Shown: positions 1-64,000, counted from the stretch's first letter. The stretch is DNA of 64,000 bases from an uncultured Chloroflexia bacterium (GCA_963700725.1 CAVOYS010000008.1:513047-577046), one strand, 5' to 3'. Made by a program: numbers and translations. Notes: generated from the sequence alone by a model not told the origin.

Positions 1-1228
1 CGACAATGACTACATCTGCATCCGAGGTAGCCGTGCTGACGTCCAGGGTGATATCATCGAGATTCGCCCAGGCCAGCCCCGGCGAAGAGTCCGTTGCCTC
101 CCAGCTTCTTGTATCAAATCCCGACACCTCGACTGGTACATTGACATAACCCAGAAAAGCAATACTAATTCCGTTGATCTCCTGGATCACAGATTTACGG
201 GCTGAGGCACTATTCGTCCCGGCGCCAATGGTAGCGATACCGTGTCGGTATAATATGTCGATCCCTTCAAGCAATGACCCTTCCCCAAAATCCATAGCAT
301 GATTATTAGCCAGGGAGACCAAATCAAAACCGGCCATAGCGAGCGACTCGGCGGCCGCGGTCGGAGCCTGGAAAGTGTAACTTTTTTTAGCAGCCTGTCC
401 TGAGGCGCCGAGGGCAGACTCCATATTGCCAATCGTGAGATCAGCCTGGGAAAGAAGGTCTGCGACCTGGGTAAACGGGTAATTAATTTGGCCTTGTTGA
501 ATGGCGTATCCAAGAGCCCGGTCTAGCATTACATCACCAACGGCCGATAACTTAACGGTATTTTCGCCTTGCATTTCCATATTGAGTGCAAGAGCAAGCT
601 CATTCGCCGCTTCCTCAAACTCAGGAGTGGCGGTAAGAGACCAGGCCTGCTGCAGGGCATATCCGGGCTCATCAGGTAACAGGCCATCAATTCGAACAGT
701 TTTTCGATCTGGAGGAACCTCTTGCCATTCCATTACCGTAAAACGTTTATCGCCCGATTGTACAATATCAGACGCCTCATTCGAGGATAAGGATTCTAGA
801 TTGGAGGAGAAATCGACAGTAAGAGCCAGGGCGTTTTTAAAAAAAACCTGACCAGTTTCTCCTGCTTCAATGGATATATCTGCACCACTGGTTACCTGTC
901 GCCAATTCCAGGTATTATTTTGCGAGTTTAGCCCTGCGAGGACCGCCGACAAGGTGTCGCTCCAACTTCCCGTCGCCGATACATGAACGATTTTTTTTGG
1001 AGTTGGCGATGGTAGAGGGAGGGTGGGTGAAGGAACTGGTGGTGGTTCTATCGCGCCTAAAGTGAGTTTGATGGTCGGGACCACGGTCGGCATTGATATA
1101 TCGGCCATGGGTGATTCAATCTGTCTTGGAATAACGTCAAGCTTATCATTGGCCTGGCAAGCGATCAGCAACATGGCCAATAATATGGCGCAACAGAAAG
1201 CTCGAGACCTGTCATGCAAGTTCTTCAT
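1..1228 (-). CDS. CapA/PGA_cap-family (poly-gamma-glutamate synthesis-like, metallophosphatase fold) lipoprotein; C-terminus runs off the left edge
   Basis: Absent from the supplied ORF track because it has no stop in the window. Manual minus-strand translation from ATG 1228-1226 stays open for 409 codons to position 1. It reads MKNLHDRSRAFCCAILLAMLLIAC (lipobox) ... LSAVGDVMLDRALG ... ADLTIGNMESAL ... LVSLANNHAMDFGEGSL ... GIATIGAG ... INGISIAFLGY, the motif order of CapA/PGA_cap proteins. Its ATG overlaps the upstream stop (ATGA, 1225-1228). It replaces track ORFs 187-513, 501-851 and 1023-1301. Confidence 0.7.
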   Translation of the reverse strand, partial: MKNLHDRSRAFCCAILLAMLLIACQANDKLDVIPRQIESPMADISMPTVVPTIKLTLGAIEPPPVPSPTLPLPSPTPKKIVHVSATGSWSDTLSAVLAGLNSQNNTWNWRQVTSGADISIEAGETGQVFFKNALALTVDFSSNLESLSSNEASDIVQSGDKRFTVMEWQEVPPDRKTVRIDGLLPDEPGYALQQAWSLTATPEFEEAANELALALNMEMQGENTVKLSAVGDVMLDRALGYAIQQGQINYPFTQVADLLSQADLTIGNMESALGASGQAAKKSYTFQAPTAAAESLAMAGFDLVSLANNHAMDFGEGSLLEGIDILYRHGIATIGAGTNSASARKSVIQEINGISIAFLGYVNVPVEVSGFDTRSWEATDSSPGLAWANLDDITLDVSTATSDADVVIV

Positions 1229-2160
1229 CGTCCGTCGGGGATGCACGGAGGTTCCTGGTTTTCCAGTAGATATTGAATCAATGTGGATCCTATATCTCTA
1301 AGAAATCCGGCCATATCAGGACCTACGTATCGATAGTGCCAGGGTTCGTAGTAGAGGCCAGAGATGTCGAAGGTTTCGCGGGTAAAACTTAGGGTAAATC
1401 CATATTTATATGCATTTTCCACAAGCCATTGGCTCTCACTGGTCTTATAAAAATCTGTGTGGAACCCTACGTCCTCATCACCAACGATGGCAGCCAGTTC
1501 TGGGGATCCAAAGTCAACCGTTGTGCCAAGCTGGTGCTCACTATGTCCTGGTGGGGCGCTGACTATTGACGCTCGATCACCGACTTGTTCAAGCCATTTG
1601 TTCCAGGCCAAAGTCTGGGATGCATAGGACCGATAGCCCGAAATAATCTGAGGCTTTAGACCCTCTCCAAGCATGTCATTTATCATTTGGCTGAGAGGCT
1701 CAATCACGATCTGCCGAACTTGGCTTGGAAAGCCTAAAGTGACTGTCAAGGGAATATGGTCTGCCAGATTTACCAGGTCAGAAGGTTGGTATTCCCGTGA
1801 AATTCCATAAACCAGGGTCACTAACGTTAACTCATCCTCAGCAGGATTCCTATCTTTACATGCACCAATTGGGGTAGGGGAAGGTGTAACCGTTCGAGTC
1901 GCTGTTGCGGTGGGTTCTGGCAAGCTTGTTGATGTCGGCTTTGGAGTTGTACTGGCCGGCGGTTTCATCGGGGTAGCGTATGCTGTTGCCCCAGGGTTTT
2001 CAATGAAATTCGTCGACACCTCAATGGATGGTGAATACGTAGTAGAGGTTGCTACATATTGATTGGTTTGGCTCGGTGGGAAACTATCGTTCTGGCAGGA
2101 TATCAATGTGACAATGAGGATGATTGCCACCAGACCTGTTATTGAAGCATTAGAGTTCAT
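1225..2160 (-). CDS. D-alanyl-D-alanine carboxypeptidase, VanY / peptidase M15B family, lipoprotein with Pro/Thr-rich linker
   Basis: The C-terminal domain reads SGYRSYASQTLAWNKW ... APPGHSEHQLGTTVDFGS ... EPWHYRYVG, the H-x-x-x-D / EPWH zinc-peptidase pattern of VanY. The N-terminal signal ends LISC. A linker follows: PPASTTPKPTSTSLPEPTATATRTVTPSPTP. Confidence 0.85.
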   Translation of the reverse strand: MNSNASITGLVAIILIVTLISCQNDSFPPSQTNQYVATSTTYSPSIEVSTNFIENPGATAYATPMKPPASTTPKPTSTSLPEPTATATRTVTPSPTPIGACKDRNPAEDELTLVTLVYGISREYQPSDLVNLADHIPLTVTLGFPSQVRQIVIEPLSQMINDMLGEGLKPQIISGYRSYASQTLAWNKWLEQVGDRASIVSAPPGHSEHQLGTTVDFGSPELAAIVGDEDVGFHTDFYKTSESQWLVENAYKYGFTLSFTRETFDISGLYYEPWHYRYVGPDMAGFLRDIGSTLIQYLLENQEPPCIPDGR

Positions 2161-2780
2161 CGAGCCGTTAGAGCATATCGCAAGAATATTTCACGATTAA
2201 GATTGATTATCAGTAGTCCAGATTTTACTTGGCGAATGATATTCTATCCACTCCCGACGAACGACGTACCCCGCCACAGATAAAGGCTTAGGAAATCTAT
2301 CAGGAAGCTTCATGCAGGGAGGCGCTTCTAATTGTCTTCAATCAGATATTTGATTCTGTTGCGCTACTCAGGAGCCAACGTTAAAATTGAGCATATTTCA
2401 ATTGCAGCACAAAGACTAAATCTCAATCCGTCAGTAGATTATTTAGCATGAAATCAAAGTTGCGCCGTAAGAACCACATCTTCTATTATATTATTAGTTA
2501 ACATTTTCGCGCAGGATATGGGGTAGAGTTCAACGGCCTAACACACCGCTGCTTAGAGTAATTGAAATATTTCGTAGTTATCGGGACAATACAACACCAA
2601 GCTGAATGTCAACACATTGGTGTAAAGGTTGGCTGGAGATCTGAGTTGTAATTAGCCTGATATATTGCTGGGAAGCCCCGGCAAGATAATGGCCTGACGA
2701 TAAGACTGGGTTGCATGATGAGGATATACTCCCAGCAGGCGTCTAATTATTTCCAAAATAGACGAACGTCATTATTGTCA

Positions 2781-2809
2781 TCAGAATTCGATAAAGCAAC
2801 GAATTCTGA
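2781..2809. repeat. Perfect 10-bp inverted repeat (TCAGAATTCG-N9-CGAATTCTGA) nested in a longer imperfect palindrome (2761-2844)
   Basis: Read directly from the sequence. Outer arms gacgaacgtcattattgtc and gacaatgacgtggtcggtc are partly complementary. It lies in an 0.8-kb ORF-free region upstream of the glycan cluster. No T-run follows, so it is not a classical terminator. Confidence 0.6.
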
Positions 2810-2957
2810 CTAACGAACGCGAAAAGACAATGACGTGGTCGGTCTAAGTTGGAACAAAATTGCACGGGTCCCAGCATATGATTTTGGTGAGGTGATTAGC
2901 GAGTGGCCGTGTCGGTAGGGCGGAGCTTAGCCAGGTGCAGAAGGATGCGTAGCATTA

Positions 2958-3722
2958 TTGAGTGAAATTCGCGAACTTGGACTTTATTTGAATAGACAGG
3001 CCTCCAGCTTCGGTCGTTATTGCCTGGAACAAACTCTCTACCTCCTGCTTGGCTGGATTCCTACGATTGTTGGAATCGGTATTCGTGGATTGCTTTACAA
3101 GATAATTCTCAATATAGATGGTTGGGCGGCAATCGAAGATGGTGTTCGTTTGCGCTTCGGCAATTATATTTGGTTGGGACATGGTGCTTATATTGATAAA
3201 GGCGCTTATCTCCATGCTTGTCCCAATGGCATAAAGATTGGTGCAAATACCATCGTGATGTACGGGGCAATTCTCCACGTTTATAATTTTCGCGAGTTGC
3301 CTAATTCAGTTATCCGCATCGGTCGGGATTGCTTGATTGGCGAGAATAGCGTGATTCGTGGACAGGGAGGCGTCGAGATTGGTGACCGGGTTTATACCTC
3401 TCCGTTTACTCAGATTATTGCTGTGAATCATGTATTTGATGATCCTCTTCGACCTTTTGTTGAACAGGGTATCTCCGCAGAAGGAATCGTAATTGAGGAC
3501 GATGTCTGGCTTGGAGCTGGGTCCGTTATAACCGACGGCGTTACAATTGGTAAAGGCTCTGTCGTAGCCGCCGGTGCCGTCGTTACCAAGGATGTGGCCG
3601 CGGGCACGGTTGTCGGTGGTGTGCCGGCCCGGTTTATTCGCAATGTGGGTGTTGAAATCTCAAAAGCGAGTAGCCCGGAAATTTTTTTTGGTGGTGGTCG
3701 CCAATCTAAACGAGGGGATTAA
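2958..3722 (+). CDS. Hexapeptide-repeat (left-handed beta-helix) acyl/acetyltransferase, WcaF/LacA-like, with N-terminal membrane helix
   Basis: Repeated [LIV]-G-x4 hexapeptides: [88 protein letters not shown]. Hydrophobic N-terminus [19 protein letters not shown] start as called in the track; the start is uncertain. Confidence 0.8.
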
Positions 3723-4343
3723 CCATACTAAATGACACCATGTCTATTGTTTTGCTCGTATATTATGATGAAGGTGGGATATCCGTATCCGCCATGGTTA
3801 TTTCCCCCCAAAAAAAACCGTCATGGGATCAAATGATACCAAGAAAGCGGAAGCGGAACTTCGCTGAGTAAAGTCCCAATGATTGTAAACTGCGGGTACT
3901 TCTGCATTGGCCTACTCTGCGAGACCTAAACAACAGTTCCTGATGTGAAGGGTTTTTCAAGAATATTAATCTTAGACAATTCACGTTGACCATCTTGGCG
4001 CCTAATCCTGGTTACCCGTTTCACTTTAAGATCTTAAAAAAGAGGATGTTACCGTTTAGGTATGAGAAGAGAGCAAGCTGATAGGAATAGGAGGTCCTTG
4101 TGCTAATATCAGGGACTACCGGCCGATTGACTTCGCTGGCGACAGAAATGCACCTTTCATAGGTGGGCGTTTCGCACTCGTTTGCCGATCAGGTAATTGA
4201 ACATGCCATTTTTTGTCTGGTCGCCGATAAATAATGCCTTAAACGCCAGCCAGGAGTATGTTTTGTCGAGGAAAGCTGACACGATTTCACGAATTGAAAA
4301 CTATAGCGCACCGTAAGAAACAGGTTCATAAAAACAGCGGAAA

Positions 4344-7073
4344 ATGAAACTAGAATATAGAACAAAACAAAGTCCGTTAAGGCTTATTAAGCTTGTGTTG
4401 CTCGCTTTGAGTTTGGGTGCTCTCCTGTCACTTATATCAGGTGTATTCGCTCAAAACACCGGAGAAAATTGGCAAGATCCTATCAATATTTCTCAATCAG
4501 CAGGAGCAAACAGTCCCCGTATTGTAGTTGATTCTCTCGGGCGATCTCACGTTATTTGGACATATTCCTCCAATAGTTTCGTTTACTCAAGAGAAAATGA
4601 GAGTGGGTGGAGCCAGCCGGAATTGGTTGAATTGCCATTTGGTACCCGGCGATATAATTTGGCATTGCGAGAAACTGAACAGACACCATTATACATCCCG
4701 CTTCTATTTGCGGACCCGGAAGGGAATATTCATGCTCTGTGGCGAGATGACGAAGCGACTTTGTTCCAGAGCAGGGTTGCGGCTGATGAGTTTGGGGTAT
4801 TTGAGGCTTGGTCGGTTCCACAGCAGCTAGCCGAAGCGGCTCTTGATATGAACCTTGAATTTTCCGACACCGGCCTAATGCATCTCGTTTATATTCGACC
4901 TCTTGAGTCTCCCCAGTTCCCGGCAGGTATATATTATCGACAATCTATCGATGATGGGGCAGCATGGTCAGCCCCGATACCGCTGTATCAATCACCCTAT
5001 TTCCAGTCTCTGGACGCCGGCCGAGCGAATGTCCAAATCACCACGACAGAAACCGATCAGCTTGTTGTCTCGTGGGAAGATCCGATACAAGAAAAATTGT
5101 TCGTCATCCATTCCGCTGACAGTGGTGGTACCTGGGATCCAGTCATCGAGGTGGATGGACGCCAAGAAACTGATGGAACGGATTCGTACGGACCTGGACA
5201 ACTCACCATGGCTTCATCTCAGAATGCGGTCCACCTCATGTGGCAGGCCGGCCATCAAGGCGATAACTGTGAAATCTACCATCAAATGTCCCCGAATGGT
5301 GGGGAAACCTGGTTACCTCAGCAGGAGGTGCTTGGCCTAATTTCTGACTGTGCTAACAAGCTATGGTTAGTTGATGATCCGTCAGGCAATTTGCTCCTGA
5401 TTGACGAGACGGAAGGTGGCACCTATGTAGCAGTCTGGGACGGACAGGAGTGGAGTGAACCATCGATAGAAGGAGCGATAACTTCATATGTTAATCCTGT
5501 AACTTTCCGAGAGATCGAACTAGCGTGCAAGCAGCCTGTAATTGCCGGTGTCGGAACAGAAGCGTCTCCCTACAGGATATCGGTACTTGGTTGTGAAAGC
5601 CAACCCAATCGAGATATTTGGCTTAGAACTGCCGAGCTGATCTCGTTGGTTGAACGCATTGCCCCTTCTGTGGAACCTGTTTGGCAACCGGCGGAGTTGT
5701 TAACCACAGCTGGGAGTATTGACGGGCTCGTAATGGCTGGCGATTCCGTAGGACAACTCCACGCGTTCTGGAGCCAGCAAAATCTGGAAACAAGTTCAAG
5801 TGATAGCATCTATTATGGTGGCTGGGATGGCATGTCGTGGTCTTCAGTTCGGGAAATATTTTCATCACCCAATGGATTATCTTCGGTTAAGCCATCGGTC
5901 ATATTTGATTCCCCAAATAAGCTATCGGCCGTATGGGTGGAAGGCGATCCAGGCGAGATCCTCTTCAGCCAATCGACCGCCGCGAATGCTTCGGCGCCCG
6001 CTGAATGGGCTGTGCCGATCAATTTGCCTTTACCTCGCGCGGCTGCCACAAATCCCAGTATTGCTCGTGATCGAAATGGATCTCTGTATGTGGCCTATGC
6101 TGTTCCGCTAAATGAAGATCGAGGAATCTATGTAACCACGTCAGTGGATGGGGGTGATAACTGGCATGAACCAGTTCGCGTTTTTAATGCGGTCGAATCT
6201 TCGTGGGATATGGTGGATGATCCAGAGTTAACCATAGGTGGAGACGGTACCCTACATCTCATGTGGATACGATATGGCTCACCGCCTCTTGGCATTCCGT
6301 TGTCCATCCATTATTCTGAGTCAACGAACGGGGGATTGACCTGGTCAGAACCAGATGAGGTTGCCCTGGGAAAGATATTGTGGGGCGAACCTCTCGCCAT
6401 CGGTGACCGGCTTATACACCGGTTATGGTACGTCGAGGGTGACGGAATCTGGAATGAAATTTCCATCGACTCCGGTCTGACATGGGGGCAGTTACAGCGC
6501 CTGCCAGGGTCCCAGGAAGTAGCATTTCCTTTGGATACTACTCTTGACCCCGCGGGCCGTCCGCATGTGGTAGCTATTGGTAGCAATCAAAAGTTGGGTC
6601 GCAGCCAGGGTAACTTGGTCAGGCATTGGATATGGTCTGATGATCGTTGGGTGATTGAGGAGAACCTCGATGTCGCCGGGAGTGGTGTAAGGAGCTTGGC
6701 TTCGACCGTTACAGTCGATGGAAAACTCGTAGTATTGTATAGCGGTCCATCTGAAGAGGTGGCAAACGATATTGGTCTGATGGATATTTACGGCAGTAGC
6801 CGGGTCCTTCATCTGCCGTCCATCTTATCGACACCTTTGCCGACTTTTACGCCTCAACCTCCACCACAGGTGACTGCGAGACCGACGCAAACGCCCGCGC
6901 CAACGCCAACTGTCTTTTTTCCAATAGAGCAAAATGAGGATGGGGGGCTGTCCCTTCCCATCGATACGAGCAGCCCGTTCGTTGGTCCTTTGGTTGGAGT
7001 GATACCGGCCATCATCGTTATTGTGGTAGCGTTTTTTGTCGTGGTCAGGATAATTCGAGGCGACCGGCGCTAG
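4344..7073 (+). CDS. BNR/Asp-box repeat (sialidase-like beta-propeller) surface protein with N-terminal signal, Pro/Thr-rich stalk and C-terminal TM anchor
   Basis: Six clear S-x-D-x-G-x-(T/A)-W Asp-boxes: SIDDGAAW, SADSGGTW, SPNGGETW, SVDGGDNW, STNGGLTW, SIDSGLTW. They alternate with G-x-LHLMW-type strands. Signal LVLLALSLGALLSLISGVFA. Stalk TPLPTFTPQPPPQVTARPTQTPAPTPT. Tail VGVIPAIIVIVVAFFVVVRIIRGDRR. Confidence 0.7.
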   Translation: MKLEYRTKQSPLRLIKLVLLALSLGALLSLISGVFAQNTGENWQDPINISQSAGANSPRIVVDSLGRSHVIWTYSSNSFVYSRENESGWSQPELVELPFGTRRYNLALRETEQTPLYIPLLFADPEGNIHALWRDDEATLFQSRVAADEFGVFEAWSVPQQLAEAALDMNLEFSDTGLMHLVYIRPLESPQFPAGIYYRQSIDDGAAWSAPIPLYQSPYFQSLDAGRANVQITTTETDQLVVSWEDPIQEKLFVIHSADSGGTWDPVIEVDGRQETDGTDSYGPGQLTMASSQNAVHLMWQAGHQGDNCEIYHQMSPNGGETWLPQQEVLGLISDCANKLWLVDDPSGNLLLIDETEGGTYVAVWDGQEWSEPSIEGAITSYVNPVTFREIELACKQPVIAGVGTEASPYRISVLGCESQPNRDIWLRTAELISLVERIAPSVEPVWQPAELLTTAGSIDGLVMAGDSVGQLHAFWSQQNLETSSSDSIYYGGWDGMSWSSVREIFSSPNGLSSVKPSVIFDSPNKLSAVWVEGDPGEILFSQSTAANASAPAEWAVPINLPLPRAAATNPSIARDRNGSLYVAYAVPLNEDRGIYVTTSVDGGDNWHEPVRVFNAVESSWDMVDDPELTIGGDGTLHLMWIRYGSPPLGIPLSIHYSESTNGGLTWSEPDEVALGKILWGEPLAIGDRLIHRLWYVEGDGIWNEISIDSGLTWGQLQRLPGSQEVAFPLDTTLDPAGRPHVVAIGSNQKLGRSQGNLVRHWIWSDDRWVIEENLDVAGSGVRSLASTVTVDGKLVVLYSGPSEEVANDIGLMDIYGSSRVLHLPSILSTPLPTFTPQPPPQVTARPTQTPAPTPTVFFPIEQNEDGGLSLPIDTSSPFVGPLVGVIPAIIVIVVAFFVVVRIIRGDRR

Positions 7074-7093
7074 GGAATTGAATAATCTGCCGG

Positions 7094-9040
7094 ATGAACA
7101 TCATTGAATTACGCTCTTTACCTAAATGGTACGCATATTTTGATGTAACTTGTGCTGGGTTCGCCGGTGGGCTCTGGTTGGTTCGACCGCAACTCGGTTT
7201 CTGGCCGCTGTTCATTGGGCTTGCTCCTTGGGCGATACGTCTCCTTCTGTCCGGCCGGCCTAGTACCGCTACAGCTTTTGATCTGCCCCTGGCCATATTC
7301 CTTCTGACGGCGATCGTAAGTATATGGTCGGCATATGACCAGGAAACCGCCTGGGCAAAATTATGGCTGATATTAGGCGCAGTACTCTTATTTTATGCGT
7401 ACGCTAACTGGGCTGTTTCCGGCAACCGTTCGCGCAGTTACGAGCAGTCCTGGAGCCTGGCTATTCTAGGAGGATCGACAGCTATCTTTTTTTTGGCCAC
7501 CCATGATTGGGAAGCTTATCCGGCCAAGCTGCCATTTTTAATGACGCTTGGTCGAGCTCTTCAAACGCCTCTTCCAGCCTTCTCCTTTGAATATATCCAT
7601 CCTAATATCATCGGCAGTATCTTAGCGATGATGGCCCCCTTCGCCGGGGCAACCGTTTGGATGTCACGGGAAAAGGGAAGGCCGATTGAATTAGTTATCG
7701 CGATTGCTCTCCTGATCCTAATTCTCTTTGGTCTGCTGATGACGACAGCCAGAGGAGCCTGGATCGGCCTAATCGGGACCGTGGTGTTGGCTAGCATGTG
7801 GCCCTTATCTCGATATTTAACGCGAGATCGCCAAGGTCGGCGTTTATTATTTGTCGCGATCCCTTCAGCGTTTCTCCTTATATTTCTGCTCATTTTAGTG
7901 GCCGTGCCTGACAATTTTGCGCGGCTAATCGCCTGGTTACCTGCCTCAGAATCAGGCATAGTTCGGGGGGAATTGTACGCCAACAGCCTGGCGCTGCTGA
8001 ATGATTATCCCATCATCGGCGCCGGCTTAGGTAGCTTTATGATGCTCTATTCTACCTATTCGTTGTTGATCCAGGTTGGCTTCAATACGAGCAGCCACAA
8101 TATGTATTTTGATCTGATTATCGACCAGGGCATTGTCGCACTGGCGACTCTTTTCTGGATGTGGTTATTAATGGGCGAGGCGGTTCTGCGGAGTTTAGGC
8201 GACAAGCGGACACGTAAGACCAGGCGAAGGCGGGTGATAGATCAGACCTCTGTACAGATTTCTAATACTAATTTTGCGGAGAGTGACATTACTTCCCCCC
8301 ATTCGGGTACAGGTCGTGGGCAAATTTGGCGCCAAAATGTAATTTTAGGCGCCTCGGCAATGTCTTTAATGGTCATGCTGCTACATGGACTAGTAGATGA
8401 CTCGATCTATTACACCCGGGCGCTACTCATTTTCTTCCTACCTCTAGCTTTCTCAGTTCCAATCTTAAAGAAAACCGCTGCCCTGTCATGGCGACAGCGA
8501 GTTTACACGGCGTCAGCGGCCGCGCTAATTATTCTGGTTATCACTGTTATCTGGTGGCGGCCGTTAGGGTCTATAATGGAAGCAAACTTGGCATCCGTAC
8601 AACAAAGTAAGACAGAATTGAGTGTCTATACGTGGCCGGAATGGCCGGTTCAGGATGTGGTTCGCCGCCAGAGTGATCTCCGGTCGGTGATAGCCGGTTA
8701 TAAGCGGGCATTGAAAATTAATCCCGACAATGTCAGCGCAAACCGCCGGCTCGGTCAGATTGAGTTATCGTTGGCACAATATGAAGATGCCTTAGACCAC
8801 CTGGAGATGGCTTATGCCCGCTCGCCACAGGACAATGCAACCCGCCAGTTACTTGGCGAGGCTTACATAACCAATGGCGCTCTTGAAAAAGGGGCTGTGC
8901 TTTGGCAAACAATAGATAGTGGCCAACACCAATTACCGATACGGCAATTCTGGTATGGTTATATTGGCGATAATGAACGACAAGAAAATATCAGTATCGT
9001 CATAAATGCTCTAGATAGTAGCAGTGGTGAATTGGAGTAA
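7094..9040 (+). CDS. Wzy_C-domain (O-antigen ligase/polymerase family) polytopic membrane protein fused to a C-terminal TPR domain
   Basis: About 12 hydrophobic segments. Wzy_C signature region TTARGAWIGLIG ... RGELYANSLALLNDYPIIGAGLGSF ... SSHNMYFDLIIDQGIVAL. C-terminal TPR-like repeats YKRALKINPDNVSANRRLGQIELSLAQYEDALDHLEMAYARSPQDN. Confidence 0.75.
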   Translation: MNIIELRSLPKWYAYFDVTCAGFAGGLWLVRPQLGFWPLFIGLAPWAIRLLLSGRPSTATAFDLPLAIFLLTAIVSIWSAYDQETAWAKLWLILGAVLLFYAYANWAVSGNRSRSYEQSWSLAILGGSTAIFFLATHDWEAYPAKLPFLMTLGRALQTPLPAFSFEYIHPNIIGSILAMMAPFAGATVWMSREKGRPIELVIAIALLILILFGLLMTTARGAWIGLIGTVVLASMWPLSRYLTRDRQGRRLLFVAIPSAFLLIFLLILVAVPDNFARLIAWLPASESGIVRGELYANSLALLNDYPIIGAGLGSFMMLYSTYSLLIQVGFNTSSHNMYFDLIIDQGIVALATLFWMWLLMGEAVLRSLGDKRTRKTRRRRVIDQTSVQISNTNFAESDITSPHSGTGRGQIWRQNVILGASAMSLMVMLLHGLVDDSIYYTRALLIFFLPLAFSVPILKKTAALSWRQRVYTASAAALIILVITVIWWRPLGSIMEANLASVQQSKTELSVYTWPEWPVQDVVRRQSDLRSVIAGYKRALKINPDNVSANRRLGQIELSLAQYEDALDHLEMAYARSPQDNATRQLLGEAYITNGALEKGAVLWQTIDSGQHQLPIRQFWYGYIGDNERQENISIVINALDSSSGELE

Positions 9041-9041
9041 T

Positions 9042-10058
9042 ATGAGGCAGTCAGTATTGGTGACTGGTGGCGCGGGATTTATAGGTTCCCATGTAGCCGA
9101 GTACCTGCATACCGCAGGGTTCCAGGTGGTAGTCCTGGATGATTTGAGTGGTGGGAACCGGGACAGTGTTCCAGAGGGTGTGCTTTTTGAACAAGGATCC
9201 GTCGTGGATCAACATAAAGTGGATGCGTTATTCGCGGCTCATAAGTTCTCCCACGTATTTCACCTGGCCGCCTACGCGGCCGAGGTACTCAGCCACCATA
9301 TCAAGCGCTTCAATTACACGAATAATCTTATCGGTTCAACGAACCTTATCAATGCCTCGGTAAATTATAATGTTAGATGCTTTGTTTTTACGTCATCGAT
9401 TGGCGTCTATGGCAATACACCTTCGCCATTGACTGAGGATTTGACGCCATCGCCGAAGGATTCCTACGGCATCGCCAAATATGCAGTGGAGCTTGAATTG
9501 GCAGCCTGCCAGGAGATGTTTGATCTGAATTACATCATTTTCCGGCCGCATAACGTCTACGGAGAGCGCCAGAATATTGGCGACCGCTACCGGAATGTGA
9601 TTGGCATCTTCATAAACCAGGTGATGCAGAACCGGCCGATGTCTGTTTTTGGCGACGGCAGCCAGACCCGGGCCTTCTCTTATATATCCGATGTCGCCCC
9701 GGTAATCGCCGATTCGATAAATAATTCGGCCGCATACAACCAGATTTTTAACGTCGGCGCCGATAAAGCTTATTCCGTGATACAGCTGGCTACAGTAGTG
9801 GCCGAAGCGATGGGCGTTGAACCAGAAATTGAACATTTACCGGTCAGGTTTGAAGCCACGCACCCAATCAGCAGTCATGAAAAGATTCGGCGCATCATGG
9901 GCCATTATGAACCGGTGGCACTGGAACAGGGTGTAGCTCGCATGGCCGCGTGGGCAAAACGGGTTGGTGTACGCAAGAGCAGTCCTTTTGAGGAGATTGA
10001 AATACCTATAAAATTGCCACCAAGTTGGGCGGCCAATGAAACAGATAGCCTGGCATGA
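9042..10058 (+). CDS. NAD-dependent nucleotide-sugar epimerase/dehydratase (extended SDR)
   Basis: VLVTGGAGFIGSHV Rossmann motif and YGIAKYAVE (YxxxK). I prefer ATG 9042, which has GGAG 5 nt upstream and sits just after the upstream stop at 9040, over the track's GTG 9024. Its stop overlaps the wzm start (ATGA). Confidence 0.85.
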   Translation: MRQSVLVTGGAGFIGSHVAEYLHTAGFQVVVLDDLSGGNRDSVPEGVLFEQGSVVDQHKVDALFAAHKFSHVFHLAAYAAEVLSHHIKRFNYTNNLIGSTNLINASVNYNVRCFVFTSSIGVYGNTPSPLTEDLTPSPKDSYGIAKYAVELELAACQEMFDLNYIIFRPHNVYGERQNIGDRYRNVIGIFINQVMQNRPMSVFGDGSQTRAFSYISDVAPVIADSINNSAAYNQIFNVGADKAYSVIQLATVVAEAMGVEPEIEHLPVRFEATHPISSHEKIRRIMGHYEPVALEQGVARMAAWAKRVGVRKSSPFEEIEIPIKLPPSWAANETDSLA

Positions 10059-10954
10059 AAGATTCGACAGAACTCCCGGAAAATGTTACGGCACCTGGCA
10101 AGGATCTGCTGGCGTCGGCCGGATCGCCAAAGGTGGTTATCGAGGCTACTCACGGGCTAGCATCGCTTAAACTGGGCCTGGTTTGGGAATACCGGGAGCT
10201 CTTGTATTTCATGGTCTGGCGCGATATCAAGGTGCGTTACAAACAGACTTTTCTGGGTATCCTGTGGGTCTTGTTGCAGCCTCTGGTAAGCATCATCGTT
10301 TTTTCGGTGTTGTTTGGTTATTTACTGGCCGTGCCATCAGGTGATGTGCCCTATCCCATATTTCTATATAGCGCTCTCTTGCCCTGGACCTACTTTTCTA
10401 CCTCTTTGACCCGCTCAACCACGGGTGTGGTCAATAGCTCCCATCTGATCACCAAAGTCTATTTTCCCCGGCTCGTGATACCCATCAGCGGGGTATTATC
10501 TGGCTTGCTCGACTTTGCTATTGCCTTCGTCATCTTGATAGGACTGATGCTAGTCTATCAGATCAATCCGACGCCAAATATCGTATTTCTGCCCGGTTTT
10601 ATCCTGTTGGCCATGCTGACCGCCCTGGCTTTTGGTCTGTGGCTCTCGGCTTTGAATGTTCGTTTCCGGGATGTGAACTATATGTTGCCTTTCGTCGTCC
10701 AGGTCTGGATGTATCTGACACCGGTGGTTTATGGCAGTAACCTGATCCCCGAACCTTACCGTTTTTTGTTAGCATTGAATCCAATGACCGGGGTGGTGGC
10801 GGGTTTTCGCTGGGCGCTTTTGGGCGACTACCTGGCCGATGCCGCCCCGCCAGATGCATTATTTCCAATATCTATCGCCATCACCCTGATAGTGCTTATA
10901 AGCGGCATTGTCTTTTTCAGGACCACGGAGCGGACGTTTGCCGATATTATCTAG
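10055..10954 (+). CDS. wzm: ABC-2 type polysaccharide/O-antigen export permease
   Basis: Typical Wzm/TagG N-terminus WRDIKVRYKQTFLGILWVLLQP and six hydrophobic segments. Immediately followed by the cognate ATPase. Confidence 0.85.
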   Translation: MKDSTELPENVTAPGKDLLASAGSPKVVIEATHGLASLKLGLVWEYRELLYFMVWRDIKVRYKQTFLGILWVLLQPLVSIIVFSVLFGYLLAVPSGDVPYPIFLYSALLPWTYFSTSLTRSTTGVVNSSHLITKVYFPRLVIPISGVLSGLLDFAIAFVILIGLMLVYQINPTPNIVFLPGFILLAMLTALAFGLWLSALNVRFRDVNYMLPFVVQVWMYLTPVVYGSNLIPEPYRFLLALNPMTGVVAGFRWALLGDYLADAAPPDALFPISIAITLIVLISGIVFFRTTERTFADII

Positions 10955-10969
10955 AGTTGTTTTAAAATT

Positions 10970-12229
10970 ATGAATGACATTGCCATTCGGGTAGAGAATC
11001 TATCCAAGCTTTACTATATCGGGGCTAAGCAGGAAAGGCCGGATAATTTGAGGGAATGGTTGACAGGTCGCTTCCGACGAAACAAACACGATGCCCGCGA
11101 TGAAGCATTGTGGGCTCTAAAGGATGTCTCCTTTGAGGTGAAACGAGGTGAGGTTGTTGGGGTGATCGGCCGCAACGGGGCCGGAAAGTCCACCTTGCTC
11201 AAGATACTCTCTCGCATAACGGAACCGACCGGCGGTCGCGTGGAAATGGACGGCCGGGTTGGGTCGCTGCTGGAGGTGGGAACAGGCTTCCATCCAGAGC
11301 TGACCGGCCGGGAGAATATTTTTTATAGTGGGGCCATTCTGGGCATGCGCCGGGCTGAGATCGACCGCCGTTTTGACGAAATCTTAGACTTCTCCGGAGT
11401 GGAAAAGTTTATCGATACACCGTTTAAACGCTATTCCAGCGGGATGAAGGTTCGATTGGGTTTTGCTGTCGCTGCCCATTTAGAGCCGGAGATCTTGTTG
11501 ATAGATGAGGTATTAGCTGTTGGGGATGCCACTTTTCAGCGGAAGTGCCTCACGAAAATGGATGACATCTCCCGTGAAAATCGTACAATCCTTTTTGTGA
11601 GCCATAACCTAGCGGCAATTAAGAACCTTTGCCCAAGTTCCATTCTCTTGGAAGGTGGTGCAATTGAAACCGAAGGCGATTCAAATGGGGTAATAGCTAG
11701 CTACATGATGTTAGTTTCACCCGCGAAAGATGGATGGAATGACATCCCCCCTGACATCAATCGATTCGGAACTGGAATATTGAGAACAGACTACTTTACC
11801 CTGCGCAACCAACGTGGTGAGAGTGTGGATACGATTGAGAGTGGAGAGGATGTACTCTTCTGTTTTGGTTACACCTCGAATACGACACAAACACTGAAGA
11901 ATGTTGACGTGGGATTTTGGGTAGATAACGAATATGGCGAAACATTATTCGCTCAATATAGTTCATATATGGGACAGAAATTACGAGTTTCGGACGTTCG
12001 AGGGGAGTTTCAGTGCCTGATATCGGATCTTCCATTGTCCCCTGGTCGCTATCTTGTGCATCCAAGAATTCATGTTTATGGCGAGATGGCTGACGGACTA
12101 TTGCAGCCGGCCGGAGCGTTCCAGGTTGAATTCGGGGATTTTTATGGGACGGGAAGCAAAGGATTTTTCTCTGACAATCCACTAGTAAATTTCATGGTTA
12201 AGGGTGATTGGGGTGTGGAAAATATGTAA
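10970..12229 (+). CDS. wzt: Polysaccharide/O-antigen ABC exporter ATP-binding protein with about 170-aa C-terminal extension (Wzt_C-like)
   Basis: Walker A GRNGAGKST, signature YSSGMKVRL, Walker B ILLIDEVLAVGD. At 419 aa it is longer than the roughly 250 aa of a bare NBD. Confidence 0.9.
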   Translation: MNDIAIRVENLSKLYYIGAKQERPDNLREWLTGRFRRNKHDARDEALWALKDVSFEVKRGEVVGVIGRNGAGKSTLLKILSRITEPTGGRVEMDGRVGSLLEVGTGFHPELTGRENIFYSGAILGMRRAEIDRRFDEILDFSGVEKFIDTPFKRYSSGMKVRLGFAVAAHLEPEILLIDEVLAVGDATFQRKCLTKMDDISRENRTILFVSHNLAAIKNLCPSSILLEGGAIETEGDSNGVIASYMMLVSPAKDGWNDIPPDINRFGTGILRTDYFTLRNQRGESVDTIESGEDVLFCFGYTSNTTQTLKNVDVGFWVDNEYGETLFAQYSSYMGQKLRVSDVRGEFQCLISDLPLSPGRYLVHPRIHVYGEMADGLLQPAGAFQVEFGDFYGTGSKGFFSDNPLVNFMVKGDWGVENM

Positions 12230-12566
12230 TCCTGGACCTACGAATTGCGCAGACTTGGACGACGCTCTCAATCGACGTAGACATTTGTTGTCGCTTATCT
12301 CGGTAAAATCGTTTCGATTCTTTGCATCACCTACTGGAATAATCTGAGATAATAATTGATCATTTTGGTTTGATATAATTGACATTCTCATCCAATCAAG
12401 CCGTGGTGGTTGGGTCATTTGCTGAATTAATGTCTCCTTGATTGAATTTCGCAGGATAATGAGCGAGAAATTATAGGGGGAAATTCCTCGTGTTCATAGG
12501 TTGGCGGAGATTACTCTTGATTTGAGACGAGCTTAAATTAGCGTGTGACGATCGCTCAAATTACGG

Positions 12567-13850
12567 ATGATTCCTTCGTTGGTGATTCGTTTTTTGGTCT
12601 CTCTATTGATAAATACTGCATTAGTGTTTTTTCCTCATAACCCGCTGCCTCCTAAAACAGGCGCGCATAAACGCTGTCTGGAAATGTTGGCTGCGTTACG
12701 AAGTTTAGGTATCAAGACAACCCTGACGAGCTCAATAGATACATCTGAAACTGCCTGGACACAAGGCAGTATCGATTTGTTATTGGACGACTACGTAACT
12801 GCTGTGCATGTGTATGAGAATCAAGCGATTGATCGCTGGCATGAGAAGTTGCTGGAACGTTATTATCGCCGTTTTAATCTTGAGCCTCCAGTGAATTCCG
12901 CTTTACATAGCCCACTGGGCATGCGGCGGTGGTTCAGGAAACTTTGCAATCAGATCCAGCCAGATCTGATTATTATGAATTATGCTTACTGGGACGGACT
13001 CATTGACCACCGGAAGCAGCGCCGTTCATTTCGCTTGATTGATTCTCTCGATCTACTTTCAATTCATAGCGCCAGAAAGCGGCAGCTCACCAAATCACTG
13101 GCTAAAAATGATATAGAAAATAAGGGGGCAGATAGAAATGATATGTTGCAGGAAAATTATTTTGATTCGTTTCCAACTGCTGTTGATCCCCATGAATTAG
13201 CCATCTATGATAAATATGATTGCACATTGGCGATATCTTTGCATGAAGCCAGAATCATAAGCCAAGGAACAAACAACACCCACGTTGAATTGCTGAAGAT
13301 GTCACATGGTGTTGTCTCTGTCGAAAATAGTTACAGTGACGGAGCCCTCTTTACGACAGGGCCCAATATTTTCAATTTGCAGGGTTATTATTATTTTGTT
13401 AGGCGGGTTCTCCCAATAATCCTGAAGAGCGATCCCTCATTCCGTTTGATAGTTACCGGTTACATAGGCAGCGAAATAAAAGTACAAAATAGTCGCGGAA
13501 TAGAGCTGCTAGGATTTGTGCCGAATCTAACGCAATATTACGAGCGAGCTCGGTTTGCGATTTGCCCAGTCTTTGGCGGTACTGGGCAGCAGATTAAGAT
13601 AGTAGAAGCAATGGCCCACGGATTGCCGGTTATAGCCCTGCATAGTGCGGCAGAGGCTTCTCCTATTAAAGACGGGATCAACGGCCTTGTTGCGAAGGAT
13701 GCCGATGAGTTTGCCAGCCAGGCAATTGTTCTGTGGCAGGATCAAGCTCTGTGCCGCCGCTTAGGTGCGGCTGCCAGAAAAACGATTGCACATGAATGCT
13801 CGCCAGAAATAAATGTCGCCCTGCTTCGATCGATCCTGGAGGTGTGTTGA
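12567..13850 (+). CDS. Glycosyltransferase, GT-B fold (GT4-like)
   Basis: C-terminal Glycos_transf_1-type block RFAICPVFGGTGQQIKIVEAMAHGLPVIALHSAAEASPIKDGINGLV. The N-terminal half is divergent. Confidence 0.75.
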   Translation: MIPSLVIRFLVSLLINTALVFFPHNPLPPKTGAHKRCLEMLAALRSLGIKTTLTSSIDTSETAWTQGSIDLLLDDYVTAVHVYENQAIDRWHEKLLERYYRRFNLEPPVNSALHSPLGMRRWFRKLCNQIQPDLIIMNYAYWDGLIDHRKQRRSFRLIDSLDLLSIHSARKRQLTKSLAKNDIENKGADRNDMLQENYFDSFPTAVDPHELAIYDKYDCTLAISLHEARIISQGTNNTHVELLKMSHGVVSVENSYSDGALFTTGPNIFNLQGYYYFVRRVLPIILKSDPSFRLIVTGYIGSEIKVQNSRGIELLGFVPNLTQYYERARFAICPVFGGTGQQIKIVEAMAHGLPVIALHSAAEASPIKDGINGLVAKDADEFASQAIVLWQDQALCRRLGAAARKTIAHECSPEINVALLRSILEVC

Positions 13851-13928
13851 ATTTCAATTTAAGTAGGTTTCATGCAATATCTATGAGCCTCAAACGAAGA
13901 GTTATGAATAAGACGTATTGCCTAGCCT

Positions 13929-15134
13929 ATGAATTCTGATCCAAGTCTATCGATCGGTATTGCTGCCCTAAATGTGATTCCCAGAGAATTAGGGGGGACA
14001 GGCATATACGTGTGGAATCTTGTTAATGCATTGGCTAAATATGCAACCAAACACAAATACACAATCCTTGTGCATAAGGCGGTGCTAAGAGATTGGTTGG
14101 AGGTAGACTGGCCTGATAACGTGAAAATTGCAGGCATTGCGAAAGTCACACATGAAAAAAGTGTATCGGTTCAAGCGCGCTGGGCAGTAAAAAGACTAAT
14201 TGGGCTTAGAGAAGCTGGTCAAGATATTCCAGAATTTGCAGCACGACAGATAGATGGACTACGGTTGTCGCTAATTCACTTCCCGGCGACTTTGATTTGG
14301 CCATTGAATGTCCAAACGAGATCGATTCTTACCTTCTTCGATATGCAACATGAATATTTCCCTGAATTTTTCACTGAAAGCGAGTTGGTGAGAAGAAGCA
14401 GCCTCTACTATCCATCGGTTGAGAAGGCAACACATCTTATTGTACCCAGTTTGTTTACCCGCGATACACTTGTTAGAAAATATCAAGTCACAAACGAAAA
14501 GATTTCTTTGCTTTACGTTGGTCTCAACCCAAGTTTCAAGAAACTGAACCAGGACAGAATCGACGCAATCCGAGGTAAATATGGGCTTCCTCGCAATTAT
14601 ATCTATTATCCGGCTAACCCATGGCAGCATAAGAATCATGCCCGGTTGATGGCTGCCATACGTATCTATTCCGAGAGATACGGTACTCCTCCGGTACTGG
14701 TATCTACTGGACGTCTGACTGAAGAAACAAGAGATATATTATCGTTGGCTATCGCCGCAGGCGTGGAAGAAAATGTGATAGACCTTGGTGCTGTACCGGC
14801 CGAAGATTTACCCGGATTGTACAATGGTGCAAGTATGATGGTTTTCCCTTCTCTTTTTGAAGGTTTCGGTATGCCCCTGGTTGAGGCGATGGCATGTGGT
14901 TGCCCTATTACCGCTGCAGATGCATCTGCGGTTCCGGAGATAACCAGAGGTGCAGCACTCCTTTTTAATCCGTTTAGCAACCAGGAAATCGCTGACTGTA
15001 TAAACCGGCTGTCCGTCGAAGGCGCACTAAGGCAAAAACTTATCAAATCAGGCTACAGTCAACTTAAAAGGTTCCAATGGCCAATTATTGTTAGTGAGCT
15101 AGAAGAAATCTACAAAAAAGCCATTAGATCCTAA
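13929..15134 (+). CDS. Glycosyltransferase family 4
   Basis: MMVFPSLFEGFGMPLVEAMACGCPITAADASAVPEI (E-x7-E motif region). Confidence 0.85.
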   Translation: MNSDPSLSIGIAALNVIPRELGGTGIYVWNLVNALAKYATKHKYTILVHKAVLRDWLEVDWPDNVKIAGIAKVTHEKSVSVQARWAVKRLIGLREAGQDIPEFAARQIDGLRLSLIHFPATLIWPLNVQTRSILTFFDMQHEYFPEFFTESELVRRSSLYYPSVEKATHLIVPSLFTRDTLVRKYQVTNEKISLLYVGLNPSFKKLNQDRIDAIRGKYGLPRNYIYYPANPWQHKNHARLMAAIRIYSERYGTPPVLVSTGRLTEETRDILSLAIAAGVEENVIDLGAVPAEDLPGLYNGASMMVFPSLFEGFGMPLVEAMACGCPITAADASAVPEITRGAALLFNPFSNQEIADCINRLSVEGALRQKLIKSGYSQLKRFQWPIIVSELEEIYKKAIRS

Positions 15135-15339
15135 AAATGTGGAAACCGACTACCCTTCTAAGTCTGGCTAAAATACCCAACAATAAATGGTAGTGCCTTA
15201 AAGAACCTGTTTTTTTACCGATAGGGTTCTTATTGCCGCATCTAGAAAAAATTAACACGATATTTGCATTCAAGATAAATTATTGCTGAATGACTCCCGA
15301 TATCGGTAATTCTTTATTTAACAGGAAGATAATTTCCTT

Positions 15340-16797
15340 ATGGTAATATTCACAAGCCGATTGGCATTTATCACAGTTTTTTTTATATTGATATCGTACC
15401 ATAATTCTATGCCTTCCAAGCAAACAACAGGCGATAATTGGGAACAGGCGCTGACTTTATCAAATACTGACCGGTCCAGAGACCCAATAATGGTCGTGGA
15501 TAACGAGCAGACTGTGCATGTTCTGTGGATAGACTGGAGGGAAATTGATGGAGAGTGGATCAGCGATACTATTTATTATACCCATAAGCGGCATGGGGAA
15601 GAGCACTGGTCGGCGCCAGTCGATGTTCTGCTTGCTGGGCGTGAAGGTGGAATCGAGTTTAGCCGAATCGTACAGTCACCCAAAGGTGATCTGGTTGTAG
15701 CCTGGCGCGACTATGATTCTCTATATGTTAGTAAGGTCAATCCTCAAAAGGCAGGCGATCCAAAGGCCTGGGAAACATCACAATTGCTTTCAGGGTTCTA
15801 TCCTTGGCCTGACATTGCCATTGATAAGAATGGTACTGTGTATGTGGCAACGTCAGAGAACGGGGCAATCAAATTATTTAGATTGGACGAGAAGCTCAGC
15901 ACGATAATTTCAGAACATTTTGTCGCAATTCCTGGTCCGGATAAACAATTCCATATTCCCCGTATGTTTGTTGATAAAAACAACATTTTGCACATCGTTT
16001 GGAATGAAATATCGGAGGAAACCAATTGGGAAGCTTCAGGTGTTTGGTACGCAAGGTCGATTGATGGTGGAGAATCGTGGTCAAATACCCTGCGTGATCC
16101 AGATAGGGGAGCGTGGATTACAGTGATTGGTGATGAATCAGGCACTTTGCATCTTGTTTGGTCCCATGGTATATGGTCCAGTTCAGGACGTTGGCATCGC
16201 ATTTCGACTGATGGAGGAATAAGTTGGGGAGACCCCAAAAAAATATTCAATCCTGGACCAGGTAATGGGTTAACTGGATGGCCCCAGTTAGCGTTCGACA
16301 GTAATGGAAATCTTCATCTTGTTACAGCGGTAAACGAGATTTTGGTTGAAGGGAAAACCGAAATTACTACCATCGTGTCAACTGAATGGAATGGATCGTC
16401 CTGGTCTGCCCCAGAATCTGTTATCGATAGAGACGTTATCCTCGGAGGGGAGCAAGTTCGATTGGCTATCTCCAATGGCAATCAACTTCATGTCACATTT
16501 TATTCCTATGAAGTAGATGATGCATTTGCCATTCAATATACAAGCCGTTTTCTTGACGCACCCGAGCTGCCTTCAGAGCCAATTGTTATTGATGATAATG
16601 CAGATGTGATTAAAACTGAAGCGTTGCCAAATGTTGAGCAAGTATTTGGGCGCCTGCAAGATAGTTCGGAACCACTAACGTTTGAGGGTCAAGAACCAGA
16701 AAATTCTAAAGGGTATTTTCCACTCGTGTTGGGCCTAGGGGTTTCAGTTATATTTATCGCCTTCATTCTGATAATCAACACCCGAGTAAGGCGATAA
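15340..16797 (+). CDS. BNR/Asp-box repeat surface protein, shorter paralogue of 4344-7073, with C-terminal TM anchor
   Basis: It shares the N-terminal pattern of the 909-aa protein: GDNWEQALTLS..DPIMVVDNEQTVHVLW versus GENWQDPINIS..SPRIVVDSLGRSHVIW. Asp-boxes SIDGGESW and STDGGISW. Repeated LH(I/L)VW strands. Tail FPLVLGLGVSVIFIAFILIINTRVRR. Confidence 0.65.
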   Translation: MVIFTSRLAFITVFFILISYHNSMPSKQTTGDNWEQALTLSNTDRSRDPIMVVDNEQTVHVLWIDWREIDGEWISDTIYYTHKRHGEEHWSAPVDVLLAGREGGIEFSRIVQSPKGDLVVAWRDYDSLYVSKVNPQKAGDPKAWETSQLLSGFYPWPDIAIDKNGTVYVATSENGAIKLFRLDEKLSTIISEHFVAIPGPDKQFHIPRMFVDKNNILHIVWNEISEETNWEASGVWYARSIDGGESWSNTLRDPDRGAWITVIGDESGTLHLVWSHGIWSSSGRWHRISTDGGISWGDPKKIFNPGPGNGLTGWPQLAFDSNGNLHLVTAVNEILVEGKTEITTIVSTEWNGSSWSAPESVIDRDVILGGEQVRLAISNGNQLHVTFYSYEVDDAFAIQYTSRFLDAPELPSEPIVIDDNADVIKTEALPNVEQVFGRLQDSSEPLTFEGQEPENSKGYFPLVLGLGVSVIFIAFILIINTRVRR

Positions 16798-16887
16798 ATC
16801 ATTTGACAGAGCCTTAGCCTAAGAATTGTTACTCAAACAAGATCGTCCTATTGAATTGTCAAGTCCTGCCTTTCTAGATATCCGATC

Positions 16888-18060
16888 ATGACCAATGAAA
16901 ACCCTCGAGTATCCATTATTACGCCTTCCTACAACTCGGCTCAGTACATCGAAGAGACAATTAGAAGTGTTCGGTCTCAGAGTTACCCAAATATTGAGCA
17001 TATTATCATAGATGGTAAATCATCTGATGAAACCATTTCCATACTTAATCGGTATCAAGAATCATTATCATGGTTATCGGAGAGAGATGAGGGGCAATCT
17101 GATGCCTTAAACAAGGGGCTAAGGCTTTCTTCAGGTGATGTGATTGGTTGGTTAAATGCTGATGACACCTATAATGTCAATGCTATTAGTGACGCAGTTA
17201 CCTTTCTCTCCAACAACCCCAATGTTGGTATGACTTATGCAAATTGCCATATTATTAATGGGGAAGGAAAAATCATTGATCGCTTCGAACCCGGCGCGTT
17301 TGATCTAAAAAAGCAACTTACTGAAAATATTATTCCTCAGCCAACCATTTTTGTTCGACGAAACATCCTAAAAGAGCTTGGATTCGTCCGAAATGATCTT
17401 CATTTCGTTATGGATTATGACCTTTGGTTACGGATTGGTCGAAAGTACCTGATTCTGAAAAATGGAGGTTGGCCAGCCAACTTTCGTATTTCCAAAGGAT
17501 CTAAGACAACGTCTAATCCGCGACAGTTTTGTCTTGAAAATTTGGTGGTATTAAAGGATTTTTTCGATACCATAGAAATGTATGATCCCTTGAATGAGCT
17601 TTATGATCAGGCATTCGCCTTGGCGCACTGGCGTGTCGCAATTGCATGCTATCGGGAAGGGGATGTTCAGGCGGGCCAAGAACACCTGAAAAAAGCGACC
17701 ATAAAGCATCGGTTATTTGAACAAGGTCACAGGAACGCCATTCACACGATTGCTCATGTAATAGCCAGCGACTATGATCAAGCAACAAATCAATTCGCGG
17801 ATCGTTTACAAATAGACCTTTCGGAAATGAACCAGCTTCCTCCAAGGTTTAGTAGTCAAATTGCCGGCCAGGTTTACGCAATTCGGGCATTCAAATCGCG
17901 ATCAGCTGACGGCTCTGGATTATCCTTGTCAGATACTTTTAATTGCATTTTGAACGATCCATATTGGCTTAGAAATAGAGGATTTCGTTCATTGTGTTTT
18001 GAAGCTATCTTGGGCAATTGGATTGCCGAGCGACTTAGACGCATTATCAACGTTCTTTAA
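16888..18060 (+). CDS. Glycosyltransferase family 2 with about 150-aa C-terminal extension
   Basis: VSIITPSYNSAQYIEETIRSVRSQSY ... IIIDGKSSDET ... DEGQSDALNKG ... WLNADD (GT-A DxD region). Confidence 0.85.
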   Translation: MTNENPRVSIITPSYNSAQYIEETIRSVRSQSYPNIEHIIIDGKSSDETISILNRYQESLSWLSERDEGQSDALNKGLRLSSGDVIGWLNADDTYNVNAISDAVTFLSNNPNVGMTYANCHIINGEGKIIDRFEPGAFDLKKQLTENIIPQPTIFVRRNILKELGFVRNDLHFVMDYDLWLRIGRKYLILKNGGWPANFRISKGSKTTSNPRQFCLENLVVLKDFFDTIEMYDPLNELYDQAFALAHWRVAIACYREGDVQAGQEHLKKATIKHRLFEQGHRNAIHTIAHVIASDYDQATNQFADRLQIDLSEMNQLPPRFSSQIAGQVYAIRAFKSRSADGSGLSLSDTFNCILNDPYWLRNRGFRSLCFEAILGNWIAERLRRIINVL

Positions 18061-18239
18061 TCATAACGGATGGGACAGGCAAAGTATTTCCAATATCTCT
18101 TGAGTTAGTTGATATTCGCGATGCGCTTTATTGTGTACTTGCAGGCAGGACGATAATCAAAACGCCAATTTCAGTAAAAGGCTAGATTCAGAGTCGATAT
18201 TGACCATCAAAGTAGTGGGGATCCTTTCAGGTAGCGACT

Positions 18240-19487
18240 GTGAAGCTTTTATTTGTATCCAACTTCTATCCACCCTATGCTCGAGGCGGATATGAGATGC
18301 ATTGTTACGAAAATGCCAAAGGCCTGATGGCTGCTGGTCATGAGGTGCATGTACTCACCAGTCGTCAAGGTGTTACCAGAGAGGAACCAGGAAATACAGT
18401 CACGCGTTCGTTATTCTTGCAGAGTGACAGTCAGTATTATCGACCATTGCACTTCTTTACAGGTAGACATCGCGAACATAAGCATAACATTTATACCTTA
18501 AGAACTCTCGTTAAAAAGATCGAACCTGATGTAATTGTTTTTTGGGGAATGTGGAATCTGAGTAGGGCTATTCCACTTGAAGCAGAATCTTTTGGTCTAC
18601 CGGTTGCTTATTGGATTGGTGATTTATGGCCGGGTAGTCCTGATTTGGATACTATTTACTGGCTTACCAATGCGAACCATTTTTGGTCCAAACCGCTTAA
18701 ACGGCTCGCTTCCAAGATCGCCTTTATGTGGATCAAGGAACAAGATTATGTTGATAATCTTCGCTTTGAAAACATAGCATTCGGAAGCCAGTTCTTAATG
18801 GATAGCCTGATCGAACATGGTTTCAGGTTTGAAAGACCAAGTATTATATATTGCGGTATTAATCTCGAACTTTTCTGGAGGGACGTGGATTGGAACCAGA
18901 TTTATGTCCAACGGAGCCATAGATCAGATATCAAACTTATCTATGTTGGAGCTATATCGGAACAAAAGGGAATCCTGACCCTTATCCGTTCAATATTTTT
19001 CCTGAACCAGCGACGATCTGGGCAAGTCAAATTGACTATCGTTGGGACAGGTTCTACGCTAGAAGAGATGAAAATGAGGTCGCTGATCTCTCAGATGAGT
19101 CTTGAAGGACTAGTTAAAATCGACGGTTACCGTCCAAATAGGGATCTTCCGCGCTTGTTATTTAAACACGATGCCCTGGTATTTCCATCCATTATTGAAG
19201 AGGGTTTTGGTCGAGTTGCGGCCGAGGCTATGGCCGCAGGCTTGGCTGTTATCGGTTCAGGGACTGGCGGAAGTGCTGAAATTATTGAACACGAAGTCAC
19301 TGGCCTACGATTTCAGCCTGGGGATCCAATTAATTTAGCTAGACAAATTGGATTTCTTATGGATTCCCCATCACTTTTCGTTCAAATTTCAGCAGCCGGG
19401 CAGCGCTATGTACAGTCAAATTTCGGGCTCAACCGGATGATTGAGGAAGTGGAAAACTTTATACTGAAAACGTATGAAATCGCATAA
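18240..19487 (+). CDS. Glycosyltransferase family 4
   Basis: GTG start giving MKLLFVSNFYPP. FPSIIEEGFGRVAAEAMAAGLAVIGSGTGGSAEIIEHEVTG. Confidence 0.85.
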   Translation: MKLLFVSNFYPPYARGGYEMHCYENAKGLMAAGHEVHVLTSRQGVTREEPGNTVTRSLFLQSDSQYYRPLHFFTGRHREHKHNIYTLRTLVKKIEPDVIVFWGMWNLSRAIPLEAESFGLPVAYWIGDLWPGSPDLDTIYWLTNANHFWSKPLKRLASKIAFMWIKEQDYVDNLRFENIAFGSQFLMDSLIEHGFRFERPSIIYCGINLELFWRDVDWNQIYVQRSHRSDIKLIYVGAISEQKGILTLIRSIFFLNQRRSGQVKLTIVGTGSTLEEMKMRSLISQMSLEGLVKIDGYRPNRDLPRLLFKHDALVFPSIIEEGFGRVAAEAMAAGLAVIGSGTGGSAEIIEHEVTGLRFQPGDPINLARQIGFLMDSPSLFVQISAAGQRYVQSNFGLNRMIEEVENFILKTYEIA

Positions 19488-19523
19488 TTCAAGATATTCT
19501 TAAGGCATAGGGGTAGAAACCGA

Positions 19524-20696
19524 ATGACCAAAATTGGTATCGAGATAACGCCGATGCTTGTCGAATTTCAGACCGGAATCGAACAGTATGTATCCGCTTT
19601 GGTTCAAGAATTGGCTGGCTACGAAAATCGATTTGATGATATCAGATTAGTGTATTACCTTCATACCGGAAATCCGTTTTCCTCAAAAAGCCAAGTACGA
19701 AAAGTTCTAAGTTTGTTGGATGATAGTGAAGCCGACTATAGGGTATATTCTAACAGGCGAGGATATGGATTCGCATTATCTTATTACACGCGAAGAGAAA
19801 AACTTGACCTGATTCATATGCCCAGGTGTGATCGACCTCGTCGTGGAGTCTGTCCCTATATTGTTACATTTCACGATATTAACCAAGTTGCCCTCGAACA
19901 TGAAGAAAGAGCCATAGAAAGATCAAATTTTACTTCTTACCACAAATCCACATTAGATGCCGCCTCTGGGATTATTTTTGTGTCAGAAAGCACCAAGAAG
20001 GATCTGATAGAGAAACATGGTTATCAGATTACTGCTCCGTACAAGATAATACATCATGGTGTGGGACGACATTTTTTCTCCAATAACCAATTGAATTCGT
20101 CCGTCATCAAGATCAAGATTCCGACCCCTTATATTCTGTTTGTTGGCTCGATACAGTTCCGGAAAAATCTGGCGCGGTTGGTAGAGGCATTTGGCATGCT
20201 AAAGGAAACGAGGCGGATTCCACATAAGCTAGTTCTCGTCGGCCGAAATAGTTGGGGTGCAGAACTGGTAATTGAAAAAATTAATGAATTGTCTTTACAG
20301 CATGATGTAATTTTCACGGGGTATGTTGCTGATAACGATTTGCCGCAAATATATGCTAGGGCTGATGTGTTTGCATATACATCTTTGCATGAGGGATTTG
20401 GCATTCCGATTCTTGAAGCCTTTGCTAGCGAAACCGTTGTTATAACGTCTCAAGTTTATTCCATGCCGGAGGTGGCAGGCGACGCAGCGATTTATGTTGA
20501 TCCTCGTGATGCTGGAAGTATAGCGACGGGTCTTTGGAGAGCTATCTCGGATCAAGAACTTCGAAAACAATTGCGGGAGAGGGGAGTACAACGGGCACGC
20601 CAATTTACCTGGCAAAAAAGCGCCCAGTGTACAATAGATTTCTATAAGGAAGTTGTAGATAATATACATCAGGATTCAGGAAATAGGCAATTCTGA
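19524..20696 (+). CDS. Glycosyltransferase family 4
   Basis: ILFVGSIQFRKN ... AYTSLHEGFGIPILEAFASETVVITSQVYSMPEVAGDAA. Confidence 0.85.
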   Translation: MTKIGIEITPMLVEFQTGIEQYVSALVQELAGYENRFDDIRLVYYLHTGNPFSSKSQVRKVLSLLDDSEADYRVYSNRRGYGFALSYYTRREKLDLIHMPRCDRPRRGVCPYIVTFHDINQVALEHEERAIERSNFTSYHKSTLDAASGIIFVSESTKKDLIEKHGYQITAPYKIIHHGVGRHFFSNNQLNSSVIKIKIPTPYILFVGSIQFRKNLARLVEAFGMLKETRRIPHKLVLVGRNSWGAELVIEKINELSLQHDVIFTGYVADNDLPQIYARADVFAYTSLHEGFGIPILEAFASETVVITSQVYSMPEVAGDAAIYVDPRDAGSIATGLWRAISDQELRKQLRERGVQRARQFTWQKSAQCTIDFYKEVVDNIHQDSGNRQF

Positions 20697-20904
20697 GTCA
20701 AAACAATCTCCCGTGACAATATTGATAATACGATCAACCACCCTATTAGAACATTTTCAAACAAGCCACTGTTCTTGAAGTGCCTATTACCTCTAACGAT
20801 TGGCTTTGCGTTAATACCACCGGAACGAGTATTCGAAAATTGTCGGCAGCCACATTTGGCGCGAAAATGAGAACCATGATATTTGGATTTTTCTAGGCTG
20901 ATTT

Positions 20905-22113
20905 GTGCACATACTTTACTTAACGCCTTGGTTTCCCTACCCGCTTGATACGGGATCTAGGACAAGGGTCTATTATCTATTGCGGGGACTAGCATATGAT
21001 CACGATGTAACACTCTTATCACTGGCGCCTCGGGGTTGGGAAGAGCCGGATATTGACTCTGTCGCGCCCTTGTGCAAACATTGCGCTGTAGTCCAACGAG
21101 ATCCGTTTGAACAATCTGTTTGGCGACGCGCAACGCGCTTTTTTGCCAGCCAACCCATCGTGACCCAACCGTTTCCCGAGATGATAGAGTTGGTAAAGAC
21201 GCTGAATAAAAAGGAATCTTTTGATGTTGTAATAGCCAGTGGCACAGTGATGGCCGACTATGCCCTGGCCCTGTCCGGCATCCCTCGGATACTCGAAGAA
21301 CATAACTCAATGAGTCGTTGGATACATGAGAGATATCTTGTACAGAGCGGGACAGTTCGACGACTCCGTTACCGCCTGAGTTGGGAGAAGAGCACCCGAT
21401 ATGAGCGCAAACTCTTCCGGAAATTTGACCTAGTCAGCATGGTGTCAGAGGAGGATGCTGCCTGCGCGCGAGAGTTGATGGTTGGAAGGGAAGACGCTGT
21501 CCAAGTGTTCCCCAATGGGGTTGATATCAATCAGTTTTGCTTAGATTTGGCAGCGGTGATCGAGCATCGTTTGATATTTAGTGGCTCTCTGGCCTATCCA
21601 GCTAATCTAGAAGCCATGAGATTTTTCCTAAATGAGGTATTTCCAAGAATACGGGAGCAACTGCCGGCAGCACATCTTGTCATTACTGGTAGTAGTGAGA
21701 ATGTCGATCTGAAGAGCTTGAAACTGGATAATCAGGTTGCGCTGACCGGTTTTGTTAGCGACATTCGAAAGGAAATCACCCGGGCCAGCGTTGCAATAGT
21801 TCCTATCCTGAGTGGTGGCGGTACAAGGATCAAGATTCTGGAGGCCATGGCACTGGGAACGCCGGTTGTGGCGACCACCAAAGGCGCTGAAGGGTTAAAT
21901 ATTGACCATGGAAGAAATATTTTGTTGGCTGAGGATCCAGATATATTCGCCAAGGAAGTTGTTCGTCTGTTGGAGGACGCTCCTTTGAGGTCGCGACTGA
22001 TAGAGAACGCTCGCCAGCTCGTTGAAGAGGAATATGACTGGAATCACATCGCTCAGACATTTAGTCAGAAAGTAGCATCGTTGGTTGAGAAAGATATGTT
22101 GGTGGCATCTTGA
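20905..22113 (+). CDS. Glycosyltransferase family 4
   Basis: GTG start giving MHILYLTPWFPYPLDTGS. C-terminal SGGGTRIKILEAMALGTPVVATTKGAEGL. Same subtype as 29714-30961. Confidence 0.85.
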   Translation: MHILYLTPWFPYPLDTGSRTRVYYLLRGLAYDHDVTLLSLAPRGWEEPDIDSVAPLCKHCAVVQRDPFEQSVWRRATRFFASQPIVTQPFPEMIELVKTLNKKESFDVVIASGTVMADYALALSGIPRILEEHNSMSRWIHERYLVQSGTVRRLRYRLSWEKSTRYERKLFRKFDLVSMVSEEDAACARELMVGREDAVQVFPNGVDINQFCLDLAAVIEHRLIFSGSLAYPANLEAMRFFLNEVFPRIREQLPAAHLVITGSSENVDLKSLKLDNQVALTGFVSDIRKEITRASVAIVPILSGGGTRIKILEAMALGTPVVATTKGAEGLNIDHGRNILLAEDPDIFAKEVVRLLEDAPLRSRLIENARQLVEEEYDWNHIAQTFSQKVASLVEKDMLVAS

Positions 22114-23522
22114 TTGAGGTTTGGTACAAGAAGACTCGGTCTGGAAGTGGTTTACAATTAATTGTCATTGTGGGCGTCTTGATAGGGGCGGTAGTTTTAG
22201 GGATGCGTGCCTCTTCATATCTGCTTGTCGCAGTGGGTGCTGCCATCGGGGGAATAATACTTTTACGCCAGCCATTCGTCGGACTGATTTTTTTGATTCT
22301 CGTGGCGCTGCTGGTACCAATTGAGATCGGTACCGGGACTGAGGTTTCGTTAAATCTTGCCGTTTTTCTCATTCCGGTTGTGTTTATCGCCTGGATTCTA
22401 TCTAAATTGACCACACCCCACTTTCGAATGGTTGGTTCGAAATCCTTTCTTCCTCTCGCGCTTTTTCTCGTTATGGGATTGCTTTCCTTGATGATTGGCA
22501 ACGTCCTTTGGGATCCACTTGTGCCCAAATCCTCAAGTTTTATCCTGGTGCAGCTAGCCCAGTGGGCAATTTTCGCCTTATCCGGCTTAATTTATTTCTT
22601 GACTGCAAACCTGGTCAACAATGAGAAAATACTCCGCTACCTGGTTCTGGGTTTCCTGGCTATTGCAGGATTGCTGGCTCTAGTTAGCGTGTTCGTTGGC
22701 GCTTTCACCCTGGTAAATTCCGTTACCACCGTGGCCCTTATTCGGACTCCGTTCTGGATTCTCTTGAGCGGCATTGCTGGAGGTCAACTGCTGTTTAACC
22801 CACGGCTCAACCGGCCCTGGAGTATGGTGGCACTATTGTCCTTACTGGCTGTTTTTGTCTACGCCTTTTTTCAGCAACAAGAGGCCGTGTCCAACTGGGT
22901 TGGCGTTCTAACCGTCGTTGCCGTATTGATCTGGTTGCGATGGCCACGGTTGCGCATTCCGGCCCTTGTCTTGACGATGTTGCTGATGTTAACCGGCGTT
23001 CTCACGCAGACTTTGTGGAATTTTGGAGGAGGCGACTCTGAATGGACTACTAGTGGAGCTTCACGAATCGCCTTGTTCACTCGTGTAATTGACGTGACAT
23101 CGGCTAACCCGCTTACCGGCCTTGGACCGGCCGCGTACCGAAGTTACGCTGCTATGGCGCCGCTGAAATATGGTAATGCATATTGGGTCGATCCTTCAAT
23201 AAATTCACACAACAATTTTATTGATATCTACAGTCAGACCGGGCTGATTGGTCTCGGGTTATTCCTCTGGTTCATGATAACTGTCGTGCTAATGGGTTGG
23301 CGCCTGTCTCGTCGTTATCAATCAGGCTTCGTCGCTGGCTATGTAAATGCGATGATCGCCGCCTGGTTTGCCATCATGGTGGTAATGTTGCTCTTGGATT
23401 GGTTTCTGCCTTTCGTCTACAATGTCGGATTTCCTGGTTTTCAGGCCAGTCTCATCATGTGGTTGTTTTTTGGTGGACTGGTTGCAGTCGATAATTTCCC
23501 TAAGCCTGAAGACGCAAAATAG
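22110..23522 (+). CDS. Second Wzy_C-domain (O-antigen polymerase/ligase family) membrane protein
   Basis: Polytopic. RIALFTRVIDVTSANPLTGLGPAAY ... NSHNNFIDIYSQTGLIGLGLFLWF matches the R..P.tG.G / HN..l....GiiG pattern of Wzy_C. The TTG start overlaps the upstream stop; the true start is uncertain. Confidence 0.7.
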   Translation: MIEVWYKKTRSGSGLQLIVIVGVLIGAVVLGMRASSYLLVAVGAAIGGIILLRQPFVGLIFLILVALLVPIEIGTGTEVSLNLAVFLIPVVFIAWILSKLTTPHFRMVGSKSFLPLALFLVMGLLSLMIGNVLWDPLVPKSSSFILVQLAQWAIFALSGLIYFLTANLVNNEKILRYLVLGFLAIAGLLALVSVFVGAFTLVNSVTTVALIRTPFWILLSGIAGGQLLFNPRLNRPWSMVALLSLLAVFVYAFFQQQEAVSNWVGVLTVVAVLIWLRWPRLRIPALVLTMLLMLTGVLTQTLWNFGGGDSEWTTSGASRIALFTRVIDVTSANPLTGLGPAAYRSYAAMAPLKYGNAYWVDPSINSHNNFIDIYSQTGLIGLGLFLWFMITVVLMGWRLSRRYQSGFVAGYVNAMIAAWFAIMVVMLLLDWFLPFVYNVGFPGFQASLIMWLFFGGLVAVDNFPKPEDAK

Positions 23523-23536
23523 ATGTTTGTTCCATT

Positions 23537-24313
23537 ATGGTATTCAGTAGAAAATTCGGATATCTATTTATCGAAGTGCCCCTAACCGGAAGCTGGACAA
23601 TTCATCTTGAGCTCTGCAAGCGATACGGGGGAGAAGCAATCTTGCACAAGCACGCTTCTTACCAGGAATTTGTTCATTCCGGTTATTTCAAAGAGATATC
23701 GTCATTGTTCGCATTTGCCACAATCCGCAATCCTCTCGATGAAGCGGTTAGTCGATACTTTAAATATAGATCTGACCATAAAGGGGTGTTTTCGAATCCG
23801 AATAGTATAGTTGCGTTTAGAGCTGACTACACTGACCTTGAAAAATTTCAATATATTCAAAAGACAGGCGCTGATTTCAGTGCGTTCTTCCTGAGATACT
23901 ACCGGTGGCCATACAGTAATATGCTCGACTATTTTCCCAAGCACCTGTCCTACCTAATGCGATTTGAACAACTTCAAACCGATTTCAATTCGGTTCTCAG
24001 CCGGCTTTGCATAGAGCCAGAAGGAGATCTGCTTAGGAGAAACAAAACTGATGACCGAGATGAAAATTGGAAACCTTATTACTCTTCCGCTGCGATCGAA
24101 AGGGCTAAGAGGGTTATGGCACCTTTCATGGCGCAATGGGGTTATCACTTTCCAAAAGAATGGGGCGAATACCACCCGGGGAAATTAGAAAATCTTGAAT
24201 ATCGGGCATTAAATCAAATACGAATGTTTTACTCCGTTAATGCCCGTTATAAGGATAACGTCCTTGCTCGCCAATTACGCCGACTTATGTTGTTGTATTC
24301 ACGGAATAAGTAA
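23537..24313 (+). CDS. Sulfotransferase-like protein (Sulfotransfer_2-like motifs, non-canonical)
   Basis: YLFIEVPLTGSWT resembles the 5'-PSB loop (f-I-H-I-P-K-T-G-G-T). FATIRNPLDEAVSRYFKY resembles the 3'-PB motif (RNP-x-D-R-x-x-S-x-Y). The PSB lysine is Leu here and the DR is DE, so activity and assignment are uncertain. Motif-level call only. Confidence 0.45.
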   Translation: MVFSRKFGYLFIEVPLTGSWTIHLELCKRYGGEAILHKHASYQEFVHSGYFKEISSLFAFATIRNPLDEAVSRYFKYRSDHKGVFSNPNSIVAFRADYTDLEKFQYIQKTGADFSAFFLRYYRWPYSNMLDYFPKHLSYLMRFEQLQTDFNSVLSRLCIEPEGDLLRRNKTDDRDENWKPYYSSAAIERAKRVMAPFMAQWGYHFPKEWGEYHPGKLENLEYRALNQIRMFYSVNARYKDNVLARQLRRLMLLYSRNK

Positions 24314-24325
24314 GTTGGTCAAAAC

Positions 24326-25225
24326 TTGCCTGACCTAACTCTTTCAATCATCAGTTCTAACAATCTGGAACAGTTGCGTTCCTGTTTAACATCTATTATT
24401 GCTGCAACTTCCGACACGATGCTCGAAATAATTGTGGTAGATAATGCCTCAGATGATAACACCTATGATTCTGTTCAAAGAGAGTTTCCCCATGTTCAAT
24501 TAATGCGTAATGTGAGCAGCCTCGGTTTTTCGACAAACAACAATCTGGTCTTGGAACAGGGGTGCGGACGGTATTTAATGTTGTTGAACGACGATACTTG
24601 GATTACCGATGGCGCGCTGGATCGCCTGGTACTATTTATGGATAGCCACGCGGAAGCGGCCGCCGTTGGGGCTTTTTTACTGAACCCAGATGGATCGCCG
24701 CAAGCATCGTATGCGCCTTTTCCGCGGCCGGTTTCTGAGGCAATCTTCCCGGTTAGCAATTGGCCTCGACCAATTACCGGGAAGAAAGTCGAGCCGTTCC
24801 AGGTGGACAGCGTCTGCGGGGCTGCTATGCTAGTTAGGCGAGAGATCGTGGCTAGTGTGGGTTTACTCGACCCGGACTTTGACCCAATTTATTCTGAAGA
24901 AGTAGACTGGTGCTATCGGATAAAAGCCAGCGGTGGGAAAATCTTCATGCACCCGGAAGCCAGGATAATCCACTATGGTAGCCAGACAATGGACAGGGTA
25001 GTCCCTCGGAAATATGCACTTTTGTTGGCCCACAAACATCTATTTTTTAAGAAGCATTACGGTGCCCGATCGGCTGCTACCTACAAGGTAATACTTCTGA
25101 TCGTTACGGGTATCAAGTTCCTTTGGTGGTCTCTTTTTGAATTCCTAAAACCCCCGAACAGTTCGAGGCAATCTCGAGCTGCTTTACATAAAGGTTTAAT
25201 CTCTCGGATTCGACAGTTTAGCTGA
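24326..25225 (+). CDS. Glycosyltransferase family 2
   Basis: LSIISSNNLEQLRSCLTSI ... IIVVDNASDDNT ... YLMLLNDDTWI ... EEVDWCYRIKASGGKIFMHPEARIIHYG. TTG start. Confidence 0.85.
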   Translation: MPDLTLSIISSNNLEQLRSCLTSIIAATSDTMLEIIVVDNASDDNTYDSVQREFPHVQLMRNVSSLGFSTNNNLVLEQGCGRYLMLLNDDTWITDGALDRLVLFMDSHAEAAAVGAFLLNPDGSPQASYAPFPRPVSEAIFPVSNWPRPITGKKVEPFQVDSVCGAAMLVRREIVASVGLLDPDFDPIYSEEVDWCYRIKASGGKIFMHPEARIIHYGSQTMDRVVPRKYALLLAHKHLFFKKHYGARSAATYKVILLIVTGIKFLWWSLFEFLKPPNSSRQSRAALHKGLISRIRQFS

Positions 25226-25237
25226 TTATCCTTTTGA

Positions 25238-26551
25238 ATGAAGACACAATTGCAGAAAGCCATTACAAACACCAGAATGATGCTTTTCGTAATATTGATG
25301 GTCTCTATTCTAATAAGGATCATAGTCGCCATCTACCTGGGCGATTCAACACCGCCGGGCAAAGACGAAACATCCTACTCGCTACTTGCTGGCCGGTTGG
25401 CTGACGGTTTTGGCTATAGTTTTGCTCAACCCTGGTACCCTTTCGCTCAAGCCGGGGAACCCACGGCGCACTGGTCATTTCTATACACAGCCTTCGTCGC
25501 CGGTATCTATAAGGTCGTAGGATTTCACCCCATGGCGGTTCGTCTTTTCAGTGCGCTATTGGGTGGACTCATGTTACCCTGGATGGTCTATCGTCTGACT
25601 CAACGGCTAGCCCCGGAACGCCCGAATTTGGCCTTGATAGCCGCCGCCTGCGCCGGAATCTACGCGTACTTTGTCCTCTTCTCGGCCATGTTGATGACCG
25701 AAACCTTTTACATAGTCGCCATTCTTATCTCCTTGGAACGTGCGCTAGCCCTGGAACAGCAGCTAAAGTCTGGCGAGCGCCCTGGATGGGCATTGCTTTT
25801 AGGCTTTGGAATAAGCCTGGGTGTGGCTGCATTATTACGACAATCCATATTGCCCTGGTTGATTATTCTATTTGCCTGGCTACTTCGGACTGGCTGGCGT
25901 AGCAAAAATCTGCAACCAACGATTCGTTCATTGTTGGTCAGTGGTTTCATTTTGATAATGTTTATTTTGCCTTTCACCATACGCAATTACCGTGTTTATG
26001 GAGTTTTTTTACTGTTGAACTCCAATGCGGGTTATGCTATGTACTCAGCCCAGCACCCACTGCATGGGACAAACTTTCAGGCTTTCACCGCAGCACCGTT
26101 GCCGGCCGATCTAGAGCCAGTTCTTGAAAATGAAGCCCAGTGGGATAAGGTTCTGATGAAACGGGGCATTGATTTTATCATTCAAGATCCCGGACGTTAC
26201 TTGCTATTATCAGTTAGCCGTGCAGCCGATTACTTTATGTTCTGGCCAAGTAACGAAACATCTTCGATCAACAATATCGGCCGGGTGCTCTCCTTTGGCC
26301 TTTTTTTGCCGGTGATGATCTATGGGCTTATCGTCTCACGACATCAGTGGCGCCGATTTGAGCTTATTTACATTTTTATACTATTTTATTCGGTGTTACA
26401 CCTGATGACCTGGTCCATGATTCGTTATCGGCTACCAGTTGATGCACTTCTGCTAATATTTGCCGCATTTGGCATCCTGGATCTCATCAAAAGGATGCCT
26501 GTCTTAAGGCAATGGGCGCCTCCGGAGCTTTCCGCCAGAAGCGGGCCATAA
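25238..26551 (+). CDS. GT-C fold glycosyltransferase (PMT_2 / ArnT / GT39-83-like) membrane protein
   Basis: Polytopic, with the first-loop acidic motif GDSTPPGKDETSYSLLAGRLADGFGY typical of ArnT/PMT-type lipid-linked-sugar transferases. Confidence 0.7.
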   Translation: MKTQLQKAITNTRMMLFVILMVSILIRIIVAIYLGDSTPPGKDETSYSLLAGRLADGFGYSFAQPWYPFAQAGEPTAHWSFLYTAFVAGIYKVVGFHPMAVRLFSALLGGLMLPWMVYRLTQRLAPERPNLALIAAACAGIYAYFVLFSAMLMTETFYIVAILISLERALALEQQLKSGERPGWALLLGFGISLGVAALLRQSILPWLIILFAWLLRTGWRSKNLQPTIRSLLVSGFILIMFILPFTIRNYRVYGVFLLLNSNAGYAMYSAQHPLHGTNFQAFTAAPLPADLEPVLENEAQWDKVLMKRGIDFIIQDPGRYLLLSVSRAADYFMFWPSNETSSINNIGRVLSFGLFLPVMIYGLIVSRHQWRRFELIYIFILFYSVLHLMTWSMIRYRLPVDALLLIFAAFGILDLIKRMPVLRQWAPPELSARSGP

Positions 26552-27045
26552 TCGATTTTTTTAGTGGTAATTATATCGGGGATCTTTGAGGTGTTGTCTG
26601 TTCGTTCTTTCTGGTGAATATGTTGGGTCAGCATACGGCCACCAATTTTCAAAATACTCTTGCCGGGTATGCCTCTTCCAGATTTCGGTATTCACTGGTC
26701 AAGCTCTTGTTCAAATAGGTTTTCATTTTTAACAGTATGATCACAAACAGCGACCCGGACTTCTTCGGCATGAACCTTGGCCCGAGGGAATAAGAAGCTC
26801 TCTGACTACGATTCGTGCCTTGTATCTAGCCCACGAAACCACTGGAGCGCGTAAATAAGGAATTGCTTGCTCCCGAGCCACTGACTGGCCAACGCGTAAG
26901 CCGTACCAATGCCGGTGACGCCGCTTTCATTATTTTTTCAGTTGACGAGGATACACACGATTCCATATACCCAGATGATAAGATATCGACCTTATTTCGC
27001 GATTGCACTGTCAGGCAACTTGATTATTGTTTGGAATTTTAACCA

Positions 27046-28162
27046 ATGCGCCTAGTTTATTGCCTACTGTCACCAACCTTTGGTATGCACCAATACACCT
27101 CCGATCTGGCGAATCGAATGGTCGAACGGCATGAGGTCCACCTAGTGACAGTACCCAGTTATCCGGCCGATCGATATGCGCCGGCTGTACAAATTCATAC
27201 ACCGGCCAAAGTGACCAATACTGGTCTGTCGGTGGAGAGCCTGAGGTTCAGGAGTCTCAGTCGTTTAAAGGCTGAAATCCAACGTATTCAACCGGAGATG
27301 GTGCACTTTACTGGACCCCATTTATGGAATCCATACCTATTATATTGGCTAAAACGGCGAGGAATTCAAACAATCCATACGGTGCATGACTTACATCCTC
27401 ATTCGGGAACGCCTCTAAAACCATTGCTTAGATTTTGGAACCGGGTTGTTGTACGTTGGTCTGGCCGAACCCTCGTCCATGGTCGATGTTACCAGCAGGA
27501 GTTGCTTGAATCTGGTTTGCCGACATTTCGTGTAGTCTACTTTCCTTTATTGCACTTATTCTTAAGTTTTCGACGGACCCAGGCTCTAATAGAGAATCTG
27601 GAACCAGTGAGTTATGATCCTTTGATCCTGTTCTTTGGCCGTCTAGAACGATACAAAGGTATAGGAACCCTAATTGAGGCATATCGGCGCTGCCAAGCGG
27701 GATGAATCGTTGTCTGCCATCACCTCTCAAAAGTTGCTCATCGCCGGACCCGGTGAAATTCTTGACGAGTGGCGCGCCTACCATTCCGAGGGAATCGAGT
27801 GGCGAAATAGATTGATAGGTGACGTTGAAGCTGAAGCACTCTTCAGGAGCTGTAGTATCTTGGTATTGCCATACGACGATGCCACCCAATCCGCGTTAAT
27901 TGGCGCGGCCTATTTTTTCCATAAACCGGTCATAGTTACCAGGAGCGGTGGACTACCAGAATACGTGATCGAGGGACAGACGGGGGACGTGGTTCCTGCA
28001 CTAGATGTCGATGCATTGGCAAACATGCTACAATCACGGCTAGCGACTAAAGTTGAGCTTAAAGCCATGGGGGATTCGGGCAGAGAGTGGTATGACGCTC
28101 AGAGGAGATCGGAAACGCACGCGCTGTACAATATGTATGAAACAGACCAGGCAATCGCCTGA
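27046..28162 (+). pseudogene. GT4 glycosyltransferase split into two ORFs (27046-27705 and 27674-28162) by a +1 frameshift
   Basis: The N-terminal ORF ends ...LILFFGRLERYKGIGTLIEAYRRCQAG*. The second frame continues ...DESLSAITSQKLLIAGPGEILDEW ... VLPYDDATQSALIGAAYFFHKPVIVTRSGGLPEYVIEGQTGDV. Together they make one ordinary GT4. Removing one G from GGG at 27699-27701 restores a single frame. Confidence 0.7.
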
Positions 28163-28185
28163 TCTGCTAATGTATTCAGGGAGAA

Positions 28186-29685
28186 ATGGTCTTGACTTCA
28201 GCTGACAAAGCAGAAGCGCCATCATTCGATCAGTCAAGAACAACAAAGCGGAAACGACTTCGCCTACACTCCATGGGCTTGCGGATGTCGGAACGCAAAC
28301 TGTTGCTCATGGTTTTTGACGTATTATTCCTCTGTTGTTCCTTGATCCTGGCTGTCAGTCTACGGACGGATTTACTACCGAGTTTGGAGGCGGTCCTTCT
28401 AAGCTCCAAGTGGTATGTCACCCTGTTGATAGTATGGGCGGTGATGGCCAATGTGTTTGATGTCTATAACCTGGCCAGGTCTGCTGACCCAGGATACAGT
28501 TTTTGGTCGATAGCAGGTGCGGTTGGACTGACAGGCCTCATTTATCTGGGCATTCCTTGGCTGACCCCACCGTTAGCAAATCGAAGCTATGGGGTTCTGT
28601 TTATATTTTGTGCAATTGTCAGCGTTTCACTGTGGCGGATTTTGTACGCCAGACTTTTTGTCCAGCCAGTTTTCCAACACAGAGCCCTGGTTGTCGGCGC
28701 AGGCGGCAGTGGGCAAGCGCTGGTTAGTGCGTTACAAAAGATTGGTTCGACGGCAAAGGGCACCCCTTTTCAGGGAACAGGAATTATTATTGTCGGATTC
28801 ACTGATGATGATCCAAACCGGGAAGGGGAAATGGTTTTGGGTGTTCCCATCCTCGGCGATAGCAAAAATCTGTTAGATCTCGTGGAATCATTGGAGATAG
28901 ATGAGCTTGTTATCGCGATTACCGAATCAGCTAGCATTAGCCCAGAGTTATACGAGGCGATACTCGATTGCCGTGAAAAAGGCCTGCCCGTCGTAACTAT
29001 GCCTACTATCTACGAACGGCTAACCGGACGGGTGGCTATCGAACACGCTGGTTTAAATATCGAATTGGCGACCGGGCAATCTGATGGCGCATTCTTACGC
29101 ATGTTTAATATCGTGAAAAGGATAATCGATATATTTGGTGCATTAGCTGGTCTGTTGCTATTGTGCCTGATCGCACCTTTTGTTGCTCTGGGAAATTCAA
29201 TTGCGTCTCCTGGTCCCCTATTTTTTCGACAAGATAGACTAGGTCGCGGAGGTAGAGTTATTTCTATCATTAAATTTCGATCCATGCGTCCTGGAGCTGA
29301 GGAGCAGAGTGGTGCTGTTTGGGCAGCAGAAAACGATCCTCGGGTTACTTCATTCGGCCGGTGGTTACGAAACACCCATATGGACGAAATACCTCAGTTC
29401 ATCAATATACTGCTCGGCGAGATGAGCATGGTCGGTCCCCGTCCGGAGAGACCTGAGTTCGTGGAACAGTTATCAAAGGGCATACCGTTTTATCGTGCCC
29501 GGCATTCGGTCCGGCCCGGAATTACGGGATGGGCGCAGATCCACCAGGATTACGGCGATTCGTTCTCCCGGGCCGTCGAAAAATTGGAGTACGACTTGTA
29601 TTATGTCAAGCGAGCAGGTTTCAGGCTTGATACTATCATCCTGCTTCGTACAATTACCAAAGTACTTGGGCTGAAAGGTCGCTGA
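28186..29685 (+). CDS. Polyprenyl-phosphate glycosyl-1-phosphate transferase (WbaP/EpsL-type initiating sugar transferase)
   Basis: N-terminal TM block, central Rossmann-like VVGAGGSGQALV, and the C-terminal Bac_transf domain KFRSMRPGAEEQSG..WAAENDPRVTSFGRWLRNTHMDEIPQFINILLGEMSMVGPRPERPEF. AGGGAG sits upstream of the ATG. Confidence 0.9.
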   Translation: MVLTSADKAEAPSFDQSRTTKRKRLRLHSMGLRMSERKLLLMVFDVLFLCCSLILAVSLRTDLLPSLEAVLLSSKWYVTLLIVWAVMANVFDVYNLARSADPGYSFWSIAGAVGLTGLIYLGIPWLTPPLANRSYGVLFIFCAIVSVSLWRILYARLFVQPVFQHRALVVGAGGSGQALVSALQKIGSTAKGTPFQGTGIIIVGFTDDDPNREGEMVLGVPILGDSKNLLDLVESLEIDELVIAITESASISPELYEAILDCREKGLPVVTMPTIYERLTGRVAIEHAGLNIELATGQSDGAFLRMFNIVKRIIDIFGALAGLLLLCLIAPFVALGNSIASPGPLFFRQDRLGRGGRVISIIKFRSMRPGAEEQSGAVWAAENDPRVTSFGRWLRNTHMDEIPQFINILLGEMSMVGPRPERPEFVEQLSKGIPFYRARHSVRPGITGWAQIHQDYGDSFSRAVEKLEYDLYYVKRAGFRLDTIILLRTITKVLGLKGR

Positions 29686-29713
29686 TCCACCTGCAGTCAA
29701 CATCCCTCCACCC

Positions 29714-30961
29714 TTGAAAATTCTTTTTCTCACACAAGTACTCCCTTATCCTCTTTATGGAGGGGCCAAGGTGCGTGCATATTTTATGTTGCGTTACCTG
29801 GCCCGTGAACATGATATCACGCTCGTATCGTTCATAAGGACCGACGACCGACCAGAAGATTTAGAACATCTTCGTGAATATTGTAAGCAGGTTCACACAA
29901 TCCCGCTTCGGCGCAACCACCTGAAGGATGTATTGGCCCTGATAGAAAGTTTTATCACCGGCCGGCCGGCGGTCATCATTCGAGATCGTGTTGCTAGGAT
30001 GCGTCGCCTGCTTGAGGAACTTGTTTTGAATGGACGGTATGATGTCATACATGCGGATCAGACGTCAATGGCGGAATATGCCTTGTTTGCCCAATCTCAA
30101 GCAAACAAGATCCAACTACCTAAGATCCTCCTTGATGAACACAATGCTTTGCATCATGTGGTTCAAAGGCAAGCAGAATACGAAACTGGATACTCTCGTT
30201 GGCTGTACTATCGAGAAGCTCGACTCCTGGCAAACTATGAGCGAAAGTTGCTCCGGTATTTCGATCACATATTGACGGTAACTGAAGAAGACAAAGAGAC
30301 CCTTCTAAAATTGTTCCCGGATGATGAAGGATCTCTAATCGCCCAGAGGATGTCAGTCGTACCGATCTGTATCGATACCGAATCTGCCGCGGTTGAAATT
30401 CAGGCAGGTGAGAGACCGCAGATTGTTCATCTCGGAACGATGTTTTGGCCTCCGAACGTCGAAGCCGTCCAGTGGTTTGCCAAGGAGGTGTTGCCACTGG
30501 TAATCGAGCAAGTGCCTCATGTCCGATTTGTTATCGCGGGTAAGGATCCTCCACCTTCAATTAAGAACCTGGCCGGTCACAAATCAGAGTACGGTGACCG
30601 GGTTGATGTACTAGGCTTTGTCAGAGAGCCAGACAAACTGATAGCAGCCAGCCAGGTATTTGTTGTTCCTATCCAGGCTGGTGGCGGTATGCGGGTGAAG
30701 ATTCTGGATGCGTGGTCTTGGGGTATACCGGTCGTTTCAACGTCAATCGGTGCAGAAGGCATCCGTATTATTCCGGGTAAGAATATTTTGATTGCAGATG
30801 ATCGAAACGAATTTTCCGAATTGGTGGTTAAGGCTCTTCTCGATAAGGAGCTTGCAGCCAAATTAGTATCCGAAGGACGGGGGTGGGTAAACAAACATTA
30901 TAACTGGCGATCGACCTATAAGGCAGTCGACGAAGTCTATCGCCAGTTGGTAAGCGGCTAG
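29714..30961 (+). CDS. Glycosyltransferase family 4
   Basis: TTG start giving MKILFLTQVLPYPLYGGAK. PIQAGGGMRVKILDAWSWGIPVVSTSIGAEGI. Confidence 0.85.
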   Translation: MKILFLTQVLPYPLYGGAKVRAYFMLRYLAREHDITLVSFIRTDDRPEDLEHLREYCKQVHTIPLRRNHLKDVLALIESFITGRPAVIIRDRVARMRRLLEELVLNGRYDVIHADQTSMAEYALFAQSQANKIQLPKILLDEHNALHHVVQRQAEYETGYSRWLYYREARLLANYERKLLRYFDHILTVTEEDKETLLKLFPDDEGSLIAQRMSVVPICIDTESAAVEIQAGERPQIVHLGTMFWPPNVEAVQWFAKEVLPLVIEQVPHVRFVIAGKDPPPSIKNLAGHKSEYGDRVDVLGFVREPDKLIAASQVFVVPIQAGGGMRVKILDAWSWGIPVVSTSIGAEGIRIIPGKNILIADDRNEFSELVVKALLDKELAAKLVSEGRGWVNKHYNWRSTYKAVDEVYRQLVSG

Positions 30962-31262
30962 GCAAACTCAAGAAATGGTGGTCCTGACCTTTAGCTATCG
31001 ACCATTAATAACAAGGTTCATTGGATCCATGCTACCAATCAATGATGGGCATGCGTGCCTAAACGGAATATTCAATATAAAGTGATTGATAAACCTAGTA
31101 ACTCCCTGGAAAACGGATTTATTGAGAGAGTAGCCTATTTATGATTGACAGCGTATGCAAGACATGTAATTTCCGCGCACTGTCTGAAGGAGGTTGGCTG
31201 CCAGCACTCCGTGAAGTATACTTAATTTTTAACTTAGCCTTACAATCTGACCCAAAGCAATC

Positions 31263-32954
31263 ATGGAACTGAAAGAATTCATTGCCCCCTTAAGAAAATG
31301 GTGGTGGCTAATAGTCCTGGCCACAATTATTGCTGGCACGGTAAGCTACTTGTCAGCCCGCCAGCAACCAGAACAGTACCGGGCTAGAACAACATTGATG
31401 ATCGGCCGGGCGATAGATAATCCGAACCCTTCCGGAGCTGAATTTTGGCTTACTCAACAATTAGCTCAAACTTACGCCGAAATCGCATCAAGGCAACCCG
31501 TCCGCGATGCAACAATGGTCGCACTCGGACTGGATTGGCTGCCTGAAATTGGAGTTCGGCCCCTCGCAGATACGCAACTGATCGAAATCGCAGTAAGTGA
31601 TACAAGCCCACAAAGAGCGCAAGCTGTAGCTAACGAGTTGACGCACCAGTTGATTCTGCAAAGCCCGACCAGCTCTGAAGAAATGGAAGAACAATCGCGT
31701 CAATTCTTCATAAGCGATCAGTTAGATAGGCTTGAGAGTAAAATCGAAGATACCCAACAGGAGATCACCGAAAAACAAGAAGAGCAAGCTAGCGCAACCG
31801 GAGCGAGGCAATTTGCCGATCTCCAGAATCAAATTGAGGCATTACAGGCGAAGCTCGGAACGTTGCAGTCAAACTACGCGGATTTACTTTCAAACTCGCG
31901 CCAGGGTGCTATTAACACCTTAAATATTATTGAACCGGCATCATTACCTACCGTTCCTATCGGACCGGTGACCGCAACAACCGTGTTGGTTGCCGCAGCG
32001 ATTGGGCTTACTCTTGCCACTGGGGCCGCCTATCTTCTTGAATACCTCGATGATTCTGTTACATCTCCTGACGAGGTATTAAAATTGACTGGGTTACCAA
32101 CCTTGGCAGGTATCGCCCGAATTTCAGATGAAGGTGAAGACGGCCGACTCATTACTCTCAGCATGCCACGGTCACCAACCAGTGAAGCGTATCGCGTCCT
32201 GCGAACCGGGATTCAATTTTCGGCTGTCGACAATCCAGATAGAGTCACCCTGATGGTCACTAGCGCTAATCCTTCCGAAGGTAAAAGCCTGACCGTTGCT
32301 AACTTAGGCATTGTTTTGGCTCAGGCTGGCCATAATGTTTTGGTTATCGATGCTGACCTTCGCCGGCCCGTTCAGCATAAGGTTTTCCGGTTACCCCAAC
32401 AAGGTGGGCTTACGAGTTTGTTGCTTGAAGTTGATCTCGCAATTGGCTCAACCAAGACGCTTGAGCTCATGAAGAAGATTATTCAACCAACAGCGGTCGA
32501 AGGTTTGCATGTTCTTACTAGTGGACCTATTCCTCCGAACCCCTCAGAGTTACTTGGATCCGTAAAAATGGAACGTGCGTTAGCGACGATGGCTGAACAA
32601 TATGATTATGTAATTCTTGACAGCCCACCAGTTTTGGCAGTGACCGACGCTTCAATCCTGAGCCAGCGCTCCGACGGTGTACTTCTTGTTACAGATGCCG
32701 GGAATAGTCGCCGAGGACCGCTTAAACAGGCTGTGGAGCAGCTAAAGGCGGGTAATGCGCATTTGATAGGTGTGGTACTGAATAAACTAAAGCCGCGCAG
32801 CGAAGGGTATTATACCTATTATTATTACCGGCATTCCTATTATCTCGATGAAAGTGAAATGGTCGCTGAGGAAAAATCTGCCAAGAATGGTAAGCGAAAT
32901 GGTGGCATACGTCAAAAGGGGCGTGGTCCGAAGGTAACGGAAAACCGTTCTTGA
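31263..32954 (+). CDS. wzc: Polysaccharide co-polymerase / tyrosine autokinase (Wzc-type BY-kinase: Wzz domain fused to P-loop kinase)
   Basis: Two TM segments flank a coiled-coil-rich region. Walker A SANPSEGKS, A' VLVIDADLRRP, Walker B YVILDSPP. C-terminal Tyr cluster EGYYTYYYYRHSYYLD. Confidence 0.9.
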   Translation: MELKEFIAPLRKWWWLIVLATIIAGTVSYLSARQQPEQYRARTTLMIGRAIDNPNPSGAEFWLTQQLAQTYAEIASRQPVRDATMVALGLDWLPEIGVRPLADTQLIEIAVSDTSPQRAQAVANELTHQLILQSPTSSEEMEEQSRQFFISDQLDRLESKIEDTQQEITEKQEEQASATGARQFADLQNQIEALQAKLGTLQSNYADLLSNSRQGAINTLNIIEPASLPTVPIGPVTATTVLVAAAIGLTLATGAAYLLEYLDDSVTSPDEVLKLTGLPTLAGIARISDEGEDGRLITLSMPRSPTSEAYRVLRTGIQFSAVDNPDRVTLMVTSANPSEGKSLTVANLGIVLAQAGHNVLVIDADLRRPVQHKVFRLPQQGGLTSLLLEVDLAIGSTKTLELMKKIIQPTAVEGLHVLTSGPIPPNPSELLGSVKMERALATMAEQYDYVILDSPPVLAVTDASILSQRSDGVLLVTDAGNSRRGPLKQAVEQLKAGNAHLIGVVLNKLKPRSEGYYTYYYYRHSYYLDESEMVAEEKSAKNGKRNGGIRQKGRGPKVTENRS

Positions 32955-32983
32955 TAAGGTCTTGTTAAGCAACAATGAATTCG

Positions 32984-33018
32984 AACGCCTGGCTGATGTT
33001 TATCAGCCAGGCGTTTTT
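32984..33018 (+). terminator. Rho-independent terminator closing the glycan cluster
   Basis: Perfect 14-bp stem AACGCCTGGCTGAT-gttt-ATCAGCCAGGCGTT followed by TTTTTGTTTTATTTT. The right arm and T-tract overlap the last codons of the convergent gene 33003-34205. Confidence 0.7.
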
Positions 33019-34205
33019 GTTTTATTTTGTTTCTTAACTAACCACCGGGGCAGAGCTAAGATCTCAATCGTCAGACCTCTTAGTCCACTTGCATAGCGTT
33101 TCAGGTATAACACAATAGTGGGCCTGGTAGACCCATTTCCGTAGCGCCATTCCATAAACTCCTGGACCGGAAAGAGTTGACCCAGGAGGAACAATATCTT
33201 AGATTTCAGACCTGGAAGCGTAATCAGAGTTCTACTCACCTTCAGGAACTCACTTCTTTGCCCTAACAAATAAAATCGCTCCCTTATTTCCAATCCAGTT
33301 TCTTCAAGCCGTTGCAAGATTTCCACCGGTATAGGAGCAAACCATTCATTGGCGGCAAGGGTCAAATTTGTAGCTACCGCAAGCGACATATCGTTAGCAA
33401 TACCTGAATTCACCAGGCGATCCCAATCAATCTCGTCTGAAAAGTGATCGGCCACGAAAGCAATGTCAACCAAAGATCGTTGGAGCCGATTTCGGTGATG
33501 GTAGGCGTTGTGAATACACAGGTGTAAGATTTGATCGTCGGGGGCTAATAGCAGCAGGTCATTTCCAGCTTCATGTTTTATTCCGCAACGTGAAATCAGC
33601 TTCTCAGTTTTTAATTTCCTGGCATAGTGAGGATTGTCAACAAGATGCCAGTGAAGCTCGGCCTGCATTTTACTGGGACCGGAGTCAACCAGTAATAGTT
33701 CATTCCAAAATAAACCTTGATAATTATGAAACGGTTCCGGACTTAGCTGATGGTAGCCAACAGCCGTTAGCGAGGCAACTATCTGCTCAAGATGTATAAA
33801 CAGGACGAGGAGATCCAGATCGAACATAGGCCTGAGAGCATAATTGTCGTATACGGAGTGGAGAAGAGATATCCCTTTTAGTAGGACAACTGGTATTTTG
33901 AGCGGGCTTAGCGCGTCCAGAATTTTGGTCAGCTCATGTAGAGCAAGAAGGTTAAATGCCGCGGTGGATTGGTACTCTTTTGCTAAAAAATGTGTTGTTT
34001 CGATCGGGATAGGGAGGCCAGGAGTTTGTCGTACCCTATCGTACAGAAGAGGTGACAACCCCCAGACCTTCGAAAGGTTGGCCAGAGCGTACCAGTTCAA
34101 CTCCTGACCGAATCGAAACTCCTGCCATTTCGTTAATGCAAGCGGGCTGTAATGAGAAGCAACTGCAATTTTTAAGATTTCGGAAACGTCGGGATCGGCC
34201 GACAT
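33003..34205 (-). CDS. Uncharacterised nucleotidyltransferase (NTP_transf_5-like, Pol-beta superfamily)
   Basis: VVLLKGISLLHSVYDNYALRPMFDLDLLV matches the G-x-..RP-x-DLDLLV core of that family. I prefer ATG 34205 (MSADPDV...) over the track start 34253. Confidence 0.6.
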   Translation of the reverse strand: MSADPDVSEILKIAVASHYSPLALTKWQEFRFGQELNWYALANLSKVWGLSPLLYDRVRQTPGLPIPIETTHFLAKEYQSTAAFNLLALHELTKILDALSPLKIPVVLLKGISLLHSVYDNYALRPMFDLDLLVLFIHLEQIVASLTAVGYHQLSPEPFHNYQGLFWNELLLVDSGPSKMQAELHWHLVDNPHYARKLKTEKLISRCGIKHEAGNDLLLLAPDDQILHLCIHNAYHHRNRLQRSLVDIAFVADHFSDEIDWDRLVNSGIANDMSLAVATNLTLAANEWFAPIPVEILQRLEETGLEIRERFYLLGQRSEFLKVSRTLITLPGLKSKILFLLGQLFPVQEFMEWRYGNGSTRPTIVLYLKRYASGLRGLTIEILALPRWLVKKQNKTKTPG

Positions 34206-34325
34206 AATAATGGGGTTCCCCCAGCAACAGACTTCGAAATAGAAGATCGGCAAATGACTTTCACTACAATCTGGATAGAACCCTTGCTAACAATCGCAGA
34301 GTTGTAGAGTATCGAAAGAAGTTGA

Positions 34326-34874
34326 TTATTCGATAAAAACCGGAAGGTTGCCTAAGGCAGTGACATCCGCCCAGTTGCCGTCGCCTTCGGTGAAAACCGC
34401 CGCCACCCGGCTAACCCTTCCTTGGGATTGCTCGATAACCATTTTCATCCCGGCCAACGTACTTCCGGTACTAACAACATCATCCACAATAATTACATTT
34501 CGATCTTGGATCAACAATTGATCCTTCTCATCCAGGTACAACGTCTGAACCTTTCCTGTCGTAATTGACCGGGTTTCTGCACTTATGGCATTACCCATAT
34601 AGTTTTTATAAGATTTCCTAAGCACCACATAAGGTAATCCCATTAGAGCACTCATTTCATATATCAGGGGGATGCTCTTGGCCTCGGCCGTTACCAATAC
34701 ATCCGCATCATCATCACGAAGGCGCTCCGCTAGAGCTGCCGCGGCCGCTTTGACAACGAACGTATCACCAAGCATATTAAAGATGGCAATTTTAACACCA
34801 GGTGATACTTCAAATAATGGGAATTGACGTGTCAGGCCAGCGACCTCTACGGTATACGCCTTTCTTATGGGCAT
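34326..34874 (-). CDS. Purine-type phosphoribosyltransferase (Apt/Xpt/PurR-PRT-like)
   Basis: PRPP-binding loop VIIVDDVVSTGSTLAGM. Upstream DVLVTAEAKSIPLIYEMSALMGLPYVVLRK is as in type I PRTases. Confidence 0.8.
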   Translation of the reverse strand: MPIRKAYTVEVAGLTRQFPLFEVSPGVKIAIFNMLGDTFVVKAAAAALAERLRDDDADVLVTAEAKSIPLIYEMSALMGLPYVVLRKSYKNYMGNAISAETRSITTGKVQTLYLDEKDQLLIQDRNVIIVDDVVSTGSTLAGMKMVIEQSQGRVSRVAAVFTEGDGNWADVTALGNLPVFIE

Positions 34875-34930
34875 GAGCTACTTTACTCCTCTATACTGGC
34901 TAGGATAAGGGCCAATTGAATCAACGGACA

Positions 34931-35638
34931 TTATCCGCCAGAAATTTGGATCAGGCGTTCGAGGGCGGCTGGATCAACGATGGTAAGTGTGCGACCTTCG
35001 ACGATAATCCAGTTCGCTCTGCGAAAGCGACCCATGGCTTTGTTAATGCTTACTCTTGTTGCACCAGTCATCTCAGCTAAATCTGTCTGGGTTAAGGATA
35101 GTTCAATCATCGTTCCATTTTCAACCGGCTTACCATGCTGATCGGCCAATAGGAGTAAGGTTCTCGCTAACCTAGCGGGTAGATCAAGAAAAAAAATATC
35201 GCTTATCTGGTTATTTAGTTGACGTATGCGAAGCGCCAGGATGTGCAATACATGCCTAGCAAATAGCGGATTGTTATCCAAAAAAATAAGAAAATCGTCG
35301 CGATGGAGCGTCAGAGTTTCGGTCGGCTCAATAGCCTCTGCCGTGGCCGAACGCGGTGAATCGTCCAATAGAGCTAGCTCCCCAAAAAAATCACCCTTGC
35401 CAAGAATCGCGAGAACAGCTTCCTGTCCATCTGATGAGGCGTGAGAAATCTTGATCTTTCCATCGGTTATAATGTAAAGTAATCCGGCCGGATCGCCCAA
35501 ATGGAAAATGATTTGCCCTGGACTAAAGCGACGCATAATAAGCCGCCTGGCTAATTCAGTGACATCCTTCTGGCTTAGGCGACGAAAAAAGGGCACATTT
35601 TTTAGCGCATCAGCAGGAGTATTTGAAACTCCAGTCAT
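34931..35638 (-). CDS. Crp/Fnr-family transcriptional regulator
   Basis: cNMP-binding domain (FHLGDPAGLLYIITDGKIKI ... FFGELALLDDSPRSATAEA) plus HTH LTQTDLAEMTGATRVSINKAMGRF. ATG 35638 is preceded by AAAGGAG, so I prefer it to the TTG at 35671. Confidence 0.85.
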   Translation of the reverse strand: MTGVSNTPADALKNVPFFRRLSQKDVTELARRLIMRRFSPGQIIFHLGDPAGLLYIITDGKIKISHASSDGQEAVLAILGKGDFFGELALLDDSPRSATAEAIEPTETLTLHRDDFLIFLDNNPLFARHVLHILALRIRQLNNQISDIFFLDLPARLARTLLLLADQHGKPVENGTMIELSLTQTDLAEMTGATRVSINKAMGRFRRANWIIVEGRTLTIVDPAALERLIQISGG

Positions 35639-35689
35639 CCGACTTGCTCCTTTCGGACAGACGAGACCCAATGTGGTGATATCATCTGG

Positions 35690-36574
35690 CTAGTTTGGTT
35701 CTCTATCTGCCGGTACAACGATACCATGTCCATCCTCAACGACGAGTTGCTCATACGCTTGCTCTAGCCCTCTGGCAATCTCATCGGTCATCCAGTCAAC
35801 CGGCAAGTTATCGGTTGGAAAAGTTGCTACTAAATCATGAGCCTTAATAGTCAGATCCGCTAGGGATAATTCTTCTTCGGCGTGAATCAGAACAGTTCGT
35901 TCGATCGTTTGCAGGTATGCGATCATATCTCGGTAGGCGTTGACATTAGCGATATCACCTCGTCCGGGTACCACAACCTTGTATGCATCCCTGGTGGATT
36001 CAAGTTGGTTCAGGCTGTCCATCCAATCATGCCACCTCATTTCTGCTAATATTGGCATTGTTCCCGAAACAACAGAATCGCCAACGAAGAGTATACCTTC
36101 CTCAGGGATCGTGATCCAAGTATTGGCCGCCGTTGGTCCTGGCCGATGAGAAAGATTGATTGAGTATGGCGGGATGAGCAACGATAGCTCATTGGTGAAG
36201 CTCAAGGATGGTCGCTGGACCGGACTATGTGGCAGTTCACGGCTCCTGGTTGGATTTCGCCGGTAAAGGCTGTCAAGGAGATACTGCGGGTAGCGCTTTT
36301 CATAACTATTAAGTTGCTCTGCGACACTTCGCTGGGCCAAAATGGGGGCATGAAACCAACGAGTATTTAGTATCCTATCTCCGTGACAATCAGTTAGAAT
36401 CAGCAGCCTGATAGGCTGGGCATGTACTCTTTCGAGTTGAATAACCCAGTCGCGAGCGTCGCGTGGGTAGGATGGCGCGTCGATGCAGACAATGCCTTCT
36501 CTGGTGACGATAGCTGCAACATTGACACCATCAAACCCTGTCTCAACAAAGATCCCATCCCCGATTTCAATCAT
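35690..36574 (-). CDS. Metallo-beta-lactamase-fold protein with degenerate metal-binding motifs
   Basis: MBL-like order of blocks: ILTDCHGDRI in place of HxHxDH, SHRPGPTAANTW, ILFVGDSV, VVVPGRGD in place of pGHG. Several canonical His residues are replaced. Confidence 0.55.
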   Translation of the reverse strand: MIEIGDGIFVETGFDGVNVAAIVTREGIVCIDAPSYPRDARDWVIQLERVHAQPIRLLILTDCHGDRILNTRWFHAPILAQRSVAEQLNSYEKRYPQYLLDSLYRRNPTRSRELPHSPVQRPSLSFTNELSLLIPPYSINLSHRPGPTAANTWITIPEEGILFVGDSVVSGTMPILAEMRWHDWMDSLNQLESTRDAYKVVVPGRGDIANVNAYRDMIAYLQTIERTVLIHAEEELSLADLTIKAHDLVATFPTDNLPVDWMTDEIARGLEQAYEQLVVEDGHGIVVPADREPN

Positions 36575-36660
36575 TATGACACTGCTCTTTGCATTAGTAA
36601 CTCATTTATGAATGGCTCAGGTCAATGCCGCGAAAAAAACTAAATATGATCCAAAAACCT

Positions 36661-37896
36661 TTAATCAATATCGTTGTCAATTTCCTTAATCTGATCGATT
36701 AAATAGTTCCGAGCCCTTTCAAGCGCGGCCGCAACCTGCAACTCTGATGCTGCGCCACCAGTACCTTGGGCAAATTTCGCGCTTCCGCCCCCGCTTGGGG
36801 TTGCCAGTTCAGGTAATGCCAGGTCAAGCGCCTTCTCCATGTTTACCCGGATATTGTCTGCCGCAGCAAAAACGAGGTGGGACTTATTTCCGGCTATTCC
36901 AAGGAAGGCAACTGCGTTCCCCGTATTTACCACTTTTTTTGCCAAAATCCGAAGTTCGGCCGGGTCGCGGTTCTCAAATACTTTGTTGATAAGAACCACC
37001 GAGCCTATCGTATAACCGTTTTTAACAAGCTTGGCTGACTCCAGGGTTATTAACTCGTTTGACTGGCGCTTTATCTGCCGATTGGCCGTCTTGATCTGCT
37101 CGCGCAGGCGTCGCACTGAGTCGGGCAGGTCTCCGACAGCTGTCGTCAAGTCAGCCACTAACTGGCCTACTACTAGCGATTTATTTCTATAATCATCCAG
37201 TGCCCGTTGACCACATCGAAACTCAATCCGAAGTCCATTCGCTCGACGCTCAGTTTTTGTGATTTTAATCAGACCTACTTCGCCGGTTCTGGCTACATGC
37301 GTGCCACCACAAGCAGAGAGATCAAAGTCCTCAATTTCAACCAGGCGCAGATCGTCGCCGAATCTATCCGGTGTTTTCCTTAAAGGCAGGGACTGGGCCT
37401 CGCTCACGGAAACATACTTGATATGGACGCTCCGATCTTCCCACAGGATACGATTCGCCAACAATTCGGATTCGTCGATCACGCCTATTGGCAGTTGATT
37501 TGTCGCCAGATCTAAGGTGCTGGCTTCCTGGCCGAGATGAAAACTGATAGTTTCAATATCAGCAACACGAAGGAACGCTTGGGATAGGATATGCTGTCCT
37601 GAATGTTGTTGCATATGATCAAATCGCCGAGACCAATCGATTACTCCGACCACCTCAGTTTCCACCAGCTCTTCGGATAGAGTATGAACAATTTGATGGT
37701 CGGAATCTCGAAGCAAAACATCTGTCACCTGGACCTTTTGAATAGCGCCCAAATCGTTAGGTTGGCCTCCCGAAGAGGGATAGAAACAGGTAGCGTTCAA
37801 GATGACAGCGGGTTCACCATCTATCCACGTTTGTTCTACTACATTTGCTTTGAACCGTATACGGTAGGAGTCGTCGTAATATTGTCGAACAGTCAT
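36661..37896 (-). CDS. alaX: Alanyl-tRNA editing protein (AlaX-L type: tRNA_SAD editing domain plus DHHA1-like C-terminus)
   Basis: HSGQHILSQAF (HxxxH) and LSACGGTHV (CxxxH) zinc motifs of the AlaRS/ThrRS second additional domain. Confidence 0.8.
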   Translation of the reverse strand: MTVRQYYDDSYRIRFKANVVEQTWIDGEPAVILNATCFYPSSGGQPNDLGAIQKVQVTDVLLRDSDHQIVHTLSEELVETEVVGVIDWSRRFDHMQQHSGQHILSQAFLRVADIETISFHLGQEASTLDLATNQLPIGVIDESELLANRILWEDRSVHIKYVSVSEAQSLPLRKTPDRFGDDLRLVEIEDFDLSACGGTHVARTGEVGLIKITKTERRANGLRIEFRCGQRALDDYRNKSLVVGQLVADLTTAVGDLPDSVRRLREQIKTANRQIKRQSNELITLESAKLVKNGYTIGSVVLINKVFENRDPAELRILAKKVVNTGNAVAFLGIAGNKSHLVFAAADNIRVNMEKALDLALPELATPSGGGSAKFAQGTGGAASELQVAAALERARNYLIDQIKEIDNDID

Positions 37897-38027
37897 GATT
37901 ATTGGTTACTTACCAGACTTTGTCATGCCAGATTGTTCACAGGATGTGTATGGTCAAGAGCGATATGCAACTAAGCAGGAATTTCAGGAGAGATGCACGG
38001 TAGTATAGCACAGAGTCCTCGGCTATT

Positions 38028-38810
38028 CTAATGCGAGATTGCACTGGAATCGTCGAAATATTGGCGCATCAAGGCTAAATGTTTAGCACTATCGACATCC
38101 ATGGCTAGTTCCGCATCAGGCGAAACTATCACTTTAACGGGTTGCTGGAATACCTCTTTTGCCTTGCTTTCCATGTCGCTAATCGATACGCGATGCGCTA
38201 AGAACTTCAATAACGTTGGCGCACCGACAATCCGGGCTAATTTCCAGGCCTGTTTACGACCTGCGGCTATCATCTGTAATAGTTCGCGGTTGGCTTCTGC
38301 CATATCCGGCCGGGCAATGGCGAGATCACCGCCTGCAAGGTGGACATTGTCAAGATTGACGTAAGTGCGGCCTGAATTTGGAAAACGCTCTTCCATTACT
38401 TCCCGGGTCACCATGCAGTAATACCCGGCAAAATCAAGGGGCAAGCAACTGGCAACAAATCGATCAATAATCGGGCCCGTGATAGTTGGAATGTCAGATG
38501 TACAGAATAATGCGTGATGTGATCTCCGATTAGTCTGCATCAGCCACTCTGTGCCGGCAAGGGCGTTGGCAATCATGCTCCCTCTATCAGGTATAAAATC
38601 AATCGGGTAGCCCAAGCTCTTGGAATCGAACTTCTCGATACCAACGACGGCGATTTTTTCCACACTCTTTGCCTCGATCAAGGCCTCGATAACAAGCCCG
38701 ACCATGATTGTATGACCGATTCGAAGAAGTGCTTTAGGTTTTCCCTGGGTATAGGTATACAAAGAGTCGGCCGGACCGGGGATTCCACCGGCTAATAATA
38801 CACAGTCCAT
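38028..38810 (-). CDS. MobA-like (NTP_transf_3) nucleotidyltransferase
   Basis: MDCVLLAGGIPGPADSLY..GKPKALL N-terminal nucleotide-binding loop. The track's 55 extra N-terminal residues overlap the upstream protease gene. ATG 38810 lies 8 nt after that gene's stop. Confidence 0.6.
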   Translation of the reverse strand: MDCVLLAGGIPGPADSLYTYTQGKPKALLRIGHTIMVGLVIEALIEAKSVEKIAVVGIEKFDSKSLGYPIDFIPDRGSMIANALAGTEWLMQTNRRSHHALFCTSDIPTITGPIIDRFVASCLPLDFAGYYCMVTREVMEERFPNSGRTYVNLDNVHLAGGDLAIARPDMAEANRELLQMIAAGRKQAWKLARIVGAPTLLKFLAHRVSISDMESKAKEVFQQPVKVIVSPDAELAMDVDSAKHLALMRQYFDDSSAISH

Positions 38811-38818
38811 TCTTGATG

Positions 38819-40393
38819 TTACCCGTTTTCCTGATCGGAGGTTGGACTCCAGGCCGGTGCGAATATTGGCAGGTAAGTTTTTGGATTGATTACTAATTGG
38901 ATGGAACCAAGCCCATCTATTCGACCATATCCATAGGTATTGTTTGGCACCTGCATCCCGCTTATGCCGCCACACGTCTCCCCGGAAGTTTTTGGGATGG
39001 ACATCCTGGTTATGATTAACTCAAGCCTGTCAATATTATCAGCCAGTGAGGGATCAGCGGAAATAGCTAAGGCCGCTAGACCGGCAACATGTGGAGCAGC
39101 CATACTCGTACCACTCTTCGTTCCGTAGCTTCCACCTGGTAGAGTGGAATAGACATTCTGACCAGGAGCGACGACATCTGGCTTGATACTAGGAACACCA
39201 TCTACCGTCGCGGGACCAAGGCTACTAAAGCCAGCGATTACTTCGGCGGACGTGCTCGCGCCCACGGTGAAAGAAGCATCGTAGATCGCTGCTGGTGTAT
39301 TTATCGTCCCACATCTAGGATTGTTAAAACCATCATTCCCTGCTGCATGTACAGGTAAGATACCAGCCGCGCGTACGTTTTCCACAACTATTCGGAGTAT
39401 ATTAATATCTGTGCAACCCTCGGAGGGTGGGCAACTCCATGAATTATTAATTATATGGGGCGCCTTTGATGGATCAGGATTATTCCCGTCCTTGTCTGTG
39501 GGGGCGATAAACCATTCATAACAATCACTGTAGGTTTTTGGTGTTCCAGCACCCCGATCCATATTACGACAACCAATCCACTGGGCTCCTGGTGCAACCG
39601 AGAAATTTCTGCTCCCATCATTATTACCCACCATTATTCCCATTGTATGGGTTCCGTGGCCAAGATCGTCGCAGGGTTCGGCAGAATCGGGTCCACAGAC
39701 ACCGCCCCCTGCATGAATGGCATCATACCAATTGTAATCGTGGGTTACAGTTTGCCCGTCCCAACCACGATATTGTTCTTTAAGTGCTGGATGGGTCCAA
39801 TCGAAGCCCGTGTCCTGCCCGCCGATCACAACATCTTGCCCGGTGTAACCTAGGGCCCAAACCTCGGGTACGCGAATCTGCGAGATGTTCCACTCGGCCG
39901 TCTCTATCAATTGAATTTCTGATGCTATTTTGCCAGGTTTCGGGAGCTTCAATTCAATTCTTGGATTGGCGTATAAGTGAGCTACATCCTGACGCGACGC
40001 TAAATCCACCAGAAGATGGCTGTCCCCACTCACCCAAATCATATTGGCAACCCAATACGAGCGATAATGCGCATCCTGGCTACCTAGATACTCCAAAAGA
40101 GAGGTTTGGTCTTGTAAAGCAGCCTGAGTCAAACTGTTGAAGACATAGGCGCCTTTCTCGGCCTTGGTTGGCAGATAGTCCGCTTCAGTCAGATCGGCCT
40201 GATTTGCTAAGAAGACAATAAACTCGATCTGGCCATTATTATCCATCGAATCCAAAATTGACAGATCGATTTTGTTACTCAACATTGATTGGGATTCTTC
40301 GGCACTCAAGGTGGGTGAGCTCGCCGCACCACTGGCGAGTGCAAGGAAAATACCAAATAACAAGAAAATCTGGTGCTTAGACGCGATTGCCAT
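38819..40393 (-). CDS. Secreted subtilisin-like serine peptidase (S8 family) with propeptide
   Basis: Catalytic triad blocks VVIGGQDTGFDWTHPAL (D), HGTHTMG (H), SGTSMAAPHVAG (S). Signal LLFGIFLALASGAAS. Confidence 0.9.
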   Translation of the reverse strand: MAIASKHQIFLLFGIFLALASGAASSPTLSAEESQSMLSNKIDLSILDSMDNNGQIEFIVFLANQADLTEADYLPTKAEKGAYVFNSLTQAALQDQTSLLEYLGSQDAHYRSYWVANMIWVSGDSHLLVDLASRQDVAHLYANPRIELKLPKPGKIASEIQLIETAEWNISQIRVPEVWALGYTGQDVVIGGQDTGFDWTHPALKEQYRGWDGQTVTHDYNWYDAIHAGGGVCGPDSAEPCDDLGHGTHTMGIMVGNNDGSRNFSVAPGAQWIGCRNMDRGAGTPKTYSDCYEWFIAPTDKDGNNPDPSKAPHIINNSWSCPPSEGCTDINILRIVVENVRAAGILPVHAAGNDGFNNPRCGTINTPAAIYDASFTVGASTSAEVIAGFSSLGPATVDGVPSIKPDVVAPGQNVYSTLPGGSYGTKSGTSMAAPHVAGLAALAISADPSLADNIDRLELIITRMSIPKTSGETCGGISGMQVPNNTYGYGRIDGLGSIQLVINPKTYLPIFAPAWSPTSDQENG

Positions 40394-40417
40394 TCCTAAC
40401 CGGTAATTAATTCTAGC

Positions 40418-40864
40418 TTAGTCCAAATCAGAATCATTATTCTGATGATGTTCTGCTTTGACAGAAATGGCTATCCCGCCTCGTATGGAGAAGTCAGCGA
40501 CTACTTCACACCAGCGGGGATCGAGAGCTTCTACCAGGTCATCGAGAATGACGTTGGCAACATGTTCATGGAAGACCCCCTCGCTGCGAAACGACCAGAT
40601 ATACAGTTTTAGGGATTTTGACTCAACGATTCTCTGGTCGGGTATGTATTGGATGGTAATTTTCGCAAAATCGGGTTGACCGGTTGCAGGACAAATGCAT
40701 GTGAATTCATCGGTGGTGAGGGTAATAACATAATCCCGACCCGGGTGGCGGTTAGGAAATGTTTCCAATTGTTTGCTGGGCTGGCTCGAGCTGGTGCCAA
40801 GCAATGATAGTCCGGCTAGGTCGCTCTTTTGGGTCATATTGCCTGGATTATTAATCTGACTCAT
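40418..40864 (-). CDS. queF: NADPH-dependent 7-cyano-7-deazaguanine (preQ0) reductase, unimodular type
   Basis: TDEFTCICPATGQPDFAKITIQYIPDQRIVESKSLKLYIWSFR..GVFHE, the conserved Cys and QueF motif E(S/L)K(S/A)hK(L/Y)(Y/F/W). Confidence 0.9.
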   Translation of the reverse strand: MSQINNPGNMTQKSDLAGLSLLGTSSSQPSKQLETFPNRHPGRDYVITLTTDEFTCICPATGQPDFAKITIQYIPDQRIVESKSLKLYIWSFRSEGVFHEHVANVILDDLVEALDPRWCEVVADFSIRGGIAISVKAEHHQNNDSDLD

Positions 40865-40926
40865 TTACTATTCTCCGGTAAAGACGATGATTTGAGAGCT
40901 AACAGCGGTCCATGATGATCGGTGCT

Positions 40927-42768
40927 CTAACGAAACCAAAGTCGGAAGGGCATTATAAATTGAGGTCGCCCCGCATAGTTTCGCAGCAACTCGGCCGCAA
41001 AAAATTGTTCGATCTCTTCACTTGGTTCAATGGGTTCGGGCAAGGCATATCCCGATGATGTTTGATTGATATTCACCACCGGTATCTGATACGTTCCATT
41101 AACCGGCAAGCCCGCCATTTCAGCGGCCGTTTTAATCGCATCGACCAGGTCACCAAAACTATCCACCAATCCTCTTTCCTTTGCCTGGCGTCCGGTCCAA
41201 ATTCGCCCCTCGCAGACTGGGTCAAGATCCTCATAGGGAATATCCCGACCTGCTGCAACAATATGTTTGAATTGCTGGTAAAGGTTATGCAATTGCCCGT
41301 TTAATACCTCATGATCTTCAGGAGACAAATCCCTGATTTCATTATATAGTGATGCTCGCCGACCACGGCTTAAAGATATTCGATTGACATTTATCTTCTC
41401 ATAAAGCCCCTTCATATTGACACGTAGCGAGACGACGCCTATCGATCCTGTGATCGTTGCGGGTTGGCTCATGATGTGCTCGGCCGCGGCAGCGATGTAA
41501 TAGCCTCCGGATGCAGCAACATTGCCCATATAGGCCAATACCGGCTTCTTTTGAGCGATACTTCGAATCTGACGCCAAATTAAGTCTGATGCAAGAGGAG
41601 ATCCACCACCTGAATCAATATGAACAACGAGGGCTGCCATCCGCTGATCGCGTTCTACCCTCCGGAGCAGATTTGATACGGTCGCATCGCCCACGGAAGT
41701 TGCGCCAATAATCGGTAGAGGAATAGGGAGTTTAATAGGCGCTCGCCGGCTATGTCCCATATCAATCTGTCCCTCGAGCGAAATAACGCCGATATACTTA
41801 TTCACTGGTTTTCGCCATTCTTCAAGGAGAATGTTATGTGCGGAAGGCCAGGTGGCTATTTTGGCCTTCTCGGGATGGGTATTTTTTGCAGATTGGCTGT
41901 ATTCGCCATTGCCATTTGCCGGCCGAAATTCTTGCTTTTTGAATGAATCACCTAAGAGAAATGCAATTTCATCTTCATAGGCAAGATGATCAACAAGGCC
42001 TGCTTCAAGGGTTTCGTGGGCAGTAAACGGCGCCGAATCAATGAGTTCCCGGACTTTATCCTCCCCTAGAGAGCGTCCTCGGGCTATCGCAGTGACTATA
42101 ATGGCGAAGTTTTCATCGAGAATCCAATTGAGTTGCTCCTCCTGTTCAGGTGTAATTGTGGCCTGTCCGAAGGTGTCGAACGCCCCCTTGTAAGGAGAGA
42201 CCTGGAACACATCGATGGAAATACCAATTTTCGTCAGGGCGTCTTTGAGGAAGATGGCCTCCGCACTTAGACCCAGAACGTTAAATGTAACCGTTGGTGG
42301 TGTGATTATTCGGTCTGCTGCCGTAGCAACGAAGTAATGGCGCATATCTAGATGAGGAGTATAAACCACGCATTCTTTGTCGGCAGCTTTCAGCCGTTCC
42401 ATTGATCTTCGTAAATTCTCAAGCCTGGCTATTCCCCCAGGGAGATCTTGAAGAATGAAGATAACTCCTTTGATATTTGCCGCAGCGGCAATCCGCTCTA
42501 ACCGATGATTGAGTGCCTCGAGATTGAGAGGTTCAGGGGGGAGGGGTAGTTGTCGCAAGAGAAACCCCCTCGGCGGGCTGGCGCGCTCTGGTAAGGGACC
42601 ACTAATCGGCAAGACAATGTAATCTAATTGCAGGCGACGAAGCAGGCGGATCTTGTTTCGAACACCTACTCGCCATCTTGACAGGTGGTCGCGAACCGTT
42701 CGCCCTATCTGGGTTAACTCTAAAGAAAGTTCATTAAAAAAACCTATTTTTGGTGAGTCTTGAGTCAT
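40927..42768 (-). CDS. sppA: Signal peptide peptidase SppA, 67K type (two S49 domains)
   Basis: GNVAASGGYYIAAAAEHI and GSIGVV in the C-terminal domain; an N-terminal S49-like repeat is also present. I took ATG 42768 (MTQDSPK...); the track's TTG 42807 is also possible. Confidence 0.85.
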   Translation of the reverse strand: MTQDSPKIGFFNELSLELTQIGRTVRDHLSRWRVGVRNKIRLLRRLQLDYIVLPISGPLPERASPPRGFLLRQLPLPPEPLNLEALNHRLERIAAAANIKGVIFILQDLPGGIARLENLRRSMERLKAADKECVVYTPHLDMRHYFVATAADRIITPPTVTFNVLGLSAEAIFLKDALTKIGISIDVFQVSPYKGAFDTFGQATITPEQEEQLNWILDENFAIIVTAIARGRSLGEDKVRELIDSAPFTAHETLEAGLVDHLAYEDEIAFLLGDSFKKQEFRPANGNGEYSQSAKNTHPEKAKIATWPSAHNILLEEWRKPVNKYIGVISLEGQIDMGHSRRAPIKLPIPLPIIGATSVGDATVSNLLRRVERDQRMAALVVHIDSGGGSPLASDLIWRQIRSIAQKKPVLAYMGNVAASGGYYIAAAAEHIMSQPATITGSIGVVSLRVNMKGLYEKINVNRISLSRGRRASLYNEIRDLSPEDHEVLNGQLHNLYQQFKHIVAAGRDIPYEDLDPVCEGRIWTGRQAKERGLVDSFGDLVDAIKTAAEMAGLPVNGTYQIPVVNINQTSSGYALPEPIEPSEEIEQFFAAELLRNYAGRPQFIMPFRLWFR

Positions 42769-42946
42769 CTTCGCTTCAAATGATAAAGTACATGATGTAA
42801 TTCGCAAAGTTGTTGCCGGTATTTCTAATAGCAGAGGTATACAACCCGGCCGGAGCGATGGTGCTGATAAAATATCAGTGGCCTTAGAGGACGATTACCC
42901 TAATGCCTAGGGCTACCTCTGAAAATAAAAATAGTTAGGCTGGCAG

Positions 42947-42974
42947 TTGGAGTAGATTTTGCCTATGCTATAAT
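42947..42974 (+). promoter_or_regulatory. Sigma-70-type promoter for the TPP-riboswitch transcript
   Basis: TTGGAG-N16-TGCTATAAT (extended -10), positioned so transcription would start just before the riboswitch. Confidence 0.5.
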
Positions 42975-42980
42975 ACAAAG

Positions 42981-43086
42981 CTACGGAACAGAGACAGGGA
43001 GCTGGAGTGAGTCTGGCTGAGAGAGTGGTTTCAATCGCCACTGACCTGCGAACCTGAACCGGGTAATGCCGGCGTAGGAAATGCTC
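42981..43086 (+). promoter_or_regulatory. TPP (THI-box) riboswitch
   Basis: GGGAGC...GGCTGAGAG...ACCTGCGAACCTGAACCGGGTAATGCCGGCGTAGGAAA matches the conserved CUGAGA / ACCUGA / UAAUGCC.GCGUAGGGAA cores of the TPP aptamer. It lies upstream of thiamine genes. Confidence 0.85.
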
Positions 43087-43111
43087 AGAAGTCATCCCAC
43101 ATGACAGCTCG

Positions 43112-43146
43112 CAGCCACCCGGAGTCGGGATGGCTGTTTTTGTTTG
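43112..43146 (+). terminator. Riboswitch expression-platform terminator
   Basis: CAGCCACCCG-gagt-CGGGATGGCTG (one bulge) followed by TTTTTGTTTG, 40 nt before the ATG at 43185. Confidence 0.65.
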
Positions 43147-43184
43147 TTGACTGACTGATAAGCAAGATGGATAAATGAATTGCG

Positions 43185-43835
43185 ATGACCATTCTGATAT
43201 TTGCCAACGGGCTGATCGGTAATCTAGATTGGGTTCGACCTCTTATAACGGATGATTCTGTAATTATCGTCGCTGATGGTGGCGCGAAACACGTCGCTGA
43301 TCTAGGCCTTGAGCCAGATGTTGTCATAGGTGATTTTGACTCTATCTCACAAGAATTACTAGAGCAGCTAACCTCAAGCGGGGCATTGATAATCTCACAT
43401 TCTGAGCTTAAGGATGAAACCGATCTTGAACTAGCTTTGTTATATGCCATCAATCATTACGAAGGTGACATCAAAATCTTTGGCTCATTAGGGGGGCGGC
43501 TGGACCAGACTTTGGGTAACATATTTTTGTTAGCCCATCCCGCATTCAGAGACCAGCACATTGAACTCGTGGAACCTGGTCAGAGAGCATGGCTGATCAG
43601 TGGCGAATGCCAGATTGATGGCTCTATTGGGGATACATTGTCCCTTATACCTTTCGGTGAGGGCGCTCATATCAGCAGAACCACCGGACTGCAATGGGAG
43701 CTGATTGATGAAAGGTTAACATTTGGACCTGCCCGTGGGATCAGCAACGTCATGACTGCCAAGACAGTATCGGTAACTCTCGAATCAGGAAGATTGCTCT
43801 GTGTCCACATCCCAACTTATCAACCTTCGTCATGA
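43185..43835 (+). CDS. thiN: Thiamine pyrophosphokinase
   Basis: ILIFANG ... VIIVADGGAKHV ... PDVVIGDFDSI ... DETDLELAL ... GGRLDQTLGN, the TPK catalytic and thiamine-binding domain pattern. Confidence 0.85.
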   Translation: MTILIFANGLIGNLDWVRPLITDDSVIIVADGGAKHVADLGLEPDVVIGDFDSISQELLEQLTSSGALIISHSELKDETDLELALLYAINHYEGDIKIFGSLGGRLDQTLGNIFLLAHPAFRDQHIELVEPGQRAWLISGECQIDGSIGDTLSLIPFGEGAHISRTTGLQWELIDERLTFGPARGISNVMTAKTVSVTLESGRLLCVHIPTYQPSS

Positions 43836-43913
43836 AGGTTTTGTCGGGATAAAAGACCTGCTACAGGCCGGTAGAAAAGACAAAATAGAATCTGCCACTT
43901 TGTAGGTGAAAAG

Positions 43914-45011
43914 ATGATGAAATCTCTTGTTGGATATTTATTATTGGCGTTGTTGTTGGTTGGCTGTTCCAGTGAGACGCCGGCAGATACCGGAGGTGAG
44001 AAGAATATTGCAGGAAATGTTGGCCAATCAAAGCCCGACGAACTCGTCATCATGAGTCACGATAGTTTTGCCATAAGTGAAGAGGTTCTGGCAGAGTTCG
44101 AAGAGGCTAACAACGTGCGTCTTGTCTTATTGCCGGCCGGTGATGCTGGCGCTGCTCTAAACCAGGCGATTCTATCGAAGCAGGATCCCCTGGCGGATCT
44201 TTTTTTTGGGCTTGACAACACCTTCATGAGCCGCGCGTTGGCCGAAGGGATTTTTGAGGAATATGAATCACCCTTATTGGCGGAAGTGCCTGAAGCCTTG
44301 ATTCTTGATCAGACCTATCATTTAACCCCTGTTGACTACGGGGATGTCTGTTTGAACTTTGACCGGTTGTGGTTTGACGAGCGAGCAATTGAGCTACCCG
44401 ATTCATTGTTGGACTTGACCCTACCTGAATATAAGAACTTACTGGTGGTTGAGAATCCGGCTACGTCCAGTCCTGGGCTGGCATTTCTACTGGCAACGAT
44501 CGCTGAATTTGGTACCGATGACGATTATACCTATCTTGATTATTGGGCAGCATTGCGAGAAAACGGTGTCATGGTGGTCGACGGGTGGGAAGCTGCCTAC
44601 CATGGGCAATTTAGTGCCATAAGCGATGGTAGCAGGCCATTGGTCGTTTCTTATGCCAGCAGCCCTACGGCCGAAATTGTTTTCGCCAATCCCCCGATTG
44701 ATGAGCCCCCATCAGGTAGCATTACTGAACCGGGAACATGTTTCAGGCAGGTGGAGTTCGTCGGCATCGTTAAAGGGACATCGCAACGTCATAACGCAGA
44801 GAAGTTTGTTGATTTTATGCTAGGCAAAGTGTTTCAAGAAGACATACCACTACATATGTTTGTCTTCCCTGTCAATCAAAATGCGATCTTGCCTGAAGTA
44901 TTTATCGAATGGGCTTTAATTCCGGTAGAATTGGGCACTATCGATCCGGATAAAATTGATGCTAAGCGTGAGGAATGGATTCAATCATGGACTGAGGTAG
45001 TGCTGCGCTAA
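43914..45011 (+). CDS. thiB: Thiamine/TPP ABC-transporter substrate-binding lipoprotein
   Basis: Lipobox LLLVGCSS. It is collinear with E. coli TbpA as I recall it: HDSFA, DLFFGLDN, PVDYGDVCLNFD, NPATSSPGLAFLL, GWEAAY, LVVSYASSP, QVEFVGI, KFVDFML, REEWIQSW. Confidence 0.85.
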   Translation: MMKSLVGYLLLALLLVGCSSETPADTGGEKNIAGNVGQSKPDELVIMSHDSFAISEEVLAEFEEANNVRLVLLPAGDAGAALNQAILSKQDPLADLFFGLDNTFMSRALAEGIFEEYESPLLAEVPEALILDQTYHLTPVDYGDVCLNFDRLWFDERAIELPDSLLDLTLPEYKNLLVVENPATSSPGLAFLLATIAEFGTDDDYTYLDYWAALRENGVMVVDGWEAAYHGQFSAISDGSRPLVVSYASSPTAEIVFANPPIDEPPSGSITEPGTCFRQVEFVGIVKGTSQRHNAEKFVDFMLGKVFQEDIPLHMFVFPVNQNAILPEVFIEWALIPVELGTIDPDKIDAKREEWIQSWTEVVLR

Positions 45012-45016
45012 GGTAA

Positions 45017-46066
45017 TCAGCGTTCTTTATTGGCTCGAAGTTGGCCACAGCCGGCATTGATATCAATTCCCCGACGTTGTCTGATGGTGCTGGGAAGCCC
45101 GTAGTCAGCCAAGATGGCCTGAAAAGAACCCGTCGCGACTCGACTACTTGGATTCCCCCCATATCCATGGGTGAGGTTGAGGGGAATTAGATTGACATGA
45201 GCGTTCATATTCTGAAGTAATCTGCCAACGGCATGAGCTTGTTGTGGTGTGTCATTCTTTCCTTCAATGAGAGCCCATTCAAAAAACACACGTCGGTCAA
45301 GTTTGTCAATGTAATAGCGGCAGGCATTCATAATTTCGATCAGCGACCAATTCTTGCCAGTTGGGACTAGTTTGTTCCTCTCGTCATCGGTTGCTGCATG
45401 CAGGCTGACGGCGAGGTTGAACATCCGGTTTTCGTCGGCAATGCGCCGGATCATAGATGGGATACCGACCGTGCTTAGCGTAATGTATCGCGGTCCGATG
45501 CTCAATCCGTGATGCTCAGTCATGATTTCAATAGCCTTCATCGTGGCAGTATAATTGTGTAGCGGTTCACCCATACCCATTAATACCACGTTGCGCAATC
45601 TTTCGCCCCGCAAATCTAATTGACGAGCAATATGCAATAGCTGTCCCACAATCTCGCCCGCCCGTAAATGGCGAATGAAACCCATTTGACCGGTGGCGCA
45701 GAATACGCAACCCATCGCACAACCCACTTGTGTACTGATACATGCGGTCGCTCTTTTTGCATAATACATCAATACCGACTCAACAGTTTCTCCATCCCCT
45801 AACAAAAAAAGGTATTTTGTGGCCAGACCGTCGACACTCTGAACCTTGTACGAAACATCTAAGGTTGTTAAAGTGGCGTTGTTTAGCAGATGCTCCTTGA
45901 GGTCATCTCGGAGAATTGTTATTGTTTCAAAGCCACCGGCCAACTGTTTATACAACTGGTCCCAAAGAACTCCGGCGTGAAACTCGCTATATCCCCAGGA
46001 GTTCAGTAATGCCACGATCTCTGGGCGGGTCAGATCGTGCAAGTTGTGGATTGTTGTTTGGGTCAT
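45017..46066 (-). CDS. rlmN: 23S rRNA/tRNA adenine-C2 methyltransferase RlmN (radical SAM)
   Basis: CISTQVGCAMGCVFCATGQMG (CxxxCxxC) and C-terminal GIDINAGCGQL. ATG 46066 (MTQTTIHNL...) is preferred. The track's TTG 46093 lies inside the T-tract of the upstream terminator. Confidence 0.9.
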   Translation of the reverse strand: MTQTTIHNLHDLTRPEIVALLNSWGYSEFHAGVLWDQLYKQLAGGFETITILRDDLKEHLLNNATLTTLDVSYKVQSVDGLATKYLFLLGDGETVESVLMYYAKRATACISTQVGCAMGCVFCATGQMGFIRHLRAGEIVGQLLHIARQLDLRGERLRNVVLMGMGEPLHNYTATMKAIEIMTEHHGLSIGPRYITLSTVGIPSMIRRIADENRMFNLAVSLHAATDDERNKLVPTGKNWSLIEIMNACRYYIDKLDRRVFFEWALIEGKNDTPQQAHAVGRLLQNMNAHVNLIPLNLTHGYGGNPSSRVATGSFQAILADYGLPSTIRQRRGIDINAGCGQLRANKER

Positions 46067-46091
46067 CGACTTCAGGGGAATCAGGCTAGTC

Positions 46092-46118
46092 AAAAAAAGA
46101 CCCTCGCCTGGAGGGTCT
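46092..46118 (-). terminator. Rho-independent terminator after the DUF59 gene
   Basis: On the minus strand: AGACCCTC-caggc-GAGGGTCT followed by TTTTTT. Confidence 0.6.
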
Positions 46119-46147
46119 TAAATGGCCAGCCTGTAAATATATTCGCT

Positions 46148-46447
46148 TCAGAATAAGCCCCAATCACCGCCTGCACCTTCTTCCATCATCGAGGGATCCC
46201 ACAGTTCAGTCCCTAGTTCGACGATAACATTTTCGCTTGAAACCTGGCCGGCAGTCGAACGGACTTGTTCAATCATTGCCGGACCATATGGGCAGAAAGG
46301 GGTGGTCAGAATCATGGTAATCTTTGTGCCGGTATCATCCAATTCCATCTCGCGGATAAGTCCCAATTCCACAACATTCAGGCCGATCTCCGGGTCGATG
46401 ACAGTACGCAACGCTTCTAATATTTCTTCTTCTTTGCTTACGACCAT
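46148..46447 (-). CDS. sufT: DUF59 / FeS_assembly_P family Fe-S assembly protein (SufT-like)
   Basis: EEILEALRTVIDPEIGLNVVELGLI ... TTPFCPYGP, the conserved DUF59 core with its Cys. Confidence 0.8.
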   Translation of the reverse strand: MVVSKEEEILEALRTVIDPEIGLNVVELGLIREMELDDTGTKITMILTTPFCPYGPAMIEQVRSTAGQVSSENVIVELGTELWDPSMMEEGAGGDWGLF

Positions 46448-46480
46448 GAATATTTCCTCATGATTATCTATCGATGTGAT

Positions 46481-47128
46481 TCAAGCAATGGCGCCGGGCA
46501 ATAGCAGGGTAAATTGACAGGAAGAATCACCATTAAGCATGCACGATTCCTGGCTGATCGGGGAATCAAGAACAGCTATCATAAGCTGCTTATCGAATCC
46601 GCAAACCTCGCTATGTTTTCGACCAACCGAATAATACGGGCAACTGTACTCGGTTATTTGATAGCCTTCTTCTGTAACTTCCCAGGTAGCCAAGAACCCT
46701 TCATCTGCCAAAAGCCCGACAAGGTAATTTAACTTTTCTTCGAAAGTTAATCCTTCAAAATGAACGCGATGCTCTTGAACAATTCGCTCCACGACACTAT
46801 TAAAAAGCTCAGCGACCACTTCTTTTGGAAATCGGTCCTTCAACTCGTCAAGCAACATGCTGCTTAGACGCAAATATCTTTGGGGAAATAATTCATGGCC
46901 TTTGTCGCTAAGGCGGTAGATGTAGTATGGACGGCCAACTTTCCGGCGAATACTGCGCGCCTTCAGCAGGCCTTCAGCCTGCAGAGAATTAAGGTGGTGC
47001 CGAACCGTGACAGGGGATACATCGGCCGCCAGGGCTAAATCATCCACAGTCGCCTCATTGGCCTGCTTGATGGCATCCAAGATGATCTCTCGGGTGCTTA
47101 TCCTGCTGTTGTCGGTTGCGATATTCAC
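46481..47128 (-). CDS. sufR: SufR-like winged-helix (ArsR/DeoR-type) regulator with C-terminal Cys cluster
   Basis: N-terminal HTH TVDDLALAADVSPVTVRHHLNSLQAEGLL. Four C-terminal Cys (C-x12-C-x19-C-x7-C). Divergent from sufC. GTG start. Confidence 0.7.
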   Translation of the reverse strand: MNIATDNSRISTREIILDAIKQANEATVDDLALAADVSPVTVRHHLNSLQAEGLLKARSIRRKVGRPYYIYRLSDKGHELFPQRYLRLSSMLLDELKDRFPKEVVAELFNSVVERIVQEHRVHFEGLTFEEKLNYLVGLLADEGFLATWEVTEEGYQITEYSCPYYSVGRKHSEVCGFDKQLMIAVLDSPISQESCMLNGDSSCQFTLLLPGAIA

Positions 47129-47155
47129 GATACAATCCTTATGATTTCCGTCGCA

Positions 47156-47184
47156 ATTATATCATGTGTAGTCGAGCCTGTCAA
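47156..47184 (-). promoter_or_regulatory. Consensus sigma-70 promoter for sufR
   Basis: The minus strand reads TTGACA-N17-TATAAT, a perfect consensus, about 28 nt upstream of the GTG start. Confidence 0.55.
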
Positions 47185-47216
47185 TTATCCTATTATTATC
47201 ATAAATATAATAAATA

Positions 47217-47245
47217 TTGACGTTGATCCAGCGCTATGTTATACT
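47217..47245 (+). promoter_or_regulatory. Sigma-70-type promoter for sufCBD
   Basis: TTGACG-N17-TATACT. It sits back-to-back with the sufR promoter (32 bp between the -35 boxes) and leaves a leader of about 120 nt. Confidence 0.55.
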
Positions 47246-47371
47246 TAGCCGTATTAAATCGCTGGCGTTTCCCCCTGAAAGGGAATAGATTCTACGATTG
47301 AAACGTTGGCTACCGATAGCCTTACTGAAGGATGGGACAAGAGGCTATCTGTAAAGGAGAAAATGAACTAG

Positions 47372-48158
47372 ATGACAACCGCACTTGAAATTAGAAACCT
47401 GCACGTAACTGTTGCTGATCAGGAGATTCTACAAGGAATCGACCTGCTGGTTAGACAAGGTGAGATCCATGCACTTATGGGACCAAACGGTTCGGGTAAG
47501 AGCACATTGGCATACGCGCTGGCCGGTCACCCGAGCTATGCGGTCACGGCCGGAGAGGTGATTTTCGACGGATTGGATTCTCATGGATATGGCAACGGAT
47601 GAGCGGTCGCGGGCCGGTCTGTTTTTGGCATTTCAGTATCCGGTTACCGTACCAGGTATTACCGTGGCTAATTTCCTTCGGCAATCCATTAATGCCCGCC
47701 TCCGGGCCGCCAATCCGGACGACAAGGGAATGCCTATCCCGGCATTTCGCCGATTGTTAATCGATAAAATGGATTCACTAGGGATGGACCATAAATTCGC
47801 CGGCCGATATCTGAATGATGGATTTTCAGGCGGGGAGAAAAAGCGGGCGGAAATTCTCCAAATGGCAACTCTGGAACCGAAGATCGCCATTTTGGATGAG
47901 ACTGATTCAGGCTTGGATATCGATGCCTTGCGGATAGTTTCAGAGGGCGCCAAAGAACTTCATGACTCCATCGGAATGGGCATGTTGGTAATTACCCATT
48001 ATCAACGGATTCTTAACTACATACAGCCGGATTACGTTCATGTCATGCTTGATGGGCGAATTGTTGAGAGTGGTGGTCCAGAGCTAGCCCTCCTATTGGA
48101 GGAAAGTGGCTACGATTGGCTTCGGGAGAAATACGGTTCAGCTGAGGAGGTTAATTGA
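47372..48158 (+). pseudogene. sufC: Fe-S assembly ATPase SufC, interrupted by a +1 frameshift (ORFs 47372-47602 and 47583-48158)
   Basis: The first ORF carries Walker [10 protein letters not shown] and ends ...[14 protein letters not shown]. The second frame continues [20 protein letters not shown] ... [13 protein letters not shown] ... [13 protein letters not shown]. Deleting one T of TT 47578-47579 gives the uninterrupted ...[14 protein letters not shown].... Confidence 0.85.
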
Positions 48159-49594
48159 TGGGAACGCTAGCCGAGCGAGAATTAAGCGAACGCGATATTG
48201 CCAAAGGTGTAAACGTTGAGTATGCGGAGAAATATGGTTTTTCCGACACTGAGGATTACATATTCAAAGCGGAGAGAGGGCTGAACGAAGCGTTAGTCCG
48301 CTATATATCCAAAAGCAAGGGTGAACCCGAATGGATGCTCGAGAATCGGCTAAAAGCCTATCATCATTTCCTCGAGCGACCCATGCCAAATTGGGGAGCG
48401 GATCTCTCGGACATTGACTTCAATAATATTTTTTACTATATCAAACCTTCGGACCGGCAGGGTGATGACTGGGAAGACATCCCGCCATATATCAAGGATA
48501 CGTTCAATAAATTAGGTATTCCTGAAGCCGAACAGAAGTTTTTATCGGGTGTCGCAGCACAATATGAATCAGAGGTGGTTTACCACAAGATAAAGGAAGT
48601 ATTGGTCCAACAGGGGGTTATCTTCCTGGGAATGGATGATGGCCTAGCCCAGTATCCTGAGATTGTAAAAGAATACTTTGGAACAATTATTCCTCACAAT
48701 GACAACAAATTCGCCGCGTTGAATACGGCGGTCTGGTCTGGTGGTAGTTTTATATATGTGCCTCCAGGTGTTCATGTTGAAATGCCCTTACAGGCGTACT
48801 TCCGAATCAATGCCAAAAATGTAGGCCAGTTTGAGCGTACGATGATAGTTATTGATGAAGGTGCCTATTGCCACTACGTCGAAGGTTGTACCGCCCCTGT
48901 CTATTCTTCTGATTCCTTGCATTCGGCCGTTGTCGAGATTGTTGTAAAGAAGGGCGGACGGTGCCGTTATACGACAATCCAGAATTGGTCTAACAATGTC
49001 TACAATCTGGTAACCAAAAGGGCGATGGCTTATCAGGATGCCACCATGGAGTGGGTGGATGGAAATCTCGGCTCGAAGGTGACGATGAAATATCCAGCTG
49101 TTTACCTGATGGAGCCAGGTGCTCATGGAGAAATCCTGTCAATTGCTTTTGCGGGAGCCGGACAGCATCAAGATGCGGGAGGCAAAGTCGTTCATATGGC
49201 ACCAAATACCACAAGCCGCATTATCTCTAAATCGCTGAGCAAATCCGGGGGACGGGCTTCCTACCGAGGTCTACTAAAAGTCCATGAAGGAGCCTCAGGA
49301 TCTCGTTCAAATGTGGTTTGTGACGCCTTGTTGCTTGATGATAAAAGTCGTTCAGATACTTACCCTTACATAGAAATCGATGAACAGGATGTCACGATTG
49401 GCCATGAGGCTTCTGTGAGTAAAATCGGCGAGGAACAGCTATTCTACATGATGAGTCGAGGACTGACCGAAGAGATGGCCAGCACGATGATCGTGAATGG
49501 TTTCATAGAGCCGCTCGTCAAAGAGTTGCCTATGGAATATGCCGTTGAAATGAATCGCCTTATTCAACTCCAGATGGAAGGGTCGATCGGTTAG
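48158..49594 (+). CDS. sufB: Fe-S cluster assembly scaffold SufB
   Basis: Full-length SufB-type sequence, including [23 protein letters not shown] and ...[16 protein letters not shown]. The ATG overlaps the sufC stop (TGATG). Confidence 0.95.
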
Positions 49595-49633
49595 ATTTGA
49601 TGAATCTGCTACTTATACCATGTCAAAGTTCTG

Positions 49634-51013
49634 TTGACCGAGCTTATGATGGTTAGAAAGCAGCGTTTAATTGACGATAATTGGAGACCGGTTAGCGGCG
49701 GTCTCTTTGATGAGGGACAGATGACTACCTATTCTCGCGAAGCTGTAGAAGAATTATCAGATAAATATGATGAACCTGCCTGGATGCGTGAGTTTCGTCT
49801 GCGCGCCTGGGAGGCTTACCAGGCGATGCCATCGCCTACGACTAAAGACGAAGCCTGGCGGCGGACAGATTTACGCAGGCTAAAACTTGACGAGATTGGA
49901 CCGTCGCTGAACGGTAACAGTTCCGGCGTTGTTGTTCCTGCCTATCTGGGTGAGCAACTCACCGAGGATAAAACCGGGGGAATTTTACTTCAAGTTGACG
50001 GCATAACTACCCGGTATGAACTGGGAGATGCATTATCGAGTCAGGGTGTGATTTTCTGTGACATGGAGACGGCCATTCGTGATCATGGGGATCTTGTTCG
50101 CCAATATTTTATGACACAAGCCGTGCCAATCGAAGAAGGGAAATTTGCGGCTCTGCACGGTGCTTTCTGGCGTGGCGGCTCTTTCTTGTACGTGCCCAAA
50201 GGAGTCAAGGCGGCCGCACCCTTACATAGCGCCTTGTGGTCGGTCGGTGGCAAAACGTATACACATACACTGATAGTCTTGGAGCAGGGCGCAGAGGCGT
50301 TGTTGATTGACGAGTACGCCTCTGAAACAACCCAAAAACCAGCTTTACATAATGGTGTCGTGGAATTGATTGTCGGTGATGAGGCCAGCCTTACTTATGT
50401 CTCTCTTCAAGATTTTGGCACGAACTTATGGCAGATTAATCATGAAAGAGCAAGAGTTGGGCGCGACGCCAAATTGGATTGGGTTATCAGTGTCATGGGC
50501 AGCCGGCTGACGAAAGCCTTTCAGACCGTGGAGCTTGATGGTCGAGGTTCGTGGGCGCGCATGTCCGGATTGTTTCTAGGAAACAAAAGGCAGCATTTCG
50601 ATTTGGACACACAGCAAAATCACAATGCACCTGACAGTGTTAGCGACCTGTTATATAAAGGCGCACTAAAGGACGATGCGCGTTCGGTATGGCAAGGCAT
50701 GATTAAGGCGCTGCCTAACGCACAACGAATCGATGGATTCCAGGCGAATCGGAATCTGTTACTGGCCAAAACAGCCCGAGCCGATTCCATTCCCGGACTC
50801 GAGATTGAAGCCGATGATGTTCGCTGTACCCATGCTTCTACCATAGGCCAACTTGACCCACTGGAAGTTTTCTATTTGATGAGCCGGGGCATACCAAAAG
50901 AGACGGCCGTACAAATGGTCGTGGAAGGATTCTTCACACCGGTAATGGAGCGAATCCCTGTGGAGGGTGTGAAAGAAAGAATCGCTTCTCGAATATTGGA
51001 AAAGGTCAGCTGA
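49634..51013 (+). CDS. sufD: Fe-S cluster assembly protein SufD
   Basis: SufB/D beta-helix domain with C-terminal ...ASTIGQLDPLEVFYLMSRGIPKETA. The start (TTG 49634 or ATG 49646) is uncertain. Confidence 0.9.
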   Translation: MTELMMVRKQRLIDDNWRPVSGGLFDEGQMTTYSREAVEELSDKYDEPAWMREFRLRAWEAYQAMPSPTTKDEAWRRTDLRRLKLDEIGPSLNGNSSGVVVPAYLGEQLTEDKTGGILLQVDGITTRYELGDALSSQGVIFCDMETAIRDHGDLVRQYFMTQAVPIEEGKFAALHGAFWRGGSFLYVPKGVKAAAPLHSALWSVGGKTYTHTLIVLEQGAEALLIDEYASETTQKPALHNGVVELIVGDEASLTYVSLQDFGTNLWQINHERARVGRDAKLDWVISVMGSRLTKAFQTVELDGRGSWARMSGLFLGNKRQHFDLDTQQNHNAPDSVSDLLYKGALKDDARSVWQGMIKALPNAQRIDGFQANRNLLLAKTARADSIPGLEIEADDVRCTHASTIGQLDPLEVFYLMSRGIPKETAVQMVVEGFFTPVMERIPVEGVKERIASRILEKVS

Positions 51014-51054
51014 ACGGGATAGGCATTCTGAATAGATGGTCTAATTCTCAAAGG

Positions 51055-51080
51055 GCACGGTTGACCGTGCTTTTTGCTTT
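51055..51080 (+). terminator. Putative intrinsic terminator/attenuator between sufD and sufS
   Basis: GCACGG-ttga-CCGTGC followed by TTTTTGCTTTT, 40 nt after the sufD stop. The stem is short (6 bp). Confidence 0.5.
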
Positions 51081-51159
51081 TAGCATCCGTTCTGGGCCGA
51101 AATTTTGACCAGGAACCTGTTGTCGAGATGATCTAAATAGTGTTAAATTGTGATGGTTT

Positions 51160-52395
51160 ATGATGTTAGATCCTAATTCAATCATTGCTGATTTTCCCAT
51201 ATTAAAGACGGATGCCTATCTAGACGTCCCTTTGGTATACCTGGATAGTGCTGCGACGTCCCAAAAGCCTGTCGCGGTAATCAAGGCGATGGATGATTAT
51301 TATCGCACTTATAACGCCAATGTTCATCGGGGCATTCATCGCCTAAGTGAGGACGCTACGGCTGGTTATGAAGGCGCTCGGGAGGTAATTGGACGATTTG
51401 TTAACGCGCCAGACCCGGCCACGATAATTTTTGTACGAAACACAACCGAAGCCATCAATCTGGTAGCCCAATCATGGGGGCGAACTAATCTCAAGCCTGG
51501 GGATGAAATACTCCTGACAGAGATGGAGCATCATTCGAATATTGTTCCCTGGCAACTTCTCGCTCAAGAGAAAGGATCGGTGATTCGCTATATTCCCTTC
51601 GATGAAAGAGGGTTACTTGATTTAAGAAATTTATCGAGCTTATTGACTGAACGCACCAAGATCGTAGCTTTCTCAGCCATGTCAAACGTCTTCGGAACGA
51701 TTAATCCGACAAAAGAATTAGTGGCCGCCGCTCACGCGATGGGAGCGATCGCCCTGGTCGATGCAGCACAGAGTGTTCCCCACCTCGCTGTGGACGTACA
51801 GGATCTTGATTGTGATTTTCTGGCGTTTTCTGGTCACAAAATGTGTGGGCCGACAGGTATCGGTATTCTCTATGGCAAGCGAGCTTTATTGGAAGAGATG
51901 CCGCCTTTTCTGGGTGGCGGTGACATGATCTTGCGAGTTAGCCTTGAAGGATCATCCTGGAATGAACTGCCCTGGAAGTTCGAGGCTGGTACCCCGAGTA
52001 TTGCTGAGGCGATTGGGCTTGGGGCGGCGGTGAACTATTTAGACGATGTAGGTATGGATAACATTCACGCTCACGAACAATTTATCACCGACTATGCCTT
52101 AGAAGCATTAAGTGAAATTAATGGATTAAAGGTTTTAGGTCCTCCCGTTTCCCAAAGAGGTGGCGTTGCCGCGTTTACCTTGGAGGGGATCCACCCCCAT
52201 GATATTTCACAGGTTCTTGATCAGGATGGTATCGCTATCCGAGCTGGTCATCATTGTGCTATGCCCCTGCATACTAAACTCAATCTACCGGCAAGTGCCA
52301 GGGCAAGTTTTTACCTCTATACTCGTCCGGATGATATTGATCAACTTGTCGCTAGTTTACATCGAGTGCGGAAAGTTTTTCGCCTGGGAACATGA
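51160..52395 (+). CDS. sufS: Cysteine desulfurase SufS (class II aminotransferase V)
   Basis: PLP-Lys block FSGHKMCGPTGIGILYG and active-site RAGHHCAMPL. Confidence 0.95.
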   Translation: MMLDPNSIIADFPILKTDAYLDVPLVYLDSAATSQKPVAVIKAMDDYYRTYNANVHRGIHRLSEDATAGYEGAREVIGRFVNAPDPATIIFVRNTTEAINLVAQSWGRTNLKPGDEILLTEMEHHSNIVPWQLLAQEKGSVIRYIPFDERGLLDLRNLSSLLTERTKIVAFSAMSNVFGTINPTKELVAAAHAMGAIALVDAAQSVPHLAVDVQDLDCDFLAFSGHKMCGPTGIGILYGKRALLEEMPPFLGGGDMILRVSLEGSSWNELPWKFEAGTPSIAEAIGLGAAVNYLDDVGMDNIHAHEQFITDYALEALSEINGLKVLGPPVSQRGGVAAFTLEGIHPHDISQVLDQDGIAIRAGHHCAMPLHTKLNLPASARASFYLYTRPDDIDQLVASLHRVRKVFRLGT

Positions 52396-52464
52396 CAATG
52401 GAGAAATTTCATAGTACATTTGTTGCTTGGTAGAATTTTTTTAATAATGAATTTGTAACGTAGG

Positions 52465-52884
52465 ATGGAACTGCTTGTGGAAGAAAGTATATACCGCGAA
52501 CAGATAATTGACTTGTATGAAAATCCACTGAATTTCGGGCGGGCTGAGCCAGCGGATTTTATCTATGAAGAAGATAATCCGCTTTGTGGAGATGTGATCG
52601 AAATATCGGTCCGATTAGACGCCCAGAATCGCATTGAAGAGGTGATGTGGCAAGGTCATGGCTGCGCCATTAGCCAGGCTTCTGCGTCATTGCTAACCGA
52701 AGAAATTCGGGGTATGAGCCTGGAGGAAGTGAAAGCTTTTTCCAAGGAACAGTTATTAGAGCTACTCGGCATCCAATTGAGCATGACTCGAGTAAAATGT
52801 GCCTTACTTTCTCTCAAGGTTTTAAAGGCAGGCGCATATGGTATGCCGGCGCCAGAAGAATTGCGCCGGGATAGTGATGGGTAA
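52465..52884 (+). CDS. sufU: SUF-type NifU/IscU-like sulfur-transfer protein SufU
   Basis: NPLCGDVIEISV ... GHGCAISQASASLL ... RVKCALLSLKVL (three conserved Cys). Confidence 0.9.
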   Translation: MELLVEESIYREQIIDLYENPLNFGRAEPADFIYEEDNPLCGDVIEISVRLDAQNRIEEVMWQGHGCAISQASASLLTEEIRGMSLEEVKAFSKEQLLELLGIQLSMTRVKCALLSLKVLKAGAYGMPAPEELRRDSDG

Positions 52885-53197
52885 ACTTGTTCCAGTGGCA
52901 ACGTTGGATGAAGTGCCACCAGGCGCCAGAAAATTGATTGATCTCGACGAAGTCTCAGTGGTGCTCATCAATATTGGGGGGCAATTCTACTGCATCGAAG
53001 ATGTCTGCACTCACGATGGCGGACCTGTGGGTGAAGGTGATATTGAGGACTGCGCTATTGAATGTCCTCGGCATGGCGCCCGATTCGACCTTCGTGACGG
53101 GAGCGTTTTGTCAATGCCGGCAGTCGTTCCAATACCCACATACCAGGTTAAGGTTGAGGGCAACCTGGTCTTCATCGAATCTCCCGATGATTGGTAG
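52877..53197 (+). CDS. Rieske [2Fe-2S] ferredoxin-like protein
   Basis: CTHDGGPV ... CPRHGARFDLRDG (CxH...CxxH). ATG 52877 overlaps the sufU stop by 8 nt (ATGGGTAA). The track's upstream extension lies inside sufU. Confidence 0.85.
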   Translation: MGKLVPVATLDEVPPGARKLIDLDEVSVVLINIGGQFYCIEDVCTHDGGPVGEGDIEDCAIECPRHGARFDLRDGSVLSMPAVVPIPTYQVKVEGNLVFIESPDDW

Positions 53198-53257
53198 GAG
53201 AGGAAATCAATCTTGTCTTAGCTTTATACCTAGTTGGGAATAACGAGCCGTTTTTGT

Positions 53258-53286
53258 TTGACAGCCCCCTTCAAATCGCCTATAGT
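53258..53286 (+). promoter_or_regulatory. Sigma-70-type promoter upstream of gyrA
   Basis: TTGACA-N17-TATAGT, about 94 nt before the gyrA ATG. Confidence 0.5.
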
Positions 53287-53379
53287 TGACACCGGTTTAT
53301 AGAAAACCCGTTCTAATAAAATATTCGACAAGTTATGTGCCCTGGCTAATCGAAATCATCTAGAAAAGCGAAAAGACGA

Positions 53380-55857
53380 ATGACGACTGCTGAGGTAGGA
53401 CTGGTTAAACAAATCAATATCGAAACTGAGATGCGCGACTCATACCTGAGTTATGCTATGAGCGTCATCGTGTCGCGAGCACTTCCCGATGCCCGTGATG
53501 GCCTAAAGCCGGTTCAGCGCAGGATTTTATATGCTATGTACGACATGCGCATGGGGCCAAATAGCAGCCATAAGAAATCAGCCCGGGTCGTTGGCGAGGT
53601 GCTGGGAAAGTATCATCCTCACGGCGACCAGTCGGTATATGACGCCATGGTTCGGATGGCCCAGGATTTTTCCATGCGCTACCCGCTGGTGGATGGCCAA
53701 GGGAACTTTGGTTCCATCGACGGAGATGCAGCCGCAGCTATGCGTTATACAGAAGCACGAATGACGCCTATGGGCTACGATCTGCTTCAAGATATTGAGT
53801 TGGATACCATCGACTATATCGGAAATTTTGACGAAACACTGAAAGAGCCGGCCGTCCTACCCTCTGCAATGCCCAATCTGTTATTGAATGGATCCTCAGG
53901 TATTGCCGTTGGCATGTCCACGAGCGTACCGCCACACAATCTAGGGGAAATCGTTGATGCACTGGCTTTTATGCTGGATCGCTGGGAGAAACTTGAAGAG
54001 ATATCGATAGCCGATCTAATGGGTTTTATCAGGGGACCCGATTTTCCAACAGGCGCCCTGATCTATCGTTACCGGGGCAAACCAGATGAGAGCCCGCTGG
54101 ATGCGATTGCCAATGCGTACGCGACCGGCCGGGGACGCGTGGTTGTCCGCGCCAAAGCCCACATTGAGCATATGGAACGGAATAAGTCGCGTATTGTCGT
54201 CACTGAGCTGCCCTATCAGACAAATAAAACCAACTTGTTATCTCGAATCGCCGACTTGCATCGTGATGGAAAGATCGAAGGATTAACGGATCTACGAGAT
54301 GAGTCGGATCGTAACGGAATGCGCATTATCCTGGAAACGACGCGCAATGTTGAACCGGAAAAGGTTCTGCTTGATCTTTTCCGTCTGACACCCATGCAAT
54401 CGACATTCAGCATCATCATGGTGGCCCTGGTCAATGGCGAACCTAGGGTAATTACCTTGAAACAAGCGCTCAAGATCTACCTTGAGCACCGCCTGGAAGT
54501 GATTCAGCGGCGCAGTGAGCATGAATTGGCCAAGGCGAGAGAACGGGCTCATATTCTGGAAGGTCTTTTGAAGGCGCTGGACCAGTTGGATGCGGTAATA
54601 CGGACCATCAGACGTTCCAGGACGGTGGAGAGCGCCAAAAGCAATCTTCAGAAGGAGTTTAAGCTTTCCGAAGTGCAATCCCAGGCGGTCTTAGATATGC
54701 CGTTACGGCGACTGGCCAACCTGGAACGACGCAAGTTGCAGGACGAATATAAAGACAAGATAGGGTTGATAAAGAACCTGGAACGCCTCTTAGCCCGGCC
54801 GGACCTTCAGCGTTTGGCTGTAAAGGAAGAGCTTCTCCGGATGAAAGATCTTTATGGTGATGTACGCCGGACGCAGATCCTAGATGAGAGCGGTGAACGA
54901 GCAGAAGTAACGGCCGCCGACCTTCTGCCAGATCAATTGTGCTGGGTGCTGGCAGGGGAGGAAGGGACCCTGGCCCGTACTCCGACCCCGGAGATGGCCG
55001 CGGTGCCGGCAAAGCCCGCTGAACTACCGGCCATTTTTCTCCAGGCTAATACCCAAGATATTCTTTATCTTTTTTCGGCCGATGGCCAGGCAGTGAGTTT
55101 GCCAGTATACCAGTTACCGCAGGCCAGAACCTTTGGGGAAGGAACCCATTGGGCCAGCCTGACCGGTTTAACAAAAAGAAACCATGTGCCAGCGGCCGTT
55201 ATTCGACCGGCTGATTTCTCTGGATATCTTGTTCTGGCAACCCTTGGCGGCGTAATCAAACGAATACGCCTGGAAGATCTTCCAGGCATAACGAGCAATC
55301 CTTTTGTGGTTATGAACGTGCCGGACGATGACGCCCTGGGCTGGGCTCGATTAACGAGCGGCGAAAATGAAGTTATTTTGTCGACGGCATCTGGCCAGAC
55401 AATTCGCTTCGCCGAAGAAGAAGTCCGGCCGATGGGCCTGCCAGCTGGTGGGGTTATGGGTATAAAGATGGAAAACGACACCGATGGCCTTGTGGGTTTG
55501 GATATTTACGACAAGGAAAGCTATCTATGGAGTATTACGGATAATGGACTGGCCAAAACGACGCCTCTTAGTGCATATCCACGCCAAGGGCGCTATGGAC
55601 AGGGCGTCATCAATCTCCGCCTACCTAAAGAGGCAACGGAGGTCGTTTCCGTGATGGTTGGCCATCCAAAATCTGATTTGATTATAAAGACGGTCGCAGG
55701 TACGGCAAGACAAATAAAATTAGGCTCGGCCGTAACCGGCAATCGACCCATTAAACCGCGACCCATCATCCGTTTAGGGGAAAACAACCGGGTTACCGGT
55801 GTCGTCGCCTTACGGATGCGACCCGATATGTCAGGCGAGACGAATACTATTGACTAA
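53380..55857 (+). CDS. gyrA: DNA gyrase subunit A
   Basis: [29 protein letters not shown] ... [37 protein letters not shown]. 825 aa with a C-terminal beta-pinwheel region. Confidence 0.97.
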
Positions 55858-55880
55858 GAAGCGGTAAGGAGAACAAAGAT

Positions 55881-56333
55881 ATGAATTTTAGTGATACATG
55901 GGCCGAAGACGAACAGGGGAACAAGTTCGTTTTTACAGTCGCCATGAAACGAAGATTGCACAAGGCCGGATTACCACTTGAACCTGAGTACCTTAAAGAA
56001 TTAGGTGAAGAGCCTGTCGCGACCGTACAAGCCAGTAAACCCGAAGATAAACCAAAACCTCAGGTGGTAAATGAGCCCAAGAGTATTCAGATTGAGCCAC
56101 TGAGCGGCAAGTATCTGGGTACATTGAAGTGGTATAACCCTTCCCGCGGTTATGGATTCATATCACGCGGTGGTGGTGAGGATATCTTCTTTCACAAAAC
56201 CAGTTCCATTGGCGATCCGCTTGAGCTGGCAGAGGGCCAATGGGTACTCTACGATGTCGAAGAGCGCAACAAGGGACCTGAAGCTACAGAAGTAGAGCCG
56301 TATTCGGGAGATTTACTGCCGGAATCGGAATAA
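55881..56333 (+). CDS. Cold-shock-domain protein with about 80-aa N-terminal extension
   Basis: C-terminal CSD GTLKWYNPSRGYGFISRGGGEDIFFHKTSS (RNP1-like GYGFI, RNP2-like IFFH). AAGGAG lies 8 nt upstream. The gene starts 23 nt after gyrA. Confidence 0.8.
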   Translation: MNFSDTWAEDEQGNKFVFTVAMKRRLHKAGLPLEPEYLKELGEEPVATVQASKPEDKPKPQVVNEPKSIQIEPLSGKYLGTLKWYNPSRGYGFISRGGGEDIFFHKTSSIGDPLELAEGQWVLYDVEERNKGPEATEVEPYSGDLLPESE

Positions 56334-56578
56334 ACCAGGCCTGTAAGCAGCTTAGAAAAATAAGTGTAGAACTTTCGCATGGCGCTGAGTGTGATCTTTT
56401 ACACGCTACCAGAAGCCAGCTTGTACCTTGAATCAAGTCGTACGAGAGTTTTCTTTCGGTAAGATATTAGTAGCCTGCAATACTGACGGAGCAGTTTCAG
56501 TTCACTCTGCAGGGCACAGGCCTCGATAATCCGCTGTAAATCGCAGCGATAATATTAGCGGATAGGAGGGGGGGATCG

Positions 56579-57553
56579 CTATTCGGGATCGAAACCGGCT
56601 TGCGCGAGCCGTGGGTCCAGCGCATCCCTGAGTCCATCTCCCAACAGATTAAAGGCGAGAACCGTGAGCATAATGGCCAAGCCTGGAAAAAAGACGAGAT
56701 GAGGTGCGCTAAAGACCTGGTTGCGCTCGCTGGCTAACATGGAACCCCACTCGGGTTGGGGAGGTTGGGCGCCAAGGCCGATGAATGATAAGGCGGCCGT
56801 ATCCAATATGGCTGTGGCGATGCCCAGGGTGCCGATGACAATGAGGGGGGGCAACGAATTAGGCAAAATTCGACCCAGGAGGATCTGCCTATGGCTGGCC
56901 CCTAGCGCTCTAGAGGCCTCAACATATGATTGCTCTCGAACATACAGAACACTGGATCGTACAACTCGGGCATAGGCCGGGATGGATACGATGGCGATAG
57001 CTAACATCGCATTTGTAAGACCTGGACCCAAAACGCTAACAATGGCGATGGCCAGGATCAGGAACGGAAAGGCCAAAACCACATCCAGTATCCGCATGAT
57101 TATGTTGCCTATCCAACCACCTGAATATCCAGCCACTGACCCCAAGACGGTTCCAGTGATAATGGCGAAGCCAACGACCACGAATCCAACTGTTAGTGAA
57201 ATACGTGCTCCATAAATAATACGGCTGAAGACATCCCGGGCATTGCCGTCGAGACCCATAATATGTTGGGGCTTATCTTCTGGACAGCCTAACAAATGAA
57301 TGCATGGGGGATCCCTTCTGGTGGTATTAGGCTCGCCAATAAAATCTTCAGTCGGACTATAAGGAGCTACAAAATCAGCAAATATGGCGCCGAAAACCAG
57401 TATTATCAGAATCACTCCACCGATAATTGCTGATTTTTGCCTGAAGAACCTCCGAAGAGTCAGACGCCAAAGGCTATTCGATTTAAAGCTACCAATTGTG
57501 CCTTCTAAGGGATCGTCAATGGTGTCGACGGGGAGTTCGGTGACGGATGACAT
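56579..57553 (-). CDS. Peptide/nickel-type ABC transporter permease (DppC/OppC-like)
   Basis: BPD_transp_1 EAA loop YVEASRALGASHRQILLGRILPNSLPPLIV. Six TM segments. Confidence 0.9.
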   Translation of the reverse strand: MSSVTELPVDTIDDPLEGTIGSFKSNSLWRLTLRRFFRQKSAIIGGVILIILVFGAIFADFVAPYSPTEDFIGEPNTTRRDPPCIHLLGCPEDKPQHIMGLDGNARDVFSRIIYGARISLTVGFVVVGFAIITGTVLGSVAGYSGGWIGNIIMRILDVVLAFPFLILAIAIVSVLGPGLTNAMLAIAIVSIPAYARVVRSSVLYVREQSYVEASRALGASHRQILLGRILPNSLPPLIVIGTLGIATAILDTAALSFIGLGAQPPQPEWGSMLASERNQVFSAPHLVFFPGLAIMLTVLAFNLLGDGLRDALDPRLAQAGFDPE

Positions 57554-57574
57554 CGTAGTTAGTTACTAAGAGAT

Positions 57575-58654
57575 TTAATCAAGCCTAACGCGAGGATCAA
57601 GAATGCCGTATGAAAGATCCACCAACAGGTTTAGTGCGACAAAGCCAATGGCAATCACAATGACAAAGCCCTGTATGATCGGAAAATCTCGAGCGGTTAT
57701 AGCTTCATACATGGTCCGGCCGACACCCGCCAAACCAAAAACAGTCTCGGTTAATACAGCGCCGCTCAATATCAAGCCAAGTTGAAGACCGATGATAGTG
57801 ACTACTGGAAGCAAGGCATTTCGCCAGGCATGTTTTAGCACAACTTTTCTGTGTTTAAGCCCCTTTGCCTTGGCCGTGCGAATGTAATCCTGTCCCAATA
57901 CTTCCAGCATGGCGGACCGAGTCATCCGCGCGATAATAGCCATGGAGATGGTGCCTAAGGCGATGGCCGGAAGAATCATGTGGCGTACAGCATCCCAGGT
58001 GGTCGTCCAATGAAAGCCCAGGATACCATTCACGATGTACATATTTGAGATAAAGGTCAAAACAAGATATTTGATACCACTCGCAGGGACCTCCCAGCCA
58101 TATACTTCATAAAAGGGAATGGGAATGACCCCGGCCGATAAACGACCGGTCGGGGGGAGCTGAAGCGGTGTATCCTTCAGCAACAAGGCAAATACATAGG
58201 CCAACATGAGACCAAGCCAAAAAACCGGCATAGAAACACCAATATTGGCGATCACCATGGTGCCCACATCAGTGGCTGAATTTCTTTTGAGTGCTGAAAT
58301 GATCCCCAGAGGTATGCCGATAATTACGGCAAAAGTGAGGGCCATGAGACCTAATTCCACTGTTAGAGGAAGACGTTCAATGAGAATCGTGGTGATAGGT
58401 CGTTTGAATCGTATCGACTCGCCAAAATCGCCTTGGGCAAGATCCTTAAGATAGATGCCAAACTGTACAGGAATTGGCTTGTCCAAACCTTTTTCGGCAA
58501 AAAAACGTTCACAAATCTCCGGCGTTGCTCTTTCGCCCAGTATCGCGGTACATGGGTCGCCAGGTATGGCACGCACTAGGAAAAAAGTTACCATTAGCAC
58601 ACCAAAAACCACCGGAATGGCCGAAAGAACGCGTCGGATCGAGAATTGAATCAT
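57575..58654 (-). CDS. Peptide/nickel-type ABC transporter permease (DppB/OppB-like)
   Basis: N-terminus IRRVLSAIPVVFGVLMVTFFL and EAA loop DYIRTAKAKGLKHRKVVLKHAWRNALLPVVT. Confidence 0.9.
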   Translation of the reverse strand: MIQFSIRRVLSAIPVVFGVLMVTFFLVRAIPGDPCTAILGERATPEICERFFAEKGLDKPIPVQFGIYLKDLAQGDFGESIRFKRPITTILIERLPLTVELGLMALTFAVIIGIPLGIISALKRNSATDVGTMVIANIGVSMPVFWLGLMLAYVFALLLKDTPLQLPPTGRLSAGVIPIPFYEVYGWEVPASGIKYLVLTFISNMYIVNGILGFHWTTTWDAVRHMILPAIALGTISMAIIARMTRSAMLEVLGQDYIRTAKAKGLKHRKVVLKHAWRNALLPVVTIIGLQLGLILSGAVLTETVFGLAGVGRTMYEAITARDFPIIQGFVIVIAIGFVALNLLVDLSYGILDPRVRLD

Positions 58655-58713
58655 TGAATTATTATGATGACGAGATAGTCAACTACCAATACAAGGCAAA
58701 TTAAAATAACACG

Positions 58714-58747
58714 ACGGGATGGCTTGTTACCATACAAACCATCCCGT
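58714..58747 (-). terminator. Intercistronic hairpin (attenuator/terminator candidate) between the binding-protein and permease genes
   Basis: 9-bp stem ACGGGATGG...CCATCCCGT with a 16-nt loop. On the minus strand it is followed by cgtgTTATTTT. The T-tract is weak. Confidence 0.4.
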
Positions 58748-58777
58748 GTGACTTTTATGAGACTAGCTGACTAAAGA

Positions 58778-60553
58778 TTACTCTTCAGCGTTTAGGAAGC
58801 CACCCCAGAGGGCGCCCCAATAGGCGAACTGACCGGCGTTTCCGACATGGAGTGGATTGGCCGCATCCCACTGAATTCCGTAGGAGACGATGACATCATT
58901 CGCGTCGAGGGTTGAACCGTCATGGAAAAGGACGCCTTCGCGAAGGTGGCAAGTCCAAACAGTCAAATCTTCGTTAGGATCGCATGAAGTTGCCAGAGCA
59001 GGTTCAACCGCAGTTCCGGCGATTTCGTATGCAAGGAGGGCTTGAACAATCTGTTCACATGCCCGGAGCGATTCGCCGTCGGACTCATCGCCACAGTACA
59101 GGCTGATCGGTTCGGCATTTTGCATCCAGACGAAGGTGTCTCGCCCACCCGGATCCATGACCGCGAAGTATTCGTTGCCTAACGGGCTGGAGTGAGCACC
59201 ATCGACGTCGGCCAGGTAAGCCGTGGCTGAACCACCATGGGAGATTGGCACCATGGGCACATGGGTTCTAATTGCGTTATTGGCTTCAATATAGAATGGC
59301 TCTCGTTCGGCATCACTTCCTAAGGCAGCCGCTGCTGCTAAAGCAGTTGTGATATCGTCAAACTTATTGCCGAATTGATCTGTTGCTCCGCCGCCGAAGT
59401 GGTAATCAAGGAAGTTTGTCTGATCAGGATAATCTGCGCCCCAACCGAGAAGATGCAGACCTTCCAATTCACCGGCATCGGATGCCTGGATAAAGGCGCC
59501 TGATTCCATCACTTCGATTTCCGCATTAATATTGCAGTTCTCTGCCAACTGACTCTGTATGTCCACAACGATTGGTGCAGGTTCTGCCACGTAACTTCGG
59601 GCTACGTCGCGATAATTGAAAACTGTATCGAAGCCATCTGGGAATCCGGCTTCGACTAATAGGGCTTTGCCTGCATCCGGGTTGAATTCATACCACGAGT
59701 CACCAACACAAGCGTTGGGTATGGCGCAGGGTGAGAAGTGGGAGGCCACTTCTGAACCGGCCGGGTAGAAGTTGTCGACGATGCGATCACGGTCGATGCA
59801 TTGGGCAACTGCCTGTCGAACTAACTCGTTATCAAAGGGCGGAAAGACGTTATTCATACCAATGTACATGATATTCAGCGCGGGACGCACCTTCAGTTGC
59901 AGATTCGGATCATTGGCGATGGTGTCGAAATCATCCGGAGTCGGATTGTCGATACCATCTACGTTACCTGACTGAAGATCCAAAAGACGGGCAGCGCCTT
60001 CTGTAGCCCAACGGAATACCAGCGTATCGGCAATGGCCGGCTCACCCCAATAATCTTCGAAGCGCGACATGATCAGGCTGTCACCACGATTCCAGGTGTC
60101 CAATTTATAGGGACCTGTTCCGATGGGATTATCCAGCGGGCTACCACCATTCATCTCGAGGTGCTCAGCGGGCTGTATGCCAAAGGCCGTGAAGGCTGCT
60201 TTTGAGGGGAAGGCCGGGTCTGATACACACATGGTGAACTGAACCGTGTTTTCGTCCACGGCGGCTATCTCTTTAAACAAACCACCGTAATCACAGTTTT
60301 CTGCGGTGATAACCATTGGCTCGAAGGCCATTGGTTCTTCCATCGGTTCTTCCGTCGGCTCTTCCATCGGTTCTTCAGTGGGCTCTTCGGCCGGCACCGC
60401 GGTCGGTTCTTCGGCCGGCACTTCGGTCGGCACTTCTGTCGGCTCTGCAGCCGGAACCTCGGTGGCGTCATCGGCCGAACTGCCACAGGCAACCAAAAGG
60501 AGGCCCAATGTCAGAAGACCAACGATGAGCAAAAGGCGTTTCTTCTTCATCAT
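58778..60553 (-). CDS. ABC transporter substrate-binding lipoprotein, family 5 (peptide/nickel/oligosaccharide type) with repetitive Pro/Glu/Thr linker
   Basis: Lipobox LLLVACGSS, then a linker of about 48 aa, then an SBP_bac_5-type body (PYKLDTWNRGDSLIMSRFEDYWG...). Confidence 0.9.
   Translation of the reverse strand: MMKKKRLLLIVGLLTLGLLLVACGSSADDATEVPAAEPTEVPTEVPAEEPTAVPAEEPTEEPMEEPTEEPMEEPMAFEPMVITAENCDYGGLFKEIAAVDENTVQFTMCVSDPAFPSKAAFTAFGIQPAEHLEMNGGSPLDNPIGTGPYKLDTWNRGDSLIMSRFEDYWGEPAIADTLVFRWATEGAARLLDLQSGNVDGIDNPTPDDFDTIANDPNLQLKVRPALNIMYIGMNNVFPPFDNELVRQAVAQCIDRDRIVDNFYPAGSEVASHFSPCAIPNACVGDSWYEFNPDAGKALLVEAGFPDGFDTVFNYRDVARSYVAEPAPIVVDIQSQLAENCNINAEIEVMESGAFIQASDAGELEGLHLLGWGADYPDQTNFLDYHFGGGATDQFGNKFDDITTALAAAAALGSDAEREPFYIEANNAIRTHVPMVPISHGGSATAYLADVDGAHSSPLGNEYFAVMDPGGRDTFVWMQNAEPISLYCGDESDGESLRACEQIVQALLAYEIAGTAVEPALATSCDPNEDLTVWTCHLREGVLFHDGSTLDANDVIVSYGIQWDAANPLHVGNAGQFAYWGALWGGFLNAEE
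60320..60463 (-). repeat. Imperfect in-frame tandem repeat encoding (E/T)EP(T/M)/EVPA units
   Basis: Protein: TEVPAAEPTEVPTEVPAEEPTAVPAEEPTEEPMEEPTEEPMEEPMAFEP. The DNA shows reiterated ggttcttc(c/g)(a/g)tcgg(c/t)tcttc units. Confidence 0.8.
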
Positions 60554-60838
60554 CTCTTCTCCTATATCTGAGTAAGGTAAATAAAAGTGGAACTTCGTCG
60601 CGCCGTTAGCGCGAGGCTAATGGTAGCATGGGTCCGGGGGTAGTGCAATAGTCAGGTGTCCAGGATAACAGATTAGAAGCCAAAGATGGCCGAAAAATCC
60701 AAGTTCTAAAATGCGGGGGTGTATATATTATTACAGAAAGAAACCTGTGACTTGGTCTGGGTATGGGGGTTATTATTTGGGCTTCGCGCGTTATCTATAA
60801 GGAAGGAGGGCGCTCCAATTCCATTCACGATCCCGAAG

Positions 60839-60866
60839 TTCAAATTTGCATTTGCTAAGGTATAAT
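60839..60866 (+). promoter_or_regulatory. Candidate promoter giving a leaderless polX mRNA
   Basis: TTCAAA-N16-TATAAT. The TATAAT ends 7 nt before the polX ATG, and there is no Shine-Dalgarno sequence in between. Confidence 0.35.
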
Positions 60867-60873
60867 CAGTTGC

Positions 60874-62601
60874 ATGAACAATCGCGAGATTGCAGAGACA
60901 TTTGAAAAAGTGGCCGATATGCTGGCGATCCGGGGTGATCAAATCCATCGCATCGTAGCTTATCGGCGTGCGGCTGAAAATATCCGCGAGTTAAACAGGG
61001 ATCTAAATACTATTCTCTCTGAAGGCAACTTAACCTCAATTCCTGGCATTGGGGCGACGTTAGCCGAGAAGATTGAAGAGATGCTGACCACTGGTCACCT
61101 CGCTTTTTACGATCGGCTGGCCGAGGAGATCCCGCCCGAATTGGTACAGATGCTCAAAGTGGAAGGCTTAGGGCCCAAGCGCGTGAAACAAATTTATGAT
61201 TCTATGGGCATAACCGATCTGGACCAGCTTTCCAAGGCAGCCCAAGAAGGCGGCCTGCGGCAGTTGCCGGGAATGGGAGCAAAATCAGAAGTAAGAATTA
61301 TTGCCGGGATCGAGGCGTTGGCACGACATGGAGATAGCCGGACCCCACTTGGTGTCGCCTGGCCGGTGGCTAATCAAATGGTGGAACAGTTGAGGGAATT
61401 GGCCGGTGTAGAGCGGGTGGATGTGGCCGGTTCCCTTCGCCGGATGAGAGAATCTATCGGGGATATCGACATCTTGGTCGCGGCCGATGATGCAGAGCCG
61501 GTAATGGAATTCTTTTGTGGGATGGAAAATGTCGAAACGGTCCTGGGAAGGGGTCCAACGAAGAGTAGCGTTAATTTGGTTAGTGGTCTCCAAATTGATC
61601 TCCGCGTGTTACCGGCAGCCCGCTGGGGTACGTTGTTATCCTACTTTACCGGAAGCAAGTCCCACAATGTACGGCTTAGGGAACTGGCAATTAAACAAGG
61701 ATTAAGCCTTAATGAGTATTCGTTTACACCTCAGGATGGCCAGGCAGATATCCTTTGTGATACCGAAGAAGCGGTTTACGCGACGCTTGGGCTGCCATAT
61801 ATTCCGCCGACAATTCGTGAAGATAAGGGTGAAATAGAAGCTGCTCTTAAGGGAGAATTACCAGACCTGGTGCAAGTGGGGGACATCCGCAGCGATTTGC
61901 ATATGCACTCAACCTGGTCCGATGGGAAAATGACGATCAAGGAGATGGCCAGGGCAGCCAGTCAAAGAGGCTTGAGTCATATCGTCATCGCTGATCATTC
62001 GGCTAGCCTGGGCATTGCCAATGGTCTAACTATCGAACGGCTACAGGATCAGGCTGCAGAAATTCGATCTCTTGATGATGAATATGGTCCAAATTTACGA
62101 ATTCTGCATGGGACGGAGATGGAAATTCGTGCCAGCGGGGAACTTGATTTCCCTGACGAGATATTAGCCTCCTTGGACTTTGTTATCGCCAGCCTTCATG
62201 TTGGTTTACGACAACCCAGAGAACAGATCATGGAGCGGCTCCTTTGTGCCGTAAACAATCCACATGTCGATATGATCGCCCATCCAACGGGCCGCCTGAT
62301 TCCCGATAGGCCAGGCGCTGATATAGATATGGAACTGCTTATCCAGCGGGCAGCCGAAACCGACACAATTCTAGAGATCAATGCAAATCCCCAGCGTCTT
62401 GACCTTCAGGCCAAGGACGTGCGCCGGGCAATCGAGCTCGGGGCAAAAGTCGCCATAAACACAGATGCTCACCATGCCGATCATTTCCAATTTATACATT
62501 TTGGGGTGGCCACGGCCCAGCGAGGTTGGGCTACAGCAGCGGATGTCGTAAATACCTGGAGTGCTGACAAATTAATGGCATTTGTCAAGAACAAATCATA
62601 G
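60874..62601 (+). CDS. polX: Family X DNA polymerase with C-terminal PHP (3'-5' exonuclease/phosphoesterase) domain
   Basis: N-terminal NREIAETFEKVADMLAIRGDQIHRIVAYRRAAENI (Pol-beta 8-kDa/HhH). GSLRRMRESIGDIDILV catalytic Asp pair. PHP block DLHMHSTWSDG. Confidence 0.9.
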   Translation: MNNREIAETFEKVADMLAIRGDQIHRIVAYRRAAENIRELNRDLNTILSEGNLTSIPGIGATLAEKIEEMLTTGHLAFYDRLAEEIPPELVQMLKVEGLGPKRVKQIYDSMGITDLDQLSKAAQEGGLRQLPGMGAKSEVRIIAGIEALARHGDSRTPLGVAWPVANQMVEQLRELAGVERVDVAGSLRRMRESIGDIDILVAADDAEPVMEFFCGMENVETVLGRGPTKSSVNLVSGLQIDLRVLPAARWGTLLSYFTGSKSHNVRLRELAIKQGLSLNEYSFTPQDGQADILCDTEEAVYATLGLPYIPPTIREDKGEIEAALKGELPDLVQVGDIRSDLHMHSTWSDGKMTIKEMARAASQRGLSHIVIADHSASLGIANGLTIERLQDQAAEIRSLDDEYGPNLRILHGTEMEIRASGELDFPDEILASLDFVIASLHVGLRQPREQIMERLLCAVNNPHVDMIAHPTGRLIPDRPGADIDMELLIQRAAETDTILEINANPQRLDLQAKDVRRAIELGAKVAINTDAHHADHFQFIHFGVATAQRGWATAADVVNTWSADKLMAFVKNKS

Positions 62602-62648
62602 AATGAGGCTGGCGTAAGCTATTCTGACTGGCCGAATCGGAAGGAAGT

Positions 62649-63902
62649 ATGAGTACTGGTACGACAAGCATATTTAAGAGCATATTCCATGGCTTAGGAG
62701 ATCAAGCTCTCGACACCTTTCGCGAATTGGCCGAGACGCATACGTACCCCCCTCAAACGATCTTGTGCCACCAGGGTGAGGTTGAACATACCTTTTACGT
62801 GTTGGTTGAAGGAAGGGTCGCGATATCTCAGAAGCTCGATGATGGGGACGAACGATTATTATCCATCAGGGGCCCTAGGGAATATTTTGGCGAGCTGGGC
62901 TTGCTTGATGACACCCCGCGGATGGCCAGTTGTATCGCTATTACCTCGGTAACCGTTTTGGAGATAACAGAGGAAGTTTTTCAAACGGTTCTTGAGAGTA
63001 GTCCCGCGGTTGCATATGCGATGACCCGCCATGTGGTGGAGATGCTGCGGAGCACTGATAAATTGGCTATCGACGATTTAACCGCCAAGAATCAGGAGCT
63101 TCGCGAGGCTTACCAAGATCTTCAAGCGGCCCAGGCGGAAATCGTAGAAAAAGAGAGGTTAGAACGAGAGCTGGAAATCGCAGCCAGTGTGCAGAGAAGT
63201 CTTCTACCAGGTGCGCTTCCCAAGTACCCGGATCTGACATTGGCCGCATTTCTGAAACCTGCCCGGCAGGTGGGAGGCGATTTTTATGATGCCATCGCTT
63301 TAGACGATGAACATATCGGTCTCGTCTTGGCCGATGTGGCCGATAAAAGTGTTCAAGCCGCCTTATTTATGGCAGTGGCCAGGACCTTGTTCATGGTTGA
63401 GGGTCGACGATCATTAAGCCCGTCGGAAGTGGCCCTCGCCGTTCACCGGGGGGTCATGGAAGTGTCGCCTTCGGCTGATATATTCGTAACCGCATTCTAT
63501 GGTGTCTTCCACCGGCCGACCTGCCTGCTGACCTATGTTATTGCCGGTCATGAACGGCCGCTGTTGATTCGTCCTAGTGACGGTGTGTACGAGCTCGCCG
63601 GAAAGGGTCGCTTTTTAGGCATGTTAGACCCGCTTGAACTTAAGGAAGAAACATTTCAATTAAGACCGGGTGACCGGTTATTGATCTTTAGCGACGGCGT
63701 ACCAGATAGCACCAATGGTCGAGGCCAACAGTATGGATACGAACGCCTGCTTAAGTTTCTCAGGGAACATGAGAACCTAACGGCCGTTGATCTGGTAGAA
63801 CGATTGGCGAGGGATGTTACTCACTGGTCTGGTAGTTCACCGGCCTTTGATGACCTCACCTTACTGGCCCTAGAGCTAACCGTAAAAAATGGCAAGATAT
63901 AG
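62649..63902 (+). CDS. cNMP-binding domain fused to a PP2C/SpoIIE-type serine phosphatase
   Basis: The N-terminal half has FYVLVEGRVAI ... YFGELGLLDDTPRMASCIA. The C-terminal half has ASVQRSLLPGALPKYPDL..ARQVGGDFYDAI ... VLADVADKSVQAALFMA ... LLIFSDGV ... DDLTLLAL. Confidence 0.85.
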   Translation: MSTGTTSIFKSIFHGLGDQALDTFRELAETHTYPPQTILCHQGEVEHTFYVLVEGRVAISQKLDDGDERLLSIRGPREYFGELGLLDDTPRMASCIAITSVTVLEITEEVFQTVLESSPAVAYAMTRHVVEMLRSTDKLAIDDLTAKNQELREAYQDLQAAQAEIVEKERLERELEIAASVQRSLLPGALPKYPDLTLAAFLKPARQVGGDFYDAIALDDEHIGLVLADVADKSVQAALFMAVARTLFMVEGRRSLSPSEVALAVHRGVMEVSPSADIFVTAFYGVFHRPTCLLTYVIAGHERPLLIRPSDGVYELAGKGRFLGMLDPLELKEETFQLRPGDRLLIFSDGVPDSTNGRGQQYGYERLLKFLREHENLTAVDLVERLARDVTHWSGSSPAFDDLTLLALELTVKNGKI

Positions 63903-64000
63903 AAGACCACCTGATCCGCGAAAGCCAGGATCTGAAGACACTTGGGATAAGCCATCTGATCCCGTTCGGGTAAAGCAGCCGATTCCCTGGTTATGGTTGG
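63889..64000 (+). CDS. Possible 5' end of a downstream gene (partial, runs off the right edge)
   Basis: ATG at 63889 overlaps the upstream stop by 14 nt. The frame is open to the window end (MARYRRPPDPRKPGSEDTWDKPSDPVRVKQPIPWLWL...). No family signal is visible. Confidence 0.25.
   Translation, partial: MARYRRPPDPRKPGSEDTWDKPSDPVRVKQPIPWLWL

Follow-up and report, generated by a model that had tools for sequence, protein, structure and literature searches.

The cluster under study occupies positions 2958-32954 of the window, as we call the whole 64-kb stretch that was analysed. All ORFs of at least about 120 aa across the 64 kb were scanned. Together with the ORF listing, Pfam and NCBIfam scans define 21 consecutive genes on the + strand, carried by 22 ORFs since a single GT4 gene is divided by a 1-nt frameshift. 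The other cluster genes are all intact. The cluster encodes Wzm/Wzt with a Wzt_C domain, two Wzy_C proteins, a GT-C enzyme, a WbaP-type primer, a BY-kinase and nine GT4/GT2 enzymes. An earlier note made from the sequence had counted the same 21 genes and the same nine transferases, and the profile scan that it had proposed recovered Wzm, Wzt/Wzt_C, Wzy_C twice, Bac_transf and Wzz/BY-kinase. The overlaps that it had reported at 10055 and 22110 are both found in the sequence, as ATGA at 10055-10058 (epimerase/Wzm junction) and TTGA at 22110-22113 (GT4e/Wzy_C2 junction). This layout is more than a chance juxtaposition, because 21 co-oriented genes end at a terminator-like site and their order is kept in dozens of genomes.

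Gene content of the cluster

2958..3722, +: hexapeptide-repeat (WcaF/WbbJ-like) acyltransferase, first gene of the cluster (Pfam Hexapep; NCBIfam WcaF below cutoff)
3882..4307, +: degenerate relic of a radical SAM gene (tblastn with L141:8248-9912, residues 413-554, E 9e-12)
4344..7073, +: BNR909, extracytoplasmic protein of 909 aa (Pfam BNR_2; hydropathy; termini)
7094..9040, +: Wzy_C-TPR, membrane protein of the WaaL/O-oligosaccharyltransferase family (Pfam Wzy_C and C-terminal TPR)
9024..10058, +: GalE-like NAD-dependent sugar epimerase/dehydratase (Pfam Epimerase; NCBIfam galE 160 bits, below cutoff)
10055..10954, +: Wzm, ABC-2 permease of the glycan exporter (Pfam ABC2_membrane)
10970..12229, +: Wzt, ABC ATPase with a C-terminal carbohydrate-binding Wzt_C (Pfam ABC_tran and Wzt_C)
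12567-13850 and 13929-15134, +: two GT4 (Pfam)
15340..16797, +: BNR485, single-unit BNR-like ectoprotein of 485 aa (Pfam BNR_2 below cutoff; synteny)
16888-18060, +: GT2, variable chain-building transferase (Pfam)
18240-19487 and 19524-20696, +: two GT4, variable chain-building transferases (Pfam)
20905..22113, +: GT4e, stp1-like GT4 directly upstream of Wzy_C2 (Pfam)
22110..23522, +: Wzy_C2, WaaL-fold membrane glycosyltransferase with about 12 TM helices (Pfam Wzy_C)
23537..24313, +: soluble 258-aa protein, weakly sulfotransferase-like (Pfam Sulfotransfer_1, E 0.003, below cutoff)
24326..25225, +: GT2b, conserved GT2, 3' of Wzy_C2 in most loci (Pfam)
25238..26551, +: predicted minimal GT-C fold glycosyltransferase, GT39/GT83-like, 437 aa (homologues with PF13231; AlphaFold and Foldseek)
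27046..28162, +: GT4f, conserved GT4 upstream of the primer, in two ORFs, 27046-27705 and 27674-28162 (Pfam, each half)
28186..29685, +: WbaP-type PHPT primer (Pfam Bac_transf and CoA_binding_3; TIGR03025)
29714..30961, +: GT4g, second conserved stp1-like GT4 (Pfam; TIGR03087 210 bits, below cutoff 316.65)
31263..32954, +: fused PCP/BY-kinase, Wzc/CapAB-like (Pfam Wzz/AAA_31; TIGR01007)
32983..33016, +: terminator-like site, a 15-bp stem followed by a T-run, the one strong site of this kind, which closes the cluster

The acyltransferase at the head of the cluster has a hydrophobic segment at its N-terminal end. The protein is not a transporter. It is 62-76% identical in loci where the identity of Wzy_C-TPR is only 24-30%. 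Distant relatives carry a radical SAM gene and a GT2 between the acyltransferase and Wzy_C-TPR; the ORF listing of the window contains no intact ORF at 3882-4307. In BNR909, a signal peptide is combined with two BNR beta-propeller-like units, a stalk rich in Pro and Thr and a membrane anchor at the C-terminus. It represents an internal duplication relative to the single-unit BNR485 and adjoins Wzy_C-TPR in nearly all related loci that have it. The TPR domain of Wzy_C-TPR is predicted to lie outside the membrane. In the alignment of its homologues, R220, R291 and G309/G311 are invariant and H335 is near-invariant, with the motif HN-X9-G at residue 335.

Wzm and Wzt form the sole lipid-linked-glycan exporter encoded in the locus. 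The galactan and KpsM permease families of NCBIfam are matched by Wzm below cutoff, and Wzt_C scores 43 bits in Pfam (cutoff 30.4). The GT4 pair at 12567..15134 has a GC content of 0.42-0.44 and low identity to its counterparts elsewhere, and the transferases at 16888..20696 show 21-49% identity between loci. Signal peptide, stalk and C-terminal anchor are also present in BNR485, and 34 of 35 homologues keep this architecture. According to synteny it is a class-wide core member, whose usual place is directly 3' of Wzt.

GT4e reaches 230 bits against TIGR03087 (cutoff 316.65) and is 31-59% identical to its best-matching counterparts; a GT4e-like gene stands directly before Wzy_C2 in most loci. 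Wzy_C2 is the most conserved marker in the locus, with a mean column identity of 60% in the homologue alignment and the motif HN-X9-G-X2-G at residue 367. It has at least 826 homologues, and its labelled relatives all belong to Chloroflexota/Anaerolineae except two odd bins. A fold search with its AlphaFold model (pLDDT 82) returned WaaL first (7tpg, E 3.8e-5, target-normalised TM-score 0.63), then SEDS proteins. No Wzy polymerase chain was among its PDB matches, so that the WaaL match cannot separate ligase from polymerase. The protein encoded at 23537..24313 is a candidate glycan-modifying or capping enzyme, judging from its weak Pfam match. At the same position the 87% relative L009 has a Methyltransf_21 gene, and in L005 a Sulfotransfer_3 gene is found directly 3' of Wzt. 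A GtrB/ArnC-like identity for GT2b was not supported in the searches run.

The multi-TM protein at 25238-26551, which the earlier note had described as GT-C/PMT_2-like, gives no Pfam match itself; PF13231 PMT_2 is found in many of its homologues, which number more than 1,600. The top Foldseek matches of its AlphaFold model (pLDDT 83.7) are AglB, STT3, ArnT and PMT (probability 1.0, E 1e-4, query-normalised TM-score 0.52-0.59). The first outside loop bears a DE..Y motif, with Y47 invariant and D43/E44 nearly so. The modelled fold and this acidic motif place the protein in the GT-C superfamily, as the note had proposed. It is 50% identical to L008:19480-20847, from the same module.

GT4f is split by a 1-nt insertion near 27701, and tblastn switches frame at residues 215/217. 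An intact orthologue of 367 aa is encoded at L009:4443-5546, and the frameshift, a single base within a run of GGG, may reflect an error of assembly. The WbaP-type primer (350 bits against TIGR03025, cutoff 295.55) is the only PHPT in the window. The PCP/BY-kinase contains a Walker A motif and two TM helices, exposes a loop of about 200 aa on the outside and carries a tyrosine cluster, EGYYTYYYYRHSYY, at its C-terminal end. It scores 190 bits against TIGR01007 (cutoff 108), and among PDB structures it matches S. aureus CapA/CapB best (E 1e-48).

Of the features of a Wzx/Wzy-dependent pathway, the window thus has a PCP with BY-kinase and lacks a MOP Wzx and an OPX (Wza): among ORFs of at least about 120 aa, the 64 kb gave no match to MOP/Polysacc_synt or to Poly_export, in agreement with the earlier note. 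In a monoderm organism, no Wza/OPX would be expected. The scanned ORFs contain no match to LytR_cpsA_psr (LCP) or to exosortase and no recognised S-layer protein gene, and no rml genes were seen in the cluster.

Conservation in Anaerolineae and comparison with known systems

From sequence comparison, the window cluster is a version of an envelope-glycan locus that is conserved throughout the class Anaerolineae (Chloroflexota). Different orders of the class have the succession Wzm-Wzt-BNR-GTs-Wzy_C-GT2-GT4-WbaP-GT4-GT-C-Wzc. Gene order is kept in dozens of genomes, and between orders it persists at 40-60% protein identity. It is tightly packed as Epim-Wzm-Wzt-BNR-GTs-GT4e-Wzy_C2-GT2b-GT4f-WbaP-GT4g-GT-C-Wzc in L027 (Thermoflexales) and L076, and the same core order is found in the close relatives L001-L003, L009 and L010. 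In several orders, Wzm/Wzt directly heads the core module. Of the 52 loci having at least 8 kb of upstream sequence, at least 16 show Wzt upstream of the core, and most of those without a visible Wzt end inside the glycan gene run. None of 87 related loci has a Pfam-detectable Wzx within 10 kb of Wzy_C2, unlabelled multi-TM ORFs included.

The part containing Wzy_C-TPR and BNR909 is a separable upstream sub-module, which in distant relatives has its own PHPT, precursor genes and Wzm/Wzt. These distant left-type loci, which also include a NusG-like gene and BNR proteins beside Wzy_C-TPR, are complete in themselves. The left part directly adjoins the right one in three separate lineages, represented by the window, L004/L064 and L071. 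The earlier note had asked whether the association of Wzm/Wzt, Wzy_C-TPR, BNR and Wzc is conserved; it is conserved class-wide, with the correction that the conserved Wzy_C is Wzy_C2 and not the TPR protein. Independence of the left and right parts, which the note had set against its own reading, is observed in part, for Wzy_C-TPR/BNR909.

Among the closest precedents are the S-layer glycan (slg) clusters known from Geobacillus stearothermophilus NRS 2004/3a and from Paenibacillus alvei CCM 2051T (WsaP/WsfP, Wzm/Wzt, WsaB/WsfB). They share with the window a WbaP-like PHPT primer together with Wzm/Wzt (with a carbohydrate-binding domain in Wzt), a Wzy_C-domain protein, tight and overlapping genes, a low-GC central transferase region and the position of Wzm/Wzt upstream of the transferases. 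WsfB, the S-layer O-oligosaccharyltransferase of P. alvei, consists of Wzy_C and a C-terminal TPR (PMC2943079), and by this published description it matches the architecture of 7094-9040. The likeness to slg drawn in the earlier note is thus apt, PHPT, Wzm/Wzt and Wzy_C being the published slg layout. In contrast, the window has no recognised S-layer protein gene or rml genes, and it adds a class-wide second Wzy_C, a GT-C enzyme, a PCP/BY-kinase and anchored BNR proteins; its host belongs to Chloroflexota, whereas the slg hosts are Firmicutes.

The lactococcal and enterococcal loci for rhamnose-rich wall polysaccharides (cwps, epa), with their dual-chain assembly, are the other close precedent. 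They also combine an ABC exporter with an outside-acting GT-C fold enzyme. In a cwps-type locus, one chain is exported by the ABC transporter, polymerase and chain-length regulator serve a second chain, and the two are linked by GT-C enzymes (PMC10821137). The mixture of parts from two routes that the earlier note had treated as textbook alternatives is confirmed in the window; however, mixing as such has this lactococcal precedent. The cwps and epa loci have a Wzx-type flippase (WpsG), TagO and GacI-like initiation, GT-C type polymerases and LCP anchoring, whereas the window has no Wzx or LCP and has PHPT initiation, WaaL-fold outside enzymes and a BY-kinase.

With the ABC-dependent O-antigen/WaaL pathway, the window shares Wzm/Wzt with Wzt_C and a WaaL-fold enzyme (Wzy_C2, best match 7tpg). 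However, no lipid A-core acceptor is expected in its host, and Chloroflexota are described in the literature as having no LPS pathway. Moreover, a PHPT would initiate instead of WecA, and a BY-kinase and a GT-C enzyme are present. The Wzx/Wzy-dependent capsule loci of Gram-positive type (cps/cap, with CpsC/D or CapA/B, CpsE, Wzy and Wzx), like XrtA/PEP-CTERM EPS loci, have in common with the window the PHPT, a Wzy_C-family protein, a CapAB-like BY-kinase with a tyrosine tail and stp1-like GT4; the window differs by the absence of Wzx, LCP and exosortase, with Wzm/Wzt in Wzx's place. Identification as an XrtA/PEP-CTERM EPS locus was rejected, since all family scores are below cutoffs (TIGR03013, 336 vs 393; TIGR03018, 137 vs 231; TIGR03087, 230 and 210 vs 316.65) and no exosortase is matched in the window.

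A possible composite-glycan route

We tentatively propose, at somewhat less than even chances, that the locus makes a composite envelope glycan. WbaP would prime it, assembly would take place in the cytoplasm, Wzm/Wzt would export it, and WaaL-fold Wzy_C enzymes would transfer it on the outside, with decoration by the GT-C enzyme and control by the BY-kinase. From its family membership, the PHPT encoded at 28186 would begin a lipid-linked glycan at the cytoplasmic face. GT4f, GT4g and GT4e would make a conserved reducing-end adaptor, lengthened by the variable low-GC GT4/GT2 set (12.5-20.7 kb), and the small modifying enzyme encoded at 23537 may cap the chain. Wzm/Wzt, present in the locus, would then export the finished chain; the Wzt_C module implies recognition of the glycan end by the exporter. 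Outside the membrane, Wzy_C2 would move the chain en bloc onto a conserved acceptor. Its column identity of about 60%, while neighbouring transferases vary, fits an enzyme reading a conserved reducing end. The GT-C enzyme could join or add a further sugar or chain, and the Firmicute-type PCP/BY-kinase could regulate or scaffold the machinery. More speculatively, in this lineage the upstream sub-module, with the WsfB-like Wzy_C-TPR and the anchored tandem-BNR protein, might represent a second branch, probably for protein O-glycosylation, with the Pro/Thr-rich stalks of BNR proteins as candidate acceptors.

Family assignments, the GT-C and WaaL folds, synteny, the absence of Wzx, the single PHPT and the one terminator-like site support this composite route. 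The succession of WbaP-like primer, Wzm/Wzt and Wzy_C transferase (with TPR in WsfB) is a published, partly experimentally supported route (PMC2943079). On the other hand, the distant left-type loci with their own PHPT, precursor genes and Wzm/Wzt suggest separable pathways. BY-kinase/PCP proteins are classical partners of Wzy polymerases, and their presence favours a Wzy-type polymerisation step. In addition, proteins of the 'O-antigen ligase family' are often true polymerases, as for PrmJ, which also counts against the composite route. L071, which has both Wzy_C proteins, is without Wzm/Wzt within its locus, another observation on that side.

The main rival to the composite route is the existence of two adjacent pathways with an unlinked flippase, an arrangement that we consider somewhat less probable. 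An ABC-dependent variable glycan would be made by Wzm/Wzt and the variable transferases, with Wzy_C-TPR as ligase, beside a conserved Wzx/Wzy-dependent polymer made by WbaP and the three conserved GT4, with Wzy_C2 acting as its polymerase, Wzc as the co-polymerase and a flippase encoded elsewhere in the genome. By analogy with lactococcal dual-chain assembly, the GT-C enzyme may link both products outside the cell. The self-contained left-type loci argue for this arrangement, as does the right module, which has all Wzy-pathway parts bar Wzx and resembles XrtA/PEP-CTERM EPS genes with sub-threshold scores. BY-kinases normally pair with Wzy and the window kinase is CapB-like. Deletion of wzx can be phenotypically silent, other flippases substituting, as documented elsewhere, and a published single locus combines an ABC-exported chain with a polymerised second chain, joined by GT-C (PMC10821137). 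Against two pathways stand the count of 0/87 for Wzx near Wzy_C2, the single PHPT of the window for both chains, and the position of Wzm/Wzt directly heading the core module in several orders.

A true hybrid of both textbook routes would be obtained if Wzm/Wzt replaced Wzx and flipped short WbaP-primed repeat units, which Wzy_C2 would polymerise under Wzc control. We regard this as quite unlikely. Wzm/Wzt, Wzy_C2, WbaP and Wzc do occur together in conserved order without Wzx, and ABC-type flippases of other architecture (PglK, Wzk) move Und-PP-oligosaccharides. However, characterised Wzm/Wzt export completed chains, Wzt_C fits chain-end recognition, and we know of no experiment in which Wzm/Wzt supplied a Wzy polymerase. 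Finally, a fortuitous or decaying assembly of glycan genes, without integrated function, seems highly improbable. The frameshifted GT4f, the radical SAM relic and the low GC in the middle of the cluster, which suggests horizontal replacement, could be read in this way; against it, the order is kept across Anaerolineae orders at 40-60% protein identity, the remaining genes are intact and the single-base frameshift in a GGG run may be an assembly error.

Significance for Chloroflexota envelopes

Chloroflexota envelopes are multilayered, and the composition and biogenesis of these layers are unexplained in the literature. As judged from its genes, the product of the composite route plausibly forms non-peptidoglycan layers of filamentous Chloroflexota, and the class-wide locus supplies concrete candidate genes for the envelope layers. 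Wzy_C2 and the minimal GT-C enzyme are well conserved and could serve as markers for annotating Anaerolineae metagenome-assembled genomes. The locus also constitutes a natural test of whether ABC and Wzy routes are truly alternatives, and of the role of a BY-kinase without Wzx. A broader idea, unlikely as it stands, is that throughout Anaerolineae Wzm/Wzt has taken over from Wzx in supplying a Wzy_C/BY-kinase machine that, with the minimal GT-C enzyme and anchored BNR propellers, builds the inner and outer envelope layers. If true, this would be an undescribed fourth combination of known glycan-assembly parts.

Gene content and limits of the cluster

An ORF listing with Pfam and NCBIfam scans identified 21 consecutive genes on the + strand between positions 2958 and 32954, the same single-strand run as described in the earlier note. 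The overlaps reported there, ATGA at 10055 and another at 22110 (TTGA), are both present.

Genes of the cluster (Pfam/NCBIfam scans unless stated otherwise)
2958-3722, +, hexapeptide acyltransferase
4344-7073, +, BNR protein, 909 aa (BNR909)
7094-9040, +, Wzy_C and TPR protein (Wzy_C-TPR)
from 9024, +, epimerase
from 10055, +, Wzm
from 10970, +, Wzt with a Wzt_C domain
from 12567 and 13929, +, two GT4
15340-16797, +, BNR-like protein, 485 aa (BNR485)
from 16888, +, GT2
from 18240, 19524 and 20905, +, three GT4 (the last, 20905-22113, is GT4e)
22110-23522, +, second Wzy_C protein (Wzy_C2)
from 23537, +, weakly sulfotransferase-like protein
24326-25225, +, GT2 (GT2b)
25238-26551, +, multi-TM protein without a match (Pfam scan)
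27046 and 27674, +, GT4 in two ORFs (GT4f)
28186-29685, +, WbaP-type primer (PHPT; TIGR03025 above cutoff)
29714-30961, +, GT4 (GT4g)
31263-32954, +, fused PCP/BY-kinase (Wzc; TIGR01007 above cutoff)

One extra base in a GGG run near 27701 splits GT4f (27046-28162), as comparison with the intact 367-aa orthologue of a related locus (L009:4443-5546) shows. Such a split points to a pseudogene of very recent origin or to an error in the assembly. The last stop codon is followed by a terminator-like site whose stem measures 15 bp (32983-33016). Outside the cluster, the window carries housekeeping genes (Crp, AlaX-like, subtilase, QueF, SppA, Suf, GyrA, Opp and PolX). The gene at 33003-34253 (-), which belongs to NTP_transf_5, an uncharacterised nucleotidyltransferase family, is convergent with the BY-kinase gene, and is also found next to it in close relatives L009 and L010. 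Two cyclic-nucleotide-binding proteins are encoded near the cluster, a Crp-type regulator (34931-35671, -) and a cNMP-binding SpoIIE-type phosphatase (62649-63902, +). Promoter-like matches occur no more often than in shuffled sequence and were left unused as evidence.

Core module and left sub-module in related loci

The ORFs of 87 related loci were labelled by BLASTP against the proteins of the window. Almost all relatives are Chloroflexota metagenome-assembled genomes, and those with a lower rank given are of Anaerolineae type (Anaerolineales, Caldilineales, Thermoflexales, Promineifilaceae, Ardenticatenaceae, Ca. Amarolinea). Proteins identical to Wzy_C-TPR and to the GT-C protein of the window are recorded from one 603-kb contig. 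The assembly of locus L002 (GCA_035527655.1, DATLAB010000033.1), labelled "Patescibacteria group bacterium", has an 82-97% identical copy of this Chloroflexota-type locus; its taxonomic label is probably wrong. The recurrent gene order is [Epim-Wzm-Wzt]-BNR485-GT2-GT4s-GT4e-Wzy_C2-GT2b-(GT-C)-GT4f-WbaP-GT4g-(GT-C)-Wzc. Of the association of Wzm/Wzt, Wzy_C-TPR, BNR and Wzc whose conservation the earlier note asked about, the core module from Wzm/Wzt to Wzc is conserved across relatives, with Wzy_C2 and not Wzy_C-TPR as its Wzy_C protein. GT4e, Wzy_C2, GT2b, GT4f, WbaP, GT4g, GT-C and Wzc are its conserved genes, and the full unit is tightly packed on one strand in L027 (Thermoflexales) and L076. 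Wzt is found upstream of the core in at least 16 of the 52 loci having at least 8 kb of upstream sequence, a count in which two partial ORFs, both shown to be Wzt_C, are included; the majority of the other loci of the 52 end still inside the glycan gene run. Wzm/Wzt are apparently absent beside the core in a few loci (L022, L026, L036, L071). Between Wzt and GT4e, the transferases differ from locus to locus and coincide in the window with a GC dip (0.42-0.44 at 12000-20000 versus 0.47-0.52 in the flanks). Some core loci contain a multi-TM synthase-like GT2 (Glyco_trans_2_3, ~405-415 aa; L022:16150-17364, L031:17484-18707, L071:14778-16025).

The BNR909 and Wzy_C-TPR pair, which marks the upstream left sub-module, was found at 40-50% identity in L004, L005 and L092 and, by metagenome scan, at 24-31% in further loci. 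Distant left-type loci are ordered NusG-like, PHPT, epimerase, GHMP kinase, SIS, HAD, acyltransferase, GT2 and radical SAM, then Wzy_C-TPR, BNR proteins of ~890 and ~510 aa, Wzm/Wzt where present, and GT2 genes. One of them, L141, has two Asn-synthase-like genes according to a Pfam check and lacks Wzm/Wzt at that position. At the head of such loci (L141:615-6030) stands a NusG-like paralogue, which may be an operon-specific antiterminator; the PHPT, epimerase, GHMP kinase, SIS isomerase and HAD phosphatase genes that come after it resemble a heptose-nucleotide precursor pathway. The GT2 and radical SAM genes that distant relatives have between acyltransferase and Wzy_C-TPR are lost in the window, where the 622-bp gap after the acyltransferase gene holds a degenerate radical SAM relic (C-terminal ~140 residues, 3882-4307). 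The acyltransferase itself is membrane-associated and 62-76% identical in L106, L119, L127 and L141, whereas the neighbouring Wzy_C-TPR there reaches just 24-30%. For an enzyme that modifies glycans, constraint of this strength is unusual. The partial ORF ahead of the epimerase gene in L076 is no TPR tail; it resembles a BNR-type stalk and anchor.

Whether the left and right parts occur independently, a question raised in the earlier note, receives a mixed answer: they adjoin each other in the window, L004/L064 and L071, but the left part also occurs in distant loci with its own gene order.

Export, chain transfer and surface proteins

No ORF of the 64-kb window matched a MOP/Wzx or Poly_export family, in line with the absence of a Wzx flippase and a Wza-type exporter already remarked upon from the sequence. 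A Pfam search of all unlabelled ORFs from the 87 loci that are at least 300 aa long and have multiple hydrophobic segments gave no MOP protein either. Ten unlabelled multi-TM candidates were rejected as Wzx; they comprise two PMT_2, three GT2 synthase-like, one transglutaminase, one Opp-like permease fusion and five unmatched proteins, with no MOP protein among them.

Homologues of the 25238-26551 protein number over 1,600, and many of them have PF13231 or bear the names GT39 or ArnT-like. Y47 is invariant in the family and D43/E44 are nearly so. The AlphaFold model of the protein (pLDDT 83.7) matches AglB, STT3, ArnT and PMT, and no MOP transporter is among the structural matches; a PDB sequence search with the family profile gave no match. 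Homologues, conserved residues and model matches together identify a GT-C enzyme, as the earlier note had called it, and not a hidden flippase. Pairing with GT2b as a GtrB/ArnC-type polyprenyl-phosphate sugar synthase is unsupported, the best PDB match of GT2b being SunS and its NCBIfam matches generic. The 26551-27046 gap contains no GtrA-like small ORF.

The two Wzy_C proteins share an H-N-X9-G motif, typical of WaaL and PilO, and belong to families that are distantly paralogous (hhalign probability 96%, 19% identity). Conservation of Wzy_C2 is very high, with at least 826 homologues and a mean column identity of 60%. The best PDB match of its model (pLDDT 82) is the WaaL ligase 7tpg, followed by RodA/FtsW; because no Wzy polymerase chain is among the matches, this result cannot separate ligase from polymerase. 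In sequence searches of the PDB, the Wzy_C2 profile retrieved nothing and that of Wzy_C-TPR was swamped by TPR proteins.

Two TM helices and the tyrosine cluster EGYYTYYYYRHSYY are present in the BY-kinase, and among solved structures S. aureus CapA/CapB comes closest to it (E 1e-48). BNR909, a tandem duplication of a BNR485-like unit, and BNR485 have the same layout, in which a signal peptide and propeller are followed by a Pro/Thr/Ser-rich stalk and a C-terminal TM anchor with a basic tail; this architecture is kept in 34 of 35 homologues (from L001-L090). BNR909 gave no match in a PDB sequence search. The BNR proteins could be hydrolases or glycosylation acceptors.

Known systems and possible pathway

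In the slg clusters of G. stearothermophilus and P. alvei, a WbaP-like primer occurs together with Wzm/Wzt and a Wzy_C transferase, and WsfB has a C-terminal TPR (PMC2943079); the window's Wzy_C-TPR resembles WsfB in domain architecture. Lactococcal wall polysaccharide loci encode two chains, namely an ABC-exported rhamnan and a second one with its own flippase, polymerase and chain-length regulator; the two are linked extracellularly by GT-C enzymes (PMC10821137). Some proteins annotated as "O-antigen ligase family" are in fact Wzy polymerases (PMC11340318). The earlier interpretation is partly supported: the slg-type likeness stands, and a dual-chain likeness is found as well. GT4e and GT4g resemble TIGR03087 (stp1), PHPT TIGR03013 and the kinase TIGR03018, all below cutoff, which suggests distant kinship with XrtA/PEP-CTERM EPS loci; unlike these, the window has no exosortase. 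Membership of a PEP-CTERM/exosortase system was rejected since every family score is below cutoff.

The cluster is real and conserved, and the best reading of it is a composite envelope-glycan locus. Tentatively, we favour a PHPT-primed chain that is finished before export. PHPT and the conserved GT4 enzymes would build a conserved reducing end, extended by the variable transferases. The finished chain would leave via Wzm/Wzt and be transferred outside the membrane by the WaaL-fold Wzy_C enzymes; the GT-C enzyme would decorate or join it, and the BY-kinase would regulate the glycan machinery. The Wzy_C-TPR/BNR909 pair would form a WsfB-like accessory branch.

Two adjacent pathways with an unlinked Wzx are a possible but rather unlikely alternative; deletion of wzx can be silent (PMC11340318). 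We consider Wzy polymerisation fed by the ABC exporter improbable. A fortuitous or decaying gene assembly, whose sole support is the GT4f frameshift and the radical SAM relic, is very improbable.

LPS and BAM genes are missing from Chloroflexota, which nevertheless have inner, outer and proteinaceous layers whose composition is unknown (PMC13319060). Literature searches gave no paper describing this locus in Anaerolineae. The cluster is a variant of slg-type and dual-chain loci, notable for the absence of Wzx in the window and the 87 loci, for its class-wide conservation, and for its BY-kinase and minimal GT-C enzyme.
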